From IMG/VR virus record IMGVR_UViG_3300036832_000775, positions 1-64,000 of that record: a stretch of DNA of 64,000 nucleotides; one strand, 5' to 3'. This document shows, in pieces, positions 1 to 64,000 of the stretch (within the stretch, counting starts at the first letter, position 1; the number at the start of each line of letters is the position of its first letter). This DNA is from a virus. The notes beneath the pieces were generated by a model. It saw nothing but the letters and a program-made list of their open reading frames with translations, searched no databases and had not been told where the DNA came from. A program made the translations under genes and the position numbers.

Positions 1-27
1 GCGCATAAAAATTGTGTCCCGGCTCTC

Positions 28-42
28 TTGCACCATTTGCAA
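28..42. promoter_or_regulatory. Operator-like palindrome TTGCA-N5-TGCAA
   Basis: TTGCACCATTTGCAA, upstream of the 165..632 gene. Confidence 0.75.
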
Positions 43-164
43 CCAGGCTGGATTCGGGTACGAGTCAAGTTGTCGCGTTCGTCTGATACTATCCCACAAC
101 CGGCCGAGTGTGATGGGCGCGGGCGTCTTGTATATTTCAGCTGAAAAAACCGAGGAGAGCACGC

Positions 165-632
165 ATGACGAAAGTGTGTATCGTTGGCGATATGTACTAC
201 ACAGATTTGAGTATCGGCGGTGGCCCAATCATCCCGCCCGGTGGCGGCGGTGGCGCCCCAGGTTATCCCGCCCATCCGTGGGTTCCGCCTTGGGGGCCGG
301 CTCATCCTATCGCACCAGGGGGGCAACCTCCGGGGTTCTGGGGAGGCGTCGCACCGCCGTGGGTCGATACTACGCCTCCGGGGCCGCAGCCTGGACCGTC
401 GCATCCGTGGATTCCGCCGAGACCGGGACAGGGCCAGCCCCCCGGAATCTGGGGCGGCGCAAACGAGCCGTTCCCCACGCCGCCGATCTTCATCCCTCCA
501 AACGCGCCGCCGGTCGATCCGCCGACAGACGAGAGCAAGGTCGTATGGAAGAGCGGCTGGACGGCAGACAAAGGCTGGATCACGGTCGGGATTTTCCAGC
601 CTGAAGCGCCGATCCCCACTCCGTCTTCGTAA
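165..632 (+). CDS. Pro/Gly/Trp-rich repeat protein, function unknown
   Basis: GGAGAG RBS; repeats PAHPWVPP/PSHPWIPP and QPPG(F/I)WGG. Confidence 0.75.
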   Translation: MTKVCIVGDMYYTDLSIGGGPIIPPGGGGGAPGYPAHPWVPPWGPAHPIAPGGQPPGFWGGVAPPWVDTTPPGPQPGPSHPWIPPRPGQGQPPGIWGGANEPFPTPPIFIPPNAPPVDPPTDESKVVWKSGWTADKGWITVGIFQPEAPIPTPSS

Positions 633-653
633 GCGTAAAGGGTACTTAGTTCG

Positions 654-679
654 CCCCAGCTCGCCCAGGCGGGCTGGGG
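654..679. terminator. Hairpin between convergent genes, possible bidirectional terminator
   Basis: ccccagctcgc-ccag-gcgggctgggg stem-loop; no strong U-tract. Confidence 0.5.
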
Positions 680-1183
680 TTAGCGTCTGCCAATGAAAGG
701 CGCGCCGCTGGCTCTGCGGTCAAATAACAGCCAGGCGCAATTGTCCTTGCCGACATGCGGGCTCCCCGGAATCCATTTCACGCGACCGACCGCAACGATC
801 AAGCTCAGCCGTTGCGTCAGTGGGCCGGACGATTGATTGAAGAGCCAGTCAGCTGACATCAGGAGCCATGTCGGCGCTTGGTTCGATAGATTCGTGATCA
901 GCGGATGCAAGTTTTTGGGCTTGCCCCAAAATGGCGGATTGGTGATGAAAAATTCCCCGTCCTGCATCCCGTAGTCATGCTCGCGCGCATCGATCGGCAG
1001 ATCGAACCCGCCGCAGAATATATGCCCTGCCGCGTCCAGAGCCCGTCGCAATGCGCCGTCGCCGTAACAGGGCTCGATGAATCGAGTCTTAGGCTTGAGC
1101 CAGGGCAAGAGCGGCTCAACCGCTTTGGCCGGCGTATTGTACAGGTCCCGCGGGAGCCGCTCGAACTGCGAGCGCTTGCCCAT
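680..1183 (-). CDS. Small N6-adenine DNA methyltransferase
   Basis: Y-x-TP N-terminus, motif I-like IEPCYGDG, catalytic ITNPPF. Confidence 0.8.
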   Translation of the reverse strand: MGKRSQFERLPRDLYNTPAKAVEPLLPWLKPKTRFIEPCYGDGALRRALDAAGHIFCGGFDLPIDAREHDYGMQDGEFFITNPPFWGKPKNLHPLITNLSNQAPTWLLMSADWLFNQSSGPLTQRLSLIVAVGRVKWIPGSPHVGKDNCAWLLFDRRASGAPFIGRR

Positions 1184-1364
1184 CAGCTGAACCAGGTGAT
1201 CATCGAATAGCGCGTGATGAAGGAGGTCAAGTCGGCCAGGTATCGCATCCTCAAATTCCGCTGCATTCTGGGGACGTGGACCTATGAGGTCTGCGACGGC
1301 TACTGCGTGCTCGGCTATTACAAGTCATGGACGGCGGCCAAAGCGCGCCTCGCCGATGAGCTGG

Positions 1365-1694
1365 CTAAAACTGAAACTCGGCGACCACCTCCCACGAGTA
1401 ATCAGTCAGCGCATCTTTCATCCACTCCCAATATTTCTCATCCTCACCATGAAACCGATCCGGCCCCGTGATCTCGATGTTGGGGCAGAGCCCCAGCTCA
1501 AAGGCGGCGCGCAGCCGGTGGCTGCCCTCGATCGCGTACAGTTCTCCGCGCCAATCGACGCAGCGAATCCTCGGCCGCCCCAGCTCGCGCATGTCCTCGA
1601 TGACGTCGCGGAGATGACCGGGGTCCGGCTCGTGCTTGGCCCAGATGCGCAGGACGCGCTTGCCCCCCAGTTCGATCATTGGATTCCCCACCAT
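1365..1694 (-). CDS. ParB/Srx-like N-terminal domain protein
   Basis: YAIEGSHRLRAA resembles the GxHR motif. Confidence 0.55.
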   Translation of the reverse strand: MVGNPMIELGGKRVLRIWAKHEPDPGHLRDVIEDMRELGRPRIRCVDWRGELYAIEGSHRLRAAFELGLCPNIEITGPDRFHGEDEKYWEWMKDALTDYSWEVVAEFQF

Positions 1695-1873
1695 AGCTTC
1701 ATGCAGGCGTCACAGAATTGGCAGGCGTGGCCGTCTTCCTTCCACATCATCAGCGGCACCTCGCCTTCGCGGATCACCGCCGAGCAATACGAGCACAGCG
1801 CCGATCGCGGAGAGTCGGGGCGACCCCACGTCACCCGGTCCCAGTCGAACCCTTCTTTCGGCTCGAAGATCAT
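1676..1873 (-). CDS. Small Zn-finger protein
   Basis: CSYC...CDAC. Confidence 0.55.
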   Translation of the reverse strand: MIFEPKEGFDWDRVTWGRPDSPRSALCSYCSAVIREGEVPLMMWKEDGHACQFCDACMKLWWGIQ

Positions 1874-2178
1874 AAGGGGGGTTTGCCGAGCGTCTTGCGA
1901 TCGGCGTCGCGTTGCTCTGGCGTCAATGGCGGTGCGCCTTGCCAGCTCGTCTCGTAGCCGCGTTCAGTGAGCCATCGAATTGACTCCTCAAGCATCGCGT
2001 CGGTGGCGTCGAGCCATTGCAACCGTGCTTTGTGAGCGGCGGCAAGAGGGACGTCCGGCCGCGCCCAATCGCGCTTGTCGCCGAACAGCTGTTCATCGAA
2101 CACCTTGATCGCATGCTCAAGCGTCATGTCGCGGAAGAGCGCGTCGCGCTTTTCGTTAAATTCCTGAACGCCGCTCAT
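1870..2178 (-). CDS. Hypothetical protein
   Basis: ATGA-coupled in operon, globular composition. Confidence 0.6.
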   Translation of the reverse strand: MSGVQEFNEKRDALFRDMTLEHAIKVFDEQLFGDKRDWARPDVPLAAAHKARLQWLDATDAMLEESIRWLTERGYETSWQGAPPLTPEQRDADRKTLGKPPL

Positions 2179-2617
2179 TGCCGCGTCTCAGTCGCTACGT
2201 CCGGCATTGGCGGCGGGGGCGGCGGGGGCGGCGGCTGCATGGCGTTGGTGATGATCGCCCAGGTCATGCAAGCGAGGCCGCCGATTAAGTCCGTTTGCGG
2301 CCGCGCGCCGAAATGCCATTTCCACCCAACGACCCCGTTCGGGTCGACGGTGATGATGGCGAAGGCCGCGACCTTCGCAGCGTTGGCGCGCTCGAGGCTC
2401 TCCTCGAAGGCCTCGACCGAGCGCGGGAAGGGGTGGGCCTGCTGAGTTGTTTCATTCACCGTTGAGTCTCCGTTCTGAGTAGAGGTTGTAGTCCCGGTCA
2501 AGGATGGCGACGATGAAGTCGAGCGCCGTGTGCGCGTCCGTTTGCGCTTTCGCGTCGCGCTTGAGGAGACCGTTGCGGATGATGTCGAGGCACCATTTGA
2601 CGTGCTTGCGATCGTCA

Positions 2618-3025
2618 TCATTGAGATCCTGACGTCGCGCCGAGGCGCGCCTTGATAAAAGCGATGGCGGCTCGCCGCGCCTGCCGATGTATTTGTCGGC
2701 GAGCTTTTTCATCGCCAGCCTGCGGGTTGCCGTCTCGACGTCGGGCCTCAAGCTCTTGCTCCTGTCCGTAGGCGCCCATGAGCGTGATCGTGGCGACCAG
2801 GGCTGGGTCTCCGGCGATCTCGACAATCTCCTCGTCGGTCGGGTTCCGCAGGCTGAGATCGGCGTTGTAGATCATGACGTGCCGGCAATAGAGGCACACG
2901 GTCATGTCGCCATCGCGGGGGCTGTGCTCTCCGCCCATGCCGATCATCGACGAGGCGTCGATCCCTATGCCGCAGTTGAGACATGGCGACTTAGTGTGCC
3001 GTGTGGTGCTCGCAGATAAGGCCAT
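2618..3025 (-). CDS. Zn-ribbon hypothetical protein
   Basis: CLNC...CLYC. Confidence 0.5.
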   Translation of the reverse strand: MALSASTTRHTKSPCLNCGIGIDASSMIGMGGEHSPRDGDMTVCLYCRHVMIYNADLSLRNPTDEEIVEIAGDPALVATITLMGAYGQEQELEARRRDGNPQAGDEKARRQIHRQARRAAIAFIKARLGATSGSQ

Positions 3026-3216
3026 CCATCGACTCTCCCTTGAGCTGGCGAACTATGCCGGCCATGAAATGCGCCCAGCCGGCCTCATCGAATCCAAATG
3101 TGGCGAGGGGCTTATCGTTTGCGTCGAGCAACATTGCCTTGTAGGTGCCGCAGCCGCACGGGCAGAGACCAAGCCATTCGACCGAGTCAGCGGACGGGAT
3201 GCGCTTCTTGGCCATG

Positions 3217-4542
3217 TCAGAACTCCACGTCAGGCATCGGCTCCGAGTCGTCGGGGTCGGCTTTAGGCGTTGGCTGGGTATGCGGGAAGGCGCGCAGCGG
3301 GCGGCCGGTCCAATAGACGTAGGTTGCCCCATCGTGGCGAGCGACATTGAGGATCTCGAGCGCGACCAGGTCCTCGCGCATCCTCTGGATCCTTTTTTTG
3401 AGCGTCTCGCGCCATCGCTTCTCGGCGATAGCCGCCTCGGCCGTCGTCTGCTGATCCGGCGCGATCGTGTCCGGTGGGCTCAGCTCAACGTAGAGGCGCT
3501 TGGTATCCTCCCAAGGGGCCAGCGAACGCACAGCGGAGGCCAAGGAGAGCTCCCGAGGGACCGGGATGCCGTATCGGCGCTCGCAGTCGAAAAAGGCGCG
3601 CATGAACACTTCCTGGGCCTTGTTCAACCGGTAGCCCTTGAGCTCCTCTTCGCGCCGCACCGCCTCTTTCTCACCGACGGGGATGCATACGCAGCTCGTG
3701 ATCGGCTGCCCGTCTTCATCGACGCCGATCGTCAGCGGGAACAGCTCAAAGTTCATGCTCCGACCGTCTTCGTCGTCTTTTTGCTTATCCAACTTGACGG
3801 TCCGAATTTTGGTTTGCTCGTCCCGCTCGACGAGGAGCACCTGGCCGACGTTGGCATAGACCGAAGTGTGGCCGCGCAGCTTGCCGCCAGCCGCATTGAG
3901 ATGATGAACGAGCATCACATGGCAGCCGCAGCGCTCGCTGATCTTCGCGACGTTCGCGAGAACCATCGACATGTCCCTGCCGCTGTTCTCATCGGCCCCA
4001 GGCGTCGCCGTCGCTAATGTATCGATGACGACCAGGCGGAGCGGATCGCTGAACACTTTCGCGTGCTCGATGATCTCAGTGATCAGCGCATCCACGTCAT
4101 CGGTGGAGTGATAAACGTCGATCGGTTTCTGCAGGAGCACAAACGGGGTTTCCCTCGTCCAGATCCTGCCATGATGCTGCCGCCAGGCACGCAGTCGCTT
4201 CTTGCAACCGACGGCCCCTTCGCCTGCCTGGTAGACGACGGCGCCGTGTTTAACCCGGAGACCGAATAGCGGGCGCGCCTCGGCGACGCAGAGGCCGACC
4301 TCGAGGGCGAAGAATGATTTGCCGCTGCGCGAGGCTCCGGCGACGACAGAGACCTCGTTGCACGCCAGCCATCCCTGAACCAACCAGTTGTGCTCGGGGC
4401 CTGGATTGTCGAGCTCGTCCAAGTAGAGCGCTCCAAATTTGCTGCGGATCGGATCGTCGAAGACCCAGGCGACTCGCTTGAAGAAATCATCGCTGCTTTC
4501 GATGCCGACCGGATGCTCAATAACGTCGGGGAAAGCGCTCAT
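3217..4542 (-). CDS. AAA_25/RepA-like replicative helicase
   Basis: Walker A GASRSGKS, YQAGEG, Walker B LVVIDT, DEN, VHH; true start MSAFPD overlaps the primase stop. Confidence 0.9.
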   Translation of the reverse strand: MSAFPDVIEHPVGIESSDDFFKRVAWVFDDPIRSKFGALYLDELDNPGPEHNWLVQGWLACNEVSVVAGASRSGKSFFALEVGLCVAEARPLFGLRVKHGAVVYQAGEGAVGCKKRLRAWRQHHGRIWTRETPFVLLQKPIDVYHSTDDVDALITEIIEHAKVFSDPLRLVVIDTLATATPGADENSGRDMSMVLANVAKISERCGCHVMLVHHLNAAGGKLRGHTSVYANVGQVLLVERDEQTKIRTVKLDKQKDDEDGRSMNFELFPLTIGVDEDGQPITSCVCIPVGEKEAVRREEELKGYRLNKAQEVFMRAFFDCERRYGIPVPRELSLASAVRSLAPWEDTKRLYVELSPPDTIAPDQQTTAEAAIAEKRWRETLKKRIQRMREDLVALEILNVARHDGATYVYWTGRPLRAFPHTQPTPKADPDDSEPMPDVEF

Positions 4543-5744
4543 ATGTCCTCCTGGCGGCCCAGCTCGCGCAGGAGGAAGGCGTTGTAGTCGGTCCCCTTGG
4601 GCGGGAAGCTGAGATCGACGGCGAGGTCCTGCGCTCTGAATCGTTTGGCGGCGACGTGCAGCAAGGCCGTCGTCACGTAGCTCTCGGAATCGGCGTCGGC
4701 GATGAGGATGACCGACTTGATTCCATTGGGGAGAATGATGCCTGGGCGTTTCGGGTCCGGCTGCCCGTTCGGTATCTTCCGCGGTCGACCGTCCATGTCG
4801 ACGAGCTTCTTGTGCATCTTGCTGCCGGTCGCGGCGCCGGCCAGGTTGCCCAAATCCACCGCGGCGGCGAGCATCACCTCTTCCGGCCCGAGCCCGAGCT
4901 GATGCCACGCTAGCGCGTTCTCCCAACCTTCGCTGACGGCGATCGTTTCGGCTGGCTTCCCAAGGCGGATCATCCCGCCCTGTTTCTTGCCGCGGATCTT
5001 CTTGGACTTGTTGCGTGAGCTGCCAGTTGGCGTCCACTTTTTCGGCTCTTTGGGGTCAAGGTAGGTTTGACTGATGCCTATAACGTCGCCGAGTGCATCC
5101 CGTATGATGGCGATTAGAGCGGGTACGCTGGCGAGGAGGATGGGCTCGTTTGAGCCATTGTCCCCGAATCCCCAGTAGTCCAGATTTTGCACGTAACGCA
5201 AATCGCCGGTCAAGTGTCTTGAGGGCGTAAGTCCGCGCGTCTCTCTCATGTAGGCCTCGGCGTGCGTGTCCCAGATCGGGACCGCGCGCTTGATCACCTC
5301 GGAAATCGAGGCCTCGTCGGCGGCCGCCTTCTTCTCCATGGCGGCGCGCTCTTCCGCCTCGCGCTTGGCGTATTCAGCCGCGCGCACTTGGTGCGCCAGC
5401 TCACGGCGTTTGCGCTCCTCGGCGGTCTCGTCCCTGGTGCGGTCGGGCCTGGGCGTGCCGGTGATGCGCTCAACCGCCTCGATCATGTCGCAGCCGACGA
5501 CATGCCTTACGAGATTGATGCAATCGCCCTTGCCGTACTCATCGCCCGAGCCGCGGCACAGAAACACCCGTTTTTGTTGGTTTACAGCGAACCGATCTTT
5601 GCCGCCGCAGATCGGGCAGGGGCCGATCCACTCGTGCCCTTCTCGGTGGAGGTGAGCGCCATACTCGACCGCGACATCATGGATGTCCCGAGCCCTGGCC
5701 GCTTCAATCCAATTTGTCCACTCCGCATTCGATGCGCGCGCCAT
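4539..5744 (-). CDS. DNA primase (N-terminal Zn finger, C-terminal TOPRIM)
   Basis: GPCPICGGKDRF; SEGWENAL; ILIADAD; GTDYN. Confidence 0.88.
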   Translation of the reverse strand: MARASNAEWTNWIEAARARDIHDVAVEYGAHLHREGHEWIGPCPICGGKDRFAVNQQKRVFLCRGSGDEYGKGDCINLVRHVVGCDMIEAVERITGTPRPDRTRDETAEERKRRELAHQVRAAEYAKREAEERAAMEKKAAADEASISEVIKRAVPIWDTHAEAYMRETRGLTPSRHLTGDLRYVQNLDYWGFGDNGSNEPILLASVPALIAIIRDALGDVIGISQTYLDPKEPKKWTPTGSSRNKSKKIRGKKQGGMIRLGKPAETIAVSEGWENALAWHQLGLGPEEVMLAAAVDLGNLAGAATGSKMHKKLVDMDGRPRKIPNGQPDPKRPGIILPNGIKSVILIADADSESYVTTALLHVAAKRFRAQDLAVDLSFPPKGTDYNAFLLRELGRQEDI

Positions 5745-5781
5745 TGCCGTCTCGGTCGCCTCTCCCGATTAGGCTTGGGTT

Positions 5782-6081
5782 TTATTTAAAGGCCTCGACG
5801 AACGTGGCCATGCCTTGCTTGACGATCGTCTTTAACCACTCCGCGTGTTTGCCGTCTTTTTGCCACTCTGCAACCAAGTGGACGAAAATGTCAGCCGCCG
5901 CCTCGAGGGCGACGACATGCTTGAGGTGCTCCTTGCCCTCGGGACTCTCGCAGTAGACGAATGAATTGGCCTCGTAGGCCGTGCGCAACCCCCAGGCACG
6001 TTCAATGAGCGTGTCGCGGATGAGACAGAGCATGCGCTCGCGCTTCTCGTCCCGCGCGTCGATGGTTGCGGCGTCGCTCAT
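5782..6081 (-). CDS. Hypothetical protein
   Basis: coupled ORF in operon. Confidence 0.6.
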   Translation of the reverse strand: MSDAATIDARDEKRERMLCLIRDTLIERAWGLRTAYEANSFVYCESPEGKEHLKHVVALEAAADIFVHLVAEWQKDGKHAEWLKTIVKQGMATFVEAFK

Positions 6082-6650
6082 GCCGCCCTCATCGGGTAGC
6101 GCGGCGGGATGATCTCGACGGCCTGCCGGAACATCATCTTGGAGATCGGCGGGGTTGCCCGCTTGTCATTGGCCAGGCAGGCGAACCACCAAAGCGCGCC
6201 CGCGTCGGCCTCGTCATCGTTCGCTGGGCTCCAGCCGAGCAACCGGCACATGGCGCGCGTGCGCCTCTTAGCGATGTCGCGCTTGAGCCTCCCATGGCCC
6301 AGGAAGCCCTTCCTGGCTGACGTGATCAGGACGTCATGCACGGGGACGCCCTTGAGCCTGGCGGCCGCTCCAAACAGCATATAAAGCCCGTTGAGCCGCA
6401 CGAGGGACGCCCTGGTCGTCTTGCCCGAGGAGCCCTCGAACGACAGGGGCTCCTCGATCCAGAGCTGGTCCGGACGCTCATCAGTCAGCCGGTGAGCGAT
6501 CCACCGCAAGGCGCGGGCACCCACTTCGAGATGGTTGTCCCCGCTATCCCCAAAGTTTACGGTCTCAAACCGTGGGACATCACCCGGCCGGCCGGAACAA
6601 ATACCCGTCTGCGTGGCCGCATCGACGGCCATGATGAGCGGCGCGGGCAT
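6078..6650 (-). CDS. RuvC-like Holliday junction resolvase
   Basis: IMAVDAATQTG, WIEEP, DDEADA acidic motifs. Confidence 0.75.
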   Translation of the reverse strand: MPAPLIMAVDAATQTGICSGRPGDVPRFETVNFGDSGDNHLEVGARALRWIAHRLTDERPDQLWIEEPLSFEGSSGKTTRASLVRLNGLYMLFGAAARLKGVPVHDVLITSARKGFLGHGRLKRDIAKRRTRAMCRLLGWSPANDDEADAGALWWFACLANDKRATPPISKMMFRQAVEIIPPRYPMRAA

Positions 6651-6659
6651 GGCTGCCCG

Positions 6660-7109
6660 CTATTCTGCAGCGCGATCGTCAAATTCCTCGGGGGGCTCGG
6701 TCACGAGCTCCTCGATCGGGTCGCGGCGCTTGCGCTGCCGGCGGGGCTGCGCCTGGGCCTGCGCCTTGGCCTCATCCATCGCGGCTCTGCCGAGCGGACT
6801 ATCGGCGAACGTGCCGAGCTGGCTCTGCAGGCGATCGAGCGCGGTCTGCGTGACCTCGTCGAGCTCAGTCTCGAGCTCCTCCATTTTGCGCAGGAGCTCG
6901 CGTTGCTTGACCGAGACCTTCAACGCCTTTTTATCGAACCCCTTTGTTTTCACCGCCTCTTCGATCGTGTCGCGGATTGCTTCGTGCAGCGGCTTGCAGC
7001 GATTGGCGTAAAGCGCTTTTTCGGCCCGGAGATCCGCCATATAGCCTTCGACGGAGCGGACTACCTCTTCAGCTTCATCTTTGGTTGGGCCATTCGGGCG
7101 ATCGGTCAT
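6660..7109 (-). CDS. GapR-like DNA-binding protein
   Basis: helical AIRDTIEEAVKTKGFDKKALK..LGT pattern resembling GapR/DUF2312. Confidence 0.5.
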   Translation of the reverse strand: MTDRPNGPTKDEAEEVVRSVEGYMADLRAEKALYANRCKPLHEAIRDTIEEAVKTKGFDKKALKVSVKQRELLRKMEELETELDEVTQTALDRLQSQLGTFADSPLGRAAMDEAKAQAQAQPRRQRKRRDPIEELVTEPPEEFDDRAAE

Positions 7110-7333
7110 GCTGTCTCCTTCGTTTTTGGTTTTGACTGCGGGGAGACCGCAAACATTAGGTCTGAGATGTCGACCTCACCGCCGGTCGCTTCTATGATTT
7201 TCGTGAGGTTTTGGCGCTTGGGAATCGTGGTGCCGCTCAACAATCTGTAGATAGTTGTCGGGTGTACGCCAACCCGCGCCGCGAATTGCTCGGGGTTCAT
7301 TTCCTTCTTGGCGAGATACTCGCTTAGGCGCAT
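7106..7333 (-). CDS. Cro-like XRE HTH regulator
   Basis: MRLSEYL..EQFAARVGVHPTTIYRLLSG..IIEATGGEVDISDL; first gene of the leftward operon. Confidence 0.85.
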   Translation of the reverse strand: MRLSEYLAKKEMNPEQFAARVGVHPTTIYRLLSGTTIPKRQNLTKIIEATGGEVDISDLMFAVSPQSKPKTKETA

Positions 7334-7359
7334 GGGCGGCTACCATAAACGGCGGCATC

Positions 7360-7407
7360 TTGCGGTCAATGCAAATTCCCCCTTGCCCGGACTTGCACGA
7401 ACTGCAA
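7360..7407. promoter_or_regulatory. Tandem operators in the divergent control region
   Basis: TTGCGGTCAATGCAA (7360-7374, one mismatch) and TTGCACGAACTGCAA (7393-7407). Confidence 0.8.
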
Positions 7408-7565
7408 AACTTGATTCGCCATCGATCCGCCCGCTCGGCCGATGCGATGAGCTGTGTCGGGACGGTTAGTCGAGGCAGGCCGTAAGGCGCGCGCCACGGT
7501 CGGATCGGTCCATGGGAGGTCGGGGGCGGTCTTAGTCGGGCCGCCCCCGCAGGGGAGTGGGAGCA

Positions 7566-7978
7566 TGCGATATCGAGTTCAAGTTACGGTCGGAGCCGGC
7601 CATTTAACTGCCGTCATCGAGGCCTCCTGCAAAGACAATCCGGAGCCGGATCTTCGAGTCGAGCCTATCAATCAGCCAGCCCTGCCAGCCCCGCCGCGCC
7701 GGACGGCGGCGCTTATGCGTCCAGGCGCGGAGCCGAAGCCCAAGGCGCAAAGGCGATCTCCCTCCAGCTCTGGCGAGCGCCGGGAGGTCATCGAGAAGTC
7801 TCTGAGAACTGGACCGAAGCGCTGGAAGGAATTGAAGACCGCCCTCGAGGCCGCCAGCCTTTCACCGTGGACGCTCAACTCGCTGATCTCGACATGGCAG
7901 AAAGAGGGCAAGATTCGGCGCGGCCCCGAGGGGCTCTGGAGCCTGGTGGCGAAACATGACGAATCGGCGATTACCTGA
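7566..7978 (+). CDS. Hypothetical protein with possible C-terminal winged helix
   Basis: GGGAG RBS before MRYRVQ; RWKELK..LNSLISTWQKEGKIRR..GLWSL; start approximate. Confidence 0.5.
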
Positions 7979-8390
7979 ACGCTTCCTGACTGACTTCCCC
8001 GATCTTCCATGGCTCGGTCAGTACATTCTTGGCGGCGAGGAGGGGCACACGCCCATCCCCTGCTATTCGCTAACCGAATGGGGCCAGTTCATGGAAGGCG
8101 ACAAGCGGCTCGTCGCCCGCACCGGGAACGACACGAAGTGGGTTTCGACGGTGTTCTTGGGCCTCGATCATCACTTCTTGTGGGGCGGTCCGCCGCTCGT
8201 CTTCGAGACCATGGCGTTCATTAACGAAGGCCGGACCATCAAGCTGGGCGACAGCGAGATGCCCGTCGCCGAGCCTCTCGATCAGGCCCGCTATTCGTCA
8301 TGGGACGACGCCGAGATCGGCCACCAGGCGCTCGTGCGCAAATGGCTGATCAACGCCAAGACCCGTGTCGTGAGGGTCGATTCCGAATGA
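7956..8390 (+). CDS. Phage hypothetical protein
   Basis: VSTVFLGLDH..PLVFETM..RYSSW motif common in phage small proteins (recall). Confidence 0.7.
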   Translation: MTNRRLPERFLTDFPDLPWLGQYILGGEEGHTPIPCYSLTEWGQFMEGDKRLVARTGNDTKWVSTVFLGLDHHFLWGGPPLVFETMAFINEGRTIKLGDSEMPVAEPLDQARYSSWDDAEIGHQALVRKWLINAKTRVVRVDSE

Positions 8391-9328
8391 TCCATTCTTG
8401 GCCCATCACGAGCCGAGAGGAGTGGCTCGCGCGCCGACGTCGCAACGTCAACGCGAGCGAGGCCGCGGCGCTGTTCGGGCCGGAGATCCACCCGAGCCTC
8501 ACGCCCTACAAGCTCTGGGCGCTCAAGTGCGAGAAGATCGACGATCCGGAAGACAACCCGACGATGCGGCGCGGGCGCAAGTTTGAGCCGGTCGTCGTCG
8601 ACATCCTCCGCGAAGAGAACCCGACGTGGAAGATCGCAAGGTCTGGGGTTTATCTCTGGGATGACCAGACCCGCATCGGCTGCACCCCTGATGTAGATGG
8701 GACCCGGCCCGACGTTTATGGGGACGGCATCGTCCAAATAAAAACTGTCGGGCAGTTTGCTTTCCGGAAACGCTGGCATGACGAGGAGGGCAACATCGCG
8801 ATCCCAACCTGGGTCGCGGTGCAGGCCTCGATCGAAGCCTATCTGACCGGCTCGACCTGGGCCGGCGTCGCGGCGTTGAGACTCGGCGACGGGGGCATCG
8901 AGGTCCTCTACGTCGATATCCCCTTAAAACCGCATCTCATCCACGCGATCGAGGACCTGACCGCTGAGTTCTGGCGTAGGGTCGCCGACAACGACCCTTA
9001 CGACCCCGATTTCGGGCACGATCGAAAGCTCATCTTCGACCTCTTCGTCGAGGGCAAAGGGCCGATCGTCGACCTTAGCGACGACGTCGAGTTCGGGGAA
9101 ATTCTGCAGGAGCGGGCGCAGCTCAAGCAGGTCGAAAAGGCGGGGGAGTCCGCGACCACTCAGCGAAAGGTCCTTGACGCACGGATCATCAATAAGCTCG
9201 GCAACTCCCCCGCCGCCCGCAGCGGCGGCCGCCTGGTGACGATCAAAGTCGTCCGCAAAAAATCCTACCAGGTCAAGGCCACGCAATACCCGCTGGTCAC
9301 TGTCAAAGGAGTTGAAGATGCCGACTAA
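8387..9328 (+). CDS. YqaJ-like viral recombinase exonuclease
   Basis: EEWLARRR, ASEAAALFG, TPYKLW, GCTPD, QIKT; adjacent to recT. Confidence 0.85.
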   Translation: MIHSWPITSREEWLARRRRNVNASEAAALFGPEIHPSLTPYKLWALKCEKIDDPEDNPTMRRGRKFEPVVVDILREENPTWKIARSGVYLWDDQTRIGCTPDVDGTRPDVYGDGIVQIKTVGQFAFRKRWHDEEGNIAIPTWVAVQASIEAYLTGSTWAGVAALRLGDGGIEVLYVDIPLKPHLIHAIEDLTAEFWRRVADNDPYDPDFGHDRKLIFDLFVEGKGPIVDLSDDVEFGEILQERAQLKQVEKAGESATTQRKVLDARIINKLGNSPAARSGGRLVTIKVVRKKSYQVKATQYPLVTVKGVEDAD

Positions 9329-10613
9329 CGGAGCCGGAGGTGCAGCTGGTTCATCGCTGACGATCGCGCAAGAGCTGGGGCAGCGGATGACCCAGTTCGA
9401 GGCCGCTTTGGCCGGGAGCGGAGTCTCGCCCAAGAAATTCGCGCGCGTCATCCTGACCGCAATCAACCTCAACCCCGATTTGCTCAACTGCGATCGACGC
9501 TCGCTCATGAACGCCGCCCTGAAGGCGGCCGCCGACGGGCTCGCGCCTGATGGGCATGACGGCGCGCTCGTGCCCTTCGAGGGCAAGGTGACCTGGATGC
9601 CGATGATCGCCGGGGTCCGAAAGAAGGTCCGGCGTAGCGGCGACGTCACCGCCTGGGACGTGACTGCCGTTTTCGCGAAGGACCATTTCGACTTTGAGCT
9701 CGGCGACAATCCCTGGATCAAGCACAAGCCCTGGATGCCTGGGCAGCTCGATCGCGGCGAGGAAGAGAGCGAGCCAGAATACCTCGCTCGCCTGCGTCGG
9801 CATGTCGACCATGGGCCGCTAACTCACGTTTATTCTGTCGCGATGATTAAGGGCGGCGACAAGTCCAGGGACGTCATGTCACGCGCCGAGGTCGAGCTGG
9901 TGCGCGACACGTATGCGCGGAAGAACCGCAAGGGCGAGTTCTCGCCGGCCTGGCGCAAGTCTTTCGCCGAGATGGCCAAAAAGACGGTCGCGCGCCGGCA
10001 CGCCAAGCAGCTCCCCATGTCTAGCGATATCCTCGGGTTGCTGACGCGCGACGATGAGCTATATGATTTGGAACGAGAGCGCGGCGAGCGCGTGCAAGCT
10101 CCCCGCGAGCTGAGTGCCCGACTAGACTTTCTCGCAGGAGTCGATCCTGAAACCGGCGAAATAGCGACTTCCGACGACGAGGTGATCGACTCCCTCGTCA
10201 AGGAACGCGCGGTCTCCGATGACGCCACTGGGGGTAGGATCCCAGCGGCCGAGGAGGCCGCGCAGCAATCTGGAGCCCCTCTCCCCGGGGGTTCCAGTGA
10301 GCGTGATGGGCCACTAGCAACGAACCCCGTCACGTCGGCACCCGAGCCGGATGATGTCTCGTCCGACTCGTCCGCGCCACCGGGAGCGGCGGATACCCCC
10401 TCGCAAGCTCCCGGTGGGTCGCCTCGGAAGGCCAAGGCGGCGACCCCCGACCTCCTGAGTCAGAATATCGCGCTGCGCGGCGACGAGATCGCTACGCAAG
10501 GCCGCCAGCAGCTAGAACGCTGGGTTAATGAATTGCCCCCGGACGAGATGGCGAAAATCTCGTTGGCGCAACTGAAAGCATGGCGCGGCGTCGCTGACAA
10601 GGTGGGCGTGTGA
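9318..10613 (+). CDS. recT: RecT-family ssDNA annealing protein
   Basis: NPDLLNCDRRSL..AAADGLAPDG..LVPF..W..EMAKKTVARR..KQLP. Confidence 0.88.
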   Translation: MPTNGAGGAAGSSLTIAQELGQRMTQFEAALAGSGVSPKKFARVILTAINLNPDLLNCDRRSLMNAALKAAADGLAPDGHDGALVPFEGKVTWMPMIAGVRKKVRRSGDVTAWDVTAVFAKDHFDFELGDNPWIKHKPWMPGQLDRGEEESEPEYLARLRRHVDHGPLTHVYSVAMIKGGDKSRDVMSRAEVELVRDTYARKNRKGEFSPAWRKSFAEMAKKTVARRHAKQLPMSSDILGLLTRDDELYDLERERGERVQAPRELSARLDFLAGVDPETGEIATSDDEVIDSLVKERAVSDDATGGRIPAAEEAAQQSGAPLPGGSSERDGPLATNPVTSAPEPDDVSSDSSAPPGAADTPSQAPGGSPRKAKAATPDLLSQNIALRGDEIATQGRQQLERWVNELPPDEMAKISLAQLKAWRGVADKVGV

Positions 10614-11021
10614 ATGGCCCAATTCGCCGCCCGCACAAGAGTTCCAATCGACAAGACCAAGGCCGATATCGAGCGCCTGGTGAAGCGTTACGGGGCCAAG
10701 GGCTTCGCCTCCGGCTGGCACAACGACGCCGCCCGAATCGAGTTCGTTTGCCACAACCGGCATATCCGCTTCACCGTCGTCGTCCCGCAAGGCGAACAGG
10801 CAGCGCGCCAAAAGTGGAGAGCCCTGCTTCTTTTGGTCAAGGCTAAGCTGGAAGCGGTCGACGCCAAGATCGCGAGCTTCGAGGAGGTCTTCGTCGGAGA
10901 GATCGTTATGCCGGGGACAGGCAAGACGATCTGGGAGACCGTGCGCGAGCCGATTCGCCTCAATTACGAGGGAAAGAAACCGACGCCGCTACTAGGATTC
11001 GAGCATGACCGGACCTCTTAA
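10614..11021 (+). CDS. Phage hypothetical protein
   Basis: RQKWRALLLLVKAKLEAV motif; coupled to recT. Confidence 0.7.
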   Translation: MAQFAARTRVPIDKTKADIERLVKRYGAKGFASGWHNDAARIEFVCHNRHIRFTVVVPQGEQAARQKWRALLLLVKAKLEAVDAKIASFEEVFVGEIVMPGTGKTIWETVREPIRLNYEGKKPTPLLGFEHDRTS

Positions 11022-11331
11022 ACTGCACCGCAGCTACAACTTCGTCGACAAGCATACCATCGTCGATGAGATCCGCACCGCCATTCAGGACAGTGGCGAG
11101 CCCGTCGAGTACATCGCCCACGCCGCTGGCGTCTCTCGGGCGACGATCGATTCCTGGCTCCACGGCAGGACCAAGAAGCCCTACTCGACCAGTCTCGAAG
11201 CGGTAGCGCGCGCTCTCGGGAAGCGCCTCACGCTGAGCGACAACGGCGATATGCAGCTCGTCGATGTCCCCCCTCCGCCGCCGGCCATTAAGAGCCGGCG
11301 ATTGTCCCTGGGCTGGAGACGCTACCAATGA
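11005..11331 (+). CDS. XRE-family HTH protein
   Basis: IAHAAGVSRATIDSWLHGRTKKP..LEAVARALG. Confidence 0.8.
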   Translation: MTGPLKLHRSYNFVDKHTIVDEIRTAIQDSGEPVEYIAHAAGVSRATIDSWLHGRTKKPYSTSLEAVARALGKRLTLSDNGDMQLVDVPPPPPAIKSRRLSLGWRRYQ

Positions 11332-11543
11332 TGACGCGCGAAGAATTTCTCACGGACCTAAAGCAGCGCGCGCTCGAGATCGCGCGCGCCGGAGATCTGC
11401 AGCATGCGGTGAGCATGATGACGGTGGAGATCAACCGCCGCCATGACATGAAAGTCCATCACGCCTTTACGTTAGCCGGCACGATGCACGCAATGAACGA
11501 CGACCGGCCAAAGGTCATCGACTGGATCGAGTCGATGTCATGA
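11328..11543 (+). CDS. Hypothetical protein
   Basis: coupled ORF. Confidence 0.6.
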   Translation: MMTREEFLTDLKQRALEIARAGDLQHAVSMMTVEINRRHDMKVHHAFTLAGTMHAMNDDRPKVIDWIESMS

Positions 11544-11746
11544 TCGAGGACATCACACTCGCCTGCCAGCTTATCGTCCTGGCCATGCTCATCGGCATCA
11601 CCTGGTTCGGTTGGCAGACGCGCAAAAACGTTCAGAAAACGGCTGATCTGATCACGCAATACAGGAGGGAAGTCGAATGGCTGGGAGCAAGAATCGACAT
11701 GCTGGAGCGATCAAGGCAATCGCAGAAAATGACCTCATCCAAGTGA
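11540..11746 (+). CDS. Small single-TM coiled-coil protein
   Basis: hydrophobic LACQLIVLAMLIGITWFGW then coiled coil. Confidence 0.55.
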   Translation: MIEDITLACQLIVLAMLIGITWFGWQTRKNVQKTADLITQYRREVEWLGARIDMLERSRQSQKMTSSK

Positions 11747-11968
11747 ACGAAGACGGGCCGCCGAACTGGTTCCGCTGTGTGCTTGCGGTCGATGAGGTGA
11801 AGAGCTGGGGCGTCCAGGCCTATTGCACGATTCCGCGAGCGCAAGGCGAGGCGTCAGGTGACGCCTACATGCGGCTCAGTTGGGGTGAGTTCGACGAGCT
11901 CGGCGTCAAGTCGAAGTTCGTCGCGGTCGAGGACTTCCGGGTGAACCCGGATTAAGGAGGAGGAAAGC

Positions 11969-12424
11969 ATGGCGCTAACACCAGCTGCATTACTTGCGTT
12001 CGTTTCGACTGTGTTCATGGCTCGATCCCTGGGCGGGGACCCGCCGATCGAGCTGCCGCCGGAGCCCAAGCCGGAGCCGCTGCCGGAGCCCAAGCCCCAG
12101 GAGGTGAAGGAACCGGAGCCCGAGGAGGACCCCGCTGCGCGCCACCAGCGCATCAGCAGGGAGATCGCCTTGCGCCTCGTGAGGGAGAATGTCGATTTGC
12201 GCGAACAGCTGATCTGGGAGCGGCACATGCGCGCCCAGCTCGAAGTGGAGCTCGCGCGGCGCAGCCAGCAGCTCGCCGCCCAGCAAGCGCCCATCCCCCT
12301 CGTGATGCCATCCGACGCCCAGCGCCAGCTGCTGGGAGCGCAAGTGCAATTTGGTTTCTGCACGTGCGTTCCCGGCCGCGCCGACGCGCTGCGTGGCCCG
12401 CAGCCTCATCGGATCGTTGGATGA
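11969..12424 (+). CDS. Signal/TM, Pro-Glu linker and coiled-coil protein
   Basis: AAGGAGGAGG RBS; N-terminal hydrophobic stretch. Confidence 0.65.
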   Translation: MALTPAALLAFVSTVFMARSLGGDPPIELPPEPKPEPLPEPKPQEVKEPEPEEDPAARHQRISREIALRLVRENVDLREQLIWERHMRAQLEVELARRSQQLAAQQAPIPLVMPSDAQRQLLGAQVQFGFCTCVPGRADALRGPQPHRIVG

Positions 12425-12583
12425 CCAAGTGCATCTGCGGCGAGGAGCACGAGCGTCACCCCGTCCCTCTGCTGAGCATGGGGCTCTCGACGACCGACGA
12501 AGTGGTCAGCGTCGAGCCCTTCACGGCCGAGGACGGGCGCCGCGCTTGGCGCTGCGTCATGGCTGACGGCGTCAGGGAGATCG

Positions 12584-12898
12584 TTGTCGAGCTCCGCGAG
12601 GCTCCGGCTAAGGGGGACGCTTAAAGTGCCGAAGCTTTGTCCCAGTTGCGGGCTCACGAAGCCTCTAACCGAGTTCAATATCCGCATACGTGATTTTGAG
12701 TTGATCCCGAGATGTCGAGCGTGCTGCGCCTCAGTTCATGCAGAGTGGCGTGCCGACAATCGTGAAGGCCTGCTTGAATACAACCGCGCCTACAATAAGA
12801 CGCGCCCGAAGCGATCTATCCCAAGAGAAAAGGCGACTGCAGCTCAACGAAGATGGCGAGCAAAGCGGCGGGCTCTCCTGCTGGGAACTCCGCTATGA
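12584..12898 (+). CDS. Zn-ribbon protein resembling the N-terminus of endonuclease VII/HNH homing endonucleases, no nuclease domain
   Basis: CPSCGLTKPLTEF..CRAC; AT-richer segment; start uncertain. Confidence 0.5.
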   Translation: MSSSARLRLRGTLKVPKLCPSCGLTKPLTEFNIRIRDFELIPRCRACCASVHAEWRADNREGLLEYNRAYNKTRPKRSIPREKATAAQRRWRAKRRALLLGTPL

Positions 12899-13428
12899 AG
12901 CGCGAATGTGGAGACTGCCAGCTCTGCTGCAAATTGCTCCCCGTAAAAGGGATCAACAAGCCGGCGCTCACCCGCTGCCCGCATCAGCGCCACCACAAGG
13001 GGTGCGCCGTCTACCATAAGCCCGAGAAAGGCTTTCCATGGGAGTGCGGCCTATGGAATTGCGCCTGGCTGCAGAACATTGACGCGGCGGAGCTGCGCCG
13101 CCCGGATCGATCCAACTACGTGATCGATGTCATGCCCGATTACCTCACGGCAGAGGGCGCCGATGGACAGAACATCGTGCTCCCCGCCGTCCAGATCTGG
13201 GCCGATCCAAAATACCCTGACTGTCACCGGGACCCCGAGCTGCGGGCATGGCTCGTGCGCCGCCGGGGCTTTGTGGGGCTCGTCCGCTACGGGGCCTACG
13301 ACGCCATCACGCTTATCCCGCCGTACATGATGGAGAACGGCGAGTGGCTTGAGAAGCGCAACGGCAATGTGCTTGAGAAGACGCATTCGTTCGGCCAGGT
13401 CCTCGAAGCCTTGAGCACTGTCGGATGA
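12895..13428 (+). CDS. Cys-rich YkgJ-like metal/Fe-S binding protein
   Basis: CGDCQLCC..C.H..GCAVY..C..WNC. Confidence 0.65.
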   Translation: MKRECGDCQLCCKLLPVKGINKPALTRCPHQRHHKGCAVYHKPEKGFPWECGLWNCAWLQNIDAAELRRPDRSNYVIDVMPDYLTAEGADGQNIVLPAVQIWADPKYPDCHRDPELRAWLVRRRGFVGLVRYGAYDAITLIPPYMMENGEWLEKRNGNVLEKTHSFGQVLEALSTVG

Positions 13429-13724
13429 AGCGCGCCGCCATCGCTGTGATCGCCATCACATTGGCGCTCGAGCCGGCCGCCGCGGCGAAATGCCATCATT
13501 TCAGCATTTGGAAATATCCCTGGCGGCAGAGCTGCCGGATGACCGCGCTCGCGCCGTCCTCGATACGCTCTCGGGCCAGGATCAACGTCATCCTGCCGGT
13601 GCCACGGCCTATTGAAATCCCCCTCCCCGATCTCACGAACATCGACTGGGGCCAGCTCCCCGACGATGACGCGCGCGGCAGGCTGATGCTGCGCGCAACT
13701 CTCCAAGGAAAGGAAGACAAATGA
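13425..13724 (+). CDS. Secreted hypothetical protein
   Basis: signal peptide MKRAAIAVIAITLALEPAAA. Confidence 0.55.
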   Translation: MKRAAIAVIAITLALEPAAAAKCHHFSIWKYPWRQSCRMTALAPSSIRSRARINVILPVPRPIEIPLPDLTNIDWGQLPDDDARGRLMLRATLQGKEDK

Positions 13725-14062
13725 GTGACGAAGCCCACCACACGGAGCCCCTAACCGTCGGTCACGGACGCCACGATTATTCCACCGCAGCGACCTTCAA
13801 CGAGCCAACGCAGCTCCGGCGCATGATCAGCGCGATCCCACCGAAGGTGGAAGAGATCCCTCACGACGCCGACGCCGAGATCGCCGCCGCGGCGACAGCT
13901 GCAGCGAATCACCGCTCCGAGGCCCGCCGTGACGCCGTCCTGGCGGTTGCGCTGGCTATCGCGCGGCGCGGTCAGAGCCCCGTCTCAGACTGGACGACGC
14001 GAGACACGGATACGGCTTACGCGATAGCCGACCAGCTCATCGCCCTGGGGCAAACTACCTAG
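13721..14062 (+). CDS. Hypothetical protein
   Basis: AAGGAAG RBS; last gene of the rightward operon. Confidence 0.6.
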   Translation: MSDEAHHTEPLTVGHGRHDYSTAATFNEPTQLRRMISAIPPKVEEIPHDADAEIAAAATAAANHRSEARRDAVLAVALAIARRGQSPVSDWTTRDTDTAYAIADQLIALGQTT

Positions 14063-14111
14063 CACGCCATGCAAAACAAAACGTGCAAATAGGGCAAAAC
14101 CGTTCTATGAT
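14060..14111 (+). promoter_or_regulatory. Operator variant plus sigma70-like promoter
   Basis: TAGCACGCCATGCAA (14060-14074); GTGCAA-17 nt-TATGAT (14083-14111). Confidence 0.5.
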
Positions 14112-14115
14112 TAAC

Positions 14116-14258
14116 GGCGTTCGGCTGAGTAGCGCCGGACGCGACGGCTGGCTCGAGCCCACACTCTAGCCAGCCAGCCCTGCGATGACCGAACGTGGGG
14201 CGAAGGAGAGGGGCCGGCTTCTGAAACGCGCCTCGTTATTGGGGTCGGCCTCTCTCTG
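14116..14258 (+). ncRNA. Candidate structured small RNA (three hairpins)
   Basis: ORF-free; stems cgttcggc/gccggacg, ggctggctcgag/ctctagccagcc, gagaggggccggc/gtcggcctctctc. Confidence 0.4.
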
Positions 14259-14297
14259 AATCACCCTACCACAGATCATCGCGTCGCGCCGCAGCGT

Positions 14298-14525
14298 TCA
14301 ATCCGGCGGCGCGCCGATCTTTCGGCGCACGTCATCACAATTATCGACGACGTTGATAATCTTGCCGTCAACGGTCTGAATCACGCACGCGATATCGTTG
14401 GCGAAATGATGTTGATGTTGCTCGCGGACCGCCCGCAGGCTGACAATCTCCGCCGGATTAACCCAGATCACTTGCTTGTCTGGGCCGTCGAGCGCCACCA
14501 AGGCGACGGCAAGCGCAGTGAGCAT
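14298..14525 (-). CDS. Small FlbD-like hypothetical protein
   Basis: IWVNPAEIVSL..VIQTVDGKIINVVD..DVRRKI. Confidence 0.45.
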   Translation of the reverse strand: MLTALAVALVALDGPDKQVIWVNPAEIVSLRAVREQHQHHFANDIACVIQTVDGKIINVVDNCDDVRRKIGAPPD

Positions 14526-14790
14526 TCCCCACAGCCAATCTCTCCCACGCCGTACTTATGTCATAGACCCAAGCGCGGGTCTCCTGTTCCCGATTCGTCT
14601 TCGCGTACTCACTGATTGCTGATGCCGAAAACGATGGCGCGCACGAGGTAGACGATCGCGGCGATAAACATCACCCAGGTCAGGATGGGCTGATCGAATC
14701 CGAATTTTGAGAGGAAGGCGAGCGCGAGGCAGAACAGGCTGCGCTCGGTGAGCGCCAGCGACTCATCGTCGCTGGCGAAGAAGACCGGCT

Positions 14791-15588
14791 TTAGTAGAGG
14801 GCGAGGCGCGCGCGAGCGCGTCGGCCAGCGAAGCCAAGGAAGACGAAACCGAGGAGCATCATTGCCCAAGTGCTCGCCTCCGGCACGGGTGGCCCGCTCA
14901 ACTGATTTACGAAGCCCGCGTTCGTCCATGCGGTGTCAAAGGTGGTCACGTCAAGCTTGCCGTTGTTGCCGATTGAAACATCCACAGCTATCGGCGCGAT
15001 GACAGTGCCCAGGCCAAACGAGCCGTTGAGCGTCAGGAAGTCCGCGTCGCTGTTGAAGCCCACCGGGATCACCGCATCCTCGATTTGGAACGTCGTCGGC
15101 GCAGTCAACCCTGCAGCCGCGTAGGCGAGGAGGATGTTGGAGAAGCTCACCGATGCATCGGCTCCCGGCAAGTTGAACGCCTTGCCGACATCCTGCCCCG
15201 CCGAGAGCGTGACCACTGGACCGTCAAACAGACCGTTCGTCTGGTCGAAGGCCGTCGCCGCCACCGTCGTCTGCGGGCCGAGCGAGAATGCGCCTGCAGA
15301 GCCGACGCCGGTCGCGCTCGTGATGGTCGGCAAGGGCGACCCGAGCGGCTCAAGGAGGAGCACGCGGATCGGCTGGTTGATGGTGTGATTGCCGACCTCG
15401 GTGATCGTCAGCGTATTGCTGTCGTTCAGGAGCACCGGATCGGAGCCGGTCGCGGTGGGCGAGCTGACATGGAACGACGCCGGGTCGCAGAACGTATTGC
15501 CCGCGGCGTCGGTAGTGCAAGCGGTCTGCGCGTGAGCCGCGCCAGCCGCCACGAGGATCGTGGCGGCGAGAAGTGTCTGTCTGAGCAC
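14791..15588 (-). CDS. PEP-CTERM (PEPxxWA subtype) surface protein
   Basis: Sec signal (AAHA/Q), Thr/Ser/Gly-rich body, VPEASTWAMMLLGF-TM-RRARAR. Confidence 0.88.
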   Translation of the reverse strand: MLRQTLLAATILVAAGAAHAQTACTTDAAGNTFCDPASFHVSSPTATGSDPVLLNDSNTLTITEVGNHTINQPIRVLLLEPLGSPLPTITSATGVGSAGAFSLGPQTTVAATAFDQTNGLFDGPVVTLSAGQDVGKAFNLPGADASVSFSNILLAYAAAGLTAPTTFQIEDAVIPVGFNSDADFLTLNGSFGLGTVIAPIAVDVSIGNNGKLDVTTFDTAWTNAGFVNQLSGPPVPEASTWAMMLLGFVFLGFAGRRARARLALY

Positions 15589-15597
15589 TGGAGCCTC

Positions 15598-16323
15598 CTA
15601 ATCGGCCAAACGCGGAGCGCGCTGCCGGCTGCGGAAGACCCCAAACAGGCCCAGCAACCCGAACCCTGCCATCAGCATCGCCCAAGTGGAGGCTTCCGGA
15701 ACGCCCGTCTCCATGGCTTGATTAAAGCCAGTTATGCTACCCCCGGTTGTGAGCGCGAGCGATGCACTCTCAGTCATACTAAACGGCGCGAGCGCAGAGA
15801 ACGCCGCGATGTTCGAGCCCGCGAAGCTGTCGGGGTTGGTCGTCGGCGTACCAGAGACCGTCTCCAATAAGCTGCCGGGGGTGTTCAGCGGATTCGCGCC
15901 CTGCGTATTGAGCGGGTCGGCCCAGAACGAGAGCGAGCTTGGCCCCGACCCAACCGCGTTGTTGAAGGTCAGCGAACCGCTGTCGCGGACGAAGGTGACC
16001 GGCGCGGCGAAACCAGTGTCGCCAGCGACCAAGCTGATGGTGATCGGCGCTCCCGACAGGTTCTCGATGTTGGAGCTCGAAAGCTGAAGCTCGTTAGGCG
16101 CGCCGAACGAACTCTGGGCCAGCGTCAGCTGGACGAACGCCCCGCCGACGCTCTGATCAATGGTTAGGAGGTTGTTCGCGCCGCCGCTGACGTCGCAGGA
16201 AAGCTGGCCGTCGAAGCAACTGAACGTGCTCCCGTTCGCGGAGATCGAGAGCTGCAGCCGCGCATAGGCAGGCGAGGCCGCAATCGCAGACAGAATCGCA
16301 GTGGTCACAAGAAGTTTGCGCAT
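15598..16323 (-). CDS. PEP-CTERM (PEPxxWA subtype) surface protein
   Basis: Sec signal (PAYA/R), Ser/Thr-rich body, VPEASTWAMLMAGF-TM-RSRQR. Confidence 0.88.
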   Translation of the reverse strand: MRKLLVTTAILSAIAASPAYARLQLSISANGSTFSCFDGQLSCDVSGGANNLLTIDQSVGGAFVQLTLAQSSFGAPNELQLSSSNIENLSGAPITISLVAGDTGFAAPVTFVRDSGSLTFNNAVGSGPSSLSFWADPLNTQGANPLNTPGSLLETVSGTPTTNPDSFAGSNIAAFSALAPFSMTESASLALTTGGSITGFNQAMETGVPEASTWAMLMAGFGLLGLFGVFRSRQRAPRLAD

Positions 16324-16388
16324 TGGATTACCCCGCTTTCGGTTCGGCCGAGGCTACGACCTTAACAATACATTTTCACAACGCCCTG

Positions 16389-16403
16389 TTGCACGCAATG
16401 CAA
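16389..16403. promoter_or_regulatory. Operator-like palindrome TTGCA-N5-TGCAA
   Basis: TTGCACGCAATGCAA upstream of the PEP-CTERM pair. Confidence 0.75.
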
Positions 16404-16412
16404 AAGAATCAG

Positions 16413-16919
16413 TCACGCCCGCACGTCGGACAAATATCTGGCACGCCCTGCGGGAAAGGCCCAGGCCATTTGTCGGCTGGCCGGAAAGGGCGAAGTGTCC
16501 GCCCCCTTCATCATCGCGAAGCGCTGACCGAACAGGAGGTCGGCGGCGGCGATCAAGAGGCCGATGAGGACGATGGCGCCGAGAATGTATTTGATCGCTG
16601 AGACATACGGGCCTGCGCCCATCTGCGTGCCGATCCAGTCGACGACAAGATTGATGACGTAGAGGACGACGACGGCGACGATCACCGCGATGGCGAAGTA
16701 GACGATGCCGAGCGGCGAAACGGCGACCGCGCCGCCACCGAGCCCGAACGCGGCTGCAACCGTGACGACGAGAGCGATCAGGAGCAACGCGCCGATCGCG
16801 ATCTTGGCGATCCGAGCAAAGAACTCATCCGGCGCGACCTTGTCGATGGAGAGAAAAAATATCCCACCCGCGGCCAGAACAGCGATGATGTTGACTACGA
16901 ATTGCACCAGGCCTGACAT
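16413..16919 (-). CDS. Four-TM membrane protein (holin-like position)
   Basis: four long hydrophobic segments; AGGAG RBS. Confidence 0.7.
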   Translation of the reverse strand: MSGLVQFVVNIIAVLAAGGIFFLSIDKVAPDEFFARIAKIAIGALLLIALVVTVAAAFGLGGGAVAVSPLGIVYFAIAVIVAVVVLYVINLVVDWIGTQMGAGPYVSAIKYILGAIVLIGLLIAAADLLFGQRFAMMKGADTSPFPASRQMAWAFPAGRARYLSDVRA

Positions 16920-17023
16920 CTTTGGCTCCTATTCAGTCGACGGCGGCGCAGTGGGAGGAACGCGCCGCCGCCGCCAAACCGCCTCGCCCCTTTCAACGAC
17001 GCGCCGCCAGGAGTTCAGCGATC

Positions 17024-18037
17024 TCACCATTTGATCATCTTCATCGTTGTGCTTGTCGGCTGAACATTGTTGTGGGCCACCCAGCTGCCCTGCGCGGCGA
17101 CGACAATGTTGGCGTAGCCGGTCCCGACATAGACGCCATTGGCGCTCGCGCCGCTCGTCGTCACATTGGTGAACTGCCAGCCGTTGCCGGGAGCGATGTT
17201 GGGGCCGAGGGCGCTGCCGTTGCCGACATTCGGGACATTGTGCGTGTGCGCGTCCTGCGAGGCGGAGTGGCCATGGCCCGAGTCGCCGCTGCCAGGATGG
17301 TTGTGTCCAGGCATCTCCGCGACCGATATCTGATGGGTCGCCTCGCCACCCGCGTTGACCCCCACTCCCCAGCTGTAGAGGATGCCGCGGTTGCCGGCGT
17401 TGGCGGCGTAAGGTCCCTGGCCAGGGACGGTGCCGATCTGGTCCGCCATCGCGAGCACGGTCCCGCGATAATCCGGCATCTTGAAGTAAGGGCCGCTGAC
17501 GCCCCAGGTCCCGCCGACGACGTCGTACAGGATGTCGTGCAGAGACTGGAAGACCCACCGACCGTCGCATGGGATCCAGCCGTTCCCGCACCATCCAGTC
17601 GGGAAATCGGCGATCGTCCCAGGGCTGCACTGGCCATAATCCCAATGAACGCGCCAGGGCAGGACGACGATGCCGTAAGGGATGCCGAACCCGGTCCAGA
17701 AATAGATGCCGTTCGTGTCTTGGCCGTTGTTCCCGCGCACGTAGATGGTGAAACCGTTGAGGTTGACGCTCGGCATGATGATGCGGCGGCCGGCGATCGG
17801 CGGGAAGTAGACGTATTGATCGCTGCTGAGCGTGCCCGTCAGGAAGATGATCGGGTTGGAGGCCTCGGCGAGCGTGAGCTGGTGCGTGCCGCCTGACACG
17901 GCGAGGCTGAGATAGCCGCCATACGCCGTGTCGAGCGTAGTGAGCGAGCTATCCATCGGCGTGTCCCAGCCGGTCGTCGCGTAGTCGCCGTGACCAGGGA
18001 TCTCGAGGCGGAGGTTGGGGGTGAAGGTTGAGGTCAT
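17024..18037 (-). CDS. Tail collar-domain fibre protein
   Basis: PGTIADF..GWIPCDG..LYDVVGGTWG..FKMPDYRG..GGEATHQIS..EMPGHNH..HNNVQP. Confidence 0.8.
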   Translation of the reverse strand: MTSTFTPNLRLEIPGHGDYATTGWDTPMDSSLTTLDTAYGGYLSLAVSGGTHQLTLAEASNPIIFLTGTLSSDQYVYFPPIAGRRIIMPSVNLNGFTIYVRGNNGQDTNGIYFWTGFGIPYGIVVLPWRVHWDYGQCSPGTIADFPTGWCGNGWIPCDGRWVFQSLHDILYDVVGGTWGVSGPYFKMPDYRGTVLAMADQIGTVPGQGPYAANAGNRGILYSWGVGVNAGGEATHQISVAEMPGHNHPGSGDSGHGHSASQDAHTHNVPNVGNGSALGPNIAPGNGWQFTNVTTSGASANGVYVGTGYANIVVAAQGSWVAHNNVQPTSTTMKMIKW

Positions 18038-18044
18038 GGCAACC

Positions 18045-18059
18045 TTGCAAATCGTGCAA
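18045..18059. promoter_or_regulatory. Operator-like palindrome TTGCA-N5-TGCAA
   Basis: TTGCAAATCGTGCAA, upstream of the counter-oriented membrane gene. Confidence 0.75.
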
Positions 18060-18097
18060 ATTGAACTATGTGGAGGTGTCCTACAGGAGTCGAACCC

Positions 18098-18445
18098 GTG
18101 AACATCACGCTATCCGTCCTCGCCGCGCTGATCATCTTCAGCTGGCTCCAGAACCCATTTGTTGAGCGGCTGATTGCAGTCGCCGGGCTCGGCGCCCTCG
18201 CGCTAGCCGCGATCTTCTTTGTCGGAGCGCTCGGCACGATGGGCCCGCCGCAACCGGAACAGGTCATGCGGCCGATGCCGCCGGGGTTCGCCGAACGCAT
18301 GACAGTCGTCATCTATATTGTTCTCCTCCTGTATTCGGCGGCCATTTGGGGCCTCATCGCGGTTGTCCGGAAGGTCCAGCGCCGCCGACAACAGCGGACG
18401 CCAACGGCCCTGACCCCGCGACAAGGCTATTCTCTACGCCCCTAA
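18098..18445 (+). CDS. Counter-oriented three-TM membrane protein (moron)
   Basis: AGGAGTCGA RBS, GTG start, three hydrophobic helices. Confidence 0.6.
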   Translation: MNITLSVLAALIIFSWLQNPFVERLIAVAGLGALALAAIFFVGALGTMGPPQPEQVMRPMPPGFAERMTVVIYIVLLLYSAAIWGLIAVVRKVQRRRQQRTPTALTPRQGYSLRP

Positions 18446-20477
18446 GCGCCCTCATTAGCATCGGCCTCGACGCGACATGGTTCAGGATCTCGTTGACCTT
18501 ATTGGGGTCTCCCGAGCTCAGATTCTTCGCGATGAAATTTGCAATCTCCGGGTTCGCCCCAGCCTTGATCAGCGCCTGGTTGTAGAGATGCCCGACGACC
18601 GCTGCGCCAGCCCCAACCATGGCGCCGACATGGGAACCCCCAGTCAGCTCACGGCCGGTAATCGCGTAGTCCCGCATGTTCCGGCCGAGCTCACCCAGCT
18701 GTGACCCGCCCCCCTCCTTCGCCGCATCAGCCCATTGCTGCACGGTCGACGAGTTGCGCATGACCGCATTGTTCGACAGGTTCATCGCACTTTCCCAGCG
18801 CAGCGAGGCCTCGACTTTCGCCGCTCCGAGCGGGCCAAAGGCAGTCTGAAATTTCTGCCGCGTCAGCGGATCGTTGAACTGACTGAGGAGGTCCCGGCTG
18901 TCGTTCGTCGAGAGCGATTTCCCCTTGACCGCCGCAGCCATGCCGCGCGTGAACTCCGCCTTTTCGGCCTGGCTCATATTGCCGAGCGCCGCATTCATGT
19001 CGTCGAGCTTCTTGCCCGGGGGCGTCTTCAGATAGTTGAGGCCGGCGTCGAGGGCGTTCTCAGCGTTGAAGCCTTCATAGGCGCCCTGCCGCGCCGTCTT
19101 GAACGCCGGGACTGCAGTGTCCAGCTCGCTGGTTAGCGCCCGCTTGAACGTGTTCCAGTCTTTCGCGCCCTCCTTGTTGCCGCTGCCGATCGCAGTCTCT
19201 TCCGCGCCCTGAAGCGAGCGCCTCACCTGATCCCAGTACATCAGGTCAGGAGGCTTTGCCGTGGGGTCGAGAGAGACCTTTCCAGTTTTCGGATCGACGC
19301 TGAATGGGTTCTTGGGCTGCTGCTGCCCGCTCAGCGCCGCATAGTTTTCGGCTTTCGCCTGCGCGTCTTTGAGCACGCTGCGGAACTGAGGCGCCTCCAT
19401 GAGTTGTTGCATGCCAGGGGTCCAGAGCGATTGGCCGGCCGGGTCGGAGTAGGCTTTGGTGTAGTTCGTGAGATTATTGGCGCGGGCATTGCGCAAGATC
19501 GAGTCGCGGGCGGTTGCCGTATCGAGGCCTGTCGCGCCGCCGAAGGTCTGATCCATGAGGTCGGCCATGCGCTCGTTCTGCTTGTTGGCGCGCGCCATCA
19601 CGGTGTTCTGAAGGATGTCTCGCGCATCCGGCGAAAGGTTTGCGGTTGCACGCGCGAGCGCCTTCGTTGGGCCGCCACCGAGGTCCATGGCCGTGACAGG
19701 ATAGCCAGCCTGGCGCGCGGCCTCCCAGTCTTGCTGGGGAGTGATGCCCTGGTCGCCAAACCCGCCGCGCTCTTTTTCGACATCGGGTTGCAGCGACTCG
19801 GCCGTGCGGTTCATCGCCTTCTGTTCAGGCGAGAGCCAGCGCTCACTGAGGTTTCGGATGCCTTGCGCGGCGCCGTGAAAGACGCCGCCAAAGAAGCCGC
19901 CGCCAATCCCGCTCTCGATCGCGTTCTTCGCCCGCTCCTCCGGGGTCCAGCCTTCGCCAGCTCCGGAGCCCGCGCCCCAGAGCGAGCCGATGCCGATCGA
20001 TTTCGCCAGCGTTGGGACTTTCGGGCCGAACGCCGCACCAAATGGTGCGCCGGCCGCAAGCGCCGAGCCGTAGTAGATGCCTGGATGCTGGCGCGCGCTC
20101 TCACCAGACAGGAGGTCGAGCCACTTCTTGTTCTCTTCGTAGCGCTCGCCGAATGTGCCGGTCTGTTCTTCCGATGGCAGCGCCGCGGTGCCGAGCGCCG
20201 CGATGTCTGGGCCGAACGGGAGGACATGCATGGCGCCCGTGCCGGCCGCCGTCCAACCTGAGACAGGCGCGTCTTCTTCGCCGGTTTGGCTATGCGCCGG
20301 CTCCTCTCTCACGCTTCCTTTCGGCGCTACAGCCTGCGAGGGCGCCGATGGGGTAGCCCCTGTCGGGCTCCAGCCTGGGCCGGTGAAGCTCCAGAACGAT
20401 CCAGGCTCACCGGCCGGCGCAGGCGCCTGCGTTGTGTCCTGATGCTCATCGTTATCTGGGGCTTCCAAGACAGCCAT
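18354..20477 (-). CDS. Internal virion/ejection protein
   Basis: Ala/Gly-rich helical 707 aa after the giant ejection protein; DLMYWDQVRRSL motif. Confidence 0.7.
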   Translation of the reverse strand: MAVLEAPDNDEHQDTTQAPAPAGEPGSFWSFTGPGWSPTGATPSAPSQAVAPKGSVREEPAHSQTGEEDAPVSGWTAAGTGAMHVLPFGPDIAALGTAALPSEEQTGTFGERYEENKKWLDLLSGESARQHPGIYYGSALAAGAPFGAAFGPKVPTLAKSIGIGSLWGAGSGAGEGWTPEERAKNAIESGIGGGFFGGVFHGAAQGIRNLSERWLSPEQKAMNRTAESLQPDVEKERGGFGDQGITPQQDWEAARQAGYPVTAMDLGGGPTKALARATANLSPDARDILQNTVMARANKQNERMADLMDQTFGGATGLDTATARDSILRNARANNLTNYTKAYSDPAGQSLWTPGMQQLMEAPQFRSVLKDAQAKAENYAALSGQQQPKNPFSVDPKTGKVSLDPTAKPPDLMYWDQVRRSLQGAEETAIGSGNKEGAKDWNTFKRALTSELDTAVPAFKTARQGAYEGFNAENALDAGLNYLKTPPGKKLDDMNAALGNMSQAEKAEFTRGMAAAVKGKSLSTNDSRDLLSQFNDPLTRQKFQTAFGPLGAAKVEASLRWESAMNLSNNAVMRNSSTVQQWADAAKEGGGSQLGELGRNMRDYAITGRELTGGSHVGAMVGAGAAVVGHLYNQALIKAGANPEIANFIAKNLSSGDPNKVNEILNHVASRPMLMRALRGVENSLVAGSGPLASAVVGGAGPSGQPR

Positions 20478-20484
20478 GGCTCAC

Positions 20485-23400
20485 TCACTGCTTAACCGGG
20501 CTGCCGTCATAGTTGAACGCCTTGCCCGTCGTCTTGTTTGTCCAAACTCCAGTCTGATTGTCGTAGGTGTATTTCCCGCTAGGCAGCCCGGGCGGCCGGA
20601 CGCCCGAGCGAGCTTTCCGCAGAGAGACGGCATCGTCGATCTTGTTGTCCTTGACGAACTGATCGTCGTAGTCGCCCAGGCTGAGCGTAGTCGGGCGCTG
20701 GCCCTCCTTGGCGTGTCGCCACTTCATGTAGCCCTGGCCGTATTTGTCTTGGTAATCGAGGACGCCAAGCGCCTGCGCCAGGATGGCGCGGTTCGCCTCC
20801 GGCTCCAGCTCGGCGCTGGGCGAGGCCTGCTTGTAGGACGTGATCTCGGCGACGCGCGGGGTTCCCGGCATGGCCTTGACGGCGTCCATAATCATGGCCG
20901 TCGAGTTCTTGACGTACTCCTGGTAGCTGGAGGCCGTGCTCGGATCCAAGCCGACAGCGCCCGGGTTGAAGCCGGCCGCCTTGATGTAGCGGACGACATC
21001 AGCCTTCCAGTCTGCGCCAGCTCCCGGCTTGTAGCCGCTGTCGAGGAGCCCGATGAGCGCTTCCGCGCGCTGCGCGAGGACCGGCCGGCTGCGGAGCCCC
21101 TGGCGCACGTCGGCATCCTGTTCGGACGTCGCCTTGACGTCGGCCTCTGTCCCCGCCTCCAGGCCTTTCTTGATGCCGGCCGTCCTCGCTTCCCAGGACG
21201 CCTTCGCGGCCGCGATCATCGCGTTGCCTTGATCGATGTAGGAATTGCCGGCCGTGCCGCCGCCAATGTTCATGGCGCCGCCAAGCTTGATCCGCCGCAT
21301 CCCCTCTATGTAATCCGGGTCGGTTGTGTAAGTGCCGATGTCGGCCCCAGACGTGCCGGCCCCGGTCCTATCCCCAGCTCCTCCCGCGACCTTCGTCGGC
21401 GGAGCTCCGCCCCCACCCGTTCCAGATTGCCCCGCGCCGCCCGTAGGAGCCCCGCTGGCGCCCGTTCCCCCTCCCAGGGTAGGAATAGACGGGAGAGGAC
21501 CAACGCCCGTCCCTGAGCCTCCTGTGCTCCCTGTAGAGCCGTCGCCGACGTCGATGCCCGCATCACGGAAGGCCGCGATCTGGATTTTGGCCATGCGCTG
21601 CGCGATCTGGGTCTGGATGACCTTGAAATCGGCGTCCGCGCCATGCTCGCGCGCCTCGGCCGACAGATTGGCGATCTGCGCCTGATTGTAGTTCCAGTCC
21701 TTCTCCAGGCCCTGCATCTGGCCGAGGTACTTGTTCCCGGCCGCGAAGCCCTCGCCCATCTGTGTGCCGAGCCAGGGCGAGCGAGACGCCATCATCCCTG
21801 CGCCGACCGTCATCATGTAGCCGAACGGGTCGCGCTTCAGCTCATCGCCCAAGGTCGGAGGATGGCTCGGCTGCCCGCCGCCAGGAGGAATAGCAAACCC
21901 GCCGCCGTAGCCTTCCGTAGTGGCCACGGCAGGCTGCGCGCCAGCGCTTGGGACATCGGCGCCCCCGCCCGCGACCGAGACCGGCGAGGCCTTGCCAGAG
22001 CTCAGATAGGCCTGGGCGTACTTGTCGCCCTTCCACGGCGCGAGATTGACCCCCTTGCCATGGCTATACATCTGGTCGATCGCGAACTTGCCGACGCCCT
22101 GCCATTGGTTCGGGTCAGTCGGATCGTAGCCCGCCTTGCGCGCCTGATCCCCGAGCGCGCCAGGATGGATGTTCATCTGAAAATCGCCGAACGAGAACGG
22201 CTTGCCTCCCTCGACATCGACGGTCGATCCGCCGACGCCAGGAGCGTACAGCCCCTCGGCCTTCGCGACGCCGAGCGCGATGTTTGGATCGGCGCCGGGA
22301 TAGGTCTTGGTGATGTAATCGCGATACCAGGCGGCTCGCTGCGCAGGAGTCGTCGCTCTCCGATCAGACGGGACGCCGCCGCCTCCGCCTCCGCCGCCGC
22401 CTCCGCCTCCGCCTCCGCCTCCGCCCCCTCCGCTCGGAGCTGGGGCCGGCGCGGGCGCGGGCGCGGCCCCCGCAAACGGGTCTAACGCCTCTTCGATCGC
22501 CGCGTCGCCGCCCTCTTGAAAGTTACCGCGCAGGGAGCCAAGCCCTACGCCACCTCCAGTCGCGAAACCTGTATCAAGGTTGAAAGTGTCGTCAGGGAGA
22601 GCTGCGAAATCTCCCGACAGATCAGCGCCGCTGACGATATCGCTCGCCCCGCCGCCTCCGACGTCCCCGGCGCCTCCATCCGATCCCGTCGGCGTCGTCT
22701 GCGCCCCGCTCCGGTCCTTGAAGCCCGTCAGGACGGCGCCGGCCTGCTTCATCAGATCGCCAGGACTCCCCGGCTGAGCGCCGCTCTGGGGCTCTGGCGC
22801 TTTAGGCGCCTGGGCCTGCGGCGGACCTGGCCCCAGTCTGCCGCTGCTGCCGGACGAGGCCTCGATCGCCGCCAGGAACGGATCGATCGAACCGCCCCCC
22901 TCCGCAAAGCCCATACGGCCGCCGCCGCCGAACAGATCGCCGAACCCGCTCGCGGCCTTCGAGGTCGCGAAGGATCCGAGGCCTTCGCCCTGTGAGGTCT
23001 GGCCGGACATGCCGAAGCCCTGCGGCGTATAGCCGCCAGTGTTCTCGAGAGGCGAGGAGCCCATGACGCCGCCGCCGCCCTGGAAGTTAACCGGCCCACC
23101 AGAAGCCCGAACGGGAGCGCCGAGATAATCCTCACGCGGCGGGACCCAGCTCCCGTAATCGGTGTTCGGCGTCGGCCAGGAGCCATGGTTGCCAACGATG
23201 TCGGCGTAGTTGCTGAGATTGACGCGGCCTGGCCCGCCGGCTGGGTGAGCTCCTCTAGTCCGCGCGATATGCCGCGCCGCAGCAATCGCTGGGTGAACAG
23301 GCGCTTGAGCTCGAGCGTTCGGGCTGACCCCCGCGGCGACCGCGTCGCCAGGAACGTAGGTTGAGCCGCGCGCATTGCCGGTCGTTGGCACGAAGTGGCC

Positions 23401-26400
23401 GGCGGTGATCGGCGGCCCGCCCATGAGGCTCGTGACGTCGCCGCGATAGCCGCCTTGCCCAGACGCGCCGCTCAAGGAGCTTGCCGGAAGCGTCCCCGAC
23501 ATCGGCGCGGCGTCTCGCGACGGGACGTCGCCCCCGCTGTCATTGAAGGTGTCGAAGGTGTCGTCGCTAAGATTGGCGAATATCCTGTCGAGCCATCCGC
23601 CGCTCTGCGGCGGCGGCGCCCAGGTGCCGCCTGGGTCCGTCTGGCCGGGATAGGGCATGTTGCGAGTCTCGGCGGGACTGGACGTATCGCCGCCGTCGGC
23701 GCGGCCGATGCGGCCGCCCGTCCACTCGCTCTGGAAGCCCGCGCCTCCGCCATGGAAGGCCCCTGGCAGATCGAGCTCGTCATGATGCCACATGGGCGTG
23801 CCGAACTGATCGCCCTCCGGCGGCATGATCAGTTTCGGCCCGAAGGCGCCCCCCTCTGTGTGCCCAACCGCGTGTGGCGGGACCATCGGCATCGGGCGCG
23901 GAGGCGGCGGCTCGGGCGGCGGAGCCGGGAGCCTCAACGGAGGCTCATTAACCCTGCCTTCGATCGGCGGCTCGACCTCGGTCGACGGCGGACGGTACTC
24001 GGTCTCGCCGGAGAGCGGTCCGGGTCTGACCGCAGGAACACGGGACTGGGGCGGGGGCTCGGGAGGAGGCCCCCAGTTCATCGAATGCCCGCCATAAGGC
24101 TTCGTCTTCCAGGTCTCATCCAGCGGCTCTGGGGCCGGCTCGGGTGCCGGCGGCCGGACGACAGTAGGCGGGACGATCGGCGGCTGCCGGAGGAGCGGCC
24201 CATGCAGGGGATCGCCGGCTGCGCCAGATCCTGCCGGCCCCGGCGTCGGCCAGCCAGGATAGCGCGCTGTCGAGGGATGGTCCGGCTGCGGCGTGATGTC
24301 ATGAGGCTGACCCGTCACCGGATCATGCGCGATGACGCGAGGCTTCACGATGCCGCGCGAAGCCGCCGCCTGTGCTCGAGCTCGCCCCGCGAGCTGGCGC
24401 TGCACTGCGATGGCTGGCGGCGCCTGCCGCCCTCCAAAGAGGCCAGAGAGGTCGAGCGCAGTGTAGGTCGGAGGCGTGCGCCCCGAACCGGTCCCCGGTT
24501 GAAAGGTAGTGAAGCGGGGGAAACCGCCACGCTGGAAGCCGTCGCGCACGTTCGTCCCTCCGATCCCTCCGCCTGCCGATTTTCCGGGCTGGAACATGTG
24601 CGGCGTCGGTCCGCCATAAACATCGCTGTAAGAGTGCGCATAGCCAGGCATGCCCAGCTCGCCGAGGAACCGCCCCATGTCGTTGCCGGGGCCGACTTCC
24701 GCCCATTCCTGGCTCGTCCCACCGAGCGCCGCCTGCCTCATCGGCGACTGAGGCGCTGGCTGCGATGGCGGGGGCTGCGACAGCGTTTCAGTTCCTGCCG
24801 GAACCTTTCCAGGCGTGTAGCCGAACCCGCTGCCGGAGCCGAACCCGCCGCCGGCACTGCCGCCCGCGCCAGGATCGGCGATGCCGCCGCCTTGGAAGCC
24901 CGCCCGCCCGCCGTTGGCGTGACCCGTCATTGCACCGAGGTAAGCCTGCCTACTCGCAGGCGAGACGCCGGGGGGTGGACGTGGCGGCTGCCACTGCATG
25001 GGACCCCCCCAGCCCCCGCCGCTTGGGTTGTTGTGATTTGCGACCGGGTCGAACGTCGTCGGGACCCATTGGCCTTGCGGCTGGGCTGGCGCAGCGGCGG
25101 CCGGAGCGGCGGCCGGAGCGGCGGCGAGGGGTTTCATTTCGGTTCCTGCCGGGACCTTTCCGGGCGTGTAGCCGAACCCGCCGGCACTGCCGCCCGCGCC
25201 AGAGCCGCCCGAGCCACCACCTCCGCCGCCGAAGTATTGATTGGCGATGTCGCCGAGCTGGCCGCGAGACAGTCCGCCATATGTCGCGCCAGCTCCGCCA
25301 GGGATCCGCGCGCCCCCAATTGCGGGCGGACTCGTGATGCCTCCGGAGGGAGCGACCCCGCCGCTGCCCGAGCCCCCGCCGAAGAGACCCGCGAGAGAGG
25401 CCTCGGCCGAGCCGAATTGCGGCGACGAACCGAGGTCCTGCCAGTTTGGCGATGGCGAATTGGTGACGGGCGGCATCCACTGGCCGCCGCCGATCGCCAG
25501 CGGCGCGGTGAGATCGAACCCCAAGTAGGGGTTCTTAGAACCGCCGCTCCCCAGCTCCCAAACTGAGGCGGCCATACCAGAGGCTGGCCCCACCTCTTCT
25601 CCCGGGCTCCAGCCGCCAACATTCCCTGCCGGGTTCAACGCGCCGCCGCCCTGGAAACCTTGCCGCTCGCCGCCGGCCATACCGGATGGGCGCAACGGGA
25701 CAGTCTCAAAGCCGGGGTTAGGATGAACGTCGGCCCCGCTGGCGAGCGCCATCGAGCCTAAACCCATGCGCGCGCCAGGCACCCCCATCATCATCAGATC
25801 TTGCCCAGGCGAGCCGCCTCCGCCGCCGCCTCCGCCTGCCACACCGCCGAGCGAGCCCAAGCCGCCCATCGCGCCCATCATTTGCGCGCTGCCCATCGGC
25901 GCGCCGCCGGAAGCGAAGTGGCCGCGGTCGGCTGCCTCGTCGGTCGCGCCCTCGTAGTCGACGCCGAGGAGATCGCCAACGCCGATTCGCTTCACATTGC
26001 CAGGATCGCGGTAGGCCTCTTCCTGCGCCATGAGGCCGATCTGGGTGCGCGGGTCGCCGCGGAAGTTGTAGCGGTAGATTTGCTTGCCGTCGTAGGTCTC
26101 ACCGATCGGCTCGACGTTCTCTTTCGCGCGGATATCAGAGAGACCGAACAGGCTGCCGAGCATCCCCAGTCCCTGAAGCCCGGCACCGATCCCTTGGCCG
26201 ATCGTGTTCGGCGCCGGAGAAGTGGTCTGGCCCGAGGTTGTGCCGCCGGACAGGCTTCCTGTCCCCTCGACGATGTTCCCCAACCACCCCGTTGTCGTGA
26301 ACGGATACGCCTGCCCTTGCTGATACATTTGCTGGGCGGCTTGATCGATCGCCTGCTGTTCTTGTTGCGGGATCATCCCCGCCTGGATGTTCGCCTGCGC

Positions 26401-27054
26401 GCCCTGGAGCCCAGCCTGCTGAGCGGTCTGGCCGATCGATCCGAGCTGGGACGCTGCCGACAACTGGCGCTGGGCATTGGCTTGCTGCGCACCAAGATTG
26501 ATCCCTTGCTGGTTCTGCCAGTTGCTCATCGCCTGGTTGAAATTGGACTGGTTCAATCCCGCGATCGTCGGCGCCTCGGCGAGCTGCTGCTGATTGGCCA
26601 GGATCGATTGACCGATGCCAGCTCTGTCTCCGCCGAACGCGCCCGAGCTGATGTTCGCGCTGTTCAAGAATTGCGCTTGTTGTTGATTCTGATTGTTCAT
26701 CTCCGCGGTACTCGCGTCGATGACCGACTTCGTGAACGGGTTCATGAAGGGCTGGAGCGAACCCATGCCCTGGAATTGCGATGGGTTGACCGGGGCGGCA
26801 GCCCCCATCGTCATCGCGCCTGCAGCTCCAAGGTAGGGCTGCGCGGCATTCGCGTACTGACTGATCCCACCGACCCCCTGGAGCGTCTGACTCGAGAGCG
26901 GGGCGACGAGCTCGCCCTGGTAGGGTTGGTAGGGCTGATTGGCTACGTTCGTCGCGCGATCGACAAGGCCTTGGTACTCGGCCATCACCTGGGGCGGCGG
27001 CCCAGACGACGAGGTCGACGACGTCTGCTGAGTGCCTCCGCCCTTCGAGCCCAT
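20485..27054 (-). CDS. Giant internal virion (DNA transfer) protein with internal S74 domain and lysozyme-like domain
   Basis: MGSKGGG..YQPYQG..MNPF..GAFGGDR pilot-type N-terminus; SDIRAKENV..IGLMAQE; ALGVAKAEG..SFGDFQ. Confidence 0.8.
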   Translation of the reverse strand: MGSKGGGTQQTSSTSSSGPPPQVMAEYQGLVDRATNVANQPYQPYQGELVAPLSSQTLQGVGGISQYANAAQPYLGAAGAMTMGAAAPVNPSQFQGMGSLQPFMNPFTKSVIDASTAEMNNQNQQQAQFLNSANISSGAFGGDRAGIGQSILANQQQLAEAPTIAGLNQSNFNQAMSNWQNQQGINLGAQQANAQRQLSAASQLGSIGQTAQQAGLQGAQANIQAGMIPQQEQQAIDQAAQQMYQQGQAYPFTTTGWLGNIVEGTGSLSGGTTSGQTTSPAPNTIGQGIGAGLQGLGMLGSLFGLSDIRAKENVEPIGETYDGKQIYRYNFRGDPRTQIGLMAQEEAYRDPGNVKRIGVGDLLGVDYEGATDEAADRGHFASGGAPMGSAQMMGAMGGLGSLGGVAGGGGGGGGSPGQDLMMMGVPGARMGLGSMALASGADVHPNPGFETVPLRPSGMAGGERQGFQGGGALNPAGNVGGWSPGEEVGPASGMAASVWELGSGGSKNPYLGFDLTAPLAIGGGQWMPPVTNSPSPNWQDLGSSPQFGSAEASLAGLFGGGSGSGGVAPSGGITSPPAIGGARIPGGAGATYGGLSRGQLGDIANQYFGGGGGGSGGSGAGGSAGGFGYTPGKVPAGTEMKPLAAAPAAAPAAAAPAQPQGQWVPTTFDPVANHNNPSGGGWGGPMQWQPPRPPPGVSPASRQAYLGAMTGHANGGRAGFQGGGIADPGAGGSAGGGFGSGSGFGYTPGKVPAGTETLSQPPPSQPAPQSPMRQAALGGTSQEWAEVGPGNDMGRFLGELGMPGYAHSYSDVYGGPTPHMFQPGKSAGGGIGGTNVRDGFQRGGFPRFTTFQPGTGSGRTPPTYTALDLSGLFGGRQAPPAIAVQRQLAGRARAQAAASRGIVKPRVIAHDPVTGQPHDITPQPDHPSTARYPGWPTPGPAGSGAAGDPLHGPLLRQPPIVPPTVVRPPAPEPAPEPLDETWKTKPYGGHSMNWGPPPEPPPQSRVPAVRPGPLSGETEYRPPSTEVEPPIEGRVNEPPLRLPAPPPEPPPPRPMPMVPPHAVGHTEGGAFGPKLIMPPEGDQFGTPMWHHDELDLPGAFHGGGAGFQSEWTGGRIGRADGGDTSSPAETRNMPYPGQTDPGGTWAPPPQSGGWLDRIFANLSDDTFDTFNDSGGDVPSRDAAPMSGTLPASSLSGASGQGGYRGDVTSLMGGPPITAGHFVPTTGNARGSTYVPGDAVAAGVSPNARAQAPVHPAIAAARHIARTRGAHPAGGPGRVNLSNYADIVGNHGSWPTPNTDYGSWVPPREDYLGAPVRASGGPVNFQGGGGVMGSSPLENTGGYTPQGFGMSGQTSQGEGLGSFATSKAASGFGDLFGGGGRMGFAEGGGSIDPFLAAIEASSGSSGRLGPGPPQAQAPKAPEPQSGAQPGSPGDLMKQAGAVLTGFKDRSGAQTTPTGSDGGAGDVGGGGASDIVSGADLSGDFAALPDDTFNLDTGFATGGGVGLGSLRGNFQEGGDAAIEEALDPFAGAAPAPAPAPAPSGGGGGGGGGGGGGGGGGGGVPSDRRATTPAQRAAWYRDYITKTYPGADPNIALGVAKAEGLYAPGVGGSTVDVEGGKPFSFGDFQMNIHPGALGDQARKAGYDPTDPNQWQGVGKFAIDQMYSHGKGVNLAPWKGDKYAQAYLSSGKASPVSVAGGGADVPSAGAQPAVATTEGYGGGFAIPPGGGQPSHPPTLGDELKRDPFGYMMTVGAGMMASRSPWLGTQMGEGFAAGNKYLGQMQGLEKDWNYNQAQIANLSAEAREHGADADFKVIQTQIAQRMAKIQIAAFRDAGIDVGDGSTGSTGGSGTGVGPLPSIPTLGGGTGASGAPTGGAGQSGTGGGGAPPTKVAGGAGDRTGAGTSGADIGTYTTDPDYIEGMRRIKLGGAMNIGGGTAGNSYIDQGNAMIAAAKASWEARTAGIKKGLEAGTEADVKATSEQDADVRQGLRSRPVLAQRAEALIGLLDSGYKPGAGADWKADVVRYIKAAGFNPGAVGLDPSTASSYQEYVKNSTAMIMDAVKAMPGTPRVAEITSYKQASPSAELEPEANRAILAQALGVLDYQDKYGQGYMKWRHAKEGQRPTTLSLGDYDDQFVKDNKIDDAVSLRKARSGVRPPGLPSGKYTYDNQTGVWTNKTTGKAFNYDGSPVKQ

Positions 27055-27058
27055 GGCT

Positions 27059-27625
27059 CTACTCCGCTGCCACGCTATTCGCTGGCGTCATCTCCGCAAG
27101 GCGCTGGGCGAAAGGAATCCGGTTAGGTGGCGCGTAACAGAAGAACGCGCCGAACTGCGGGAGCCAGCGGCGATAGAGCCTGATCTTCGCCGCGGTCCGA
27201 ATGTTCGAGAACACGCCGACGGTGAGATCGAGGCCGATCTGATCGGAGCATTGCTTCGCGTAAGCGATGAGGTCTGCGGCGAAGCCCATGCGCCGGTAGT
27301 CCGGCTTCACGTAATTGAAAAACTCGAGGAGCTGCCAGTCGTCCGAGTACCAGATCGGCTCGATCAGCAAGAAGATCGCGCCCTTGAGATCGTGACGATC
27401 GCCGATCACGCCGAGGATGCCGCGGCGTTCCGGCCCCTGGCGAATAGCGAGCCGGATCATCGCGGCGACCTTGCCGAGATTGAGCGGATGATAAGGTTGT
27501 TCGGCGTGCATCATCTTGCACATCTCGAGGATGCCGAACTCGTCATGCTCATCGGCCATGCGGATATTCAGGCGCGGCGGCGCGCTCCGCAGCTCAGCCT
27601 CGTGTACGCGAGAAAACTCTTTCAC
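27059..27625 (-). CDS. GNAT-fold virion-associated protein
   Basis: IRMADEHD..FNYVKPDYRRMGFAADLI..KIRLY. Confidence 0.75.
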   Translation of the reverse strand: MKEFSRVHEAELRSAPPRLNIRMADEHDEFGILEMCKMMHAEQPYHPLNLGKVAAMIRLAIRQGPERRGILGVIGDRHDLKGAIFLLIEPIWYSDDWQLLEFFNYVKPDYRRMGFAADLIAYAKQCSDQIGLDLTVGVFSNIRTAAKIRLYRRWLPQFGAFFCYAPPNRIPFAQRLAEMTPANSVAAE

Positions 27626-27930
27626 GAGTCGAGCTCCTTCTCGAACTCCGGCCAGAGGTAGAGCTCCTTGCGGCCGAAGGCATCCTTCGCGAAGCGGCTG
27701 ATCTCATCGGGCGGATCGAACGCCGTCGGCGTGCCCTCGACCTTGAGCTGCGCGAGCCCGAGGTAGCGCATCGACGGTCCAGGCTGCACGAGCCCTGCAG
27801 GGTCGGGCGGATCGGCATATGGAATCCCGGTCGGATGCAGCATGACCGGCAGCTCGGCCGCGATCTGCGGCGCGAGCGCGGCGGCCGGCGCTGCGATGCC
27901 AAGCAGCTTGAGGAATCCTCGTCTGTTCAT
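27622..27930 (-). CDS. Small twin-arginine protein carrying a capsid-like segment
   Basis: MNRRGFLKLLGIAAPAAALA; SMRYLGLAQLKVEGTPTAFD; ATGA-coupled on both sides. Confidence 0.65.
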   Translation of the reverse strand: MNRRGFLKLLGIAAPAAALAPQIAAELPVMLHPTGIPYADPPDPAGLVQPGPSMRYLGLAQLKVEGTPTAFDPPDEISRFAKDAFGRKELYLWPEFEKELDS

Positions 27931-28664
27931 TTGGCTGGCCCCGGCAATCGTTTGATCGTGTCGGCGGCCTCTTTCTTCAACGTCAGGACCCATCTGTCGA
28001 GGATGAGGTGCCCCTTATCGACATTGCCATCCCCCATTTTTGCGACCTCACTCGGCGAGATTACAAACTCGCCGCCACTCGCATTGATCGGAACCGCGCC
28101 ATTCCTCGTCGGCAGATTGGTCGCTGCGCCGCCATGCTTCTGCTTGTCAGTCAGCGCCGGGTTCTCCTCCGACATGCCCTGCGGATAGAAATTCGGCGGC
28201 GTGAAGTGCATCGGCGGCGGCTTGCCCCTGGGTATCTTGATGCCCTTGCCGACCTTGAGCGCCGGAGATGGCGCGCCCCATGGCGCCTTTGGCGCGCCCC
28301 ACGGGCTGCCAAACATCATCTTCAATTGGCTCATGCCGCTGACGGTGTTCCCTTCGCCCAAGTGCGAGACCGCCCAAGCCGGGACGACGTAACTTCCATC
28401 GGGGACATGCATGGGAACGTCGTCGGCGCGGCCGGCGCCTGCCGACATGATGCCGCCAGTGAACGGCGACTCGGGACTATCCTCGATGCCGCCGCCTGTC
28501 TCGCCGCCTTCCGCGCGCCCAGGCCGCATCAGCATGCGGTCGCTGACCCCAGCTCCGAATTTCGGCGTCGCCATTGGTTTCGGGAGCGTCGGCATGCGAG
28601 GCGGCTTACTCGCACCGAGCATGCGCTGGATGCGGATAGCCGACGGGTTGTAGCCGTTCGCCAT
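27927..28664 (-). CDS. Virion protein with a duplicated D-x-VP...G(S/E)(Y/F)V...LG-x-GN domain
   Basis: RADDVPMHVPDGSYVVPAWAVSHLGEGN and VPINASGGEFVISPSEVAKMGDGN. Confidence 0.75.
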   Translation of the reverse strand: MANGYNPSAIRIQRMLGASKPPRMPTLPKPMATPKFGAGVSDRMLMRPGRAEGGETGGGIEDSPESPFTGGIMSAGAGRADDVPMHVPDGSYVVPAWAVSHLGEGNTVSGMSQLKMMFGSPWGAPKAPWGAPSPALKVGKGIKIPRGKPPPMHFTPPNFYPQGMSEENPALTDKQKHGGAATNLPTRNGAVPINASGGEFVISPSEVAKMGDGNVDKGHLILDRWVLTLKKEAADTIKRLPGPAK

Positions 28665-28667
28665 GGC

Positions 28668-28943
28668 TTACACCGGATAGTAGGGAACGAGACGAGGACC
28701 GACGCCAGGAATGTCGACAGTGATGTAGCCGTCAGGCGAGGTGGGCAGCGGCCCCGCACGCTGTGCGACAGCGCCCATCTGCCCGGTCATGGAGCCGCGC
28801 GCGAGGCCGCTTAATTGCGTCGCAACATCGCTGAGCACTGGGCTAATGCCAGCTGTCGCTCGAATGAGATGGCCGAGCTGAGTATTTCCGTTTTGCAGCG
28901 TTGAGATCAACGTCTGCAGTTCACCTCCGCTGACGTCCGCCAC
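28668..28943 (-). CDS. Small virion protein
   Basis: AGGAGG RBS; LPTSPDGYITVDI..LVPYY. Confidence 0.65.
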   Translation of the reverse strand: MADVSGGELQTLISTLQNGNTQLGHLIRATAGISPVLSDVATQLSGLARGSMTGQMGAVAQRAGPLPTSPDGYITVDIPGVGPRLVPYYPV

Positions 28944-28962
28944 TTAGGTTCCTCCTGTCGCA

Positions 28963-31200
28963 TCAGTTGCGACCGTCAGGAGCGAACCGGAACTTGAAAC
29001 CGCCCAACCGTGCAAAAGACCCAAGGTCATTGCCTTGGATCTCCGCGAAGAAATAGCGCCCTCTGCACCGGACCTCAACTGCCCCGGTGGCATTGGTGAC
29101 AATAAAAGGCCCGTAGGGGATCCAGGTTTCTCGCGGGTCGTCTGGATACTCGGCCGTGTAGAGGATGATTTGGACCTGGGCGCTGACGCTCTGCGGTTGT
29201 TGCCAGCGCCGCCAGCGCATGTCGGGAATCATGTAGTCGATGAAGACTTTGTCCTCGCCCTCGCTCAGCATGAAGAAGCCCGTCTGAACCATCCAATTGA
29301 TCGGCTGGCCGTTGGCGTCCGCCCCCATCTCATGCTGGTGGATCATCGAGTTGACCCCGCCGGAGACAACCATCGACGAGACGGGATGGCCGAAGATGTT
29401 GTTGTCGAGCCAGGCCGTGACATGGATTGGAGTCTCGCCGACCATGCCTTCCTGCGGGGTCGAGAGCGAATAGTCCCACTCCCCGGTAACCGGGTTGAAC
29501 TTCACCCAGCTGTCGTTCTCGCCATCCACCGAAGCCATCGAGGGGAAGTGAAAGGCGACCTCGTCAAAGCCAGAGTTAGCCGCGCCTCGGATATGGTGGA
29601 AGTAGAAGTAGTCCCCGTCGCTGTCCCTGGCGTTGTTTAGATTCTTGATGATCACGTCCCAGACGTCGCACTGGAGCCGCTGCACGGTGCCGTTAGAGTA
29701 CATCCAGAAGGCATCGCGCGACATCCAGAAGACTTGCGGGCCGTAGATGGCCCAGGCGTGCTTGCCGATAAGTCCACAGCCCTGCGCCACCTCGTTGAAG
29801 CCAAATACATTGGGATATCCGATGTAGGCCATCACCCACAAACCAACATCTGTCCAAAGCATAGCCTGCTGGGGTCCTTGGCAGCCACCTATGATTTTAC
29901 TTCCGCGCGTCAGTCGATATGTTCCAGCTTGATTGGAAACCGCCGCGGTCCAGGTGTTATAGTTGGCGTTATCGCACCAGGCGACGAGCATGGGGTCCTG
30001 CACCTGGCCCGTGCTTGCTCCGTAGGCGATGATTTGCTGTTCGGGCATGCCGATGAAGAAGCCCGAGGCATAGCTCGGCCCGTTGCCGATCCGCTCCGAG
30101 TTCTGAATCCCGCTCGTCGGGTCCCAGGCGAACAGCGGCCCGTTGATCGCGCTCGAGATCAGCTGCGAGCCCCAGTTAGCGAGCGTCCAGTCGTCGCCGG
30201 AGATCGCGCCGAACCCAACCGTCCCCTCCGGCGGCGGGTATGGCGTCCCCGATAGCGGCGACGGTTGCTGGCCTACGCCCCAGCCGCCGGTGCCCCAGCC
30301 GCCGACGCCCCAACCTGAGTTCGGCAGGAGCGGCGCTTGCGTGACCCAATAGATGAGCTGCGGCGCGCCACTGAGGTTCGCTTCATTCGTTGTGGCCGAC
30401 GTCGGGCACGATTCCTGCGCGAAGATGATGAAGTGGTTCGCGTCGATGACCTCTTGGACTGGATAGAAGCCCTGCAGCGTCACCGTCCCTGCAGGATTAG
30501 TGTTATCGCCGATGTACGTCGGCATCGGGATTGAGAAGTACGCGCCCGCAACCAGCCCATGGCTCGGCAGATAGACGTTGACGACCTCGGTGTTCGCGTT
30601 CGAGGTGAATGTGGCGACGCACGGCGTCGTCGCGGTGGCGGCGCTGACCGCGGAGAATGGCAGCGTGATCGTGTACTGCAGATTGGTCAGCATCGTTGTG
30701 ATCGGGTAGGTGCCGAAGATCACGATGCCGCCGACGGCGACATGGCACTCGATCTGGACCGAGCCGTAATTGTTTATCTGGGCATTGGGGTCGTTGATCG
30801 TGACGATCGGCGAGCCCGCCGTTGTCGTAAAGGTCTGACCGTTGGTCGAGACCGCATACTGCGGCGTGATGGTTTGATTGGCCGGCCGGCCGCCTTGGGT
30901 CGGCGTTAGGACGTTCAGGCCAGCTGAGCCCGCAATCGCGAGATGGTAACTGAGATTGAGGTCCATCCAGGCGCATAGGTCGCGCGTGATGCCATTGACC
31001 GTTTGAGTGGCTGAGCCGGTAGGCGGACCGCTGGCGACGTTCCAGAGCCCCGTCGCGAAAAAATTGATCCAGCCGCCATACTTCTCCGGCAGGCCGCCCT
31101 TCCAGCGAATCATGTTCGAGGCGACGATGTTCGCCTGAAGCAGCGTCGGAGTCTGAAGCGCCTTAACTCCTGGCTGGATCTTGACGGTCTCGAAGGGCAT
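28963..31200 (-). CDS. Tail nozzle / DNA stabilization protein (P22 gp10-like position)
   Basis: KIQPGV..IRWKGGLPEKYGGW; NQAGTYRL; CGLIG; RGR; C-terminal PDGRN; beta-propeller-like. Confidence 0.75.
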   Translation of the reverse strand: MPFETVKIQPGVKALQTPTLLQANIVASNMIRWKGGLPEKYGGWINFFATGLWNVASGPPTGSATQTVNGITRDLCAWMDLNLSYHLAIAGSAGLNVLTPTQGGRPANQTITPQYAVSTNGQTFTTTAGSPIVTINDPNAQINNYGSVQIECHVAVGGIVIFGTYPITTMLTNLQYTITLPFSAVSAATATTPCVATFTSNANTEVVNVYLPSHGLVAGAYFSIPMPTYIGDNTNPAGTVTLQGFYPVQEVIDANHFIIFAQESCPTSATTNEANLSGAPQLIYWVTQAPLLPNSGWGVGGWGTGGWGVGQQPSPLSGTPYPPPEGTVGFGAISGDDWTLANWGSQLISSAINGPLFAWDPTSGIQNSERIGNGPSYASGFFIGMPEQQIIAYGASTGQVQDPMLVAWCDNANYNTWTAAVSNQAGTYRLTRGSKIIGGCQGPQQAMLWTDVGLWVMAYIGYPNVFGFNEVAQGCGLIGKHAWAIYGPQVFWMSRDAFWMYSNGTVQRLQCDVWDVIIKNLNNARDSDGDYFYFHHIRGAANSGFDEVAFHFPSMASVDGENDSWVKFNPVTGEWDYSLSTPQEGMVGETPIHVTAWLDNNIFGHPVSSMVVSGGVNSMIHQHEMGADANGQPINWMVQTGFFMLSEGEDKVFIDYMIPDMRWRRWQQPQSVSAQVQIILYTAEYPDDPRETWIPYGPFIVTNATGAVEVRCRGRYFFAEIQGNDLGSFARLGGFKFRFAPDGRN

Positions 31201-31203
31201 GGT

Positions 31204-32007
31204 TCACCCCGCAGGAGCCCCAGCTGGAGCCGGCATCGACGGCGATTGATACGACGACATCATGCCCCAGCCGAGAAACTTCTTCCTGGTCTCTTCGCTC
31301 TTCGCCGAGCTCAGCAGCGTTTGGAATTGCGTCTCCCAGCTCACCGCCATGCGCGGGTCGTCGGCCTGGGCGCCGTAGTTCTTGCGGTAGCCCGAGGCGG
31401 AGACCATCGCGCAGGCGAGGAAGAGATCTGGCAGGACCTGGGTCAGGAATGTGGTCTGCGTCCCGTCGGCCGGCGCGGCCAGGTAGAGCGGGACCGGACG
31501 CGCAGAGCCATGCACCAGGAAATAATAGGCCTGGTCCGGCATCGGCCCGAACACGAGCGTCTGGTCGTCGAGGAGCGCGAAGCGCACCGGCTGCCCAGTG
31601 GTTTCAGGGTTCGGAAAGACGCCGCTGTAGATCGCGTCAAGGTAATCGACCGTGCTCGGGAGGCAGGGCTCTCCGCCAACCGTCGGGGCCACGCCAGGAA
31701 TGGGCGGGAGGACCGCATTGGGCGGCTCGACCCGGACCCGATCGACGACGAGAATTTGCTGCGGTGGGGATGGGGTCGAATAGACCGCGCCGCCGACCGC
31801 GAAGCTCTGCGAGCGCCGGAAAGGAGCCATCTGGAACCACTGCCGCGCCTCTGCGGTCAGGAGGTCAAGCTCGCGATAGCAGCGCTGTTCGGCATAATCG
31901 ATGATGGTAGGCAGGACGGCGACGAAGTTCGGTTCGTTCACGTTGTTGTTCGGAACGACCATCTCGATCGCGAGCGCGGTTTGGAAAGTTGTATAATTAT
32001 AACTCAT
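31204..32007 (-). CDS. Head-tail adaptor
   Basis: IIDYAEQRCYREL..GPMPDQAY..TFL..PDLFL. Confidence 0.75.
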   Translation of the reverse strand: MSYNYTTFQTALAIEMVVPNNNVNEPNFVAVLPTIIDYAEQRCYRELDLLTAEARQWFQMAPFRRSQSFAVGGAVYSTPSPPQQILVVDRVRVEPPNAVLPPIPGVAPTVGGEPCLPSTVDYLDAIYSGVFPNPETTGQPVRFALLDDQTLVFGPMPDQAYYFLVHGSARPVPLYLAAPADGTQTTFLTQVLPDLFLACAMVSASGYRKNYGAQADDPRMAVSWETQFQTLLSSAKSEETRKKFLGWGMMSSYQSPSMPAPAGAPAG

Positions 32008-33359
32008 GCCCTGGCCGCCTCCAGTTCCTCGATCCGAGCCGCCAGCGTCTTGACCGCCTCGACCAAGAGCGCAGTCAATTGCCCGTAGGCGATGCCAAGC
32101 GTCGTCTCGCCGGTCTCCTTGCCTTCTAGGTCAGTCTCGGCATGCTCGTAGACGACTTCCGGCACAATCGAGCGCACGTCTTGCGCTACGAGGCCGATCT
32201 CGCGCTGGTGCTTGATCTTCAGGTCATTGCCTTCGACATCGATCCGGTCGAACGCCACGCCTCTCAGGCGCAAGACTTTGGCGAGCGCGTCGGCGATTGG
32301 CTCAATGTTCTTCTTTAGCTTGATGTCCGAACCGTTCGTATAGGTTCCTTGCACCCAGAAGCCCCCTGCCCCGTCGAGCGTGCAGGTGCGGGCCGAGGCG
32401 TTGTAAAATTCGTGAGTGTAAGTCGTCCGGCCACCGCCATTGGTGATGCATGTGCCGGTCGAAGAATTGCCGAACTGAGAGCCGGTGAAGCCCGCATACA
32501 CCGCTCCGATTGCGCCGTAGGTGTTACCCCCGTTTGGCGATTGAACGCCGGTACTGGTGACATAGCCCTGTGTCGTCGTCGGATTGCCGCTGCCATCGGT
32601 GGTGCCCCACGCCATGATCGCGCCAAGGCCGGGGTTCCACCATCCCATCCCCGAAGTGCCGTCGCGGACGACCGCGATGCAGGAATTGCCGGCGCCGTGG
32701 GAGTAGATCGGGGCGCTGTTGGCGGCGACGTGCGTGCCGGTAGTGGAGACGGTAGCCGCAGAGAAATTGCCGCTCTGATCGAGCGAGGCGATCCGGGCCG
32801 CTCCCCAATAATACTCGAAGCTGTAAGTCGGACGGCTGCCGCCGTTGACGACCATCGTCGCCGTGCCTGCCGTATTGGTCGCCTGCCCGCCAGAGAGCGT
32901 GATGTAGCCGCCTGCCGCGTTGGCGACGATGCTGTTGTCGGTCGGGATCACTTGGATCGTATTGGCGGCGACGATATATCGCGTATTCAGGTTTCCGGTC
33001 AGCGTTCCTCCGGTCAAAGGCAGATAGCCGCCGAGCGATACGTTCATCTGCTGCAGCGGCACCGGGTTCAGGCTCGCGGTCGCATTACCCGACAGCGTCA
33101 TCAAGCCGGTCATCGCGCCGCCGCTCAGCGGCAGATACCCACCCAATGACGCATTGACTTGCTGCAACGGCACCGGATTGAGATTGGCGGTCGCGTTGCC
33201 CTTGAGGACGATGTCGCCGTTCATCGTCCCGCCGCTCAAAGGCAAGAACCCAGTTCCGGTGCCGGTCGAACCCCACTTGGCCCCGTCCCATTTCCAGGCC
33301 GAGCCGTTGGGAGCCGTGAACACCTGATTGAGGGTTGCAGGAGAGGGGAAATCTAACAT
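32004..33359 (-). CDS. Tail fibre with C-terminal peptidase S74 chaperone
   Basis: LPLSGGTM repeats; [27 protein letters not shown]. Confidence 0.88.
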
Positions 33360-36300
33360 CGGCCCGCCTCCAACGCCGCGATACGCGCCGTCAGGTCAGC
33401 ATTCTGCGCCGCCAGCGTCTTGACCGCGTTGACGAGCGCGTAGGTCAGCGCCGAAGCGTCCAGCCCGAGAAGGTCCGGCACATCGGTCTTGATCCGGCCT
33501 TTTTTGTTGTCGTGATCAATCGAGTGCAGTTCGGCTTCGCAGAGCATTTCCGGCATGATCGGTTGCACGTCTTGCGCCGTCAGTCCGTAATAGGTCTTGC
33601 CGTTGTCGGGCGTGCCGCCCCTGCCGTTGTACTGGTAGGCGACCGGGCGCAAGGCGCAGACCTGATCGAGGCCCGCCGAATAATCCTTGACGTTCTTCTT
33701 CACCCGAATATCCGACTGCGTCGCCCAGACGCCGCCGCCCGGTTTGTAGCCGTTGCCAGAGACGAGGCCAAAGTTGCCGGGGTAGTCGAGCGTCACGGTA
33801 TTGGCATTGTTGCCGTACCAATAGAGAACGCCACTGTTCCGGTCTAATTGTAGCGAATAGGCGGTTCCCCATGAGAGGGTGCGCACGCCACCGCTGATAT
33901 TCATGTAGAAGGAGGCGTCGACGTTGTAGGCGAAATAGGTCGGGCCGGTCGCTACGACGAGCGCGCCCCCGACATTAGTGTTGCCGGTCGACTGGACGCC
34001 CGCCCCGACAATCGTCCCGCTCATGGAGATGCCGGTCCCGTTGAGTTGTCCGCTCAACGTCCCTCCCACCAGCTGGAGGTAGGCCGAGTTGCCGTAGGTG
34101 CGAACCCAATAGGTATTTGCGACTGCCGCCGAATTGTCGGTGTTCGACGGACTTGGCACAAGCGGGACGCCGGAGAAGTTTGGGCTCGCCAGTGGGGCGC
34201 GTGAGGTGTCGGTCGGATGAACGTGGTCGTTGCGCGCGAACATTGCGCCGACGCCAACCGCCGCCGTTCCGTCCATCAATGGGGTTGTGCTTGAGGCGAC
34301 CGGCAATTGCTGCAACGTCACTGGGTTCAGGTTCGCAGTCGCATTGCCTTTGAGAACGAGGTCGCCGGTCAACGTTCCGCCCGCTAAAGGTAGGAACGGA
34401 GCCGCGTTCATCTGCTGCAACGTCACCGGATTGAGCGCCGCCACAGCGTTGCCCTTGAGCACGATGTCGCCCGTGAGGGTCCCGCCGCTCAAAGGCAGAT
34501 AGCCGCTCGTAAGCTGCTGCAACGGCACTGGATTGAGTGCCGCCGTCGCGTTGCCCTTGAGCACGATGTCGCCGTTCATCGTCCCGCCGCTCAAAGGCAG
34601 GAAATTGCCGCCGGAATTGTTAGCGATCACCCACTGACTTGAGTTGGCATCTTGATACCAGAGGTAGGTCTGGCCTCCGACGGAATCGAACCAGAGGTCC
34701 CCCGGTTTCGGATTTGTCGGAGCGATGTCGCTGATGGTCACGCTCGCGCCGATCGCCGCTTGCCACGAAGCATCCGAGCCGCGCCGCGCATAGAGCGCAC
34801 CGTCGGTCGGCGCCTCGGGCACGGGACCAGGCGGCCCGGTGTTCCCGATCGGACCCTGCGGGCCTGCCGGCCCGGTCGCGCCGTTTGGCCCCGTCGGTCC
34901 TGCCGGCCCGGTGCTCCCGGTGGATCCGGTCGGACCTGGCACGCCCTGCGGCCCAGGATCGCCCTTCAGACCTTGCGGTCCAGTAATGCCAGATGGCCCT
35001 TGCGGCCCTGCCGGCCCTGCCGGACCGTCGTTGCCGAGAGGCCCTACCGGACCCTGGATGCCCTGCGGGCCAGGCGTGCCCTGCGAACCCTGCGGACCAG
35101 GCGGCCCGGTGTTCCCGATCGGTCCTTGCGGGCCTGCACCTCCGCCGGTTCCCTGGGGGCCTGCCGGCCCCTGGGGGCCTACCGAACCAGCTGCGCCGTC
35201 CTGGCCAGGAACGCCCTGGATCCCCTGCGGACCAGGCGGCCCGACGACATTGCCGAGGCTCGTCCAACCCGCAGGCGTGATTGATGTCCCGACGTAGTCC
35301 CAGATCGAGCTGTCGACGGTGTAGACCATCGCTTGCCCGGGCTGCATCTGGATGGCTGTCGGGGGATTCCCGGCCGAGTCCCAATTGATCGGGATGAGAC
35401 CGGACGGGGGCAGCGTGGAGGGCGCGTTGTGCGTGAACGATCCGACGATGATCGCGGTCTGCCCAGGCGGCCCAGGATTGCCCTGGGAGCCCTGTGGGCC
35501 GGATGTACCGGGGTCCCCCTGTATACCCTGCACGCCCTGGATACCCTGGTCTCCTGGGGCTCCCGGGGTCCCCTGGGGGCCGGCTGGGCCGATGATCCCT
35601 TGAGCTCCGGTCGCGCCGCCTGGCCCCTGGGCTCCGGTTGAGCCGCCCGGGCCTGCCGGCCCCTGCGGACCAGGCGGACCCTGCGAACCCTGCTGGCCAG
35701 GCGGACCCTGCGTCGCGCCCCCGATATCGATCCACCCGGGCGCGGTGTATTGCGTGCCGACGAAGTCCCAGACTGAGTTGCTCGGCGTATAGATGAGCGC
35801 CTGCCCGGGCTTCATCTGCAGATCGGCCGGCGGATTCCCCGGAGCATCCCAGTTCGCGGGGAGCAACCCGCTCGGCGGCAACGTCGAAGGGTTATGATTC
35901 GCGAAGCTGCCGACGACGATCGCGGTCTGCCCCGCGGCTCCCGTGATGCCTGGCGGCCCCTCGGGGCCTGCCGGCCCCTGGACTCCCTGCTGACCGGGGA
36001 TGCCTTGAGGACCCTGGGGGCCGACCGGCCCCTGTGGGCCTGACGGACCAGGAATCCCTGCGAGCTGCGTCCAGATCGGGTCGTTCCCGGCTCCCTGGCT
36101 TTGCAAGAAACTGCCGGAGACGCCGACGCCCGACCAGCGCGGCGGATCGCCGCCGACGAGCACCGCGCCAGGCGGGTTGGGATAGATCGCGCCGAACTGC
36201 GTCGGTCCAGCATAGAGGAGGCCGAACTCCGGATAGAATCCCCCTCCCGTGCCGCCATCATCCACCGAGATCGGCGTCGGCACTCGGATGTATTCGACGA

Positions 36301-36607
36301 GCACGTCGATCGGGTTCTTGACCGTGATCCCGCCCTGAACCATCGGGATCCACTCGCCGCCTTGGATCACGCCGCCCTGCGGGAGCTGCGAGATCGGGGT
36401 CTCGTCTTGCGGGGCTTCGCCGGCTTGCAGCGATGGAGCCGCGGGGATCGGCGGCATGTCCGTTTGTCGCGCCACTGGCGGGAGCGTTAGCGGGGTCGCC
36501 GGCCGCGCCGTCTGTACTGGCCCGGGCGTCGGCCATTGCGCAGCTCCAGGCACGCCTGGGATCGGCGACGACGGCGCAGCCGGGTCAGGGGAGAAGAGCT
36601 TATTCAA
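33353..36607 (-). CDS. Collagen-like tail fibre with C-terminal S74 chaperone
   Basis: three Gly-X-Y blocks, [20 protein letters not shown] repeats, [16 protein letters not shown]. Confidence 0.88.
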
Positions 36608-36974
36608 TGGTCAGCGGCTCCCCATCCTCGGTTGTGATCGGGCGCAGCGGCGGCAGGGGTCGCTGTTCGGTCGTGATCGGATTGCCGGAGACCGCCGTCG
36701 GGTCGAAGCGCGAGGCGATGAAGTTCTCGGGGCGCGGATCGTAGACGGGGACCGGATCAGGCGGCGCGAGGCGCGCCTTGAGCTGCGGGTTCGCCCGATC
36801 GAGACAGAGCTGGCAGACGCGCTTGCGCGTATTGATGAGGCTCGTGCCCTGCCACTCGTATTGGTACTTCAGCTTGAAGAGGTTATGCCACAGGCCACAT
36901 CTGTCGCAGACGCCAAAGGCGCGCGGCGAGTGCGGGTTGGTAAGCGCACGGCCAGACCTACTCGCGTAGCCCAT
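36600..36974 (-). CDS. Zn-finger virion-module protein
   Basis: true start MGYASRSG; CDRCG..VCQLCLD..PQL..DP.P..DPRPE. Confidence 0.75.
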
Positions 36975-37269
36975 CTTCTTCGCCCGTGACGTACTTGAAA
37001 TGCAAACCGCCAACGCTATGCCTGCGCAAGTCTCCCAAGCACAGCTCAATCAGAGCGCTTTTGGCGACGCGATAGGCGCGCGCCGCTGCCGATGCGCTCT
37101 CATAAAGTTTCCCATCCTCAAGGCACATAACGCGCCTTGAAGACGCTTGCGGGCCGAGAGGCCGATATCGCGCCCAGCGCTCTCGCTCAGAAGCCCTCAT
37201 GCTGCGAAGCCAAAGCCGATCTTTCGCGCGCCATTCGTGCTTCGACCCAAGCCGCATCGCCCACCTCAC
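36958..37269 (-). CDS. NUMOD1-like DNA-binding protein (homing endonuclease remnant?)
   Basis: VMCLEDGKLYESASAAARAY..I..C..GGLHFKY. Confidence 0.6.
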   Translation of the reverse strand: MRWAMRLGSKHEWRAKDRLWLRSMRASERERWARYRPLGPQASSRRVMCLEDGKLYESASAAARAYRVAKSALIELCLGDLRRHSVGGLHFKYVTGEEDGLRE

Positions 37270-37436
37270 CTACTGCCAAACTTCTTGCGCTTGACGAGAT
37301 AGCCGCTGAACCCATGCGCGCGCAGAATCTTGCTGATCGTGCCTTGGCTCACGCCCAGCTCGACCGCGATCTCGTCTTGCTTCCAGCCCTTGGCGCGCAA
37401 CGCCTTGACCTTCTCGATGAAGCCCTCGTCAATCAT
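37266..37436 (-). CDS. 56-aa HTH protein (absent from ORF track)
   Basis: manual translation MIDEGFIEKVKALRAKGWKQDEIAVELGVSQGTISKILRAHGFSGYLVKRKKFGSR. Confidence 0.7.
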   Translation of the reverse strand: MIDEGFIEKVKALRAKGWKQDEIAVELGVSQGTISKILRAHGFSGYLVKRKKFGSR

Positions 37437-38193
37437 AGTAGCTCTGGATCATCGGCAAGAGGTAGATCGAGCCGTCTTCTGTGTCCTGCGTCGCGGCAAT
37501 CCCATAGGCCTCGTCGGCCTGCGCCTTGCGCTGCGCTTCGAGATCCTGCGCGTAATGCGTCGCCAATCGATAAGCGAGGCCAGCGCAGGCCGCATCGAGC
37601 CAGCGATAGGGGATGTCGAGCTGCATCGCCCCGCGATGCATTGCATCGTACTGCTGACCATAGCTCCAGACGTGGACATGATAGACGTCATTGGGCGTCG
37701 GCCAGAACGTGATCGTCTGCGCGATCGTGCGGTCATACCAGAACGACGTCGGCCGGCTTTGCTGCGCCTTGCGCGGCTGCATCGTGTACTCTTGCCGCGT
37801 CATCGGCGTGATCGTGAGCTCGCTTTCATCTGGCGGGTCGCCCGTGCCGATCGTGACGTTGAGCACCATGATGTTGGTCGAGGGCAGCGGATAGGTCGCG
37901 AGGCCGACTTGCGTGTCGAAGGTTTGCTCGACGACCTTCCAGAGGTTCGGCCCTTTGTTGCTCCACTGCACTTGAAGCAGGTTCGCTTCCATCCACGCCT
38001 GGTGCAGATGCTCGGCGAGCACCATCGGCCCGCGGATCCGGATCCGCGAGAGCGCGTTGAGCGTGCATTCGCCGAGCGACGGGAAGAAGTTGAAGCTGCC
38101 GCTGGTACGGGATGGCTGCGGCGGCGGCGGGTTGTAGGCGCCGATCGACGAGCCGCCGACAATGAACGTGCCGATGGCGCTCTGCAGGCTCAT
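37429..38193 (-). CDS. Head-tail connector/adaptor
   Basis: W.NKGPNLWKV..GRP-like SRPTSFWYDR..WPTP..DIPYRWLDA..GLAYRLA. Confidence 0.75.
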   Translation of the reverse strand: MSLQSAIGTFIVGGSSIGAYNPPPPQPSRTSGSFNFFPSLGECTLNALSRIRIRGPMVLAEHLHQAWMEANLLQVQWSNKGPNLWKVVEQTFDTQVGLATYPLPSTNIMVLNVTIGTGDPPDESELTITPMTRQEYTMQPRKAQQSRPTSFWYDRTIAQTITFWPTPNDVYHVHVWSYGQQYDAMHRGAMQLDIPYRWLDAACAGLAYRLATHYAQDLEAQRKAQADEAYGIAATQDTEDGSIYLLPMIQSYYD

Positions 38194-38879
38194 CGCATGC
38201 GTCTCGCCGAGATGAAGCCGGTGAGCTGCGCGCCCGCGCCGCTAACTGAGCCCGAAAGATAAACCGTGGGCGCGGCGCTCGAGCTGATCCGCAGACGGCC
38301 TGTCGGGTGAGCTCCGACGCTGGTCGTAGTCAGGCCGGCGGCGATATAGGCAAATCCAGTCTGTCCGGCCCCAGTTATCAGCGGCGCGGTTGCCGAGACC
38401 GTATTGAGCCAGGCCAAGAGAACCAACCCGCTCGCGCCGGTCAGCGCCTGGACGTTGCCCTGGACGTCCCAATCGCCAGCCGCGAGCGTGAGCGAAGCAA
38501 TGTCGACGATCGTAGCGCTGGCCGAGGCGATGCCGGTCGACCTGGAGGCGGTTAGCCATTCGCCGACCATGCCCGCCGCAGCATTGGAGCCGTCAGTGAC
38601 GCCGGCCACCGAACCGGTCAAAGTCCCCGCGACATTACCGCTGACGTTACCTGTCAGATTGCCGGTGACATTGCCGGTGACATTGCCGGTCAAGGCTCCT
38701 GTGACATTGCCGCTGACGTTGCCGGTCAGCGGCCCCGAGAAGGTCCCGACAAACGAGGTCGTAAAGTCTGCCTTCTCGCTGAAGAGCGTGTCCCATTGCT
38801 GGGGCGTCGGCACGAATGAGCCGCTCATCCACGTCGATTGCGGGATGCCTAAGATCGTCCAGGGGTCGCTGCCGCTCAT
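38190..38879 (-). CDS. Virion fibre-like protein with (L/V)TGN repeats
   Basis: LTGNVSGNVTGALTGNVTG; GVTDGSNAAAGMVGE; ISARRMR. Confidence 0.7.
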   Translation of the reverse strand: MSGSDPWTILGIPQSTWMSGSFVPTPQQWDTLFSEKADFTTSFVGTFSGPLTGNVSGNVTGALTGNVTGNVTGNLTGNVSGNVAGTLTGSVAGVTDGSNAAAGMVGEWLTASRSTGIASASATIVDIASLTLAAGDWDVQGNVQALTGASGLVLLAWLNTVSATAPLITGAGQTGFAYIAAGLTTTSVGAHPTGRLRISSSAAPTVYLSGSVSGAGAQLTGFISARRMR

Positions 38880-39298
38880 TCGCCCATCGCTCCAAAGTTC
38901 GTGCCTGGCGCGCCCTCTCTCGCGAGCTTAGGCGGCGCGAATGGCCCCTTCGAGATGTTCGAGTGCGAGTGCTCGCCGACCTGGAGAAACGTCGCGCGCA
39001 CCGAGCCGACGCCGCTCGTGAGGTTGAGCCGGAAATAGAGCGGGCACGTCATGATCTGGAAGGTGACGTTCGCGCCGCCGCTTTGCGCCGCCGCCGGCAG
39101 AAGCGAATTGTCCCAGAACATCGAGCCAACGGGGACGGGGTTTACGAGATCGTTGGGATCGTCATGCGAGTGGAAGAGCGAGAACTGGCCGCCGCCTGAA
39201 CAAACGATCGCGCCGCCGAGGACCGCGGTCGCATAGTTGTCCATGCGGACCAACGCCTGCGTCGCGCCTGGGGCCACGGTGGCAGTGATCGCGCGCAT
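38876..39298 (-). CDS. Beta-rich virion protein, paralog A
   Basis: HSHDDPNDLVNPVPVGSMFWD. Confidence 0.7.
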   Translation of the reverse strand: MRAITATVAPGATQALVRMDNYATAVLGGAIVCSGGGQFSLFHSHDDPNDLVNPVPVGSMFWDNSLLPAAAQSGGANVTFQIMTCPLYFRLNLTSGVGSVRATFLQVGEHSHSNISKGPFAPPKLAREGAPGTNFGAMGE

Positions 39299-39299
39299 G

Positions 39300-39641
39300 T
39301 CATCCCTCGACGACGTTGTATTGCGTGACGACCATCTTGGCTGTGCCAGAGCCCGAGTTGAACAATAACCGCATCCAAAGCGGCGCGGTCGCCATCGAAA
39401 ACGTCAAGCCCGCCGTGCCGCCGATCGCCCCGGCAGGCACCAACCCGGTATCCCAGAACATGTTGCCGACGGGGACCGGGTTGATGAGGTCGTTGGGGTC
39501 ATCGAAGGAATGCTGGACGGTGAAATTCGCCGTCCCCTGTGTCGACACTTGAATGCCGACCGGCGCATCGGCCCACTCGTCCAGGCGAATCATATTCGAC
39601 GGGCCTGCGGCGGGGCCTGCGGAGACGGTGATCGGGCGCAT
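39300..39641 (-). CDS. Beta-rich virion protein, paralog B
   Basis: HSFDDPNDLINPVPVGNMFWD. Confidence 0.7.
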   Translation of the reverse strand: MRPITVSAGPAAGPSNMIRLDEWADAPVGIQVSTQGTANFTVQHSFDDPNDLINPVPVGNMFWDTGLVPAGAIGGTAGLTFSMATAPLWMRLLFNSGSGTAKMVVTQYNVVEG

Positions 39642-39652
39642 TCAACCCTCCT

Positions 39653-39681
39653 AAAAAATTCGCCGCCCGGAGGCGGCGATT
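39653..39681 (-). terminator. Rho-independent terminator after the capsid block
   Basis: minus strand tcgccgcc-tccg-ggcggcga followed by attttttag. Confidence 0.75.
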
Positions 39682-39755
39682 CGGACACAAGCGCCTCTAT
39701 GAAAGGCTGGGCATGCCGGTTCACAATCCAATGTGTTCGCTGACGCCTCTCCGAA

Positions 39756-40139
39756 TTATGGGACCTTTTCGCTTTCGGCCATGATCTTTCGCTGTTTCGG
39801 GCCGGAGCCCGCATCGTGGGTCTTGGGATGAAGGTCCGCGCCGACGCCGCCGCCGCTCGCTCGAGCTGCCCGCCCCATCGAGGGTTTCCTGCCTCCGCCG
39901 CTGATCGTCGAACCGCCATAGGCCCGCTTGAGCGAAGCCCCATCAGGAGCTGCGCCGCCGGTCGCCAGCTTCGCGATCTTGCCGCCCTTCGCGCGGAAGA
40001 TTCCCGAGCCGCGCGAGAGCGTGGCGTCCGGCTCGTTCTTGGGATGAGCGCCGCGCGCCTCGCGCTCGACGTTCTTGGCGGATTGCTTTTTGAGAGCGCC
40101 TCCTGACGCCCTGCCTTCGCGACTTGTTTCGCCTCGCAT
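39756..40139 (-). CDS. Small basic protein with five xAxGG motifs
   Basis: RASGG, RAKGG, LATGG, RAYGG, RASGG; AAGGAGG RBS. Confidence 0.7.
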   Translation of the reverse strand: MRGETSREGRASGGALKKQSAKNVEREARGAHPKNEPDATLSRGSGIFRAKGGKIAKLATGGAAPDGASLKRAYGGSTISGGGRKPSMGRAARASGGGVGADLHPKTHDAGSGPKQRKIMAESEKVP

Positions 40140-40150
40140 CGAAGCCTCCT

Positions 40151-41374
40151 TCAGACTGTCGGAACGCCGAACAGCGGGCCGGGATTGAGCATGCTGCCCG
40201 TGACCGCTGCAAGCGCCGAGATCGTCTGAGTGACGGAAACAATACTGGTGCCGTCAGGACCAGTGCCGGTGACGCCGGCATTCGGCCCCTTCGTCGACAT
40301 CTGGAACGCGCCCCGCGGGTCGCCCGTCGTTGTCGTCGCCGGGGCGGTCTGGTCGGCGTACTGGATGCCAACCAGCGTGCCCGTCTGAGCTGTAGCGCCG
40401 AGCATGATGGTCGGCGGAGGCGCGCTCGGCACAACCGAGATCGGGAAGCCCATCAGGTCCGACGTCACCACGGTGTAGGCGTGGGCGTCATTGAACTGCG
40501 GCGTCGCAGCGATGATGGTCGAGTAGGTCTTCTTGCCGTAAGCGGTCGTCGCGCCAGCGGTCGCAGTGATGATCTCGCTCTGCGGTTGATTGTAGATGTC
40601 GAGACCCTGGATAAGGACGGGGCCGCCGGTCCCGCCGGCGACGCCCGTCACCCCGACTCCGCGTGCGGTCGCGCACTCGGGGATGAGGAACCGGCCCATG
40701 CCGCCGGCCACGAAGTCCGAGACGCCGCTCGGCGCCGGATTGCCGTAGCCATACAGGCTGTAGCGATTGGTGATCCCAACCTCGGCATTAGCCTGGGCCG
40801 TCGAGGGCACAGCCGAGATCGTGATCTGGCCATTAGCCGGCGTGCCGAGGGCCAGGACCTGGGCGAACAGCGTCGCGCCTGCGAGGCCAGCTCCGCCGAT
40901 CGCGAGCCACATGCCCTTGGTGTAGCGCCAGATGTTCGCGGGCTTCGCCAGCGTGATGACGTTGCCACTCGTGACCGCCGCCGCCTTGTCGAGCGCGATA
41001 TCGAGCGCGACCGCATTGAAGACCGGGGTGCCGGCGAGCTGCGCCGCGGTGCCAGGCGCAACGCCAGGCGCGAAGGTCGAGGTGTTCGTCAGCGCGACGC
41101 CACTCGCCGCAGCCGCGCCGGTCGCCAACGTCACCCCACCGGGGACGGGGGCCGCGTAGATCGTCTGGATCGGCGTCTGCATGTAGATCGCCGGGACCGC
41201 GCCAGGATTGATGTTGTCCTTGTTCGCGCCCGCGACCATCGCCGGGATGCCGATCCCGCCGTAGAAGATCGAGGGACCGATCTGCTGAGCGTATTCGGTG
41301 GGCTGCATCCCCGCCGGAGCGCCGGTTAGACCTCCGAGAGCGACGATTGGCCCAGATGAAACAGAGCCTGCCAT
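40151..41374 (-). CDS. Virion structural protein (decoration-like)
   Basis: Ala/Thr/Gly-rich; GLDIYNQPQSE..GKK..GDPRG; directly after capsid gene. Confidence 0.75.
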   Translation of the reverse strand: MAGSVSSGPIVALGGLTGAPAGMQPTEYAQQIGPSIFYGGIGIPAMVAGANKDNINPGAVPAIYMQTPIQTIYAAPVPGGVTLATGAAAASGVALTNTSTFAPGVAPGTAAQLAGTPVFNAVALDIALDKAAAVTSGNVITLAKPANIWRYTKGMWLAIGGAGLAGATLFAQVLALGTPANGQITISAVPSTAQANAEVGITNRYSLYGYGNPAPSGVSDFVAGGMGRFLIPECATARGVGVTGVAGGTGGPVLIQGLDIYNQPQSEIITATAGATTAYGKKTYSTIIAATPQFNDAHAYTVVTSDLMGFPISVVPSAPPPTIMLGATAQTGTLVGIQYADQTAPATTTTGDPRGAFQMSTKGPNAGVTGTGPDGTSIVSVTQTISALAAVTGSMLNPGPLFGVPTV

Positions 41375-41389
41375 AGTGTCCTCGCCGCT

Positions 41390-42304
41390 CTACTGGGTCG
41401 GGAACGAGCCCCAGATAGATCTGAAGTCGAAGTACCCGAACGAATACCGCTCGTAACCCTTAACAAGCAAGTTGTCTGTCGTGAAATCTACCTGCATGTC
41501 GAGCTCGAATGCTACGCGCTGCAAGTATAGGAGCCCTTCTTGATCTGTCATCACGAACCAGGCCGTAGGTGATGTCAGGTAGTCATGCACCAGATGACCA
41601 TCAGGAATGCCACCTGACGTCTCAGGTATTGCGTTAATATCATTATCATTCGTGCCTGGCCTGAGCACTGTACGCAGAAGCCTGATCGCAATAGGCTCGA
41701 GAGCGATCGGAACGACTAGCTTGCGAGCTCGCGCCTGCATTCTCAGGCCGGCATTGTCGCGGAAGAGACCGCGGACCGAGGCCTGCGCATTGAGGAGCGA
41801 GGCCTCATTCAGATCCATATCGACGGGGAATCGATTGGGGACGACCCCAGTATCGATCGGATGGTTCAGAGAACATAGCGGTTGCTGATCCCCCAGGATG
41901 GTGGGATCGTAGACGGTCGCCATGTTTAGTGGGTACGCGCCATAGATCTCTTTAGTCTGATTGAAAGACTTCTGTAGTCCAAGGTTACTTGGTTGCCACT
42001 GTCTTTTATATAAATTATCGTCGATCATCTTTCGTGTGAAAGCATAACCGAGCCCGATCTCCTTGTGGTACTGATTATAGACGTAACGCTCGCCAGCTTG
42101 ATTGTCGAACGTAGTCGGGCCGCCCTCATTCTTCAGGGCGGCAAGGCCGAGGTACCGCATCGATGCTGTGCGCTCGACCGACATGAAGGATTTGTCGACC
42201 TTGTAGATCTTGGGATAGATCCGGTCGATGTCCTTGTACTGTCCCGCAACCTTACGGAGGCCGGGGAAGAGAAGGTCGTAAGCCTGGGCGACTGAGACGG
42301 CCAT
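41390..42304 (-). CDS. Major capsid protein
   Basis: L.PGL..K.EG..F..ITR..IDDNLY..GD.QPL..HP..DLNEASL..YLTSPTAWF..KGYERYSFG..R..WGS. Confidence 0.85.
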   Translation of the reverse strand: MAVSVAQAYDLLFPGLRKVAGQYKDIDRIYPKIYKVDKSFMSVERTASMRYLGLAALKNEGGPTTFDNQAGERYVYNQYHKEIGLGYAFTRKMIDDNLYKRQWQPSNLGLQKSFNQTKEIYGAYPLNMATVYDPTILGDQQPLCSLNHPIDTGVVPNRFPVDMDLNEASLLNAQASVRGLFRDNAGLRMQARARKLVVPIALEPIAIRLLRTVLRPGTNDNDINAIPETSGGIPDGHLVHDYLTSPTAWFVMTDQEGLLYLQRVAFELDMQVDFTTDNLLVKGYERYSFGYFDFRSIWGSFPTQ

Positions 42305-42317
42305 TGGTCAATCCTCC

Positions 42318-42923
42318 TCAGATGCCCGTCAAGGACTTGTAGTCCTGGTTGTTGAAGGTGACGTAGGCCCAGTTGTACGGGGTCGTCGCATCGGCCCCAG
42401 GAGCTCCCGGCGGGTCCCGAATGAGGTCGATGATGCGGAACGGGAACGTGGCCGTCACGGCCGGCACGTTGGTGACGACGTCGAGCGTCGCGCCCGATCG
42501 GCCGGTCACCTGATTGCCACCGCCCAGCGAGTACTGGCCGTTCATTCCGATCATGGCGAGCGTGAGCAAGCCATTGGCCTGAACTCTGAAGACGGTTAGC
42601 GGGTCGTCAATGATCTTCGCTTCGACGTCGAAGCCGGTGCCAGAGACGACGGCGTCGCTCCCTGGCCACCAGGGGACCGCGACCCGCTTCTTCTGGCTGA
42701 TCGACATGTACTCGCAGCCGCAGAAGATTCCGCCGATCTGCGCCGCGCCAGGCGTCGATGGCGCCTGCGAGATGTAGCCGGTCGAGAGCTGGATGACGGG
42801 GTCGCCCGTGTAGATGGGCGTCGGGTTCGATGCGCTGATCCAGCGCTTCGACATTTGGTAGTTAACGGCTGCGCCGAGGCGGTGTGAGTCAGCGAAGCCA
42901 AAAGGCGCATTGGGGTTCGGCAT
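42318..42923 (-). CDS. Capsid cement/decoration protein
   Basis: MPNPNAPFGF..IYTGDPV..G.F.GC.Y..DDP..FRVQA; immediately upstream of capsid gene. Confidence 0.7.
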   Translation of the reverse strand: MPNPNAPFGFADSHRLGAAVNYQMSKRWISASNPTPIYTGDPVIQLSTGYISQAPSTPGAAQIGGIFCGCEYMSISQKKRVAVPWWPGSDAVVSGTGFDVEAKIIDDPLTVFRVQANGLLTLAMIGMNGQYSLGGGNQVTGRSGATLDVVTNVPAVTATFPFRIIDLIRDPPGAPGADATTPYNWAYVTFNNQDYKSLTGI

Positions 42924-42959
42924 GACGATCCCTTCCGCAATCGCGGGATTTCAGGGTTC

Positions 42960-43021
42960 GTCATCACCGAGCGCCGGACGATGACTCGGAGCTGTCAAGC
43001 GAGGGTACGAGCGCCGCACCC
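42960..43021 (-). promoter_or_regulatory. Twin-hairpin RNA leader with identical GGCGCUC loops
   Basis: gggtgc-ggcgctc-gtaccc and gtcatcgtcc-ggcgctc-ggtgatgac on the mRNA strand. Confidence 0.55.
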
Positions 43022-43033
43022 AAGCCTACGGTC

Positions 43034-43615
43034 TTAGTCGGGAATGCCTATGGGGCCGACCGTGGACCCCACCCGTGGATGCGTCTTTCGATTGGCGTCG
43101 CGAGGCGCCGTCCCGGGTGGCGCCTCAACAAGTTTCGCCTCACTGTTACGCACCTGATCGGTGGCCTTGATTTTCTCGCGCAATCTCCGCCGGTCTGTCA
43201 ACTCCTTTGGCCGCTCCATTAACATCAGACCTTCAATGATAATTGTTTCGTCTGAATATTCTGGAAACAGGAGCTCACGGTGCCGGCTCGCCGGGACCGG
43301 CGCCCAGCCGCTGCGGAGTAGCTGATTCGTGTAGTGGGGGAATTGCTTGTTGAAGACCGTGTGCGTCTTCCATTCATACGTCCAGCCAGGGGGGCTCTCG
43401 GCGTAGAAGCGATCGAGGTACAGATCACCATCCTCGCCCTCATCGAGCTCGCCGTACTGAGCTCGCAGCTCGGAGATCCTGAGTCGAGCTCGCTCCATAT
43501 GGTCGATGTAGCCAGGGCGCGCCTCGGCCTCGTCGCGGAAGCCTGGACGAGCTCCGTTCGCGCTCGCCCCCATGAATGAGCCCAGCTCCTCTGGGTTGTT
43601 TTGGAAATCGGTCAC
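43034..43615 (-). CDS. Head-module protein
   Basis: PPGWTYEWK..GWAPVPASRH..GLMLMERP; lies between scaffold and cement genes. Confidence 0.75.
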   Translation of the reverse strand: MTDFQNNPEELGSFMGASANGARPGFRDEAEARPGYIDHMERARLRISELRAQYGELDEGEDGDLYLDRFYAESPPGWTYEWKTHTVFNKQFPHYTNQLLRSGWAPVPASRHRELLFPEYSDETIIIEGLMLMERPKELTDRRRLREKIKATDQVRNSEAKLVEAPPGTAPRDANRKTHPRVGSTVGPIGIPD

Positions 43616-44673
43616 GATCGCGCTCCCAACATCTTGCCGCGACCCTGCGCATCAAGCAGCTCGGCGGCGTATTCCTCATCAGTCATGCCCAGGACGTCGC
43701 GCGCATGCTCTCGCTGGCGAGGGGTGAGAGAGACTGGCGTCCCGCGGATCCGGCCCGTGCGCAGGCTCGGCGCTTCAGCTCGAGCTGGCGCGCCCATGCT
43801 GCGCGCTTGACCCATCTGGCGCTGGCCCTGGCGCGTCATTGGCGACATTTGCCCTCCCATGGCCTCTTCAAGCTTCTCTTCCAGCTTCTCGAAATAGGCG
43901 TCTGTTTCCGGAATCAGGCCCAGCGAGTTGGTGACGTAGTTGTGCGCGCCGTCGACCCGATTGATGCCGGCGCGGTCTTTGACCATTTCGGGGTGCGATC
44001 GGATCCAGGCGGCGCTTTTCGGGAAGCCAGTCCGATCGAGGTGACTCGAGAGCGTTTGGACGTTCCCCTGCATCTGCTGTGCAGGGTCGACGTATCCTGG
44101 TTGGCGCGGCTGCGGCTGCGGTTGCTGCCGTTGCTGCTGCGGTTGCTCGGTTGAGAGCCCCTCGCGCATCTCCATTAGCCGCAGCAAATTCGCGCGGCTG
44201 TCCGAAATCATGATTTGGGCTTCTGACGCGGCCTTGTGGTCGCCGCGATCGAGCGCTTGCTGGAAATAGACCCGCGCCTGTTCGGAATCGCGCTTCGCGC
44301 CCTCGATCGCCTGGTCGACCATCGAGACATTCGAGGTCGCGAGCCCGCGCTCGGCCTGGATGCGCGCCTGGTGCTCGGCTTGCGCCACCTGGGCGGCGCG
44401 CTGCGCTACGTTTTGCTGGTACGCGAGCTGCCGTTTCAGCTCGGAGACGCCATCGTCCTCCGGCGCAGGCTCCGGCGAGGCGCGCATCGGCAGCTCGCCC
44501 TCGCCGCCGGCCCCATTCGAGCGCAGATCCGGCTTTTTGTCGCCCTTGCGGACCGTCTCGCCGGCAATGACAGTTTTCGGCGGCAGCCGCTCCTCGGGCG
44601 GAATGTCGTCGTCTTCGATAAGCGAGCCGAAAGCGGTCTGCTGTTCGGGGTCTTCTACTTCTCGCACTGCCAT
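43612..44673 (-). CDS. Scaffolding protein
   Basis: acidic coiled coil; C-terminal VSLTPRQREHARDVLGMTDEEYA; start MAVREV. Confidence 0.75.
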   Translation of the reverse strand: MAVREVEDPEQQTAFGSLIEDDDIPPEERLPPKTVIAGETVRKGDKKPDLRSNGAGGEGELPMRASPEPAPEDDGVSELKRQLAYQQNVAQRAAQVAQAEHQARIQAERGLATSNVSMVDQAIEGAKRDSEQARVYFQQALDRGDHKAASEAQIMISDSRANLLRLMEMREGLSTEQPQQQRQQPQPQPRQPGYVDPAQQMQGNVQTLSSHLDRTGFPKSAAWIRSHPEMVKDRAGINRVDGAHNYVTNSLGLIPETDAYFEKLEEKLEEAMGGQMSPMTRQGQRQMGQARSMGAPARAEAPSLRTGRIRGTPVSLTPRQREHARDVLGMTDEEYAAELLDAQGRGKMLGARS

Positions 44674-45080
44674 CAGAACACCGCGTCCGGGTGGCCTAGC
44701 TTGCCCTTGATGTAGACGTCCGGAATCAGCCTGCACTCACGGTCACCGATCATGCACTTGAGACCGTCAGAAGCCCGGTAGACCACCCAGTCCCCAGGCG
44801 TGACGTCTTGTCCGTAAAACTTGACCGGGCCGTCATCGACGAAGGCCCGCAGCCCCTTCTTGAGGACCATGCCGACCTTGCCCTGGTAGCGGTCCTCATC
44901 GACCGCTTCGTCGGCGATCTGCAGACCGCTCGCCGTATGCGTCGCCGGCCGGATGTAGATCGCGACGAGCACTTGCTGGTTCATCGGCTCGACGATCTCG
45001 AGATCGGCGCCGACGGCGTTCCAGATGACGTCGCGAGGGTCCTCGACGTGTATGGTTCGGAGTCTATGATGCGCGGGCAA
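44673..45080 (-). CDS. GroES-like co-chaperonin
   Basis: EPMNQQVLV..TASGLQI..GMVLKKG..VTPGDWVVY..G. Confidence 0.8.
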   Translation of the reverse strand: MPAHHRLRTIHVEDPRDVIWNAVGADLEIVEPMNQQVLVAIYIRPATHTASGLQIADEAVDEDRYQGKVGMVLKKGLRAFVDDGPVKFYGQDVTPGDWVVYRASDGLKCMIGDRECRLIPDVYIKGKLGHPDAVF

Positions 45081-45288
45081 GGGGGCCTCTTCCTTGATCG
45101 TCTTCTGCAGCGTCGATTTCTTCCATCCACTCGAGAACGTGACCGAGGGCTTCGAGGTAACCGGCGCGTTTCTTGTAGTCGGGGAAATCGGTCGCAGCTC
45201 CCTGGATCAGGGGGCGCAGCATCGCTTGCTGTTTCGCCTCGATGATCTCGGTGAGCTTGCGGGCGAGGAAGATTGAGGTCGCGTCCAT
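45064..45288 (-). CDS. Small helical head-module protein
   Basis: GAATDFPDYKKRAGYLEAL; start MDATSI. Confidence 0.65.
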   Translation of the reverse strand: MDATSIFLARKLTEIIEAKQQAMLRPLIQGAATDFPDYKKRAGYLEALGHVLEWMEEIDAAEDDQGRGPLARAS

Positions 45289-45538
45289 CAGTCGGGCGCT
45301 CCAAGCGTCGACTTGATCCAGACGTCTGCAGCGTCGATTTGCTCTTTCCGATTGTCCTGCAGGCCGAGCGTGTTCACGAGGCCGCGCGCGCACACTACTC
45401 GGGCCTCGTCCTCGTCTTCGATATGCGAGAGGAAGAAGCGGCACGATGAGTTCTCGGTGACGATCACCGCGAATGCGGTGAAGTCCTTGCCGGAGTCCGC
45501 CTCTTCTGCAGCCTGGCGCAGCCGATCGCCGATCGCGC

Positions 45539-45769
45539 TCATTTCGTCAGGCCTTTGACGGCCCACATAACCGCCTCTTCGACGCGCGTCACAGCAAGAG
45601 AGGCCTCACGGCTCGCGGGCACATTGGCCTCGATGGCTCGAATAAGCCCGAGGCCCATGTCCTTGAGGTGCGTCATCCCGGCCTTCTCCGCGTCGGTCAG
45701 AACGCGGTACTGGTGGCGCATCGTATTGTTGACGGTGCGATCGTCGCTTGCGCTGTCGACATGCGTCAT
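45539..45769 (-). CDS. Acb2/Tad1-like helical-hairpin protein (putative cyclic-nucleotide sponge)
   Basis: YRVLTDAEKAGMTHLKDMG..SREASLAVTRVEEAVMWAVKGL. Confidence 0.65.
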   Translation of the reverse strand: MTHVDSASDDRTVNNTMRHQYRVLTDAEKAGMTHLKDMGLGLIRAIEANVPASREASLAVTRVEEAVMWAVKGLTK

Positions 45770-46899
45770 TCGGCCAGCTCAATCTTCCCGCTATTGTTGC
45801 GCTTGGCGTTCGCCATCCGGCCCTGGCCGGAGCCTGCACCAAACTTCTGACTGATGCGGCCGCCGCTCGCGCGACCTGGCATGCCTGGGGGCATCATGTG
45901 TGGGGGGAGTCCTGGCGGCATGCCGCCAGGCGGAGCGCCAGCTGGCCCCATCGGCGCGCCTGGCGGCGGCCCCATCGGAGGAGGACCTCCAGGTCCTGCG
46001 CCAGGAGGCCCAACGGGTGGCATCGGCGGCCGCGGCGGCGGCATCGGCGGCGGGACCGGCCCAGGAGCGGCCATAGGCGGCGGAGCCGGCGGTTGCTGTC
46101 CCTGCCCGTGCCCGACGATCACATTGACGACGGTCTTGCCCTTGCCCTTGCCCTTCGTCCGGCCGCCGCGCGCGCGGGGGACCCGGCCGCCGGCAGCCTG
46201 GCGCGGCGGCTCGGCGGCCTCATCAGAGCCAATGCCGCCCTGGCCTTTCGGCGCTCCGACAGATCTCCCGCCGAGACCGCCGGTAATGAAGTCGTAGTAT
46301 TCATGCTGACCAGGAATCGAAGTGTCTAACCACTCGGGCTTCTGTTCCGCGTAGACATCTTTCTGGCCGAGCACGTCTCTTTCTGGGCCGCCTCTCCAGC
46401 GCCCGATTCGGCCGCCTTTGGCGCGAATCAGCGGCCGATCGCCGTAGCTTTTCGGGCCGCCATCGGTGACCTTGGAAATATCGCGCGTCTTGCCACCATT
46501 GGCGCGCGCGACTCGACCGCCCTTGGCGCGGGTGGGAGGATAATTCTCGCCAGTGAACCGATCCTTGCCGGATGCGTCCTCGTTCGCCATGGTCCGGCCA
46601 GCTTGGGTGAACTCGTCTTTGGCAGTCGCCTGTCCGCCGAGCGAGCGCCCGATTCGGCCGCCGGCAGCTCGTGCGGCGCGCCCAAGCGACGGCGCCCTCG
46701 CGGCTCCGCCGGTAGCGAAGGCCGAGCAATCGCTCGTCTTGGCGGCTGCCCGCCCATAATCGTCAGCGGACGCGCCCTTGTCGCCGTTGCCGCCGTTGTT
46801 TTTGCCTGACGCCGCAAACTTTTGCAGTTTGTCGGTCGTAAAGGCCTTTTGAGAGTTCGCGCCCATGGCGGGGACCTTTCTGGGGTCCCAGCCTTTCAC
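45766..46899 (-). CDS. Basic, disordered protein with about ten xAxGG motifs and a Pro/Met-rich tail
   Basis: FATGG, RAAGG, RAKGG x2, RANGG, QAAGG, RARGG, RASGG; KGKTVVNVIV. Confidence 0.75.
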   Translation of the reverse strand: MKGWDPRKVPAMGANSQKAFTTDKLQKFAASGKNNGGNGDKGASADDYGRAAAKTSDCSAFATGGAARAPSLGRAARAAGGRIGRSLGGQATAKDEFTQAGRTMANEDASGKDRFTGENYPPTRAKGGRVARANGGKTRDISKVTDGGPKSYGDRPLIRAKGGRIGRWRGGPERDVLGQKDVYAEQKPEWLDTSIPGQHEYYDFITGGLGGRSVGAPKGQGGIGSDEAAEPPRQAAGGRVPRARGGRTKGKGKGKTVVNVIVGHGQGQQPPAPPPMAAPGPVPPPMPPPRPPMPPVGPPGAGPGGPPPMGPPPGAPMGPAGAPPGGMPPGLPPHMMPPGMPGRASGGRISQKFGAGSGQGRMANAKRNNSGKIELAE

Positions 46900-46920
46900 G
46901 CCGCGAGTTTATGGCGCCGT

Positions 46921-46970
46921 TTGCATTTCGTGGGAAGAGATCTATATTTGCAGTTCGTGCAAATAGGAGT
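46921..46970 (+). promoter_or_regulatory. Promoter overlapped by operator, plus RBS
   Basis: TTGCAT-16 nt-TATATT; TTGCAGTTCGTGCAA (46948-46962); AGGAG. Confidence 0.7.
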
Positions 46971-46972
46971 CG

Positions 46973-47191
46973 ATGATGGCACAACTTCCCCCGCCGGATC
47001 ATCCGGCCTGGCAGCAATGGGCGCGGACGAGCCCGGTCCTCGCCGGCATGCTTCAACGCGGCGACCCGCTCACGCGCGGCACCTGGCTGCGGCGCAGTTA
47101 TGTGTTCGATGAAGTTCCTGACCCCGTGCCCCCCGAGGTCGAACAGCAGATGCCGCCGCCCTTCCGGCAGCTAAATGAGGATCAGGGCTGA
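46973..47191 (+). CDS. Small counter-oriented protein, possible immunity partner
   Basis: own promoter and RBS; converges on the C-terminal domain of the 1343-aa gene. Confidence 0.65.
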   Translation: MMAQLPPPDHPAWQQWARTSPVLAGMLQRGDPLTRGTWLRRSYVFDEVPDPVPPEVEQQMPPPFRQLNEDQG

Positions 47192-50100
47192 CCACCCGCG
47201 GGCCGGAAGGTCCCAAACCAGCGCGGATCCCTGATCCTCTCGCCGTTCGGCCCCAAGATCGCATCATGGGCCTGATCCATCGTCATCTGGTTGTTCTGGT
47301 AAGCCCGCCAGATGCCGTTGGTGATGTCGGTTTGAGACGTAAAGTTCTTCTTTAGGTTCGTCTTGGCGCTCTTCTCTCCCGGCGTCCATCTGCCACGAAG
47401 CGCTTCCCAGGTGATCGATTGCATTTCGCGCGGCAGGATCCCCGCCTTTTCAGCCGCCCTGCGATAGGCCTCGGCGACGAACGGATAAAAGCCCTGGGCG
47501 CCAGTCTCGTTATGCGTCGGGCTGGCCGCCCCCATGCCAGACGCCGCCTCCGGCGCGCCCGCGCCCAGCGGACGTAGGAGAGCCGCCGCCACAGCGTGCG
47601 TGTCGCTGGTGACGTCGCCCTTCCGCGACCATGGCGCGATGATGTTGTTGAAGAACGAGCGCACTTTGTGGCCGCCGCCGAGCGCCTCTGAAATATCGCC
47701 CATGCTCTGAGCATGAAACGCCCGGATGGCGTTTGCGGCTTCGTTGGTCGAGCCCCACGAGACCGGGATTGGCTGGCCCGCGACGTTCTTATATTCATCG
47801 CTGTAGGCGGCGTTCACTCCGTCGTGGGTCCCGTCCGGATTGTTGATGTAATAGCCGTACTTGCGGTCGCCCTTGTCATCGATCCAATGCAGGGGCTCTC
47901 CCTTGGCTATTTCAATCTGCCTGCCGCCAGCGCCCTGCCATTTATAATCCGCATCGCTGATCGGCATCAGATGATCCGGCGGCCCGTGCGCCTCGTAATA
48001 GGCGCGCGTGTAGAACGCCTTCTGTTCTGGGGTCATCTGACTCCAGGGCTTCCCGGCGACCTCGTCGAGCTGGCGGAGAACGTCCTGCTGACTGACACTG
48101 TTCGGGGACATCACCTCGCCAGTTTTGGCGTTGTATCGCGTCTCCTTGCCAGTCGCCTGGTCGACCTCAACCCGCTCCGGATCCTTGCGAAGAGCGTAGC
48201 GATTCACCCAGTCGGTCATATCCCCGGTCATCGTGGCGTCTGGCGCGGTCGTTCCGGCGGTATGCGCGACCCAATCCGCGAGCGTGACGTTCTGATCCCA
48301 GTCTTTCTGCGGCGACATTGCCGCCACAACGCCGGCTGCGTTCTCGTGCGGGATATCGTGGGTCAACGCGATATCGCGCGATCGGCCGTGCGCGCCCTCG
48401 TACCAGAGACGAGAACCGTTCTTCACCGCATCGCTTATTCGCTGGTAGAGACCGCTGATATTGTCGGTCATGTGCCCGATTAAGGCCTCATGGATCTCCG
48501 CATCGGTCGCGCCAGGCGCCACCTTGATGAAGGGGATCTTGCCGCTCCGGACCATGTCGGCGACGGCCTTGCCGTATCTCGGCCCCGCTTGCTTCACTAG
48601 GTCCATGCCGACGTGCGCGTCGTTGTTCGCGTGGGCGGCCTGTTCGGCCTCGATCGGCGCATTTGGGTCATCGTTCCACGGGACCGAGGTCCCGACCCGG
48701 CTCTCGGGGAACTCTGGGTCGATATGTCGTTTGACGCCGTTGATGTCCAAGACCTGGGCGCGAGGCGTTGCCGCGGCCGCCGAGACGTCAGACCCGGCAC
48801 CGCCCAGGCGTGGCGCAGCTGCCTCCGGCACCCCATGCATGCCCATCGTCAGGTCACCGCCGAGCATCGGGTCGGATGCCAGCTCACTGCCAGCGCCATA
48901 AATGCCTTTCGCGAGATTCGCCTCGGTCTCTGGGCTCATCGTGCGCCAGCCGAACGCCGGGAACGGATCCGCGATAGTGCCAGCGATAGCTTTGGAGCCG
49001 AACTCGCCGGCCTTGCCGGCCGCGTAATCGAGGCCGCTCACTCCAGCGCTCACCTCGTCTCCCAGGGTCTTGCCCCATCGGCCGTACCAAGTTGTCGGCT
49101 CGGTCGGAGCTGCCTCCGGCTGCGGATATTGCTCGGGGTGCGCTTGCCGGAATTGCTCCGCCTGGGCCTCTTGCTGCGCTCGAGCTTGAGCGTTCGCCGT
49201 GAACGCATCCTGGCTCTGATCGTCAGGAGCTCCGCCGGCCTGGAAGCCATGGCGCGGCTGCATCAGCAGCTCGAGGCGACGGCGCAGGGCTTCGCTCTCA
49301 GAGACGCTGCCGCCGGCCGCGCGCGGCAAGATGTCCTGGCCCCAGCGCCAGCGGCCAGGCGAGCCCCACCACTGCATCGAGCGGGGCGCGCGCTCCATTT
49401 CGGCCGGATGGAAGTCGCGGCGCACGTCCATTGGCAAACCAAACCGGCCTTCGCCGGTATTGGCCGCCTGGACCTCGCCCGCGCTAGTGCCGTAGGCCAT
49501 GCCCTTCGCGGTCTCGATTAGCTCAGCGCGCGGCTTGCTCTTGTATTCCTTCTGGTTGAGCAACCACAGAAGCGCTTTTTGGCCAGGTGAGCCTTGTTGG
49601 TGCACCCCCTGCACATTCGGATTGGTGCCAGGAGGCCAGCCTTCGATATCTTGGACCGCATGCTGGCCTTCGTGAGCGAGCGTCGGGTAGGCCTCCCCGG
49701 GCGGCATGTCGGCGTTCAGGACGAAAGCCTTGGCGTCACGGTTGTAGCCGCCGAGGACGTCGCCCATGTGCTCCTTGCCGAGGAACCGGACCGGCATGTC
49801 GGCGAGCTCGGGGTAATTCTCGTAGAGCTCGGGGTGCTCGTAGACCTCCGACAATTTGTAGACGTCGCCAGGGCGGCCCCATTTTGAGTAGTCCGGCGGG
49901 TGAGTTGGGTCGGCGATCTCGGTATGCCAGTTGCCTTCCGGATCCTGGCCCCAGACATGGCGGTTCCAGACGTCGTAGGGGTGATCGCCGGCCTGCAGGC
50001 CCGCTTTCGCGGCGGCGAGGGCGTCGCGATCGACGTTTCGAGCGCCCGTGCCCAGGAACATCGCGCCGATCGGCGCGACCGAATGCGCGATCGTGGGCGC

Positions 50101-51213
50101 AGCTGCGTGCAAGGCGGGAGCGACGAACTTACCGACGTCAGGGACCGCGCCAACGCCGGACAGGGCGGCCTGGCCATAGTCGCCTTCGCTCCCATAGTGG
50201 TAGGCGTCAGCGCCGGACAGGACCTGGCCGCTGATGGGCGCGTAGTTCGCGACCGTCGAGGCGAGGGTCCCAAGGCCCCGCGGGCCGCCCATGCTTTCCG
50301 CGCCGGTTTCCAGCCCATGCTGAAGGCGTTCGGACGGAGGGAGGTCGGCGGGGCCGATCGTCCCGATGCCGCCCTGCGCCAGGATGTCCTTCGAGGTCAT
50401 CGGCGGCGGCGCGTCGGGGACCTGGGCTCCAGCGTCTGGATCGACCTCGCCCAGGTCGGTGACGCCGCCGTCCTGATAGTCGATGCGGCCGCCGGCAGCT
50501 CGCGTCGCGAAGGCGTCAGGGTCATGCCAGCCTGGCCCCTGTTCCCGGCCGACGAAGGTCGTATTGCCGATCTTCTCGCGGTTCAGCGCGGCGAGCGGTC
50601 CCGCCCAGCTCGGCGGCCGCGGCATGACCCCGTAATAATGGGTGGCGCCATAGGTCGGATCTGGGGTCGCGCCGCTGTAGACCTTGTCGACGAGGCGGCC
50701 GATGCGCGCGTAGTCACCAGGCCGATCGCGCTGCAGCGTATTGATCGTCGGCTGGCCTTCTGTCGCGCGGCCGGTGTTCCATGGAGAGAACTCATGGTAG
50801 CCGAGGCGCGGATTGACCCCTTCAGCCGGGGCCTTGACGACGCCCTCGATGCCTTGGCCGTAGCCGCCAGATCTGACCCGGTTAAGGATGGCGTGCGTGA
50901 CGCCGGCCTTGCCGAGCTCGGGCTCGCCTCGAGCCTCACCGTAGACGGTCTTGACCAGGAGATCGCGGTCGCTTGGGCTCAGCGGCGGCGGATTCCAGCC
51001 CAGCGGGGGCGCTACGGGATAGCGCGCGTCTCCGCCAATGCCGGAAGGCGGTTGAGGCTGCCTGGAGGCGAGCCGGAGCTCATCTGGAGGAGCTGAAAAC
51101 GGATCGTGGTCGACTGGCGCGACGTCATAGTCGTTCGGCGACGACGCCATCGAGCCGAAAGGGTTCCCCTCGACCGGATCAACGTCATAGTCGCCGAGGT
51201 CGCTACCCGCCAT
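47182..51213 (-). CDS. Polyvalent virion protein: SleB-like cell-wall hydrolase, LPD23-like HExxH domain, DUF7178-like (HhH-glycosylase-like) domain
   Basis: TVYGEARGE..ILNR..EFSPWN..GATHYY; HPELYENYPEL..LAHEGQHAVQDIEG..GEVQA; WY..AAMSPQKDW..KVRSFFNNI..DTHA..AY..A..MQSITW. Confidence 0.8.
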   Translation of the reverse strand: MAGSDLGDYDVDPVEGNPFGSMASSPNDYDVAPVDHDPFSAPPDELRLASRQPQPPSGIGGDARYPVAPPLGWNPPPLSPSDRDLLVKTVYGEARGEPELGKAGVTHAILNRVRSGGYGQGIEGVVKAPAEGVNPRLGYHEFSPWNTGRATEGQPTINTLQRDRPGDYARIGRLVDKVYSGATPDPTYGATHYYGVMPRPPSWAGPLAALNREKIGNTTFVGREQGPGWHDPDAFATRAAGGRIDYQDGGVTDLGEVDPDAGAQVPDAPPPMTSKDILAQGGIGTIGPADLPPSERLQHGLETGAESMGGPRGLGTLASTVANYAPISGQVLSGADAYHYGSEGDYGQAALSGVGAVPDVGKFVAPALHAAAPTIAHSVAPIGAMFLGTGARNVDRDALAAAKAGLQAGDHPYDVWNRHVWGQDPEGNWHTEIADPTHPPDYSKWGRPGDVYKLSEVYEHPELYENYPELADMPVRFLGKEHMGDVLGGYNRDAKAFVLNADMPPGEAYPTLAHEGQHAVQDIEGWPPGTNPNVQGVHQQGSPGQKALLWLLNQKEYKSKPRAELIETAKGMAYGTSAGEVQAANTGEGRFGLPMDVRRDFHPAEMERAPRSMQWWGSPGRWRWGQDILPRAAGGSVSESEALRRRLELLMQPRHGFQAGGAPDDQSQDAFTANAQARAQQEAQAEQFRQAHPEQYPQPEAAPTEPTTWYGRWGKTLGDEVSAGVSGLDYAAGKAGEFGSKAIAGTIADPFPAFGWRTMSPETEANLAKGIYGAGSELASDPMLGGDLTMGMHGVPEAAAPRLGGAGSDVSAAAATPRAQVLDINGVKRHIDPEFPESRVGTSVPWNDDPNAPIEAEQAAHANNDAHVGMDLVKQAGPRYGKAVADMVRSGKIPFIKVAPGATDAEIHEALIGHMTDNISGLYQRISDAVKNGSRLWYEGAHGRSRDIALTHDIPHENAAGVVAAMSPQKDWDQNVTLADWVAHTAGTTAPDATMTGDMTDWVNRYALRKDPERVEVDQATGKETRYNAKTGEVMSPNSVSQQDVLRQLDEVAGKPWSQMTPEQKAFYTRAYYEAHGPPDHLMPISDADYKWQGAGGRQIEIAKGEPLHWIDDKGDRKYGYYINNPDGTHDGVNAAYSDEYKNVAGQPIPVSWGSTNEAANAIRAFHAQSMGDISEALGGGHKVRSFFNNIIAPWSRKGDVTSDTHAVAAALLRPLGAGAPEAASGMGAASPTHNETGAQGFYPFVAEAYRRAAEKAGILPREMQSITWEALRGRWTPGEKSAKTNLKKNFTSQTDITNGIWRAYQNNQMTMDQAHDAILGPNGERIRDPRWFGTFRPAGGQP

Positions 51214-51379
51214 CAGCCATCTCGAAACCGGCCCGCTCGTAGAGGAAATCGTCGAGCGGCGTGTACTCGTCGTCGTCCCAATAGTGGGACAGGTCGATCC
51301 ATTCCTTGACCCATTCCCAGAGCTTCGCTGCGCCGTAATTCGCTTCTAGGGCCGCGAGCATCCCAGATTCGTCGCTCAT
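51203..51379 (-). CDS. 58-aa acidic Trp/Tyr-rich protein (absent from ORF track)
   Basis: ATGA overlap with portal stop; MSDESGMLAALEANYGAAKLWEWVKEWIDLSHYWDDDEYTPLDDFLYERAGFEMADGG. Confidence 0.55.
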   Translation of the reverse strand: MSDESGMLAALEANYGAAKLWEWVKEWIDLSHYWDDDEYTPLDDFLYERAGFEMADGG

Positions 51380-54186
51380 TTTCGTCGGATTCTGAAGTAC
51401 TGGCCCGTGCGAGGATGCTGGACGTAGAACTCGCCGTCCGGCGCGCGCCGCGCGAGCCCGTAAGGCGTGTCGATATGATGCTGGACCGAGCCGCCGGCCG
51501 CGCGTTGCGTTCTCGAGCTCGAGCTCGCCGGTCTCGGCTTCGCTTTCACCTCCTGCAGGCGCGCGCGATGCTCTTCCTGGCCCATCTGGGCCTCGTGCCG
51601 CTCTTCGCGCTGCGTGACCTGGTCCTCGTGAGCCTGTTCTTGCTGACCCATCGAGCGCTCGTGCGCCTGGGTGCGGTCCGTCATCATCGATTCATGCTGT
51701 CGGCCGCGCTCTTCGCGCTGCGATTCCATCTGCTGTTCGCGCGCGCCCATCACTTGCTCATGCTGACGGTCCTGCGCGCCCATGACCATGTCGGTCTGCG
51801 CCTTCTGCGCGCCCATCACGCGATCGTGCATCTGTTCTTGCTGGCCCATCTGGGCCTCATGCTGGCGATCGACCGCGTGCAGCTGCTGTTCGTGCGCCCA
51901 ACCGCCTCTCTCGAGGTTCATTTCGTGCGCCTGGTCGCGCAATTGCGTCGCGGTGTCATGCGCGCGATCGAACTGGTTCTGCTGACCCTCGAATTGCTGC
52001 TTCTGCCGTTCCATGAGCGGCTTCCGCGCCTCGTTGGAGGCCTGCGCATGCGCCGTTTGGGTCGCGAGCTGCTGTTTCTGCAGCCCCATCTTCGACGTCG
52101 CGATCTTCACTTGCGCGTCGACCATATGTTGCTGGTTGTCCATCGGCACGTTTTGCTTGTCGAGCTCCAGCTGACCGGCCTTTGTCTGCGCGTCGAGCAT
52201 CGAAGCCTGCCCGGTGAGCATTGCAGCTTGCGCTTTCGGATCCGGCGGCGGCCCTTGCGGCACTGGGTTCAAGTACTGATCCGGGTTCGCGAACCCGATT
52301 CCGCGAATGCATGTGCGGCGAATCACCAAGACGTTGAAAGCGCCAGGCTCATCCTTCGCCATTTGATAAAGAGCCGCATTCCTCAACATGCGCTGCAGAT
52401 GCGAGGCCGTGTTTGGGTCGGCCTTGGTGACGATCGAGTTCTCGTTGATCGCCTGCAGGAATAATTGCTCGTCCCACGAGAGGTTCGCCGGCATCTGAGG
52501 GCCGGAGCTCGCCTTCTTCTTCTGACGCCGGACCGTGCGCAGGAAGGATTCGGGATCCTCGCGGAAGCGATCGACCAGGAGCTGCAGCTCATCGCTCTGC
52601 GCCGCGCACAAGCGCTTGTGGGTCGCGAGGAGCGGTTTGATGGCTTGTTCGATTAACGCCAAGGTCGTGCCAACCGGGGCGTCCTGTCGCCCCTCGCCAA
52701 CCATCACCTCGGCAGTCCCTCCGAGGCTCTTGCCCTGTTCATTGAGCTGCTGAACGAAGCCCACCCAGACCGCGTCGGGGCTGCGGTAGGGCATGCCCAT
52801 TGCGACTTGCTGGATCGGTAGTCCGCCAGTCTCGACTTCAGCCGAGCCGCCTGGCGGAATGCGGAATATGTTGTTATTCTGTCTAGCGGCCCCCTTGGCA
52901 ACTAGAAGCCCTGGGAAATTGGCGAACATGCCAGCATCGACGATCTCTCGCCAAGCAGCGGTTATGCCATTAGTAATATTGCCAAGTAGATGAGACAGCC
53001 CAATAGCATAAAATCCGAACCCACGGATAAAGGGAAACTGGACAAAATAGGTCTTGGGCAGACACATTTCGTCGTCTTCATTGTAGTTTCTTCTGAGCTC
53101 GACGATTGTTCTTGTCTCTCTGTGTATGACGGCCTTGTAGGGGACCGCCAGGCCGTCAGGTGATCCGTCGGTCTCATGCTCGAAGCCATCGAGGTCCAGC
53201 TCGCAGTAGGTCTCCAGAAATTCGTGTTCGCGATCGTCTTGCTCCCAGCTGTCGTATTTACGCACGCCGGAGATTTGCTCGCTCTGCAGCTCGGTCGCTG
53301 ACTTCTCGATGTAGCCTGGCGTGGATAGGTCGACGTCGCGCCAGGCGCCGCAGATCTGCATGCGCTTGACCATCGAAGGGCGCATAAACACGCGGTGCGT
53401 GATCCGGCCCGCATCGTAGATCGAGGTTGCGCTATTGTTGACGATCAGGTCATCGCCAAACACCGCGCGAGAGATTGGCCGGCGGAGGATCGGATCGTGG
53501 CACACCTTCTTGAAGACGCATCCATCGAGCCCCACGCGCAACAACATCTGATCTGTGTCGGGAATCCAGGGCTTGTCGACGACGGTCAGATAGTGATTGA
53601 GATCGTGCTCCAGAGCGTCGGCGAGGTCGTCGAGTGCTGGAGTCGCGCCCGCCGTGTCCTCGGAGACTTTCGCGGGTCCGTCGGTTGGGCAAAGTTCAGC
53701 GAAGGCATTGGCCCCGAATCGTATCACTGCCTCCGCCAGTAGCGTGGCGCGGATCTGCGATTGACCTTCGAGCGGAGCTGAGCCCTCGGAGCCGCTCGAT
53801 CGCATCGATTCGATGCGCAGGCCCATGAGCTCCATGCCGCGAGCTCGCGTGTCGAGCCATTCACGGCGTGATTCGTTGTCTTGATCGATTAGGCGGATGA
53901 GCTCGTCGGCGAGTCCGTTGAGCTGCGTGTCGGGGAGCACCTCGGCGAGGTTATCGTCGAACTCGGTGTCTTCCTTCGCGATGCGCGGCGGCCCGATATA
54001 GACGATGACGCCGCCGTCATCGGTCTCGATCTTAGTGGCTTTGTCGTAATCGATGCCGCCGTCATCGTCTGAGAGGTCGACGTCCCTCGGCGTGAAGAGA
54101 CTCGACATGTCGTCGTCGTCATCAAAGCTGCCGTCAATAGGGCTCGGCGGCAGCCTGATCGCCCCAAGACCACCGAGCCCAGCCAT
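51376..54186 (-). CDS. Portal protein (P22-like) with long C-terminal extension
   Basis: FDDNLAE..D.ESRREW..LAEAVIRF..GCVFKKV..GFGFYAIGL..DAG..N..APVGTTLAL. Confidence 0.88.
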   Translation of the reverse strand: MAGLGGLGAIRLPPSPIDGSFDDDDDMSSLFTPRDVDLSDDDGGIDYDKATKIETDDGGVIVYIGPPRIAKEDTEFDDNLAEVLPDTQLNGLADELIRLIDQDNESRREWLDTRARGMELMGLRIESMRSSGSEGSAPLEGQSQIRATLLAEAVIRFGANAFAELCPTDGPAKVSEDTAGATPALDDLADALEHDLNHYLTVVDKPWIPDTDQMLLRVGLDGCVFKKVCHDPILRRPISRAVFGDDLIVNNSATSIYDAGRITHRVFMRPSMVKRMQICGAWRDVDLSTPGYIEKSATELQSEQISGVRKYDSWEQDDREHEFLETYCELDLDGFEHETDGSPDGLAVPYKAVIHRETRTIVELRRNYNEDDEMCLPKTYFVQFPFIRGFGFYAIGLSHLLGNITNGITAAWREIVDAGMFANFPGLLVAKGAARQNNNIFRIPPGGSAEVETGGLPIQQVAMGMPYRSPDAVWVGFVQQLNEQGKSLGGTAEVMVGEGRQDAPVGTTLALIEQAIKPLLATHKRLCAAQSDELQLLVDRFREDPESFLRTVRRQKKKASSGPQMPANLSWDEQLFLQAINENSIVTKADPNTASHLQRMLRNAALYQMAKDEPGAFNVLVIRRTCIRGIGFANPDQYLNPVPQGPPPDPKAQAAMLTGQASMLDAQTKAGQLELDKQNVPMDNQQHMVDAQVKIATSKMGLQKQQLATQTAHAQASNEARKPLMERQKQQFEGQQNQFDRAHDTATQLRDQAHEMNLERGGWAHEQQLHAVDRQHEAQMGQQEQMHDRVMGAQKAQTDMVMGAQDRQHEQVMGAREQQMESQREERGRQHESMMTDRTQAHERSMGQQEQAHEDQVTQREERHEAQMGQEEHRARLQEVKAKPRPASSSSRTQRAAGGSVQHHIDTPYGLARRAPDGEFYVQHPRTGQYFRIRRK

Positions 54187-54194
54187 GACGGACC

Positions 54195-54503
54195 TCAGTC
54201 AGCGACGAGAACCAATTCCTGGCCAAGAACCTTCTTTTCCAGCTCTTCGTCAAGCGGCTGCGCCAGGCAGAGCGTATTGTGCAGGCGCGTCGCCGCGATC
54301 CATTTGTCCGGCGGATCGCCCTTCTTCTTGAGCCGGTGGCCTGCCTGGAAGAGGTTTTTGACCTCGTCCTTGTCGACGACCTTCTCTTCCGGCTTTTTCT
54401 CCTCAGTTGAGGCGTCTTTCTTCTCGGACTCTTTTGCGGGCGGGGTAGGCGCGCCGCGAGGCGGTTGCTGCTGCGGCGGGGGTTGCTGTGGTGTCGTTGC
54501 CAT
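54195..54503 (-). CDS. Hypothetical protein
   Basis: AAGGAGG RBS before MATTPQ. Confidence 0.6.
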   Translation of the reverse strand: MATTPQQPPPQQQPPRGAPTPPAKESEKKDASTEEKKPEEKVVDKDEVKNLFQAGHRLKKKGDPPDKWIAATRLHNTLCLAQPLDEELEKKVLGQELVLVAD

Positions 54504-54554
54504 GGGAGTGCCTCCTTCGAGGGCGCGGATTCCGCGCATCGAAGGGGAGGTTCG

Positions 54555-54752
54555 TCAAGAGGTCCGCTGAACGGTCACACTGAAAGTCTGACCCCGAAAG
54601 CGGAAATGCGTCGATCCGCCGGAGCTGCCGATGATTTCGACGCCTTGCTGCGCCGTGAGGGCGGACGCGAGCGTCTTCGCCCAGACGAGGAGCCCCGCGT
54701 CGACTGGCGGGGCGCGATTAACCAGCGGCGGTTTCCTTTTCTCGTCAGCCAT
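54555..54752 (-). CDS. Hypothetical protein
   Basis: GGAG RBS, coupled ORF. Confidence 0.55.
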   Translation of the reverse strand: MADEKRKPPLVNRAPPVDAGLLVWAKTLASALTAQQGVEIIGSSGGSTHFRFRGQTFSVTVQRTS

Positions 54753-54987
54753 GACGCGCCGGTCTCCCCATCGATGGTCTCTTCGCCGCGCCGCCGATCG
54801 CCAGCGGCTTCGCGTGTCGCTCCTTACGCGACATCTTGCCGCGTTTCACGCCAAGCTTAGTCGGTTGGTTCGTTCCGGGGCGAAGCTCTCCGGCCTTTTG
54901 GAGAGTAGACGTTGCGACAGCCCACGGATTGACGTCGGGGCTCGATTTTTTGATCGCTTTAACCGCCTTGTCCAAGATCGCGGGCAT
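54745..54987 (-). CDS. Small basic protein
   Basis: AAGGAGG RBS; MPAILDKAVK..AVATSTLQKAG. Confidence 0.65.
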   Translation of the reverse strand: MPAILDKAVKAIKKSSPDVNPWAVATSTLQKAGELRPGTNQPTKLGVKRGKMSRKERHAKPLAIGGAAKRPSMGRPARHG

Positions 54988-55233
54988 CGTCGCCTCCTTC
55001 GCCGATCACGAGCATCCCTCGCAACCCGGCGTGCTTCAAGATGACCATCGCAAACTGGATCGCCTGATCGCGTGGGAGGGAAAGCCATGCGACCGGTTTG
55101 CCGAAATCGAGCCGCACCATAGGCGTGCCAACCGGCGCCGGATGGCCGCTGAGCGCGACGTTGATTCCACCTTCATCATCGTCGCTGAGCTTCCCGTGCG
55201 GGAAGTCGCCGGTCGGGCCGAGCTTCGACTCGT

Positions 55234-55554
55234 TCAATTGACGCCTCCCATCTGCCGGCGCACGTAGTCCTGGGCGAAGGCCTCGCACAGCGCAGCGTAG
55301 AAAGCGCGCGGGGTGAAGTACTTGAGATACTCGCCGCTGCCGATCTCTTCCTCGGAGCACGCGATGAGATGGACCGGGCCGTCGCGGATAATCTCGTCGA
55401 TTCCGTTGGTGAAGAAGAGTCCATCCGGCGTGTGCGTGACGTTGAGCTGGACGCCGTGCAGCTCGCCGATCTTCTTCGCGATCTGATCGAGGACCGGCCG
55501 AACCTCGAAGGCGCTGCGAATCTTCGCCTGGCCGCGCAGCTGGTGCTCGCTCAT
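55234..55554 (-). CDS. Hypothetical protein
   Basis: coupled ORF. Confidence 0.55.
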   Translation of the reverse strand: MSEHQLRGQAKIRSAFEVRPVLDQIAKKIGELHGVQLNVTHTPDGLFFTNGIDEIIRDGPVHLIACSEEEIGSGEYLKYFTPRAFYAALCEAFAQDYVRRQMGGVN

Positions 55555-55826
55555 GCCTTGCCTTTCATTTCTGGCTGTCCCTCGAAGCGCGCGATCTGCT
55601 CCTTCAGCATGGTGACGACGTCTTGGCGATCCGCGCCGTTGGAGATGTAATTGCAGCGGCCTTCCTTCTCGCCGAACGGGAACACCAGAAGCACGAAACC
55701 AGTCTTACGCTCCTTGCCTCTGAGACCCTCGTTAAACGTATCGTCGAGCGCCCGCGCGATGCCGTTCATCATATCGCGATATTCGTCCTCGATGGGCGCG
55801 TCGCCAAGACGTTCGCTCATGACCAA
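55551..55826 (-). CDS. Phage hypothetical protein
   Basis: GFVLLVFPFG..CNYISN..R.D motif. Confidence 0.7.
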   Translation of the reverse strand: MVMSERLGDAPIEDEYRDMMNGIARALDDTFNEGLRGKERKTGFVLLVFPFGEKEGRCNYISNGADRQDVVTMLKEQIARFEGQPEMKGKA

Positions 55827-56140
55827 CGCAGCCTTTCGTCGCTCTCCTCTTCGATCCGCTTCACCCAGTGGCGCACGTAATCCGGGTCATGGTCGTTGAT
55901 GTCGACCCACATCGGCCCCAGCGGGCGTGGCCACGCATGCAGCTTAAGCTCATGGTACGGGGCGGAGCGCGGGACCGGGCAGCCGCCGATATCGACCGTG
56001 TCGAACAACCAATTGATTGGTACGTACATCGGCATGAAGCGCTTGCTGATCTTCATCAGCGGCGCGACGCGGATCACCGCCGGAGCGGCGACGAGCGCTG
56101 CGAGCCCAGTGATGAATCCGCGTCGGCCGAGCTCGATCAC
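55817..56140 (-). CDS. Small twin-arginine protein
   Basis: LGRRGFITGLAALVAAPAVIR. Confidence 0.6.
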   Translation of the reverse strand: MIELGRRGFITGLAALVAAPAVIRVAPLMKISKRFMPMYVPINWLFDTVDIGGCPVPRSAPYHELKLHAWPRPLGPMWVDINDHDPDYVRHWVKRIEEESDERLRWS

Positions 56141-56323
56141 TGCAAGTCTCGCAGCGCTGAAATGACCTCTTGGATGGCAGCGCGCGGGATCAGAACGCCC
56201 TCGGCGTCATGATGCCAGAGATTCGTGATCTGGATGTAGTCGTCGTCCTCGAAGTCCTCGACTTTGGTGTTCTGCGCCTCGCCGTTCTCGTCGTCGTGCT
56301 TGATCAACATCGGCCCCTCCCCT

Positions 56324-56599
56324 TCACGGCGTCCTCGATCCTTCGATCTCCACAAATTTCAGCATCCCAGCGGCGCGCAGCGCGCGGGCCGGAAAATCGG
56401 GGATATATTTCTCTGCGATCTCCTCTGGAGTCGCCGCGACCATTTCCTCGCCGTCGACCGTAATCGGCTCGTCGACCCCGTCGACAAAGATGAGCCGATC
56501 GCCGGAGACCTCGACCGCGATGTCGACCCCGAACACCCGGTTGCCGACGAGATGCGCAATCCGGGTGAACCGTTCACAAGCTTCGTCGATTTCAGCCAT
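56324..56599 (-). CDS. Hypothetical protein
   Basis: GGAGG RBS before MAEIDE. Confidence 0.55.
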   Translation of the reverse strand: MAEIDEACERFTRIAHLVGNRVFGVDIAVEVSGDRLIFVDGVDEPITVDGEEMVAATPEEIAEKYIPDFPARALRAAGMLKFVEIEGSRTP

Positions 56600-56718
56600 A
56601 GGAATCCTCCGCAGAAAGCGGGCGGCCCCATCCGCTTCCGGCTGGGGGGCAAAAAAGAAACATCGGAGCCGCCCGGGCGGGGGATCTAACCACCCCGCCG
56701 ATTGCAGCCTACCCCGAT

Positions 56719-56733
56719 TTGCACTATTTGCAA
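56719..56733. promoter_or_regulatory. Operator-like palindrome TTGCA-N5-TGCAA
   Basis: TTGCACTATTTGCAA upstream of a counter-oriented gene pair. Confidence 0.75.
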
Positions 56734-56755
56734 GACGGGCGCTGGAGTCGAAAAC

Positions 56756-57016
56756 GTGGCCCTCTACACCGTCAAGCAACATCGGCCGGCCTATTTCGAG
56801 GGCTTCGACGACATGGTCGTCACCGCGGTCCCCGAGGCCGATTTCACGAACCCAAAGGTCCTGCCCTGGCTGAAGAATTTCATGCATGACGACGTCGAGG
56901 ACTACGCATTCGTCGAGTTTTACGTCGAGGACGGTTTCGGCACCGAGAAGCTCATCTCGGCGCGCTACAACAACGGCAAACACTGGGTCGCCGCCATCGC
57001 GCGGCCGGAGAAATGA
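56756..57016 (+). CDS. Counter-oriented hypothetical protein
   Basis: GGAGTCGA RBS, GTG start. Confidence 0.6.
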   Translation: MALYTVKQHRPAYFEGFDDMVVTAVPEADFTNPKVLPWLKNFMHDDVEDYAFVEFYVEDGFGTEKLISARYNNGKHWVAAIARPEK

Positions 57017-57219
57017 AGTATCGCGAAATGGAGTTCAGCTATCGCGAACTGCAGAAGTGCGCCGAGCGCGAGGCCGCGATGCGAACCAACGTCTACCGGC
57101 GGCACGGCAAGGGCCGGCCGTCGGACATGCGCGAGATTGAGATGATGCGCGTCATCGCCTCGCTGATGAAAGACATGGCCGACGGCCAGGACCTGACCGA
57201 GCTCGTCAAAAAATCATGA
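57013..57219 (+). CDS. Counter-oriented hypothetical protein
   Basis: CAEREAAMRTNVY..EIEMM motif; ATGA-coupled. Confidence 0.65.
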   Translation: MKYREMEFSYRELQKCAEREAAMRTNVYRRHGKGRPSDMREIEMMRVIASLMKDMADGQDLTELVKKS

Positions 57220-57654
57220 CTCATCGAGGCGGATGAGGCTAATGAAGCTAACCTTGTCGAGCGGGCAGGCGTAATAGGTCTCATCGTTGCCGGTAACGCT
57301 GTTCAGCTTGGTCACGCGATACCAGGTCTCCCAGGTTGTCTCCTCCATGATCATGACCGCCGCCTTGAGATCGGCGCTGATGCTCACCCAGGCATACACG
57401 TCCCCGACCGAGCGGTGGACCGATCGCACGCTGGAAACGAAGACTTCGCGAAACGGCCAGTCACGCCGGCCGCTGAAGGTGATCGTCAGCCCTTTGACCT
57501 CGAATCGGCGCCGCGGTCCGTTCTTCTGCCAGGCGAACAGATCGCCGCTGTCGGAGTACGCGCGGTGCTCGGCCGCCGTCGGAGCTTCCTCAGTCGGCTG
57601 AATCTCGACGGTGAACTTGCGCGTCTCATTCAGCCAATAGCCGAAAGCCCACAC
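57214..57654 (-). CDS. PD-(D/E)xK-like nuclease-fold protein
   Basis: DSGDLF..RFEVKG; frame open further upstream. Confidence 0.5.
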   Translation of the reverse strand: MWAFGYWLNETRKFTVEIQPTEEAPTAAEHRAYSDSGDLFAWQKNGPRRRFEVKGLTITFSGRRDWPFREVFVSSVRSVHRSVGDVYAWVSISADLKAAVMIMEETTWETWYRVTKLNSVTGNDETYYACPLDKVSFISLIRLDES

Positions 57655-57704
57655 ACTTGGCCTGTCGCTGCGCAGGCGCTCGAGGAAGAGCTCATGCTGC
57701 CTTG

Positions 57705-58040
57705 TCAGGCCGCCTCCTCCGGCTTGTTGGTCATTCTGAAGCGCACATAGGCGCGGATTCGATCGCCCTCACCCAGTCTTTGCTCGAGATCGGCGCGCAC
57801 CCGCCAGTAGCAGCGGCAGCCAGGCGAACCGAACACCGCGACCGCGCCGGCTAGCGCCTGGGTGATCGTCGAGATCCCGTCCGCATGGACGATGAGCTCC
57901 ATGTATTCCTCGCCGGTCTGACAGGTGCGCTGCTTCAGCCCGTCGAGAGGCTCGATCCCCTTCGCCTGCAGATGGGAATCGACGAAGGTCTGCACCGCCT
58001 TCTCCATCTCGAGCTCACCGCGGTTTTCGTGGAGCATCAT
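57705..58040 (-). CDS. Hypothetical protein
   Basis: coupled ORF. Confidence 0.55.
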   Translation of the reverse strand: MMLHENRGELEMEKAVQTFVDSHLQAKGIEPLDGLKQRTCQTGEEYMELIVHADGISTITQALAGAVAVFGSPGCRCYWRVRADLEQRLGEGDRIRAYVRFRMTNKPEEAA

Positions 58041-58139
58041 TGTCCGCCCGAAAGGCCTTCGACCCGAAATAAGCGCCCAGGAAGCTGCCGGCGAACGCCG
58101 ATAGAAACATCCAGGCGAGGTCCCACCAGGTCATTGTGA

Positions 58140-58448
58140 CTAGACCAACTGCAACTGCAACAACAACATTCCCGACTGGTTAATCATATACTCGAATGAG
58201 CCTGGGGGGCGATGCGGCGACTGCAAGCTGGGCAGATTGAACCCGTCGCCCAGCCCGCCATAAGTATGACCGAGAACCGCGAACAAGTCCGGGTAATCCC
58301 GCGCTGAGAGCCGAGCGCCGTTGCACACCAGAAGGCCGTTGCGACCGATGATTGAGGGTCGCCACGCCTTGACAGGCATCAGCGCGTCGAGGCGAAGGAT
58401 CGCCGGGGCGCTGACCAGTCCCAGAAGAAGACTACGCCGTCCAATCAT
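58140..58448 (-). CDS. Twin-arginine protein with tail-collar domain fragment
   Basis: MIGRRSLLLGLVSAPAILR; LLVCNG..DYPDLFAVLGHTYGG..FNLPSL. Confidence 0.65.
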   Translation of the reverse strand: MIGRRSLLLGLVSAPAILRLDALMPVKAWRPSIIGRNGLLVCNGARLSARDYPDLFAVLGHTYGGLGDGFNLPSLQSPHRPPGSFEYMINQSGMLLLQLQLV

Positions 58449-58665
58449 TGCAGCTCATCGATCGCCCGAATGATCGCGTCCTCGCCGAGGCTCAGCCACG
58501 CCTCGTCATGGAAGGCGTGAACCGCAAACCCCGCCTTGGCTAAATCGAGCGCGTGCTCCGGGTCCGAGCGCGCCGCAGCCTCACGTTTGCATATCGGCCA
58601 CAAAACTTGCAAATCGATCGCCCGTTGGTGCGCTCGCCACCAGCGCATCAGCAGGATCAGCAGGG

Positions 58666-59373
58666 TCATGGCGCCGCCACCTCGTTGAGGTCGCCCAACC
58701 CTTTCCCCTTCTTGGCGTCCCAGTCGACCCGATAGTGCCGCGGCTCCGGCCGGCCATGGTAGCGCCCCTCGCAACCCAACGGCTCAAGCGCCTCGCGCAA
58801 AATCTTGCCGCGACAGGGATGCTTGAGCATCCGCATCGCCTTGGCCTCAATCTGGGCCACCCGCGAGCGTGTTATGCCCCACATTTCGCCAATCTCCGTG
58901 AGCGTCTTCTCCTCGCAATCAATTCCGAACCGTATGCGCAAAATGCGCTCCAGCCTCGGCGGCAGCATGCCCAGCGCCTGGCGCACCGAGGCCACAGCCT
59001 GTTCCCGAATCATCGTCTCCTCGGCCGGTATCGCCAAAGTGCGCAGCGACGCCCCGAGCGCGGCAATCGACTCGATCTCTTCGAGATTCGCCTGGAACGC
59101 CACCCGGTTCTTGCGCAGCGGCGCTTCCAGATGCTGCGGCGGATACAACTCTTCCGGCATGCAGCCAAGAAAGGCCGAGAGCTTGGCGACGGGCTCGCGC
59201 CAGTCGCCCGTCGAAGCAAGCGCTGGCGCCTTGAGATTGGCGATGACGCCAAGCGTCGGGTTGGGAATGCCGCTCGCCCGCGCCAATGCCGCCAGGGTCG
59301 GGAAGCCGCTCTCGCGCATCTTGGTCAGCAACCGATTGTTGCGGACCCGCACGACGACTTCGTAGTCCTTCAC
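58666..59373 (-). CDS. HTH plus sigma70 region-4 domain transcription factor
   Basis: TLAALARASGI..; LPPRLERILRIRFGI..TLTEIG..ITRSRVAQIEAKAMRMLKHP. Confidence 0.8.
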   Translation of the reverse strand: MKDYEVVVRVRNNRLLTKMRESGFPTLAALARASGIPNPTLGVIANLKAPALASTGDWREPVAKLSAFLGCMPEELYPPQHLEAPLRKNRVAFQANLEEIESIAALGASLRTLAIPAEETMIREQAVASVRQALGMLPPRLERILRIRFGIDCEEKTLTEIGEMWGITRSRVAQIEAKAMRMLKHPCRGKILREALEPLGCEGRYHGRPEPRHYRVDWDAKKGKGLGDLNEVAAP

Positions 59374-60248
59374 GGCGTAACCCCGAGCCCCAGCGCGATC
59401 TCGCGAAGCAACCGCTCGATCGGCACAAGCCGGTCGCTCGTCACAATCAGCTCGCGAACCCCGCCACGAATCTGGTCAAGGCTCTCATTGAGCTTCCGCA
59501 GCTCCGCCGTCAGCTCCGCCACCGTCGCCACGTTCCGGATGTCCGCCTCCATCAGCGTCAGATCCGGCTCCTTGCCCTCGGCCATGCTGTTCAACCTCCC
59601 AGATCACTCCCAGCGCTCGGTCGAGCCGATCAATCGCCCGACAAATCAAAACCCGCGCCTCGACCCAATGCCCATCCTCCAACTCCGCCCTAACCAGATC
59701 CAGCATCCGCTGGGCGAAATCGAGATGGTTCATACCGGATCGAGCGGCGCCGCATAGGCGCCGTCCAAAGCCGTGCGCAGGATGGCGACGAAAGCGATCA
59801 CTTCGGCGTCGATCTCAAGGCCCTGGCAACGCAATTGCCATTCAGAGAGGACGTGATCTAGCATCCGCGCTTCATCCGGACGCAAGAGGAAGTCGACGGT
59901 AGGATCGGGGCGATCGTCCGGTTCTCCCTTTGTGCCGACGTTCATGGTTTAGCCCGCAACCACTTGCACCCAGCGAATGCAGATTCGCGATTAGACTACG
60001 CCAACCGACTACGTCGAAAGAGGTAGGTCAATGCTTCGTCTGCCAAGCGACCCACTCGTGCGCTGACCACCACCACATCGCCAGTTCGTAGTCGCGCCGC
60101 TCCGCGGCGCTCAACTCGCCCCACGTCTTGCCGTTGGGGCACGGCATCGTCAGCTGCGGCTCGCCGCTGGCCTCCCACCAACTGCGGGTAGACGACAGCT
60201 CCTCGCCAAGCTTGACCGCCTCTTCGCTGGTCATCATCCTCGGCTCCT

Positions 60249-61892
60249 TCAGATCGGATAGAGCGGCGCCGGCGGCATCGGCGACGCCATCAGCTCGGCA
60301 TAGTTCTCCATCTCCACCTCGGACGATTTCTTTAACAAGCCCCGATCGCGCAGCCACTTCAACGCCTGGCAGACCGCATCCGGAATATCGTCATGCTTGC
60401 CCTTGGGGAAAGAAGCCATCTGCGACATCGCCAGCTCCGCCCAGTCCCGCGGCCAGACCGCCCCATTCCCCTGCGTCTGCGCCGGCACCCACATGACCCC
60501 CTTGCGAATCGACCCGTCAGCCTCCTCCTCGCCCCACAAATGCGTCAGGGCATGCGCCCGCGCCACCTTGTCCATGTTCAGCGGGTCAATTCGCTGCACC
60601 GCAAACTCCTCGTCCCGCGTCAGCCGCTGCACCTCCTGCGCAACCGAAATCCCAGACCCCTTGTTCTCAATCAACAGCCGGTGAACCTTCAACTTCCGGC
60701 TGCCCTTGATCACCTCCGCAACCAAATCCGCCAGCGGCAGCCGCTTCTGCCAGCAGCTCATCAGCATCGCTTGCTGGACCCCATGATGATTGTTGAAAAC
60801 GCCCATAATCACGAACGCGGAATAATCGTTCTCCTGCTTCTCGCCATAGGCCGGGTCCAACGACCCCAAAATGATGTCAAAGTCCGGAAATTGGCTCTCG
60901 TTGCGCCCATAGGTCACCGCGATCGACCGCGACCACAGCTCCCACCCATTGTACGAAAATAGCCCGCCGCCCCGCGGCGCCGGCCGCTGCTGATACTGCC
61001 CAGCCCAAGCGAACTTCTCCATGTCCCGCTTGAGATTGTCGACCTCCTGCCGACCCCACCGCTCCGAAAACAAGAGCTCCCCATCCGACCGGCGAGGATC
61101 CGAAAACCCAATCGACGTCTCGCAATGCCGCCCGCTCTCGTACTCCATCGGCAAAACTAGCTGCACATAATCCGGCATGAACTCCTGGATCACCCCCGAA
61201 ATGTCCCCCTCATGCAATCGCTGCATGATCACAACAATCGCGCTCCGCGCCTGATCATTGAGCCGGTTCACCGCCCCCTCTCTGAACCTCCTGGTCGCCT
61301 TCTCCCGATCCGTCTGACTCTCCGCCTTCTCCACAGAGTGCGGATCATCGAGGATAAGCCGATCGCCGCGCCGACTCGTCAAACTCCCAAACGCAACCCC
61401 GTCCCGCGTCCCCGTCAGCGTGTTCTCAAAACTCAATTCCCCAAATCGCGTCAGCTCCACATGCGGCCAATGCCGCTGATACCAATCACTCGTCACCAAC
61501 GTCCGCATCTTCCGGACGTCCCGAACAACCGCCGTCTCCGCAAAAGAACTGGAGATATACCGGTAACTCGTCAGACCCTTCGGCCCCCACTCCCACGCCG
61601 GCCAAAACACGCTCACCAAAAGGCTCTTCGCGCTCCCAGGCGGGACATTGATCAGAAGCCGCGTGATCAGGCCGGCGGTGACAGCTTCGAGGTGCTCGCA
61701 AATCGCATCAATCAACCAACCGTGTACATACCGCCGGTTCGGCTCCAAAACATGCCAAGCCTCCTGAACAAACGCCGCAAAACTAACCCGACACTTCTCC
61801 CGAACCGTCGTGATGCTCTCCGACGCCTCGATCCGACTCACCCCCAATTCCCGCCGCATCAACTCCGCCACCACCGCCTCGTGACTCGGCAT
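60249..61892 (-). CDS. terL: Terminase large subunit
   Basis: LLINVPPGSAKS, LILDDPH, IMQRLHEGD, YQQRP, SLDPA..DYSA, IENKGSG, FPKGKHDDIPDA. Confidence 0.95.
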   Translation of the reverse strand: MPSHEAVVAELMRRELGVSRIEASESITTVREKCRVSFAAFVQEAWHVLEPNRRYVHGWLIDAICEHLEAVTAGLITRLLINVPPGSAKSLLVSVFWPAWEWGPKGLTSYRYISSSFAETAVVRDVRKMRTLVTSDWYQRHWPHVELTRFGELSFENTLTGTRDGVAFGSLTSRRGDRLILDDPHSVEKAESQTDREKATRRFREGAVNRLNDQARSAIVVIMQRLHEGDISGVIQEFMPDYVQLVLPMEYESGRHCETSIGFSDPRRSDGELLFSERWGRQEVDNLKRDMEKFAWAGQYQQRPAPRGGGLFSYNGWELWSRSIAVTYGRNESQFPDFDIILGSLDPAYGEKQENDYSAFVIMGVFNNHHGVQQAMLMSCWQKRLPLADLVAEVIKGSRKLKVHRLLIENKGSGISVAQEVQRLTRDEEFAVQRIDPLNMDKVARAHALTHLWGEEEADGSIRKGVMWVPAQTQGNGAVWPRDWAELAMSQMASFPKGKHDDIPDAVCQALKWLRDRGLLKKSSEVEMENYAELMASPMPPAPLYPI

Positions 61893-62391
61893 CGCGCTCG
61901 ACCTTGGCATGCTCGCCCTCAATCATCACTGGATGTCCCGCCAACGGCCGCAAAGCCCGCTCCAACTCAATCAGCTGCGGCACACTCAGCCGGCTCAAAT
62001 CCGGCCCATCTTCCCGATCCCCACGCGGCGCCGCCCAAATCGCACCCCCGCGCCGCTCTAACCAAAACTTCGCCATCCCAGGATCAGCCTGCCGCCAATT
62101 CTTCTCCGGACCCCCTACCCCCATCAAATACGCCGACTGCGCCATCTCATTCGTCCGCCTCGCGTCCCCCTTAATCATGCAATCCCGATACCGCCGATAC
62201 AGCCGATCCGGCGCCAATCCCGTCAGCAGGGAGATCTGCGCCGCTCCCAACCCGTTCGCACTCATCTCCTCAATCGAACGCTCCATGTCCGCAGCCGCAG
62301 CCCGACGCTTCAACGCCAAAGCCGCCGAACGCTCCGACGTCCCCGCCGCCCGCGGTCTCAAATTCTTTAATGACGTCTCGGATACGGACAT
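61783..62391 (-). CDS. terS: Terminase small subunit
   Basis: SLKNLRP; HTH-like; MAKFWLERRGG..W; DLSRLS; directly upstream of terL. Confidence 0.75.
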   Translation of the reverse strand: MSVSETSLKNLRPRAAGTSERSAALALKRRAAAADMERSIEEMSANGLGAAQISLLTGLAPDRLYRRYRDCMIKGDARRTNEMAQSAYLMGVGGPEKNWRQADPGMAKFWLERRGGAIWAAPRGDREDGPDLSRLSVPQLIELERALRPLAGHPVMIEGEHAKVERDAESRGGGGGVDAAGIGGESDRGVGEHHDGSGEVSG

Positions 62392-63224
62392 TGTTTTCGG
62401 GTCCCATCATATTTCCCGGAGAGGGTTAATCGGAATTTAGCTTCGTGGGGGCGCTCCCCCCCCCCTCTTCCACCCATGGGCACGCCATCATAGGGGCACG
62501 CATCGCGCCACGCATATGCCTGCCCTGCCTGGGCGCATGCAGATCCCAGGCGGCCTGGCGTCAACATCGCGCAGAGCGCATGCAATATCAAGCGCTTGCG
62601 CTGCGCCGGCGACGAGCTCGAGCTGCTGTACCCCAGCCTGTACCCCGATCGATGGCCGGCGCGAGCCGGCCTGGCGCGGGACGCCAGCCACGCGCCAAAC
62701 GACACTCGTTCAGTCCCGGCGGGTGAAGGACCTGGCGGGGGAAGAGTCGCGAAGGCAAACGCTGGGGCGCACTCTTTCTCTGGGAGCGAGGGACGGAGCC
62801 GAAAGCGGAGCGTCCCGTAGGGTTCGGCGAGGTCCTGAAGCGGGCAGAAAAGGACACTGGCGGGACATAGAGCGTCCTTGTTTGATCGTGCGCGCGGGAG
62901 AGCAGCTAACGATTCCGGACAGTGGTGGCGCGTCGGTTGGGACCTCGCTTCGCGCCGCCACAAGGGCGGTCGGTCCCGCCCTCTGCTGCCCGACGTGAGG
63001 GCATAACGGGCGGTGGAGGCTTGCCGCGCGCGCGCGAGGCGGCGCGGGGACAATGGCGATTTTGCTGGGTTGGGCAAAATCAATTTTTATAACCCTGTCA
63101 GGGCAAGCGCTTGCGAGGGCTGTGGCTGGGGTTTGGGATTGACCGAGCTGTGGGGCTGTAGATTGCTTTGGGGCTGTTCTGAGCGATTTATGGGGCTTGG
63201 CGGGGCCGTTCTGGCGTGCTTCAT

Positions 63225-63239
63225 TTGCATGGTCTGCAA
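63225..63239. promoter_or_regulatory. Operator-like palindrome TTGCA-N5-TGCAA
   Basis: TTGCATGGTCTGCAA followed by GGGAGG and ATG at 63256. Confidence 0.7.
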
Positions 63240-63255
63240 GCTTGGGAGGGCTGCA

Positions 63256-63462
63256 ATGGCGCCGAGGTATGCTCCTGCGATTTTCCCCGCTTTGGCTTCG
63301 TCTCCGATCAAACGGCGTCGTTTGGCCAAGGTGCGGCTGATGCGCGCCGATCGCTCCATCGCTCGCCGCGAGGCGCTCGCGCTTCAACGTCAATTTGGGA
63401 AGACTTGGGCCGAGGCGGAGGCCTGGGCCAATTCGCTCGTGCGAGGGGAATCCGATGAATGA
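63256..63462 (+). CDS. Small basic hypothetical protein
   Basis: GGGAGG RBS before MAPRYA. Confidence 0.45.
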   Translation: MAPRYAPAIFPALASSPIKRRRLAKVRLMRADRSIARREALALQRQFGKTWAEAEAWANSLVRGESDE

Positions 63463-63470
63463 TCCCCTTG

Positions 63471-63500
63471 CGATCCTAAGCGATCCTAAGCGATCCTAAG
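63471..63500. repeat. Tandem repeat (CGATCCTAAG)x3
   Basis: three perfect 10-bp units. Confidence 0.9.
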
Positions 63501-63516
63501 TGAGGGAGGAGCGGAA

Positions 63517-63705
63517 TTGAGCGAGAAACCGATTGTCGAGATCCGCGGGCTCGATATCCAGTGGATCGAGGTTTCGGGCGACCGCGAGGGGTTCGCGGAG
63601 GAGAAGGCGGCCTGGCGGATTCAGGTGCGGCGCGAGGGCGAAACCGAGTGGACGACGATCCCAGTGATCACGGTTGCTGGGCCGCCGGAGGACATGGAGA
63701 AATAG
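63517..63705 (+). CDS. Small acidic hypothetical protein
   Basis: GGAGGAG RBS, TTG start. Confidence 0.55.
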   Translation: MSEKPIVEIRGLDIQWIEVSGDREGFAEEKAAWRIQVRREGETEWTTIPVITVAGPPEDMEK

Positions 63706-63943
63706 CGCCTCTATCGTGGGAGAAAAAATTAACGTGGCCCATAGCAAGGACATCGCTCTGCGTAAGGCGCGCACAAAGGGCTATTGGAGGTGGAGGTGCC
63801 GCTGCGAACGGCTGGGCCTCGATTGGACCGATCGAGAGGTCCGGAGAGCTTACGCAGCCAATCCTCGCACCGGCCGCTTCCGCAACAAAGGCCTCTATTG
63901 GTGGCTGCATCCCGATGAGAACAAGGGCGGGGCGTAGAACCGT

Positions 63944-63988
63944 TGTCCCGGCAATGTCCCTCTTGTGTCCCGGGACAGAGGCGGGACA
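63944..63988. repeat. TGTCCC iteron-like array with 11-bp period
   Basis: TGTCCC at 63944, 63955, 63966; GGGACA at 63972, 63983. Confidence 0.8.
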
Positions 63989-64000
63989 AATCGCCTGCCT

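Follow-up and report, generated by a model that had tools for sequence, protein, structure and literature searches.

The window analysed here, a stretch of 64,000 nucleotides (positions 1 to 64,000 of the IMG/VR virus record IMGVR_UViG_3300036832_000775), encodes a virion module in which a short di-glycine motif recurs in six proteins: the portal, p1343, p377, p127, p245 and p2189 (Table 1). In its extended form the motif reads G-[R/F/Y (K,H,L,M)]-[A/Q]-x-G-G-[R/K/x]-[I/V], and all strings listed in an earlier, sequence-only reading of this DNA were present in the proteins to which they had been assigned. The copies are located in predicted disordered linkers of internal or injected proteins and would therefore be accessible.

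Table 1. Genes and sequence features of the window discussed in the text (position 1 is the first letter of the window).
Feature	Window position	Strand	Length or residue	Basis
Portal	51376..54186	-	936 aa	phrog_1216 portal, E 6.8e-15
Portal, single motif RAAGG	51490-51504		895	
p1343, polyvalent internal protein	47182..51213	-	1343 aa	Pfam
p1343, RAAGG238-RID-YQDGG246	50464-50502		238 and 246	
p1343, zincin-like HEGQH	49660-49674		514	
p1343, RAAGG631	49309-49323		631	
p1343, FQAGG657	49231-49245		657	
p377	45766..46899	-	366 aa from likely start M12 (window 46866)	ORF
p304, major capsid protein	41390..42304	-		tblastn to annotated major capsid proteins
p127, small basic protein	39756..40139	-		ORF and homologues
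p745, nozzle/tail hub, P22 gp10-like "stabilization protein"	28963..31200	-		phrog_3287, E 7.9e-42
p245	27927..28664	-		directly downstream of nozzle gene
p245, RAEGG	28503-28517		50	
p2189, giant ejection protein	20485..27054	-		phrog_4287, E 2e-25; Peptidase_S74
p2189, Peptidase_S74 serine	26137-26139		S306	
p2189, first motif of the middle region, HF-ASGG	25903-25917		380	

In the portal, the motif stands in a Ser-rich linker, with the long, Q/E-rich C-terminal region on one side and a basic, conserved tail of about 37 residues on the other, and 27 of 27 relatives have it at that same position. The polyvalent protein p1343 combines a SleB-type cell-wall hydrolase (residues 96–220), an LPD23 domain (385–435), the zincin-like HEGQH and a DUF7178 domain (1159–1275). 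The Hydrolase_2 and DUF7178 matches scored above the Pfam cut-offs, and those of LPD23 (24.5 bits) and DUF6782 (22.2 bits) both lay under the cut-off of 27. The motif copies of p1343, which include LAQGG278 besides those in Table 1, are placed in the inter-domain linkers. Among the polyvalent homologues, linker motifs were present in 13 of 13 and HExxH in 2 of 13; this lack of consistent co-occurrence disagrees with self-processing by the zincin. The p1343 zincin was also rejected as a general protease, since HExxH is absent from 11 of the 13 relatives that keep the motif.

The start of p377 is most likely M12, where both the gene call and the homologues begin. With a pI of 10.5 the protein is very basic, and nearly all of it is predicted to be disordered (AF2 mean pLDDT 53); it has a Pro-rich stretch, a conserved C-terminal helix and eight motif units at residues 61, 77, 124, 132, 159, 234, 242 and 343 (FATGG61, RAAGG77, RAKGG124-RVA-RANGG132, RAKGG159, QAAGG234-RVP-RARGG242 and RASGG343). 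We found 134 homologues at E<=0.001, none of them named, and in the 81 that were analysed there were 471 motif matches (5.8 copies each), spaced by 8 residues in 112 cases and by 16 residues in 33. The invariant columns of 51 homologues sit on the motif units and the spacers drift; R/K at position +1 and I/V at position +2 after the motif are also conserved. The strict 8-residue tandem spacing and these two flanking positions resemble a binding or structural repeat more than something that a protease would require. No match to cultured phages was obtained by tblastn with p377 or p407. Our searches brought up no isolate or proteome of this clade; one relative is a prophage of Acidisoma cellulosilyticum. 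The smaller protein p127 (pI 10.8) has five units (RASGG10, RAKGG49-KIAK-LATGG58, RAYGG72 and RASGG93), which are kept in homologues from five relatives, and has the segment PS[ML]GRAARAxGG in common with p377; a 66% identical homologue is encoded in a Roseiarcus metagenome genome. The basicity of p377 and p127, together with the disorder of p377, fits either head-loading or cutting into DNA-condensing peptides.

The RAEGG of p245 is in a disordered stretch (AF2 pLDDT below 50 at residues 46–58), past which two beta-hairpin-plus-helix modules follow (residues 83–118 and 190–239). At least one motif match was found in 85 of 90 homologues, mostly as G-R-A-x-G-G-x-I-x-D-S-P near residue 50, with R sometimes replaced by F, H, K, L or M. 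Sequence searches of the PDB with p245 and p377 gave nothing useful, and the ESM Atlas returned only viral clusters without names, with scores of 0.87 or less. Residues 40–84 of p245 matched a Cpn20 co-chaperonin (E 0.039), GroES loops read ..GG-I-V-L, and the phage encodes its own Cpn10-like protein, all of which would suit a motif that mimics the GroES mobile loop and binds host GroEL. However, a profile of 49 p245 homologues found no Cpn10, the AF2 model of p245 is not GroES-like and Foldseek against the PDB gave no match at E<=0.001. The Cpn20 match is thus unsupported, and we rejected such mimicry as barely credible.

The giant protein p2189 begins with a "DNA ejection protein" module, followed by an internal, self-cleaving chaperone domain of the Peptidase_S74 family (23.6 bits, cut-off 22) and by a long, Gly/Pro-rich, disordered middle part with 12 motif matches; its C-terminal part looks, by eye, like a transglycosylase. 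The protein is acidic (pI 5.3) and carries units of the F/Y type. The motif was kept in 17 of 36 site-by-orthologue comparisons, with sites 380, 840, 1324 and 1383 kept in all three orthologues. At orthologous motif sites R, F and Y interchange, and F/Y-Q/A variants also replace R-A. In a cut between the first two motif positions, such swapping of R with F/Y at P1 would demand an unusual dual specificity, which speaks against processing.

The motif is real, enriched, conserved and situated within disordered regions. With all Gly fixed, [RFYMLH][AQ]xGG was observed 31 times in the six proteins, against about 5 expected, and 0 of 2000 shuffles reached 31; the expectation was 5.38 for whole-protein shuffles with Gly fixed, 5.40 for Gly-fixed shuffles in 40-residue blocks and 4.31 for 25-residue block shuffles. 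The narrower pattern [RFY][AQ].GG occurred 27 times against 2.3–2.9 expected (0 of 2000 shuffles reaching the observed count in each scheme). Across 26 virion-module ORFs, whole-protein shuffles gave a mean of 7.06 and a maximum of 18 against 33 observed (0 of 2000 reaching 33), with RA.GG at 16 versus 1.10 and FQ.GG at 6 versus 0.28. Just three matches fell in the remaining 55 ORFs of the genome, which together comprise 8,720 residues and 59 GG. The two sequence checks that had been proposed for the motif, enrichment over a Gly-matched shuffled background and conservation in homologues (for instance, those of the portal and p245), therefore both came out in its favour.

A repeat at the DNA level or a GC artefact was ruled out, since the copies use different codons and the tandem motif is also present in phages of 48–58% GC. 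The motif could be a linker signature without a specific reader, that is, a preferred turn or hinge of disordered, Gly-rich spacers that spread by duplication. Its Gly/Pro-rich low-complexity setting, the gain and loss of units between relatives and the absence of structure in AF2 would agree with this. Nevertheless, we consider this very improbable, given the difference between Gly-fixed shuffles and the observed count, the invariant columns that fall on the motif while the spacers drift, and the single copies in the portal tail and in T5-like pb2 proteins (see below), which persist despite deep divergence.

The capsid, nozzle and adaptor proteins had been reported to lack the strict motif. 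This holds for the major capsid protein p304, which is 62% identical to MW202675, and for the nozzle protein p745, whose tblastn matches are "phage stabilization protein" genes; both have 0 matches. It does not hold for the adaptor-like p267, which contains FAVGG. This string and the LAIGG of p407 were found in 0 of 9 and 0 of 6 orthologues, respectively, as expected of chance matches. Elsewhere, both here and in unrelated IMG/VR phages of 48–70% GC, motifs occur at the domain borders of polyvalent and ejection proteins, and single proteins have up to 8–12 units (p377 homologues and the IMG/VR pattern scan). In that scan, L063, L062, L064, L053 and L076 were set aside as apparent wrong frames or DNA tandem repeats. 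In literature word searches for the motif strings, no description of such a motif in phage proteins was found among the papers listed.

That tape-measure proteins undergo cleavage has been recognised since the 1970s, and the process is now believed to be widespread (PMC11972413). The T5 tape-measure protein pb2 is cut "after R1127" according to published mass spectrometry (PMC10038345), and the resulting 92-residue C-terminal fragment agrees with PMC12617516; this is the only residue-mapped tape-measure cut that we found. Residue 1127 is the R of an RAEGG (...FVP-R|AEGG-MMYPG), one of two motif matches in the 1219 residues of pb2; no cut is reported for the other, RALGG138. The tape-measure proteins of T5-like phages retained the pattern [PG]-R-A-x-G-G in 6 of 6 cases, including those with as little as about 37% local identity. 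When the p245 family was compared with the pb2 C-terminus (hhalign), just the 6 motif columns aligned, and no homology beyond the motif was detected.

Since the motif matches the mapped pb2 cut, it may well mark protein-processing sites, and we give a rough probability of 0.5 to the reading in which endoproteolytic processing takes place at the motif, with the scissile bond between its positions 1 and 2 and not behind the GG. That the copies in the window are cut, and at which bond and by which enzyme, is our inference. The cleavage tag proposed in the sequence-only reading gains genuine though indirect support from the conserved pb2 site. Three parts of that picture fail, namely a cut after GG, a head-maturation system and the proteases of either kind, none of which turned up in our scans. 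The analogy with ubiquitin-like proteases fails, because the T5 cut lies before A-x-G-G, and maturation of the gp21/gp175 type is not the model, because the motif carriers of T5 and lambda are tail proteins.

In lambda, three of the four motif matches of the whole proteome belong to the tape-measure protein gpH, and two of them, FATGG733 and YATGG778, are in its structurally unresolved, Gly-rich C-terminal region. The conversion of gpH to gpH* removes a piece of about 14 kDa from that region at a site and by an enzyme that are unknown (PMC12617516). The computed masses are 12.2 kDa for residues 738–853 and 14.4 kDa for 713–853; the fragment sizes predicted from the motifs fit the 14 kDa just roughly, and a cut at the motif is a candidate here. 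The p245 family showed a weak local likeness to gpH 690–853 (hhalign, 21 columns, E 0.0021, probability 13%), in which the second p245 module corresponds to gpH 752–772. The gpH homologues among the 120 listed were all 99–100% identical, so nothing was learned on conservation. No motif was found in P22 gp7, gp20 and gp16 or in the last 734 residues of HK97 gp16, and SPP1 gp18 has none near its C-terminus and a single distant match at residue 223. The motif is therefore not a general rule for ejection or tape-measure proteins.

The search for a protease agreed with the earlier remark that no canonical prohead protease gene is visible: there were 0 matches among 50 proteins with Pfam and 0 among 20 with PHROGs, about 40 small ORFs lying outside these scans. 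Families of the ubiquitin-like or adenain-like clan CE, C39 and JAB were likewise absent from the 50 proteins (Pfam). The sole peptidase-type matches were Peptidase_S74 (p2189, p1084 and p451) and the sub-threshold DUF6782. Among the 50 proteins, and with HExxH missing from most polyvalent relatives, no candidate protease common to the relatives was seen, an observation that counts against processing.

The failure to find a protease in these scans would also be in line with a motif that is never cut. The motif could be a docking site for a common particle partner (the inner capsid wall, the scaffold or the portal, i.e., a "head-loading tag") or for the packaged DNA, with the multivalent p377 and p127 as basic DNA- or wall-binding glue and the T5 cutting as a side use of an exposed loop. 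We regard this as rather unlikely but as a serious rival of processing. Sharp 8-residue periodicity, multiple units per protein, the conserved +1 R/K and +2 I/V and the high pI of p377 and p127 all favour docking, as do the expected location of all six carriers inside the head and the presence of one tag in both the portal and the injected proteins. In P22, the portal and the ejection proteins both depend on the scaffold. The capsid protein is 93–97% identical among relatives, compared with 76–85% for the portal, as expected of a hub with many partners. On the other hand, no candidate partner was identified, the F/Y-type units of the acidic p2189 make simple DNA binding less likely, a head-loading role cannot apply to the same motif in the T5 and lambda tail tape-measure proteins, and in T5 it is the cut site itself.

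A third view combines the points for processing with those for docking, in that the motif would be a targeting tag that is later removed or cut. The capsid-targeting sequences of T4, which are removed by gp21, are a precedent, and T4 internal proteins were reportedly treated by Mullaney and Black. However, the T4 tags are N-terminal, single and in need of a prohead protease, whereas the motifs described here occur inside the proteins and in several copies, and the scans detected no protease of that type; we consider a double role improbable.

If the motif indeed marks sites of endoproteolytic maturation, the scissile bond would be R/F/Y | A/Q-x-G-G, by analogy to T5, and the multidomain proteins would come apart into their folded modules. 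The S74 chaperone domain of p2189 would be released from the 1,800 residues behind it, p245 would lose a 50-residue leader, and p377 and p127 might be chopped into short basic peptides. Either a protease of the host or a phage activity that has gone unrecognised could do the cutting. The title of a 1973 paper on T5, cited in PMC10038345, mentions selective host involvement.

More tentatively, and as something we hold to be possible but short of even odds, [R/F/Y]|[A/Q]-x-G-G may be a previously unrecognised, widely shared processing signal in proteins released from the virion before or together with the DNA (the T5 and lambda tape measures, podophage ejection and polyvalent proteins). It would be read by one enzyme, which would be either a host protease that is conserved or an activity of the particle that assembly switches on. 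In this clade the signal would have expanded into something like a polyprotein system, with cuts at about 30 sites in six head-internal proteins and basic peptides released from p377 and p127. If true, this would be a bacterial-virus parallel to adenovirus core maturation, and it predicts that lambda gpH is cut at F733|A734, which would give a fragment of about 12.6 kDa (or at Y778|A779). Coinciding with the mapped and conserved T5 site, recurring in lambda gpH and marking linkers of injected multidomain proteins in many uncultured phages, the motif provides a defined target for mutation, a predicted cut site in lambda and a handle for a protease hunt. It would also make it easier to tell, from the sequence by itself, into which mature products the giant polyvalent and ejection proteins are processed.

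Several known systems share parts of this picture. T4 gp21, phiKZ gp175 and SPN3US gp245 likewise act on one short site common to many head-internal proteins, but their sites end in Glu and the phage protease is recognisable, with none such found here. The adenovirus (M/I/L)XGG-X sites, the ubiquitin-like sites, the coronavirus papain-like LXGG and the bacteriocin double-glycine leaders have in common with our motif the GG pair and a short site that recurs in more than one internal or core protein; the basic core proteins of adenovirus are cut into DNA-binding peptides. In those systems, however, cysteine proteases cut after GG, whereas in T5 the chain is cut four residues before the end of GG; adenain-, ubiquitin-like- and C39-type proteases were all missing from the Pfam scan described above.

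A precedent comes from Tal of the lactococcal phages TP901-1 and Tuc2009, in which a Gly-rich cut site is placed at a domain junction of the tail-fibre protein, before the catalytic domain of an injected or tail lysin protein, and cutting gives two virion forms of the protein (PMC11409707). The Tal site is NGGGNSGGGD, without the R/F-A/Q positions, and the host is Gram-positive. The polyvalent proteins (Iyer et al. 2017, PMC5512222) resemble p1343 in their build of cell-wall hydrolase, LPD23, HExxH and further domains. Proteolytic release of their domains was proposed in that study, but no site was named, and the words "linker" and "glycine" occur 0 times in its text.

The key link is to T5 pb2. 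There, one site is used, in the lumen of a siphophage tail, whereas about 30 copies, often in tandem, are present here in six head-internal podophage proteins; this single site in a setting unlike the podophage head is an argument against processing. The pb2 cut site reported in PMC10038345, P-R|A-E-G-G, is identical to the motif. In pb2 and in the proteins of the window alike, it is found in a linker that directly precedes a C-terminal functional module, and the protein concerned is expelled before the DNA.

The recurrence of the motif [R/F/Y]-[A/Q]-x-G-G in this genome is confirmed. All strings listed in the sequence-only reading were found, and the broad form [RFYMLH][AQ].GG occurred 33 times, compared with a mean of 7.06 in whole-protein shuffles, none of which (0/2000) reached 33 (RA.GG, 16 observed vs. 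1.10 expected; FQ.GG, 6 vs. 0.28). The enrichment also held against a Gly-matched background, a stricter control in which every glycine of the six carrier proteins stayed fixed: 31 matches vs. 5.4 for the broad form and 27 vs. 2.8 for [RFY][AQ].GG (0/2000 shuffles each). Elsewhere in the genome, the 55 remaining ORFs (8,720 residues, 59 GG pairs) contained three matches. The motif copies differ in their codons, which indicates selection at the protein level. Single matches in the adaptor-like p267 and in p407 were not kept in orthologues (0/9 and 0/6, respectively) and were therefore treated as chance.

The window covers the initial 64 kb of one 72,948-bp contig and belongs to a temperate tailed phage (62–68% GC) that encodes an integrase, RecT and YqaJ. 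Its relatives are uncultured IMG/VR phages (portal identity 59–85%), a Roseiarcus metagenome genome (capsid identity 97%) and a prophage of Acidisoma cellulosilyticum (capsid identity 62%); MW202675, phage DSL-LC04 and HTVC023P-type pelagiphages are further off. The major capsid protein shows 93–97% identity among relatives whose portals share only 76–85%; divergence in these relatives is far greater still for p377 and p1343.

Genes of the virion module in gene order, and other features (window positions unless another sequence is named; pNNN, protein named by its length in amino acids)
Block	Feature	Position	Strand	Remarks
1	Portal (phrog_1216)	51376–54186	(-)	Motif carrier
1	Polyvalent protein p1343	47182–51213	(-)	Motif carrier
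1	p377	45766–46899	(-)	Motif carrier
2	Acb2/Tad1-like protein, 76 aa	45539–45769	(-)	Hairpin domain PF24729, E 1.8e-15
2	Cpn10/GroES-like protein	44673–45080	(-)	PF00166, E 9e-7; phrog_3188
3	p374		(-)	Likely scaffold
4	Major capsid protein p304	41390–42304	(-)	
4	p407		(-)	
4	p127	39756–40139	(-)	Motif carrier
5	p254, p267		(-)	SU10-type adaptor proteins
6	Two fibres		(-)	S74 domains at C-terminus
7	Nozzle		(-)	P22-gp10-like
8	p245	27927–28664	(-)	Motif carrier
8	p123	27622–27993	(-)	PF10518, 17.1 bits (cut-off 22.7)
8	GNAT-like acetyltransferase	27059–27625	(-)	Pfam score sub-threshold
9	Ejection protein p2189	20485–27054	(-)	Motif carrier
	p2189, S306 (SDIRAK)	26137–26139	(-)	Internal Peptidase_S74 domain
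	p2189, conserved motif copy	25903–25917	(-)	~35 residues past end of Pfam S74 match
9	p707		(-)	
	Adjoining proteins ending in PEP-CTERM motifs (PF07589)	14791–15588; 15598–16323	(-)	27.4 and 26.4 bits
	P22 gp7 (P22 record)	9369–10058		
	Octapeptide-coding repeats (IMG/VR locus L063)	10519–11132		73% GC contig

The Acb2/Tad1-like gene is embedded among the head genes, with p377 on one side and the Cpn10-like gene on the other; members of its family act as sponges for the signalling nucleotides of CBASS and Thoeris. The Cpn10-like protein (46–84% identity in 14 relatives) may help the capsid protein to fold as a phage-encoded co-chaperonin, comparable to T4 gp31. The GNAT-like gene, flanked by p245/p123 and by the gene for the giant ejection protein, is placed alike in MW202675 and the Acidisoma prophage and thus seems to belong to the ejection module as a conserved component. 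The N-terminus of p123 resembles a twin-arginine signal (RRGFLKLLGIAAPAAALA). The PEP-CTERM pair suggests that the host has an exosortase system.

Within the carriers the motif always lies in linkers. In p1343 it borders the SleB-type hydrolase, the region with LPD23 and HExxH, and the DUF7178 part at the C-terminus. The first p2189 copy (HF-ASGG, residue 380) follows the self-cleaving S74 chaperone domain, which is internal rather than C-terminal and has ~1,800 further residues behind it; the remaining copies are scattered over a Gly/Pro-rich middle of ~1,200 residues. AlphaFold2 with family alignments gave pLDDT <50 at the p245 motif and, with a mean pLDDT of 53, predicted p377 to be disordered outside two terminal helices.

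The motif is also conserved in homologues of the portal, p245 and p377, and partly of p2189. The single portal copy, which lies within a Ser-rich linker ahead of a conserved basic tail of ~37 residues, was kept in 27/27 relatives. Among 90 p245 homologues, 85 had a match, mostly G-R-A-x-G-G-x-I-x-D-S-P near residue 50; since F-Q, F-A, H-A, K-A, L-A or M-A replaces R-A in some of them, we regard the R-A and F-Q forms as one motif. For p377, 134 homologues were found (E≤0.001), all unnamed. The 81 analysed contained 471 matches (5.8 per protein), with R (372), F (43), L (16) or K (15) at position 1, A (429) or Q (42) at position 2, R (302) or K (72) at +1 and I (145) or V (110) at +2; successive units were spaced by 8 residues 112 times and by 16 residues 33 times. 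In an alignment of 51 homologues (mean column identity 20%), the invariant columns fell on the motif units. In p2189 (overall identity 37–52%), 17 of 36 site-by-orthologue comparisons retained the motif, and four sites were kept in 3/3 orthologues.

Scanning IMG/VR for RAxGG-R[IV]x-RAxGG yielded 34 stretches, 33 of which were examined: 10 lie in p377-like proteins, three at p707-like C-termini (two in phages with only 48–52% GC), two in p2189-like proteins and several in other multidomain polyvalent-type proteins, directly ahead of domain starts; about five resemble wrong frames or DNA repeats. At four loci (L048, L050, L059, L075) p707-like proteins end in the tandem motif and, behind it, a helix-like tail (..LL..PD..I..AL..A...I) that is conserved and ~45 residues long; neither feature is present in the p707 of the window itself. 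The ~40 repeats of L063, which would code for RADGGRVV and its variants in a frame without stops, are probably a tandem repeat of 24 bp at the DNA level, perhaps with no protein product. In DSL-LC04 and MW202675, the genes named "tape measure" and "internal virion protein D" contain [FYM]-A-x-G-G-[IV], including one pair spaced 8. In the examined stretch of the Acidisoma prophage, p377 and p1343 are absent, but the p245-like and p2189-like proteins carry the motif.

The T5 tape-measure protein pb2 provides a link to processing. LC-ESI-TOF mass spectrometry placed its cut "after R1127," as stated in a passage of PMC10038345, and in the translated gene this residue is the arginine of ...NSFVP-R|AEGG-MMYPG; the resulting fragment of 92 residues matches the size given in PMC12617516. 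Within its 1219 residues pb2 has only two motif matches and five GG pairs, so the cut bond would coincide with a motif by chance with a probability below ~1%. Five more T5-like phages, down to ~37% local identity, have PRANGG, PRAAGG, GRASGG, PRAEGG and PRAEGG at the aligned site, so that the motif is retained in 6/6. In lambda, gpH accounts for three of the four matches across 55 proteins, including FATGG733 and YATGG778; it loses ~14 kDa from its Gly-rich C-terminal region, with site and enzyme given as not known in the relevant passage (PMC12617516). In P22 gp7, where the record's note has host OpdA removing a 20-residue leader, Gly-Gly pairs also directly follow the cut (E20|KGGKGG), within a different motif.

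The T5 link strengthens the earlier idea of a processing site but not its details. That idea drew on ubiquitin-like proteases, which cut after GG, and on head-maturation proteases; the pb2 cut precedes A-x-G-G, and the carriers in T5 and lambda belong to the tail, so that a head-maturation protease is not the model. If T5 is a guide, the bond cut would be the one joining motif positions 1 and 2, which leaves GG on the primed side. The best reading, at a probability of about one half, is that the motif represents a T5-pb2-type site of maturation cleavage, expanded to ~30 copies in six internal proteins. Such cutting would require an unusual dual specificity, with both R and F/Y at P1; moreover, the second T5 match, RALGG138, has no reported cut, and the motif is absent from P22 gp7, gp20 and gp16 and from the examined parts of HK97 gp16 and SPP1 gp18. 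For these reasons, an uncut docking or DNA-binding motif is a serious rival: the tandem arrangement at 8-residue intervals, together with the conservation at +1 and +2, resembles a binding or structural repeat, p377 and p127 have pI values of 10.5 and 10.8, and the odd conservation of the capsid protein is what a many-partner hub might show.

In line with the sequence-only reading, in which no canonical prohead protease gene was visible, prohead, clan-CE, C39 and JAB proteases were without a match among 50 proteins compared with Pfam and 20 compared with PHROGs; ~40 small ORFs lay outside these sets. Zincin-like domains have been proposed to process polyvalent proteins (Iyer et al., PMC5512222). 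The zincin-like HEGQH of p1343, a tempting candidate, was rejected as the general protease for the motif, since 11 of 13 homologues lack HExxH yet have motifs. The S74 domain of p2189 should cut the protein at S306. Under the cut-site reading, further cleavage at F380|A381, where 3/3 orthologues retain the motif, would free the chaperone domain from the following 1,800 residues. We infer this two-cut release; in ordinary S74 proteins the chaperone domain is likewise released from the rest.

Overall, the original interpretation is partly supported. Literature word searches for the motif strings returned no phage paper describing it, and our claim of novelty is limited to this. Tape-measure and ejection proteins have long raised the question of where they are cut and by what means, which the motif makes accessible to simple experiments; cutting at the motif, as in T5 pb2, would be a new form of an already known process.

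Follow-up and report, generated by a model that had tools for sequence, protein, structure and literature searches.

An undescribed phage protein family defined by a strictly C-terminal double unit, a possible docking handle of DNA-ejection proteins

What is the function of a small phage protein that carries two copies of one module, each preceded by a pair of glycines, in a genome that encodes other proteins with similar glycine motifs? The question is raised by a gene for a 245-residue (aa) protein of an undescribed family, found at 27927..28664 in the open reading frame (ORF) list of the window, by which we mean the whole 64,000-nucleotide stretch of DNA that was analysed (virus record IMGVR_UViG_3300036832_000775, positions 1 to 64,000). 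All of the features given coordinates here lie on the minus strand. An earlier, sequence-only reading of the locus had proposed that the protein is a domain freed from a tape measure protein, acting in trans as a reader or protease of the GG motifs of other proteins.

That reading started from a duplication, and the duplication is real. Both of the stretches taken to be copies are present in the translated ORF, at residues 79–110 and 188–218, as are the xxGG motifs that precede them, RAEGG at residues 50–54 and QKHGG at residues 175–179. Local alignment of residues 1–140 with residues 141–245 gives a score of 53, compared to 31.6 ± 5.6 for 500 shuffles, of which 2/500 reach 53. When profiles of the two units built from a 71-sequence alignment (A5) were compared, hhalign reported a probability of 96.7% (P = 3.5e-10, score 47.5, 40 columns), and 150 column-shuffled controls scored 9.9 ± 2.3 with a maximum of 17.6, such that 0/150 reach 47.5; hhalign gave a format error during these control runs. 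The secondary structure of the two units is identical in the AlphaFold2 model. The ORF, the repeat statistics and the model together bear out the proposal that this is a standalone, duplicated domain of the GG...GE[FY]V type.

The N-terminus and the C-terminus of the protein are both common to 90 homologues in the homologue alignment. The protein begins with a helix at residues 6–17 (28614..28649; residues 8–16 in the AlphaFold2 model) in which N6, I12, and L16 are conserved (alignment A3), and which is kept in close relatives only and missing from short members of the family such as P0235. GG motif 1 (RAEGG; 28503..28517) falls at a conserved pair of GG columns (in the homologue alignment G57 is invariant and G58 is kept in at least 90% of sequences) and is modelled with a pLDDT below 50. 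Ahead of unit 1 lies a short strand, FTGGI (residues 68–72; 28449..28463), recognised from conservation (G70 invariant, I72 at least 90% conserved) and from the domain model, where it forms a two-residue beta bridge in a block with a pLDDT of 81–86. Unit 1 itself (residues 78–120; 28305..28433), delimited from the model and the profile alignment, is a predicted beta-hairpin followed by two helices (strands at 83–88 and 92–94, helices at 96–102 and 107–118), and its invariant residues are R79, D81, V87, Y92, V93, P95, V99, G103, N106, and G110. A Pro/Gly-rich linker of variable length (residues 121–174; 28143..28304; pLDDT 44–57) leads to GG motif 2 (QKHGG; 28128..28142), whose G178 and G179 are invariant in 32 sequences; the core-to-core spacing between the units ranges from 52 to 331 residues in 198 relatives. 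Unit 2 (residues 188–239; 27948..28103), defined by the model and the profiles, is predicted to comprise a beta-hairpin, a short helix and a long terminal helix (strands at 190–195 and 200–202, helices at 204–210 and 215–239), with P192, G197, G198, E199, and D223 invariant and H219 present in at least 90% of sequences. The extreme C-terminus, LPGPAK (27930..27947), has P241, G242, P243, and A244 invariant, and P-x-P plus two polar or charged residues form the terminus in 218/234 relatives. The domain model of the double unit has a pLDDT of 80; the RAEGG and KHGG segments are of low confidence in the models and are not docked.

The family to which the protein belongs is large, with 4,553 cluster representatives at E ≤ 0.001, of which the best 150 are listed, and it is nearly confined to uncultured phages. 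Of 50,697 deposited phage genomes, at most 2 records, both of them uncultured, have the two-unit form. The family is absent from Pfam (0 families at E ≤ 10) and from NCBIfam (0), and a search of PHROGs returned just three weak matches, no peptidase among them. A fold search of BFVD at E ≤ 0.001 found just 3 matches, all to uncharacterised proteins of uncultured phages, and a search of Atlas found hypothetical viral clusters only; the nearest named cluster, crAss cargo protein 1, scored 0.82, under the bar of 0.9, and was set aside. A search of genome contigs with the single 245-aa protein gave 110 pattern matches and 0 relatives. Cultured phages with the unit include Caulobacter phages GB2A, RW, RLK, and KcrB, Planktothrix phages Pag-Yong1 and Pra-JY27, and Synechococcus phage MinM2. 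Among the papers listed, none was relevant to the motif strings or to tape measure C-termini, and for the cultured carriers there was only a genome note for DSL-LC04.

The position of the domain within its proteins is strict. In 233/234 relatives the profile match ends at most 5 residues from the C-terminus, while the total length of these 234 relatives ranges from 135 to 1083 aa and the part ahead of the domain from 24 to 836 residues. A Pfam scan of 20 longer members, at the thresholds used, gave one or more families for 7 and no family for the other 13. N-terminal to the domain we found the ADP-ribosyltransferase domain ART-PolyVal in P0109 (46.9 bits, cut-off 31.2), the pyrophosphatase domain InPase in P0081 (163 bits), and DUF7178 in P0134 (91.8 bits), associations that make the double-unit domain a module used by polyvalent proteins. 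DUF7178 is also found in a 1343-aa polyvalent protein encoded in the window, and PMC5512222 (Iyer, Burroughs, Anand, de Souza, and Aravind, 2017) places InPase among the domains of polyvalent proteins of the phage type, which are packaged and delivered. P0085 carries DUF6496 (24.5 bits, cut-off 24). An apparent GNAT fusion in P0124 was rejected as weak (24.3 bits against a cut-off of 30; hhalign P = 0.22 against the GNAT family of the window).

The neighbourhood of the gene is that of a short-tailed phage, comprising an adaptor, a putative nozzle, fibres and internal proteins, and not a long-tail set. An SU10-type adaptor of 267 aa (31204..32007; Pfam PF24175, E = 7.5e-13, 49.8 bits, cut-off 27) is followed by a 745-aa protein (28963..31200), the upstream neighbour, which matches phrog_3287 (virion structural protein) and, at E = 4e-114, a protein of MW202675 that its depositors named 'phage stabilization protein'. 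This protein has no Pfam match and 0 PDB sequence matches, and we regard it as a putative nozzle protein on the basis of gene position, PHROG category, and the depositors' name. Directly upstream of the 245-aa gene is a 91-aa ORF (28668..28943) for which no family was found. Downstream are a GNAT-like acetyltransferase of 188 aa (27059..27625; Acetyltransf_1 and Acetyltransf_7, both below the curated cut-off) and a giant internal-virion or ejection-type protein of 2189 aa (20485..27054), which matches phrog_4287 ('DNA ejection protein') on residues 1–368 and Pfam Peptidase_S74 on residues 306–345. The first 350 aa of the giant protein and a 707-aa protein each have 0 PDB sequence matches. MW202675 has the same gene order, and its giant protein is named 'internal virion protein D'.

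To what extent this arrangement is kept can be seen from the 84 loci that we compared, 16 of which were classed as two-unit (L086 by a loose criterion, and with L004/5, L010/11, and L015/16 as near-duplicates) and 68 as one-unit. The putative nozzle has a homologue upstream, on the same strand, in 14/16 two-unit loci; among the one-unit loci such a homologue is upstream in 52/68. [quoted passage not shown] In 14/84 unit-bearing ORFs a single unit is fused to a phrog_4287-like N-terminal domain (305 aa), and a phrog_4287-like domain is found somewhere in 75/84 loci. Complex prediction of the GNAT neighbour with the 245-aa protein returned no answer, with a score of 0.00 in two uncontrolled runs (mark 0.32), and is not evidence either way.

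The same short element had been said to occur near the C-terminus of lambda-like tape measure proteins, and this held up at the level of profiles. In lambda gpH, FATGG is followed about 20 residues later by GEFV and then by a second ATGG, all within residues 732–790. Eight tape measure modules compared to the family alignment A2 gave an hhalign probability of 79% (P = 1.5e-5, 40 columns including FAxGG), and compared to the unit alignment a probability of 90% (P = 1.5e-6); 0/150 column-shuffled controls reach either score. Searched with an HMM of the tape measure module, the 245-aa ORF ranks first of 927 six-frame ORFs, yet with an E-value of 0.73. The comparison of the single gpH sequence with the A1 family profile was not significant (P = 0.0095, probability 4.3%), and the unit HMM scored lambda gpH at 3.7 bits, under the maximum of 7.2 from 4,000 shuffles; the similarity is a short one, seen profile-to-profile and not in single-sequence tests. 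The gpH element is present in 1,047 of 50,697 phage records. The earlier reading had also described gpH as proteolytically processed. According to PMC12617516, gpH is cleaved in this glycine-rich region, the element lies in the N-terminal part of the resulting fragment gpHC, a part that is not resolved, and the C-terminus of gpHC binds the tail-tip hub protein gpI.

Lambda-like tape measures and the family have in common [FY][AS]xGG, some 13–20 residues, GE[FY]V, eight residues, G-x-x-N, and a helix, and in lambda the protein that hosts the element is expelled to form a DNA channel. The location is also alike, no more than about 120 residues from the C-terminus in gpH and at the very C-terminus in the family. 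They differ in that tape measures have one copy of the unit and the 245-aa protein has two, and in that the tape measure unit is embedded in a protein of at least 850 aa with TMP_2 and Tape_meas_lam_C domains and has no GRxD segment, no H..D helix, and no LPGPAK end, all of which are found in the 245-aa family. At 245 aa, with neither TMP_2 nor Tape_meas_lam_C detected by Pfam and in the gene set described above, the protein does not have the features of a tape measure.

The GG motifs next to the units can be separated from those elsewhere in the window. In the set of 84 loci an x-x-x-GG motif lies 8–45 residues upstream of 152/167 units, compared to 1251/3340 (37%) random positions in the same proteins, and the upstream GG thus belongs to the unit itself, in cis. 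The strict RAxGG-type pattern is nonetheless enriched in the window, with 10 instances observed vs 0.3 expected, 7 of them in a 377-aa protein, and residues 55–175 of this protein have five RAxGG motifs; orphan motifs of this kind also sit in the portal, the 1343-aa polyvalent protein, and the 2189-aa protein. Those of the 1343-aa protein, at positions 238, 246, 631, and 657, fall between Pfam domains, and in the polyvalent relatives of the family the GG motifs likewise lie between domains.

We consider it fairly probable that the 245-aa protein is a virion-internal protein of the ejection apparatus with the double unit as its C-terminal docking handle. What the data show is the anatomy and conservation of the domain, its place at the C-terminus, its fusions, its gene neighbours, and its likeness to tape measures at the profile level; from these we infer that the protein is present in the virion, docks there and is ejected. 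It would be one of the small structural proteins with which a short-tailed phage ejects its DNA, located inside the virion or in the tail channel, and its working part would be the two-copy domain, each copy running from a GG through a short strand and a beta-hairpin to two helices, with a free LPGPAK tail. This domain would dock the protein to the apparatus encoded next to it, that is, to the putative nozzle and the giant phrog_4287-type protein, and the docked protein would exit the virion before the DNA or together with it. Enzymes of other phages, fused N-terminally to the domain or inserted between its two units, would be docked by it in the same way. In lambda-like tape measures, the siphophage counterpart of ejection proteins, a single copy of the unit opens the C-terminal fragment. 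According to PMC9509320, the SU10 genes that follow those for nozzle and needle encode the ejection proteins (gp20–24). A search of all PDB chain sequences with the A1 profile at E ≤ 10 gave no homology to a characterised ejection protein.

Against this reading several others have to be weighed, beginning with the one originally proposed, a protease that acts in trans and is specific for the GG motifs of other proteins. This we now regard as very improbable. In its favour are the motif-rich proteins encoded alongside the gene in the same genome and a candidate catalytic set of polar residues (R79, D81, Y92, N106, E199, and D223 invariant, H219 in at least 90% of sequences), which could equally well mark a metal or catalytic site but from which no motif can be named. 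No peptidase family was found in Pfam, NCBIfam, or PHROGs, nor any peptidase motif or fold; PDB chain sequences searched with the A1 profile gave 0 matches at E ≤ 10; and two models gave no structural match, with best E-values of 0.93 and 2.1 in a Foldseek search of the PDB and best Z-scores of 2.8 and 3.0, none reaching 5, in a VIA fold search of 48,161 solved chains, although the absence of a match is no proof that the fold is a different one. To our knowledge, repeats of about 40 residues built of a hairpin and helices are not a known protease architecture, which we also count against it, as we do the GG in cis in 152/167 units. A more conventional peptidase candidate in the window, judging from sequence, is the 1343-aa polyvalent protein, which has an HEGQH zincin motif in its DUF6782 region; no peptidase turned up when another 10 window proteins were scanned against Pfam. 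In PMC5512222 it is proposed that polyvalent proteins are processed by peptidases of the kind seen in the 1343-aa protein. Architecture and neighbourhood point, instead of to cleavage in trans, to a C-terminal handle of ejection or cargo proteins. Somewhat less improbable, if still doubtful, is a non-catalytic reader whose hairpin units take up orphan RAxGG motifs of other proteins as an added strand, serving as an assembly chaperone or glue for internal proteins; we hold it just as doubtful that its targets are the motifs of the 377-aa, 1343-aa, portal and 2189-aa proteins. The true enrichment of RAxGG, the GG-bearing segment that each unit has upstream, and the FTGGI bridge, which in the model makes strand capture physically plausible, argue for such a reader. 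The cis GG means, however, that the units may already be self-satisfied, the RAEGG and KHGG segments are modelled undocked, the 1,047 tape-measure-element records have unit and motif in one chain, and the standalone two-unit gene occurs in only 1–2 deposited phage records.

Other alternatives keep the protein or its unit in the tail channel or give the unit a part in cleavage. The protein might stay in or at the nozzle as a plug or needle adaptor that closes or primes the channel, like gpHC at the lambda tail tip, which we judge unlikely, as we do the corollary that it is neither stored in the head nor ejected as cargo. The gene comes directly after the putative nozzle and the 91-aa ORF; one-unit forms are fused ahead of the Q/N-rich phrog_4287 domain, which in the window is followed by the Peptidase_S74 chaperone, typically a domain of fibres and needles that form trimers; and in Pag-Yong1 an 'S74 domain-containing protein' comes after the unit protein. 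Fusions to enzymes of the polyvalent (injected) class nevertheless better match cargo than a fixed plug, and sequence and fold searches of the PDB gave no similarity to solved needle or plug proteins. A further proposal, to which we give little credence, is that the unit directs cleavage at its own upstream GG, autocatalytically or through a recruited virion peptidase, and so frees N-terminal cargo; with equally little credence, the same event would yield gpH* and gpHC in lambda. The cut in gpH just ahead of its unit, in the glycine-rich region (again from PMC12617516), the GG motifs between domains in the polyvalent relatives and the 1343-aa protein, and the conservation of D81, E199, D223 and H219 fit this proposal. 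Pfam and the fold search, however, found no known autoproteolytic fold or motif, and the tape measure unit is without the D/H/D residues. A broader version, for which we would give no better odds, makes the unit an ancient, portable release-and-dock element of siphophage tape measures and podophage ejection and cargo proteins, which folds onto its GG strand and directs cleavage, and whose standalone double form captures orphan RAxGG in trans. If true, it would account for the conversion of gpH to gpH* and gpHC and for the release of cargo domains from polyvalent proteins, and capture of orphan RAxGG would organise or process the internal protein core.

Returning to the docking handle, the 245-aa protein can be set beside systems that are better known. 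Among podophage ejection or internal virion proteins are T7 gp14–16 and P22 gp7, gp20, and gp16, and it is by expelling such proteins that short-tailed phages make a channel for their DNA through the cell envelope. The 245-aa protein is like these in that its gene lies downstream of an adaptor and a nozzle and beside a giant 'DNA ejection protein', and in its long, disordered, Gly/Pro-rich stretches, but we detected no resemblance to any of the solved ones in sequence or in fold. It resembles phage polyvalent proteins through the relatives that carry ART-PolyVal, InPase and DUF7178 ahead of the domain, but has itself no enzyme or effector domain in Pfam. GG-specific peptidases include the C39 bacteriocin-leader peptidases, JAB/MPN, and other deubiquitinase-like enzymes; the sole likeness to them is the GG of the presumed target motif, and family and structure matches are absent. 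In the main text of PMC5512222 the terms 'glycine' and 'GG motif' do not occur.

The way in which a phage particle selects its ejection proteins and their enzyme cargo is poorly understood, and the family bears on this question. What is newly defined is a large family with a strictly C-terminal double unit and a predicted fold without a match, whose unit recurs on cargo enzymes, on ejection proteins and, at the profile level, on the cleaved fragment of lambda-type tape measures. If the unit is a docking or ejection handle, it would give a sequence tag by which phage proteins that are injected could be predicted from metagenomes, and the gpH unit would be a concrete element to mutate in addressing how gpH is processed.

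The gene for the 245-aa protein occupies 27927–28664 on the minus strand of the window, which covers the initial 64 kb of an IMG/VR virus record of 72,948 bases that is rated 93% complete, and the start and end of its ORF are common to its homologues. The sequence-only reading had described two tandem copies of one module, each preceded by a GG, and both parts of that description hold: the two stretches lie at residues 79–110 and 188–218, after RAEGG (50–54) and QKHGG (175–179), respectively, and the duplication is real. Specifically, the two halves of the protein align locally with a score of 53 (shuffles 31.6 ± 5.6; 2 of 500 reach 53), and hhalign matched the profiles of unit 1 and unit 2 (alignment A5, 71 sequences) with a probability of 96.7% and a P of 3.5e-10, at a score of 47.5 over 40 columns that 0 of 150 column-shuffled controls reached (maximum 17.6; one hhalign format error occurred among the control runs). 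AlphaFold2 predicts a β-hairpin, then a short helix, then a longer helix in each unit, and disorder outside both units; mean pLDDT is 65 for the whole protein and 80 for a model of residues 60–245 built with 71 sequences (pTM 0.67; 95 residues at pLDDT ≥90).

The family to which this protein belongs is undescribed in the libraries searched. Searches of Pfam (E ≤ 10) and NCBIfam yielded no family for the protein, its PHROG matches are only weak (the best being a family of unknown function), the 90 relatives returned by a word-indexed search are all named 'hypothetical protein' at most, and no account of the family turned up among the papers that the literature searches listed. When 1.84 billion cluster representatives were searched with a profile, 4,553 matched at E ≤ 0.001, of which 1,055 reached E ≤ 1e-30. 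Among 50,697 deposited phage genomes a relative was found in MW202675 only, to which a central family member used as query added a weak match in MW202545; both are uncultured. Across 234 relatives, which range from 135 to 1083 aa with 24 to 836 residues before the first unit, no more than 5 residues separate the end of the profile match from the C-terminus in 233, and a P-x-P tail resembling LPGPAK closes 218. The two unit cores are spaced 52 to 331 residues apart in relatives. R79, D81, Y92, N106, E199, H219 and D223 are invariant across 32 sequences, as are the key glycines of both GG pairs.

A GG motif lies 8–45 residues upstream of 152 of 167 units, compared with 37% for random positions in the same proteins; in this family the unit includes the motif. 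GG motifs are also abundant across this phage, as the sequence-only reading assumed: a strict pattern, [RKQ][AK]xGG[RKSG][IVTP], occurs 10 times (0.3 expected) and a loose pattern 26 times (6.6 expected), with 11 of the 26 in the 2189-aa giant protein. Seven of the strict occurrences fall in a very basic 377-aa protein (45766–46899, minus strand) with a long proline-rich tract, two in a 1343-aa polyvalent protein (47182–51213, minus strand) and one near the C-terminus of a 936-aa portal-like protein (51376–54186, minus strand; phrog_1216), whose C-terminal tail has one RAAGGSV-type motif at residue 895. The 377-aa protein, for which Pfam, PHROGs and NCBIfam gave no family, carries 7 copies of a RAxGG[RK][IV]-type motif (0.05 expected) and may act as a core protein that binds nucleic acid in the manner of an RGG box. 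In the 1343-aa protein, which matches Hydrolase_2 (96–220), LPD23, DUF6782 (weakly) and DUF7178 (1159–1275), the RAxGG motifs fall between the Pfam domains.

The element of λ gpH named in the sequence-only reading exists: FATGG, GEFV, a G-x-G-N turn and ATGG occur in that order at residues 732–790, outside the Pfam domains of gpH (TMP_2 at 54–256, Tape_meas_lam_C at 627–701), and 1,047 of 50,697 phage records contain this segment. The processing named there is likewise confirmed by PMC12617516, according to which gpH is cleaved in a glycine-rich region near its C-terminus to give gpH* and gpHC, a fragment of ~14 kDa; this source reports residues ~690–817 as unresolved, residues 818–849 as binding gpI at the tail tip, and neither the site of cleavage nor the protease responsible as known. 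The single gpH sequence did not match family alignment A1 (P 0.0095, probability 4.3%) or the unit HMM (3.7 bits; maximum 7.2 in 4,000 shuffles) significantly. An alignment of eight tape-measure modules matched family alignment A2 (P 1.5e-5, 40 columns including FAxGG), the unit alignment (P 1.5e-6) and A1 (P 3.1e-5), each at a score reached by 0 of 150 column-shuffled controls. From these alignments we take an element of ~40 residues to be common to the family and tape measures, by descent or strong convergence.

The minus-strand gene order is SU10-type adaptor (267 aa, 31204–32007; PF24175, 49.8 bits, E 7.5e-13), 745-aa protein, 91-aa ORF, 245-aa gene, GNAT-like gene, 2189-aa protein and 707-aa protein. 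The 745-aa protein matches phrog_3287 and, with 31% identity (E 4e-114), an MW202675 protein deposited as 'phage stabilization protein'; because searches of Pfam and PDB sequences with it found no match, we call it a putative nozzle from gene position. The 2189-aa protein (20485–27054, minus strand) matches phrog_4287, 'DNA ejection protein', over residues 1–368 and Peptidase_S74, a self-cleaving chaperone domain that is unusual within a protein of internal-virion type, over 306–345. Its remaining ~1,800 residues are largely Gly/Pro-rich, with 11 F/R-[AQ]-x-GG motifs (2.7 expected). A paralogous adaptor (254 aa, 37429–38193, minus strand; PF24175, E 1e-10) lies in the same structural module, with fibre genes between the two. 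A small minus-strand ORF (27622–27993; 123 aa, or ~102 aa from a Met beside the stop of the 245-aa gene) overlaps the 3′ end of that gene and fills the gap to the GNAT gene; its sequence includes a twin-arginine-like signal (weak TAT_signal match, E 0.005), and of 16 related loci BLAST found it in L006 and L009 only. Elsewhere, GC skew, within ±0.07 over the first 58 kb, makes a sharp excursion to −0.29 at 60001–62000, spanning a terminase-like ORF (60249–61922).

We fetched 84 IMG/VR loci carrying the family, which a script classed as 16 two-unit and 68 one-unit. [quoted passage not shown] One-unit proteins carry the unit 13–24 residues from the C-terminus or ahead of a phrog_4287-like domain in one chain, a fusion seen in 14 of 84 ORFs, and this domain occurs somewhere in 75 of the 84 loci. 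One-unit proteins are also present in eight records, namely four Caulobacter phages, two Planktothrix phages, Synechococcus MinM2 and DSL-LC04, all cultured except the metagenome-assembled DSL-LC04. In the Planktothrix phage Pag-Yong1 the gene after the one-unit protein encodes an 'S74 domain-containing protein'; there the equivalent of the S74 part of the 2189-aa protein is a separate 316-aa gene. According to PMC9509320, SU10 virions contain gp20–24, which are encoded after the nozzle and needle, and no longer contain them once the genome has been released.

A Pfam scan of 20 longer family members found a family at the thresholds used in 7 and none in 13. The attached families are ART-PolyVal (P0109, 46.9 bits, over the cut-off; P0142, under it), InPase (P0081, 163 bits), DUF7178 (P0134, 91.8 bits), DUF6496 (P0085, at the Pfam cut-off; P0080, under it) and a sub-threshold GNAT (P0124), for which comparison with the GNAT family of the window gave no match (P 0.22). 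ART-PolyVal and DUF7178 are domains of packaged, injected polyvalent phage proteins, and DUF7178 also occurs in the window's own 1343-aa protein. InPase is placed among such proteins by PMC5512222. In distant members the C-terminal double unit is also repeatedly accompanied by a conserved N-terminal segment of ~45 residues, which matches phrog_2423 (function unknown) and starts P0080, P0085, P0087, P0090 and P0155.

The sequence-only reading had proposed a protease or reader acting on the GG motifs. Of the explanations considered, the protease is the least likely, since nothing indicates catalysis in family searches, in PDB sequences (no match to the family), in Foldseek searches with the models (no match; best E 0.93 and 2.1) or in structure comparison with 48,161 representative chains (no match at Z ≥ 5, the best scores being 2.8 and 3.0). 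Peptidase processing of polyvalent proteins in general has been proposed (PMC5512222), and a HEGQH zincin motif at 514–518 of the 1343-aa protein, within the weak DUF6782 match, offers a more conventional candidate should processing occur. Competing accounts would have the 245-aa protein bind orphan GG motifs as a non-catalytic reader, act as a self-processing element or stay fixed as a plug in the tail channel. The account that fits best would place the protein, as a small component, in the ejection apparatus, where the double unit would serve as a docking handle; in its favour are the anatomy of the protein, its strict C-terminal placement of the units, the fusions to enzymes, the fusion to and co-occurrence with the phrog_4287 domain, and the gene order. 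We infer that the protein is present in the virion and is ejected.

Follow-up and report, generated by a model that had tools for sequence, protein, structure and literature searches.

The window analysed here, a 64,000-nucleotide stretch from the genome of an uncultivated phage (72,948 bases, 93 % complete), contains on its minus strand an ORF (47182..51213, ATG start) encoding a 1343 aa protein, P0001, of ~145 kDa as a full-length chain and with no cysteine residues. Its gene immediately follows that of the portal, at a distance from the other ejection gene, which encodes a second giant protein (P0308). The features are as follows.

51376..54186, minus strand: portal gene, 936 aa (phrog_1216, E-value 6.8e-15), directly upstream of the P0001 gene
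51079..51213, minus strand: P0001 N-terminal leader, residues 1–45, reading xDLGDYDV and holding two copies of DYDVxPV[ED][GH][ND]PF
51157-51177 and 51097-51117, minus strand: the two leader repeat copies, residues 13–19 and 33–39
50542..51006, minus strand: SleB/CwlJ-type lytic transglycosylase domain, residues 70–224, from Pfam, the structure model and fold matches
50449..50502, minus strand: junction A, residues 238–255, RAAGG / GGRIDYQDGG / VTDLG, an end-of-module motif and then a start-of-module motif
50071..50409, minus strand: N-terminal extension of the zincin module, residues 269–381, starting PPPMTSKD; conserved, poorly predicted
49330..50070, minus strand: LPD23 and zincin metallopeptidase domain, residues 382–628, from the model, sub-cut-off Pfam scores and fold matches
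49660-49674, minus strand: HEGQH, residues 514–518, an intact HExxH, with E580 as candidate third ligand
49231..49323, minus strand: junction B, residues 631–661, RAAGG-SVSESEA-LRRRLELLMQPRHG-FQAGG
48757..49230, minus strand: linker and extension, residues 662–819, pLDDT mostly 27–40, containing the conserved TWYGRWG
47194..48756, minus strand: DUF7178 module, residues 820–1340, with an HhH-GPD-glycosylase-like fold
47653-47670, minus strand: HKVRSF, residues 1182–1187, a DUF7178 motif
47593-47607, minus strand: SDTHA, residues 1203–1207, a DUF7178 motif
20485..27054, minus strand: P0308, second giant virion protein, 2189 aa (phrog_4287 'DNA ejection protein', E-value 2e-25)
23689-23718 and 22894-22923, minus strand: GGRIGRADGG and GGRMGFAEGG in P0308, with the same punctuation pattern

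The ORF is as the preliminary description had given it, with the named features within a few bases of the positions reported there, and the placement just after the portal is both real and conserved: a portal of 76–85 % identity stands upstream of the homologous gene in 16 of the 17 close loci, and the adjacency recurs in the cultured roseophage CRP-738 and, with portals of three further PHROG families, in six of the ten distant loci examined. Of 8000 candidates scored for homology to P0001, 202 reach E<=1e-3. A survey of polyvalent proteins from phages and conjugative elements treats them, in its main text, as packaged, injected effectors (Iyer, Burroughs, Anand, de Souza & Aravind, 2017; PMC5512222), and a preprint reports the proteomic detection of a 2811 aa polyvalent protein, gp47, in virions of phi24B (bioRxiv 10.64898/2026.04.10.717836). 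We infer that P0001 is a 'polyvalent' internal virion (ejection) protein, which would be packaged and ejected and would have the enzymatic activities that its modules suggest.

The leader, predicted with pLDDT below 50, retains 77–94 % identity across 15 of the 16 close loci (51 % in L017) whichever cargo comes next. For its conserved residues the codon identity is 0.74, and internal copies of the leader follow a GG motif in P0004, P0007, P0014, P0017 and P0034. The next module was correctly recognized as a SleB-like hydrolase: it matches Pfam Hydrolase_2/SleB at residues 96–220 (E-value 1e-10, 42.6 bits against a cut-off of 27), its model (pLDDT 76–96) superimposes on 4f55 with Z 12.5 (rmsd 3.5 over 119 aligned residues, 31 % identity) and its Foldseek probability is 1.00. 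The LPD23-like HExxH domain proposed for the middle of the protein is borne out by the HEGQH motif and a confident fold (pLDDT 82–98), with Pfam scores under the cut-off of 27 for LPD23 (residues 385–435, 24.5 bits) and for the DUF6782 metallopeptidase (residues 480–530, 22.2 bits). Its fold matches include PprI (Z 6.0), SPRTN (5.4), VgrG2b (5.4) and lethal factor (5.3), the family consensus is HExQH...GExxAR, and relatives of the domain (3719 at E<=1e-3) occur as stand-alone proteins as well as within giant polyvalent proteins. The extension at residues 269–381 accompanies the zincin in P0008–P0011 and P0013, and its pLDDT is mostly below 50 with helices at 70–73; the linker and extension that follow the zincin (residues 662–819) are likewise conserved in relatives.

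The C-terminal module is modelled with pLDDT mostly 80–97 and contains a strong Pfam match to DUF7178 at residues 1159–1275 (E-value 4.6e-29, 102 bits against a cut-off of 27). All of the motifs first noticed here (WYEGA, SPQKDW, HKVRSF, SDTHA and QSITWE) were found, and the family alignment has 45 invariant columns, including H1182, K1183, R1185, D1204, H1206, R1262 and E1270. The suggestion that this module is HhH-glycosylase-like holds at the level of the fold but not of the sequence. In the structure search the top 22 matches are all HhH-GPD enzymes or QNG1 (Z 7.9–3.7), led by 3n0u (Z 7.9, in the range that the search tool grades as middling; rmsd 4.0, 189 residues aligned), 7ugk (Z 7.6) and 1xqp (Z 6.6), with 8a5g (Z 6.1) and 2abk (Z 5.6) among them, whereas the HhH-GPD profile PF00730 gave nothing at E<=10 and hhalign gave probabilities of 0.1–0.5 %, with no statistical sequence similarity. 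When ALGGGHKVRSFFNN...SDTHA is aligned with ALPGVGRKTANVVLN...VDTHI of E. coli Nth, a register that an unsupervised hhalign run also gives, K1183 and D1204 appear to occupy the positions of Nth K120 and D138, which we take to be the catalytic residues of endonuclease III. The module differs from endonuclease III, the HhH-GPD DNA glycosylases and the queuine-salvage enzyme QNG1 (DUF2419) in its length of ~520 residues, with big insertions and a beta-rich insert, and in the absence of an Fe-S cluster motif. The literature searched does not mention DUF7178 by name.

The preliminary description had the enzyme domains separated exactly by GG motifs. These are present where it placed them, RAAGG at residues 238–242 and GGRIDYQDGG at 241–250 (50464-50493) in junction A, and RAAGG at 631–635 (49309-49323) and FQAGG at 657–661 (49231-49245) in junction B; the last two, however, are not separate signals but the ends of a single motif of ~30 residues, which begins and ends as junction A does, with a basic helix inserted in between. 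Both junctions lie in linkers of low pLDDT rather than inside folded domains: junction A is within a low stretch at 225–275, and junction B has values below 50 at 629–638 and 652–668 around an isolated helix at 639–651. Along the whole protein pLDDT is low at 1–68, 225–381, 629–638, 652–668 and most of 661–820, which is not in itself proof of disorder, and the folded parts are 70–224, 382–628 and 820–1340. Within P0001 alone, chance could account for GG and for the repeat of RAAGG, and plain 'GG' carries no specific signal. Composition predicts 18.6 GG and 14 are present, four of them (116, 488, 1096 and 1179) inside confidently folded domains; AGG occurs five times against 2.4 expected; a single [FY]x[DEQ]GG is present where 0.18 would be expected, a count matched by 332 of 2000 shuffles; and a repeated 5-mer such as RAAGG arises in 698 of 1000 shuffles. 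Only when relatives are compared, by conservation and by position, do the extended motifs gain significance.

The 34 closest proteins display 23 architecture strings, this variety lying behind the conserved portal, and modules are inserted, deleted and permuted at the motifs, a positive outcome for the check on domain swapping in homologues that the preliminary description had proposed. Writing Hyd, Zn and Ct for hydrolase, zincin and C-terminal modules and A and B for the two motifs, the strings include Hyd-A-Zn-B-Ct (P0001 and P0009), Zn-A-Hyd-B-Ct (P0003), Hyd-B-Ct (P0002, P0004 and P0005) and Zn-(A)B-Ct (P0006 and P0013), and the last module itself differs in P0008, P0016 and P0026–28. Although synonymous sites have diverged, the motifs GGR[IV]G[FY]xDGG and GG..LRRRL..PRHGFxDGG persist, and conservation extends beyond their glycines to the aromatic and acidic residues and the entire LRRRL..PRH helix. 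Of 121 family proteins, 11 contain the pattern GG[RG][IV][GD][FY]x[DNSQE]GG (motif A), 23 contain motif B, always just ahead of the last module, and 30 contain one or the other; these strict patterns were defined after inspection of the family, and only the test on P0308 given below is independent of their definition. None of 36 occurrences falls inside a phmmer domain alignment. The shorter [FY]x[DE]GG was observed 28 times among the 34 closest proteins against 2.7 expected, and eight times against 7.9 expected in P0035–P0121; since there is no excess in the latter, the signal is clade-limited or patchy and not universal across the DUF7178 family. Codon identity at identical residues is 0.54 for motif B against 0.60 for the hydrolase block, which in this small sample points to purifying selection that would act on the motif peptide and not on the DNA.

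The same motif is found in P0308, with two copies against 0.0005–0.001 expected, a count reached by none of 2000 shuffles, and it is kept in seven of eight P0308-related loci (L048 is without it). Unrelated giant polyvalent proteins place [FY]A[DE]GG around their Pfam domains, with seven copies in P0300 (0.15 expected) and four in P0261 (0.14 expected). We read the motifs as the peptide 'punctuation' of exchangeable cassettes, and P0001 is probably best explained as a polyvalent ejection protein built of such cassettes, with the GG motifs as peptide-level signals. Each cassette in this slot behind the portal would open with a short acidic xDLG...(PVxxxPF) head and close with a glycine-bracketed tail, either GG-R-[IV]-G-[FY]-x-D-GG or the same ends with a basic helix of ~20 residues (LRRRL..PRH) between them; in P0001 the cassettes would be, in order, the SleB-type transglycosylase, the LPD23/zincin with its intact HExxH and the family's usual C-terminal DUF7178. 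Both cassette ends resemble true protein termini, as seen in the match of the sequence after GG to the N-terminus of the protein and in the stand-alone SleB-like proteins that stop soon after a GG. As the motifs lie in predicted flexible linkers, appear to be under purifying selection and are common to P0308, a single common partner that would read them during virion assembly or ejection is suggested. Such a partner may dock or hinge the uncut string, although we would not put this at an even chance; cutting at the second GG is slightly less likely.

If the motifs are cut, the cut could be made in trans, with a separate phage or host protease recognizing [FY]x[DE]GG and trimming both P0001 and P0308, an explanation that we consider rather unlikely. 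Its appeal lies in the presence of the motif in P0001 and P0308, unrelated virion proteins of a single phage, and in their relatives, in the apparent selection on the peptide, and in the stand-alone SleB-like proteins, 20 of 31 of which end 2–9 residues after GG, in a short tail. Polyproteins or leader peptides are cut after Gly-Gly by the cysteine proteases adenain, African swine fever virus (ASFV) pS273R, coronavirus PLpro and the C39 double-glycine peptidases, which include Gly-Gly-specific enzymes of viruses and of bacteriocin leaders, and these systems likewise have a hydrophobic residue a few positions ahead of GG at the boundary of a functional unit. In the P0001 family, however, the aromatic is at the fifth position before the putative cut and not the fourth. 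Six peptidase families besides the zincin, two of them of Gly-Gly type, were looked for in the genome without a hit; for S78, S77, S49, C39 and C48 the search covered its 72,948 bases at E<=1. Nor did any ORF of the head module match a protease family in the PHROG and Pfam scans, although an unrecognized protease could lie among the many ORFs without a known family or in the missing part of the genome. Moreover, the motif is at residues 3–7 in P0054 and P0067, where a cut would remove only a few residues, and the conserved 20-residue basic helix of motif B exceeds the needs of a cleavage site.

Self-processing would be one way to the separate effectors inferred in the preliminary description: the protein's own zincin would cut at GG and so free enzymes acting on the cell wall, on protein and on DNA. 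This appears improbable. The HEGQH is intact, with a conserved downstream GE..A helix and a confident fold, the zincin has motifs on both flanks, and the sequence after GG, (G)VTDLGxxD, resembles the genuine N-terminus MxxDLGDYDV. Processing by embedded zincins is also an already published hypothesis for polyvalent proteins and not a new inference, P1 DdrB being cited as processed (PMC5512222, main text); the same text, however, has N4 vRNAP, ArdC and TraC1 travelling unprocessed with such peptidases. As 21 of the 30 motif-bearing relatives are without a zincin or HExxH, recognition of the motifs in general cannot depend on the embedded peptidase; conversely, two of 11 zincin-bearing relatives are without motifs, and P0308 and its relatives bear the motif and no zincin. 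The linkers, moreover, have pLDDT of 28–45 in a model of residues 1–700, where neither junction is confidently placed. A view of the motifs as generic spacers, Gly-rich and flexible, inherited from a common ancestor and read by no specific partner, would agree with the predicted flexibility, with the lack of GG enrichment in P0001 and with the lack of motif excess in distant DUF7178 proteins, but this is a quite improbable account of a motif whose aromatic and acidic positions and basic helix are conserved along with the glycines and which recurs in non-homologous proteins. That the motifs are DNA-level recombination linkers or gene-fusion scars with no peptide function is very improbable, for although modules are exchanged exactly at them and the zincin insert of P0001 is bracketed by a direct RAAGG repeat sharing GCCGGCGGC at the DNA level, the synonymous sites of motif B are as diverged as those of the enzyme domain while its residues are kept, and the same peptide occurs with different codons and contexts in the unrelated P0308, P0300 and P0261.

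Several known systems resemble parts of this arrangement. T7 gp16 is an internal virion/ejection protein with a wall-lytic domain, and proteins of this type and phi24B gp47 are likewise very large and head-packaged, as P0001 would be, with a peptidoglycan-cleaving domain and ejection before or with the DNA. The wall enzyme of P0001 is, however, SleB-type (Hydrolase_2) and not SLT-type, and it is joined to a peptidase and a glycosylase-like module in a protein encoded apart from P0308. The polyvalent proteins, as presented in the main text of the survey, likewise combine several unrelated enzymatic domains in one polypeptide, with a zincin metallopeptidase hub, an LPD domain and a virion-gene context; a PF07486 wall hydrolase is occasionally among these domains, and the survey proposes processing by the zincin (PMC5512222). 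The P0001 family differs in that its constant module is DUF7178, its gene is directly behind the portal and its cassettes bear conserved start and end peptides, and that main text contains none of 'glycine', 'linker', 'boundar', 'disordered' or 'LPD23'. The MuF/SPP1 gp7 minor head proteins, presumably head-packaged and delivered with the DNA (PMC5512222, main text), are also encoded directly after the portal and fuse a conserved module to variable effector domains. Phage_Mu_F is absent among the Pfam matches of P0001 at E<=1, the constant module of P0001 is glycosylase-like in fold, and the most constant part of the protein in its close clade is the 45-residue leader and not the C-terminal module.

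The P0001 gene belongs to an uncultivated virus record of 72,948 bases (93 % complete by CheckV), and the preliminary description placed both the ORF and its motifs correctly to within a few bases. The neighbourhood comprises the following features.

60249-61922, large terminase
51376-54186, minus strand, portal protein (936 aa, phrog_1216)
47182..51213, minus strand, P0001 (1343 residues)
44673-45080, minus strand, GroES/Cpn10-like ORF (135 aa; Pfam Cpn10, E-value 9.2e-7; phrog_3188, E-value 5.5e-8)

The start of P0001 agrees with the N-termini of its relatives (MxxDLGDYDV), and its gene lies directly after the portal gene, as had been described, with a gap of 162 bases; tail-fibre genes follow further downstream on the same strand. 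The portal protein is unusually long at 936 aa, and since its portal PHROG match covers residues 206-503 only and it has no Pfam match, large N- and C-terminal parts fall outside these families. The GroES/Cpn10-like ORF sits within the head module, and its 135-aa product may be a phage co-chaperonin for folding of capsid or internal proteins. A 377-aa downstream neighbour gave no usable match in the ESM Atlas.

When 50,697 phage records were searched with the P0001 gene, megablast gave no match and tblastn gave partial matches only, at no more than 40 % identity, in 13 records. In IMG/VR 17 close loci were found, in 16 of which the upstream portal is 76-85 % identical to that of the window, the 17th locus ending at a contig end. 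Of the 16 loci scored for the N-terminal leader of P0001 (residues 1-45), 15 have 77-94 % identity to it and one (L017) has 51 %; the cargo behind the leader differs from locus to locus despite the conserved portal and leader. The cultured roseophage CRP-738 carries the portal gene, one small ORF and then a gene with DUF7178, the C-terminal module of P0001. Among ten distant loci a DUF7178 gene lies downstream of the portal in six, where the portals represent a further three PHROG families; upstream in the other four is an ORF that either has no PHROG match (three loci) or encodes a protease/capsid fusion (one locus).

The domains named in the preliminary description (Hydrolase_2, LPD23, a DUF6782-type HExxH peptidase and DUF7178) agree with those found by Pfam and PHROGs, although the two peptidase-related matches, LPD23 (24.5 bits, cut-off 27) and DUF6782, are below the Pfam cut-off. 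The hydrolase module (residues 70-224) is clearly a SleB-type lytic transglycosylase by both profile (Hydrolase_2, 42.6 bits against a cut-off of 27) and fold (4f55, Z 12.5, 31 % identity; 4fet, Z 12.4), and E93 (in YGEA), which we take to be the catalytic Glu, is invariant across 20 aligned sequences. The second module (382-628) has the HExxH helix, a candidate third zinc ligand downstream and the fold of a zincin; its HEGQH motif is at residues 514-518 and a downstream Glu, E580, is in AGEVQAAN, the family consensus being HExQH...GExxAR. Structural matches to the zincin have modest Z-scores (PprI 6.0, SPRTN 5.4, VgrG2b 5.4, lethal factor 5.3, minigluzincins 5.0), so that the resemblance to the site-specific zincins PprI/IrrE, SPRTN, VgrG2b, lethal factor and CapP is a modest one. 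Its relatives are numerous (3719 at E≤1e-3), many being parts of giant proteins with several copies, and range from stand-alone proteins of 300 aa to polyvalent giants of 7000 aa with up to 10 copies, and LPD23 is stronger in two of them (70.9 bits in P0300 and 108.9 bits in P0261). The third module, DUF7178 (PF23802; residues 820-1340), matches at 102.1 bits against a cut-off of 27 (E-value 4.6e-29; phrog_3842, E-value 5.2e-31), and 45 columns of its alignment (38 sequences) are invariant.

The preliminary description proposed that P0001 is a cleavable polyprotein, with a paired motif at each boundary between its enzyme domains. Two GG pairs are indeed present at each of the boundaries, which we call junction A (residues 238-255) and junction B (631-661); RAAGG and FQAGG, which had been given as separate motifs of the second boundary, are both there but are the two ends of a single motif. 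Within P0001 alone these motifs are not beyond chance, and the finding stands only through the relatives. There are 14 GG pairs where 18.6 are expected from composition, four of them inside confidently folded domains; a single [FY]x[DEQ]GG is present where 0.18 is expected, a count reached by 332 of 2000 shuffles; and a repeated 5-mer such as RAAGG is found in 698 of 1000 shuffles.

A homolog search of the protein collection (8000 scored candidates) gave 202 matches at E≤1e-3, of which the best 120 were examined. DUF7178 is their common module, and by precomputed Pfam assignments its partners vary among Hydrolase_2, LPD23, ART-PolyVal, GNAT, NUDIX, SLT and other LPD domains. Motif A, GG[RG][IV][GD][FY]x[DNSQE]GG, is present in 11 of the 121 proteins, and motif B, L[RQ][RQ]R[LI]...[FYLQ]x[..]GG preceded by xGG, in 23; one or the other occurs in 30, recurring in the closest clade. 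Motif B corresponds to motif A with a basic helix of about 20 residues (PVQLNxxLRRRLxLxxxPRH) placed between the first GG and G[FY]xDGG. The second GG is usually followed by (G)VTDLGxxD, which is also how the real N-termini of P0001-like proteins read, and in five relatives the N-terminal PV[ED][GH][ND]PF recurs internally after a GG motif. We also observed that the N-termini of some distant short DUF7178 proteins (L024, L027, L028, L029 and P0120) are rich in Pro and Gly and repeat NP[LF] or NAL (GNPLMQDP, DNPLLQGG and DNPLMSPQ, GNPLLQQQ, GGGNPFQQF), echoing the two xNPF/xDPF repeats of the P0001 leader, and N-terminal repeats of the NP[LF] type may be a general signal of the DUF7178 family.

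Two AlphaFold2 models built with family alignments, of residues 1-700 and 661-1343, place these motifs between domains. The first has confident domains at 70-224 and 382-628 and pLDDT values below 50 at 1-68, over most of 225-381 (including motif A at 241-250), and at 629-638 and 652-668, with an isolated helix at 639-651 that corresponds to LRRRLELL of motif B; the second has a confident fold at about 820-1340 and low confidence over most of 661-820, low pLDDT not being equal to proof of disorder. Across the family none of 36 strict occurrences lies inside a phmmer domain alignment (three domains). The motifs thus lie outside folded domains, in linkers of low pLDDT, which is where the polyprotein proposal needs them to be.

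The modules between the motifs are exchanged among homologs, as that proposal also anticipated, and the 34 closest proteins represent 23 different architectures. The order hydrolase, motif A, zincin, motif B, DUF7178 is found in P0001 and P0009, while in P0003 the zincin and hydrolase have changed places about motif A. The zincin is absent from P0002, P0004 and P0005, where the hydrolase tail (...GYAGGG) runs directly into motif B; P0006 and P0013 are without the hydrolase; and P0008, P0016 and P0026-28 have different last modules. In P0001 the zincin cassette is bracketed by RAAGG on both sides, with GCCGGCGGC common to them at the DNA level, and it looks like an insertion.

The same motif is found in a second giant virion protein of this phage, P0308, the N-terminus of which matches phrog_4287, 'DNA ejection protein'.

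20485-27054, minus strand, P0308 (2189 aa)
23689-23718, minus strand, GGRIGRADGG in P0308
22894-22923, minus strand, GGRMGFAEGG in P0308

With the exception of the option R, which was added after P0308 had been read, the pattern GGRxG[FYR]x[DEQ]GG comes from the P0001 family. P0308 has two copies of it where 0.0005-0.001 are expected, a count reached by none of 2000 shuffles. A looser form is found in seven of eight P0308-related loci (L043-L050) and is absent from L048; with 500 shuffles each, the observed count was reached by none in six of these loci and by one in the seventh. P0308 itself has looser copies (GGRAGFQGGG and GGPVNFQGGGG), and a DPF motif comes after two of its copies. The zincin search led to two unrelated giant polyvalent proteins, P0300 (2633 aa) and P0261 (2472 aa), which contain seven and four copies of [FY]A[DE]GG respectively against about 0.15 expected, and these adjoin but never fall inside LPD23/zincin, topoisomerase IB, Hydrolase_2 and ART domains. 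In P0300 the LPD23/zincin is accompanied by a bacterial type IB topoisomerase domain. Counting against generality, [FY]x[DE]GG is no more frequent than expected in the distant DUF7178 proteins P0035-P0121 (8 against 7.9). A literature search with the motif strings gave no phage-protein paper among the matches listed.

Two other aspects of P0308 are of note. Residues 306-345 (26020-26139, minus strand) match Peptidase_S74, 'chaperone of endosialidase' (E-value 6.4e-5; 23.6 bits, cut-off 22); in tail spikes this domain cleaves itself, and by analogy P0308 may be autoprocessed near its N-terminus. The G+C content is 0.69-0.71 at 22000-26000, compared with about 0.62 elsewhere in the window, and this segment corresponds to the middle of P0308, which is rich in Gly, Ala and Pro.

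The observation made in the preliminary description is therefore confirmed, but its interpretation is supported in part only. Three observations fit cleavage: stand-alone SleB-like proteins mostly end shortly after a GG, what follows the GG resembles a real N-terminus, and the motif is common to different virion proteins. A search for shorter forms gave 36 such stand-alone proteins, and in 20 of the 31 with the anchor sequence a short tail ends 2-9 residues past a GG; no gene among them ends exactly at the junction GG, and P0122, which stops mid-motif, is probably shortened by a contig end. The embedded zincin is the sole peptidase seen, and it probably does not read the motif as a rule: only nine of the 30 motif-bearing proteins have one, the other 21 being without any HExxH, and P0308 and its relatives have no recognized zincin. 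When the zincin (376-630) was modelled together with junction B (622-668) and zinc, the score was 0.28 and the mark 0.32, which speaks neither for nor against binding. Peptidase families S78, S77, S49, C39 and C48 have zero matches in the 73-kb genome, and PHROG and Pfam scans name no protease in the head module. Moreover, in P0054 and P0067 the motif is at residues 3-7, where cutting would be pointless. The three favourable observations also fit with the motifs being conserved docking or hinge signals, inherited from virion proteins that were once separate. We regard cleavage at the junctions, with predicted sites at G250/V251 and G661/A662, as a tentative proposal that is somewhat less than an even prospect.

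A purely recombinational role for the motif DNA, as a linker between exchanged cassettes, is disfavoured because the motif residues are kept while the synonymous sites drift. Where ten non-identical gene versions agree in the amino acid, they also agree in the codon at a fraction of 0.54 of the positions in motif B, against 0.60 for a hydrolase block of 45 residues and 0.74 for the N-terminal leader; the motif is thus kept as a peptide. VEGNPFG was also considered as a 2A-like ribosome-skipping motif and dropped, since the NPGP core is missing; such motifs are not known to function on bacterial ribosomes.

With a SleB-type hydrolase, a zincin and DUF7178 in a single phage ORF, P0001 fits the class of polyvalent proteins of Iyer et al. 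(2017; PMC5512222), polypeptides of phages or conjugative elements in which at least two domains of unlike biochemical activity are combined, and it contains hub/LPD domains typical of that class (zincin MPTase and LPD23, the latter below cut-off). Polyvalent proteins are packaged in virions and injected with the DNA; for P0001 the genomic context that bears on this is portal adjacency, in the close loci, in CRP-738 and in the six distant loci. Embedded zincins were proposed there to process polyvalent proteins, P1 DdrB being processed and N4 vRNAP unprocessed; the words glycine, linker, boundary and disordered do not occur in the main text of that paper, although its supplements may name the module or the linkers. 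More recently a 2811-aa polyvalent protein was found by proteomics in phi24B virions, in an account that, in the part available to us, does not address processing (bioRxiv 10.64898/2026.04.10.717836, 2026). P0001 occupies the same gene slot behind the portal as the MuF/SPP1 gp7 minor head proteins, but Phage_Mu_F (PF04233) is not among its Pfam matches at E≤1 and the likeness is one of gene position only. Gly-Gly-cleaved polyproteins are defined by a cognate protease and products ending in GG; here the only peptidase seen is the embedded zincin.

As a polyvalent virion protein that may be processed, P0001 is of a kind already known. Apparently new are the portal-adjacent DUF7178 subfamily and the conserved start and end peptides, common to a second ejection protein, that delimit exchangeable cassettes. 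The 2017 account showed polyvalent proteins to be widespread in phages, injected and equipped with several enzymes each, but whether and where they are processed stayed hypothetical. The present locus offers a concrete conserved signal at the module borders, one that two unrelated internal proteins of the phage have in common, which makes that hypothesis simple to examine. It is also a natural cassette system, in which the enzyme payload encoded behind one and the same portal varies between phages that are nearly identical, and is useful for following counter-defence turnover and for engineering phage-delivered cargo.

The proposed HhH-glycosylase likeness of DUF7178 appears at the level of predicted fold and not of sequence membership. 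The HhH-GPD fold comprises two lobes of helices and a helix-hairpin-helix with a catalytic Asp about 20 residues on, and in an exhaustive structural alignment of DUF7178 the first 22 matches are all HhH-GPD enzymes or QNG1, though with Z of only 7.9-3.7. A Foldseek search of the PDB with the C-terminal model gave zero matches at E≤1e-3, its BFVD matches are only uncharacterized phage proteins of its own family, and the DUF7178 part matches only DUF7178 viral clusters in the ESM Atlas. By eye, ALGGGHKVRSFFNN...SDTHA of P0001 aligns with the E. coli endonuclease III (Nth) segment ALPGVGRKTANVVLN...VDTHI, such that the invariant K1183 and D1204 face Nth K120 and D138; hhalign picks the same register with a probability of only 0.2-0.5 %. 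At the profile level DUF7178 falls outside HhH-GPD: PF00730 is absent from the genome at E≤10 (14 of 14 control genomes were positive), hhalign probabilities are 0.1 % against E. coli Nth and 0.2-0.5 % against 15 Nth sequences (86-99 % identical, and thus shallow for profile building), and a profile search of PDB sequences with DUF7178 found no glycosylase. For this reason we say that DUF7178 resembles, and may work like, a base-excision enzyme, rather than that it is one. The glycosylase-like fold of the model is apparently new, and together with the conserved Lys/Asp pair would be a first functional lead for DUF7178, which is not mentioned in the literature searched.

A broader reading, which we consider less likely than not, takes GGRxG[FY]xDGG, and in wider form [FY]A[DE]GG, as a dedicated code for processing or sorting the internal virion proteins of phages. 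A putative factor would recognize it and cleave polyvalent and ejection proteins behind the second GG, and the freed enzymes would keep an xDLG head and a GG tail, making these true bacteriophage polyproteins with a defined cleavage grammar; DUF7178, with its invariant Lys/Asp, would be delivered in the virion and act on host or modified DNA as a base-excision-type enzyme. P0001 contains no cysteine, so that an Fe-S cluster is excluded for the glycosylase-like module, and this absence fits with unfolding and refolding of the protein during ejection.
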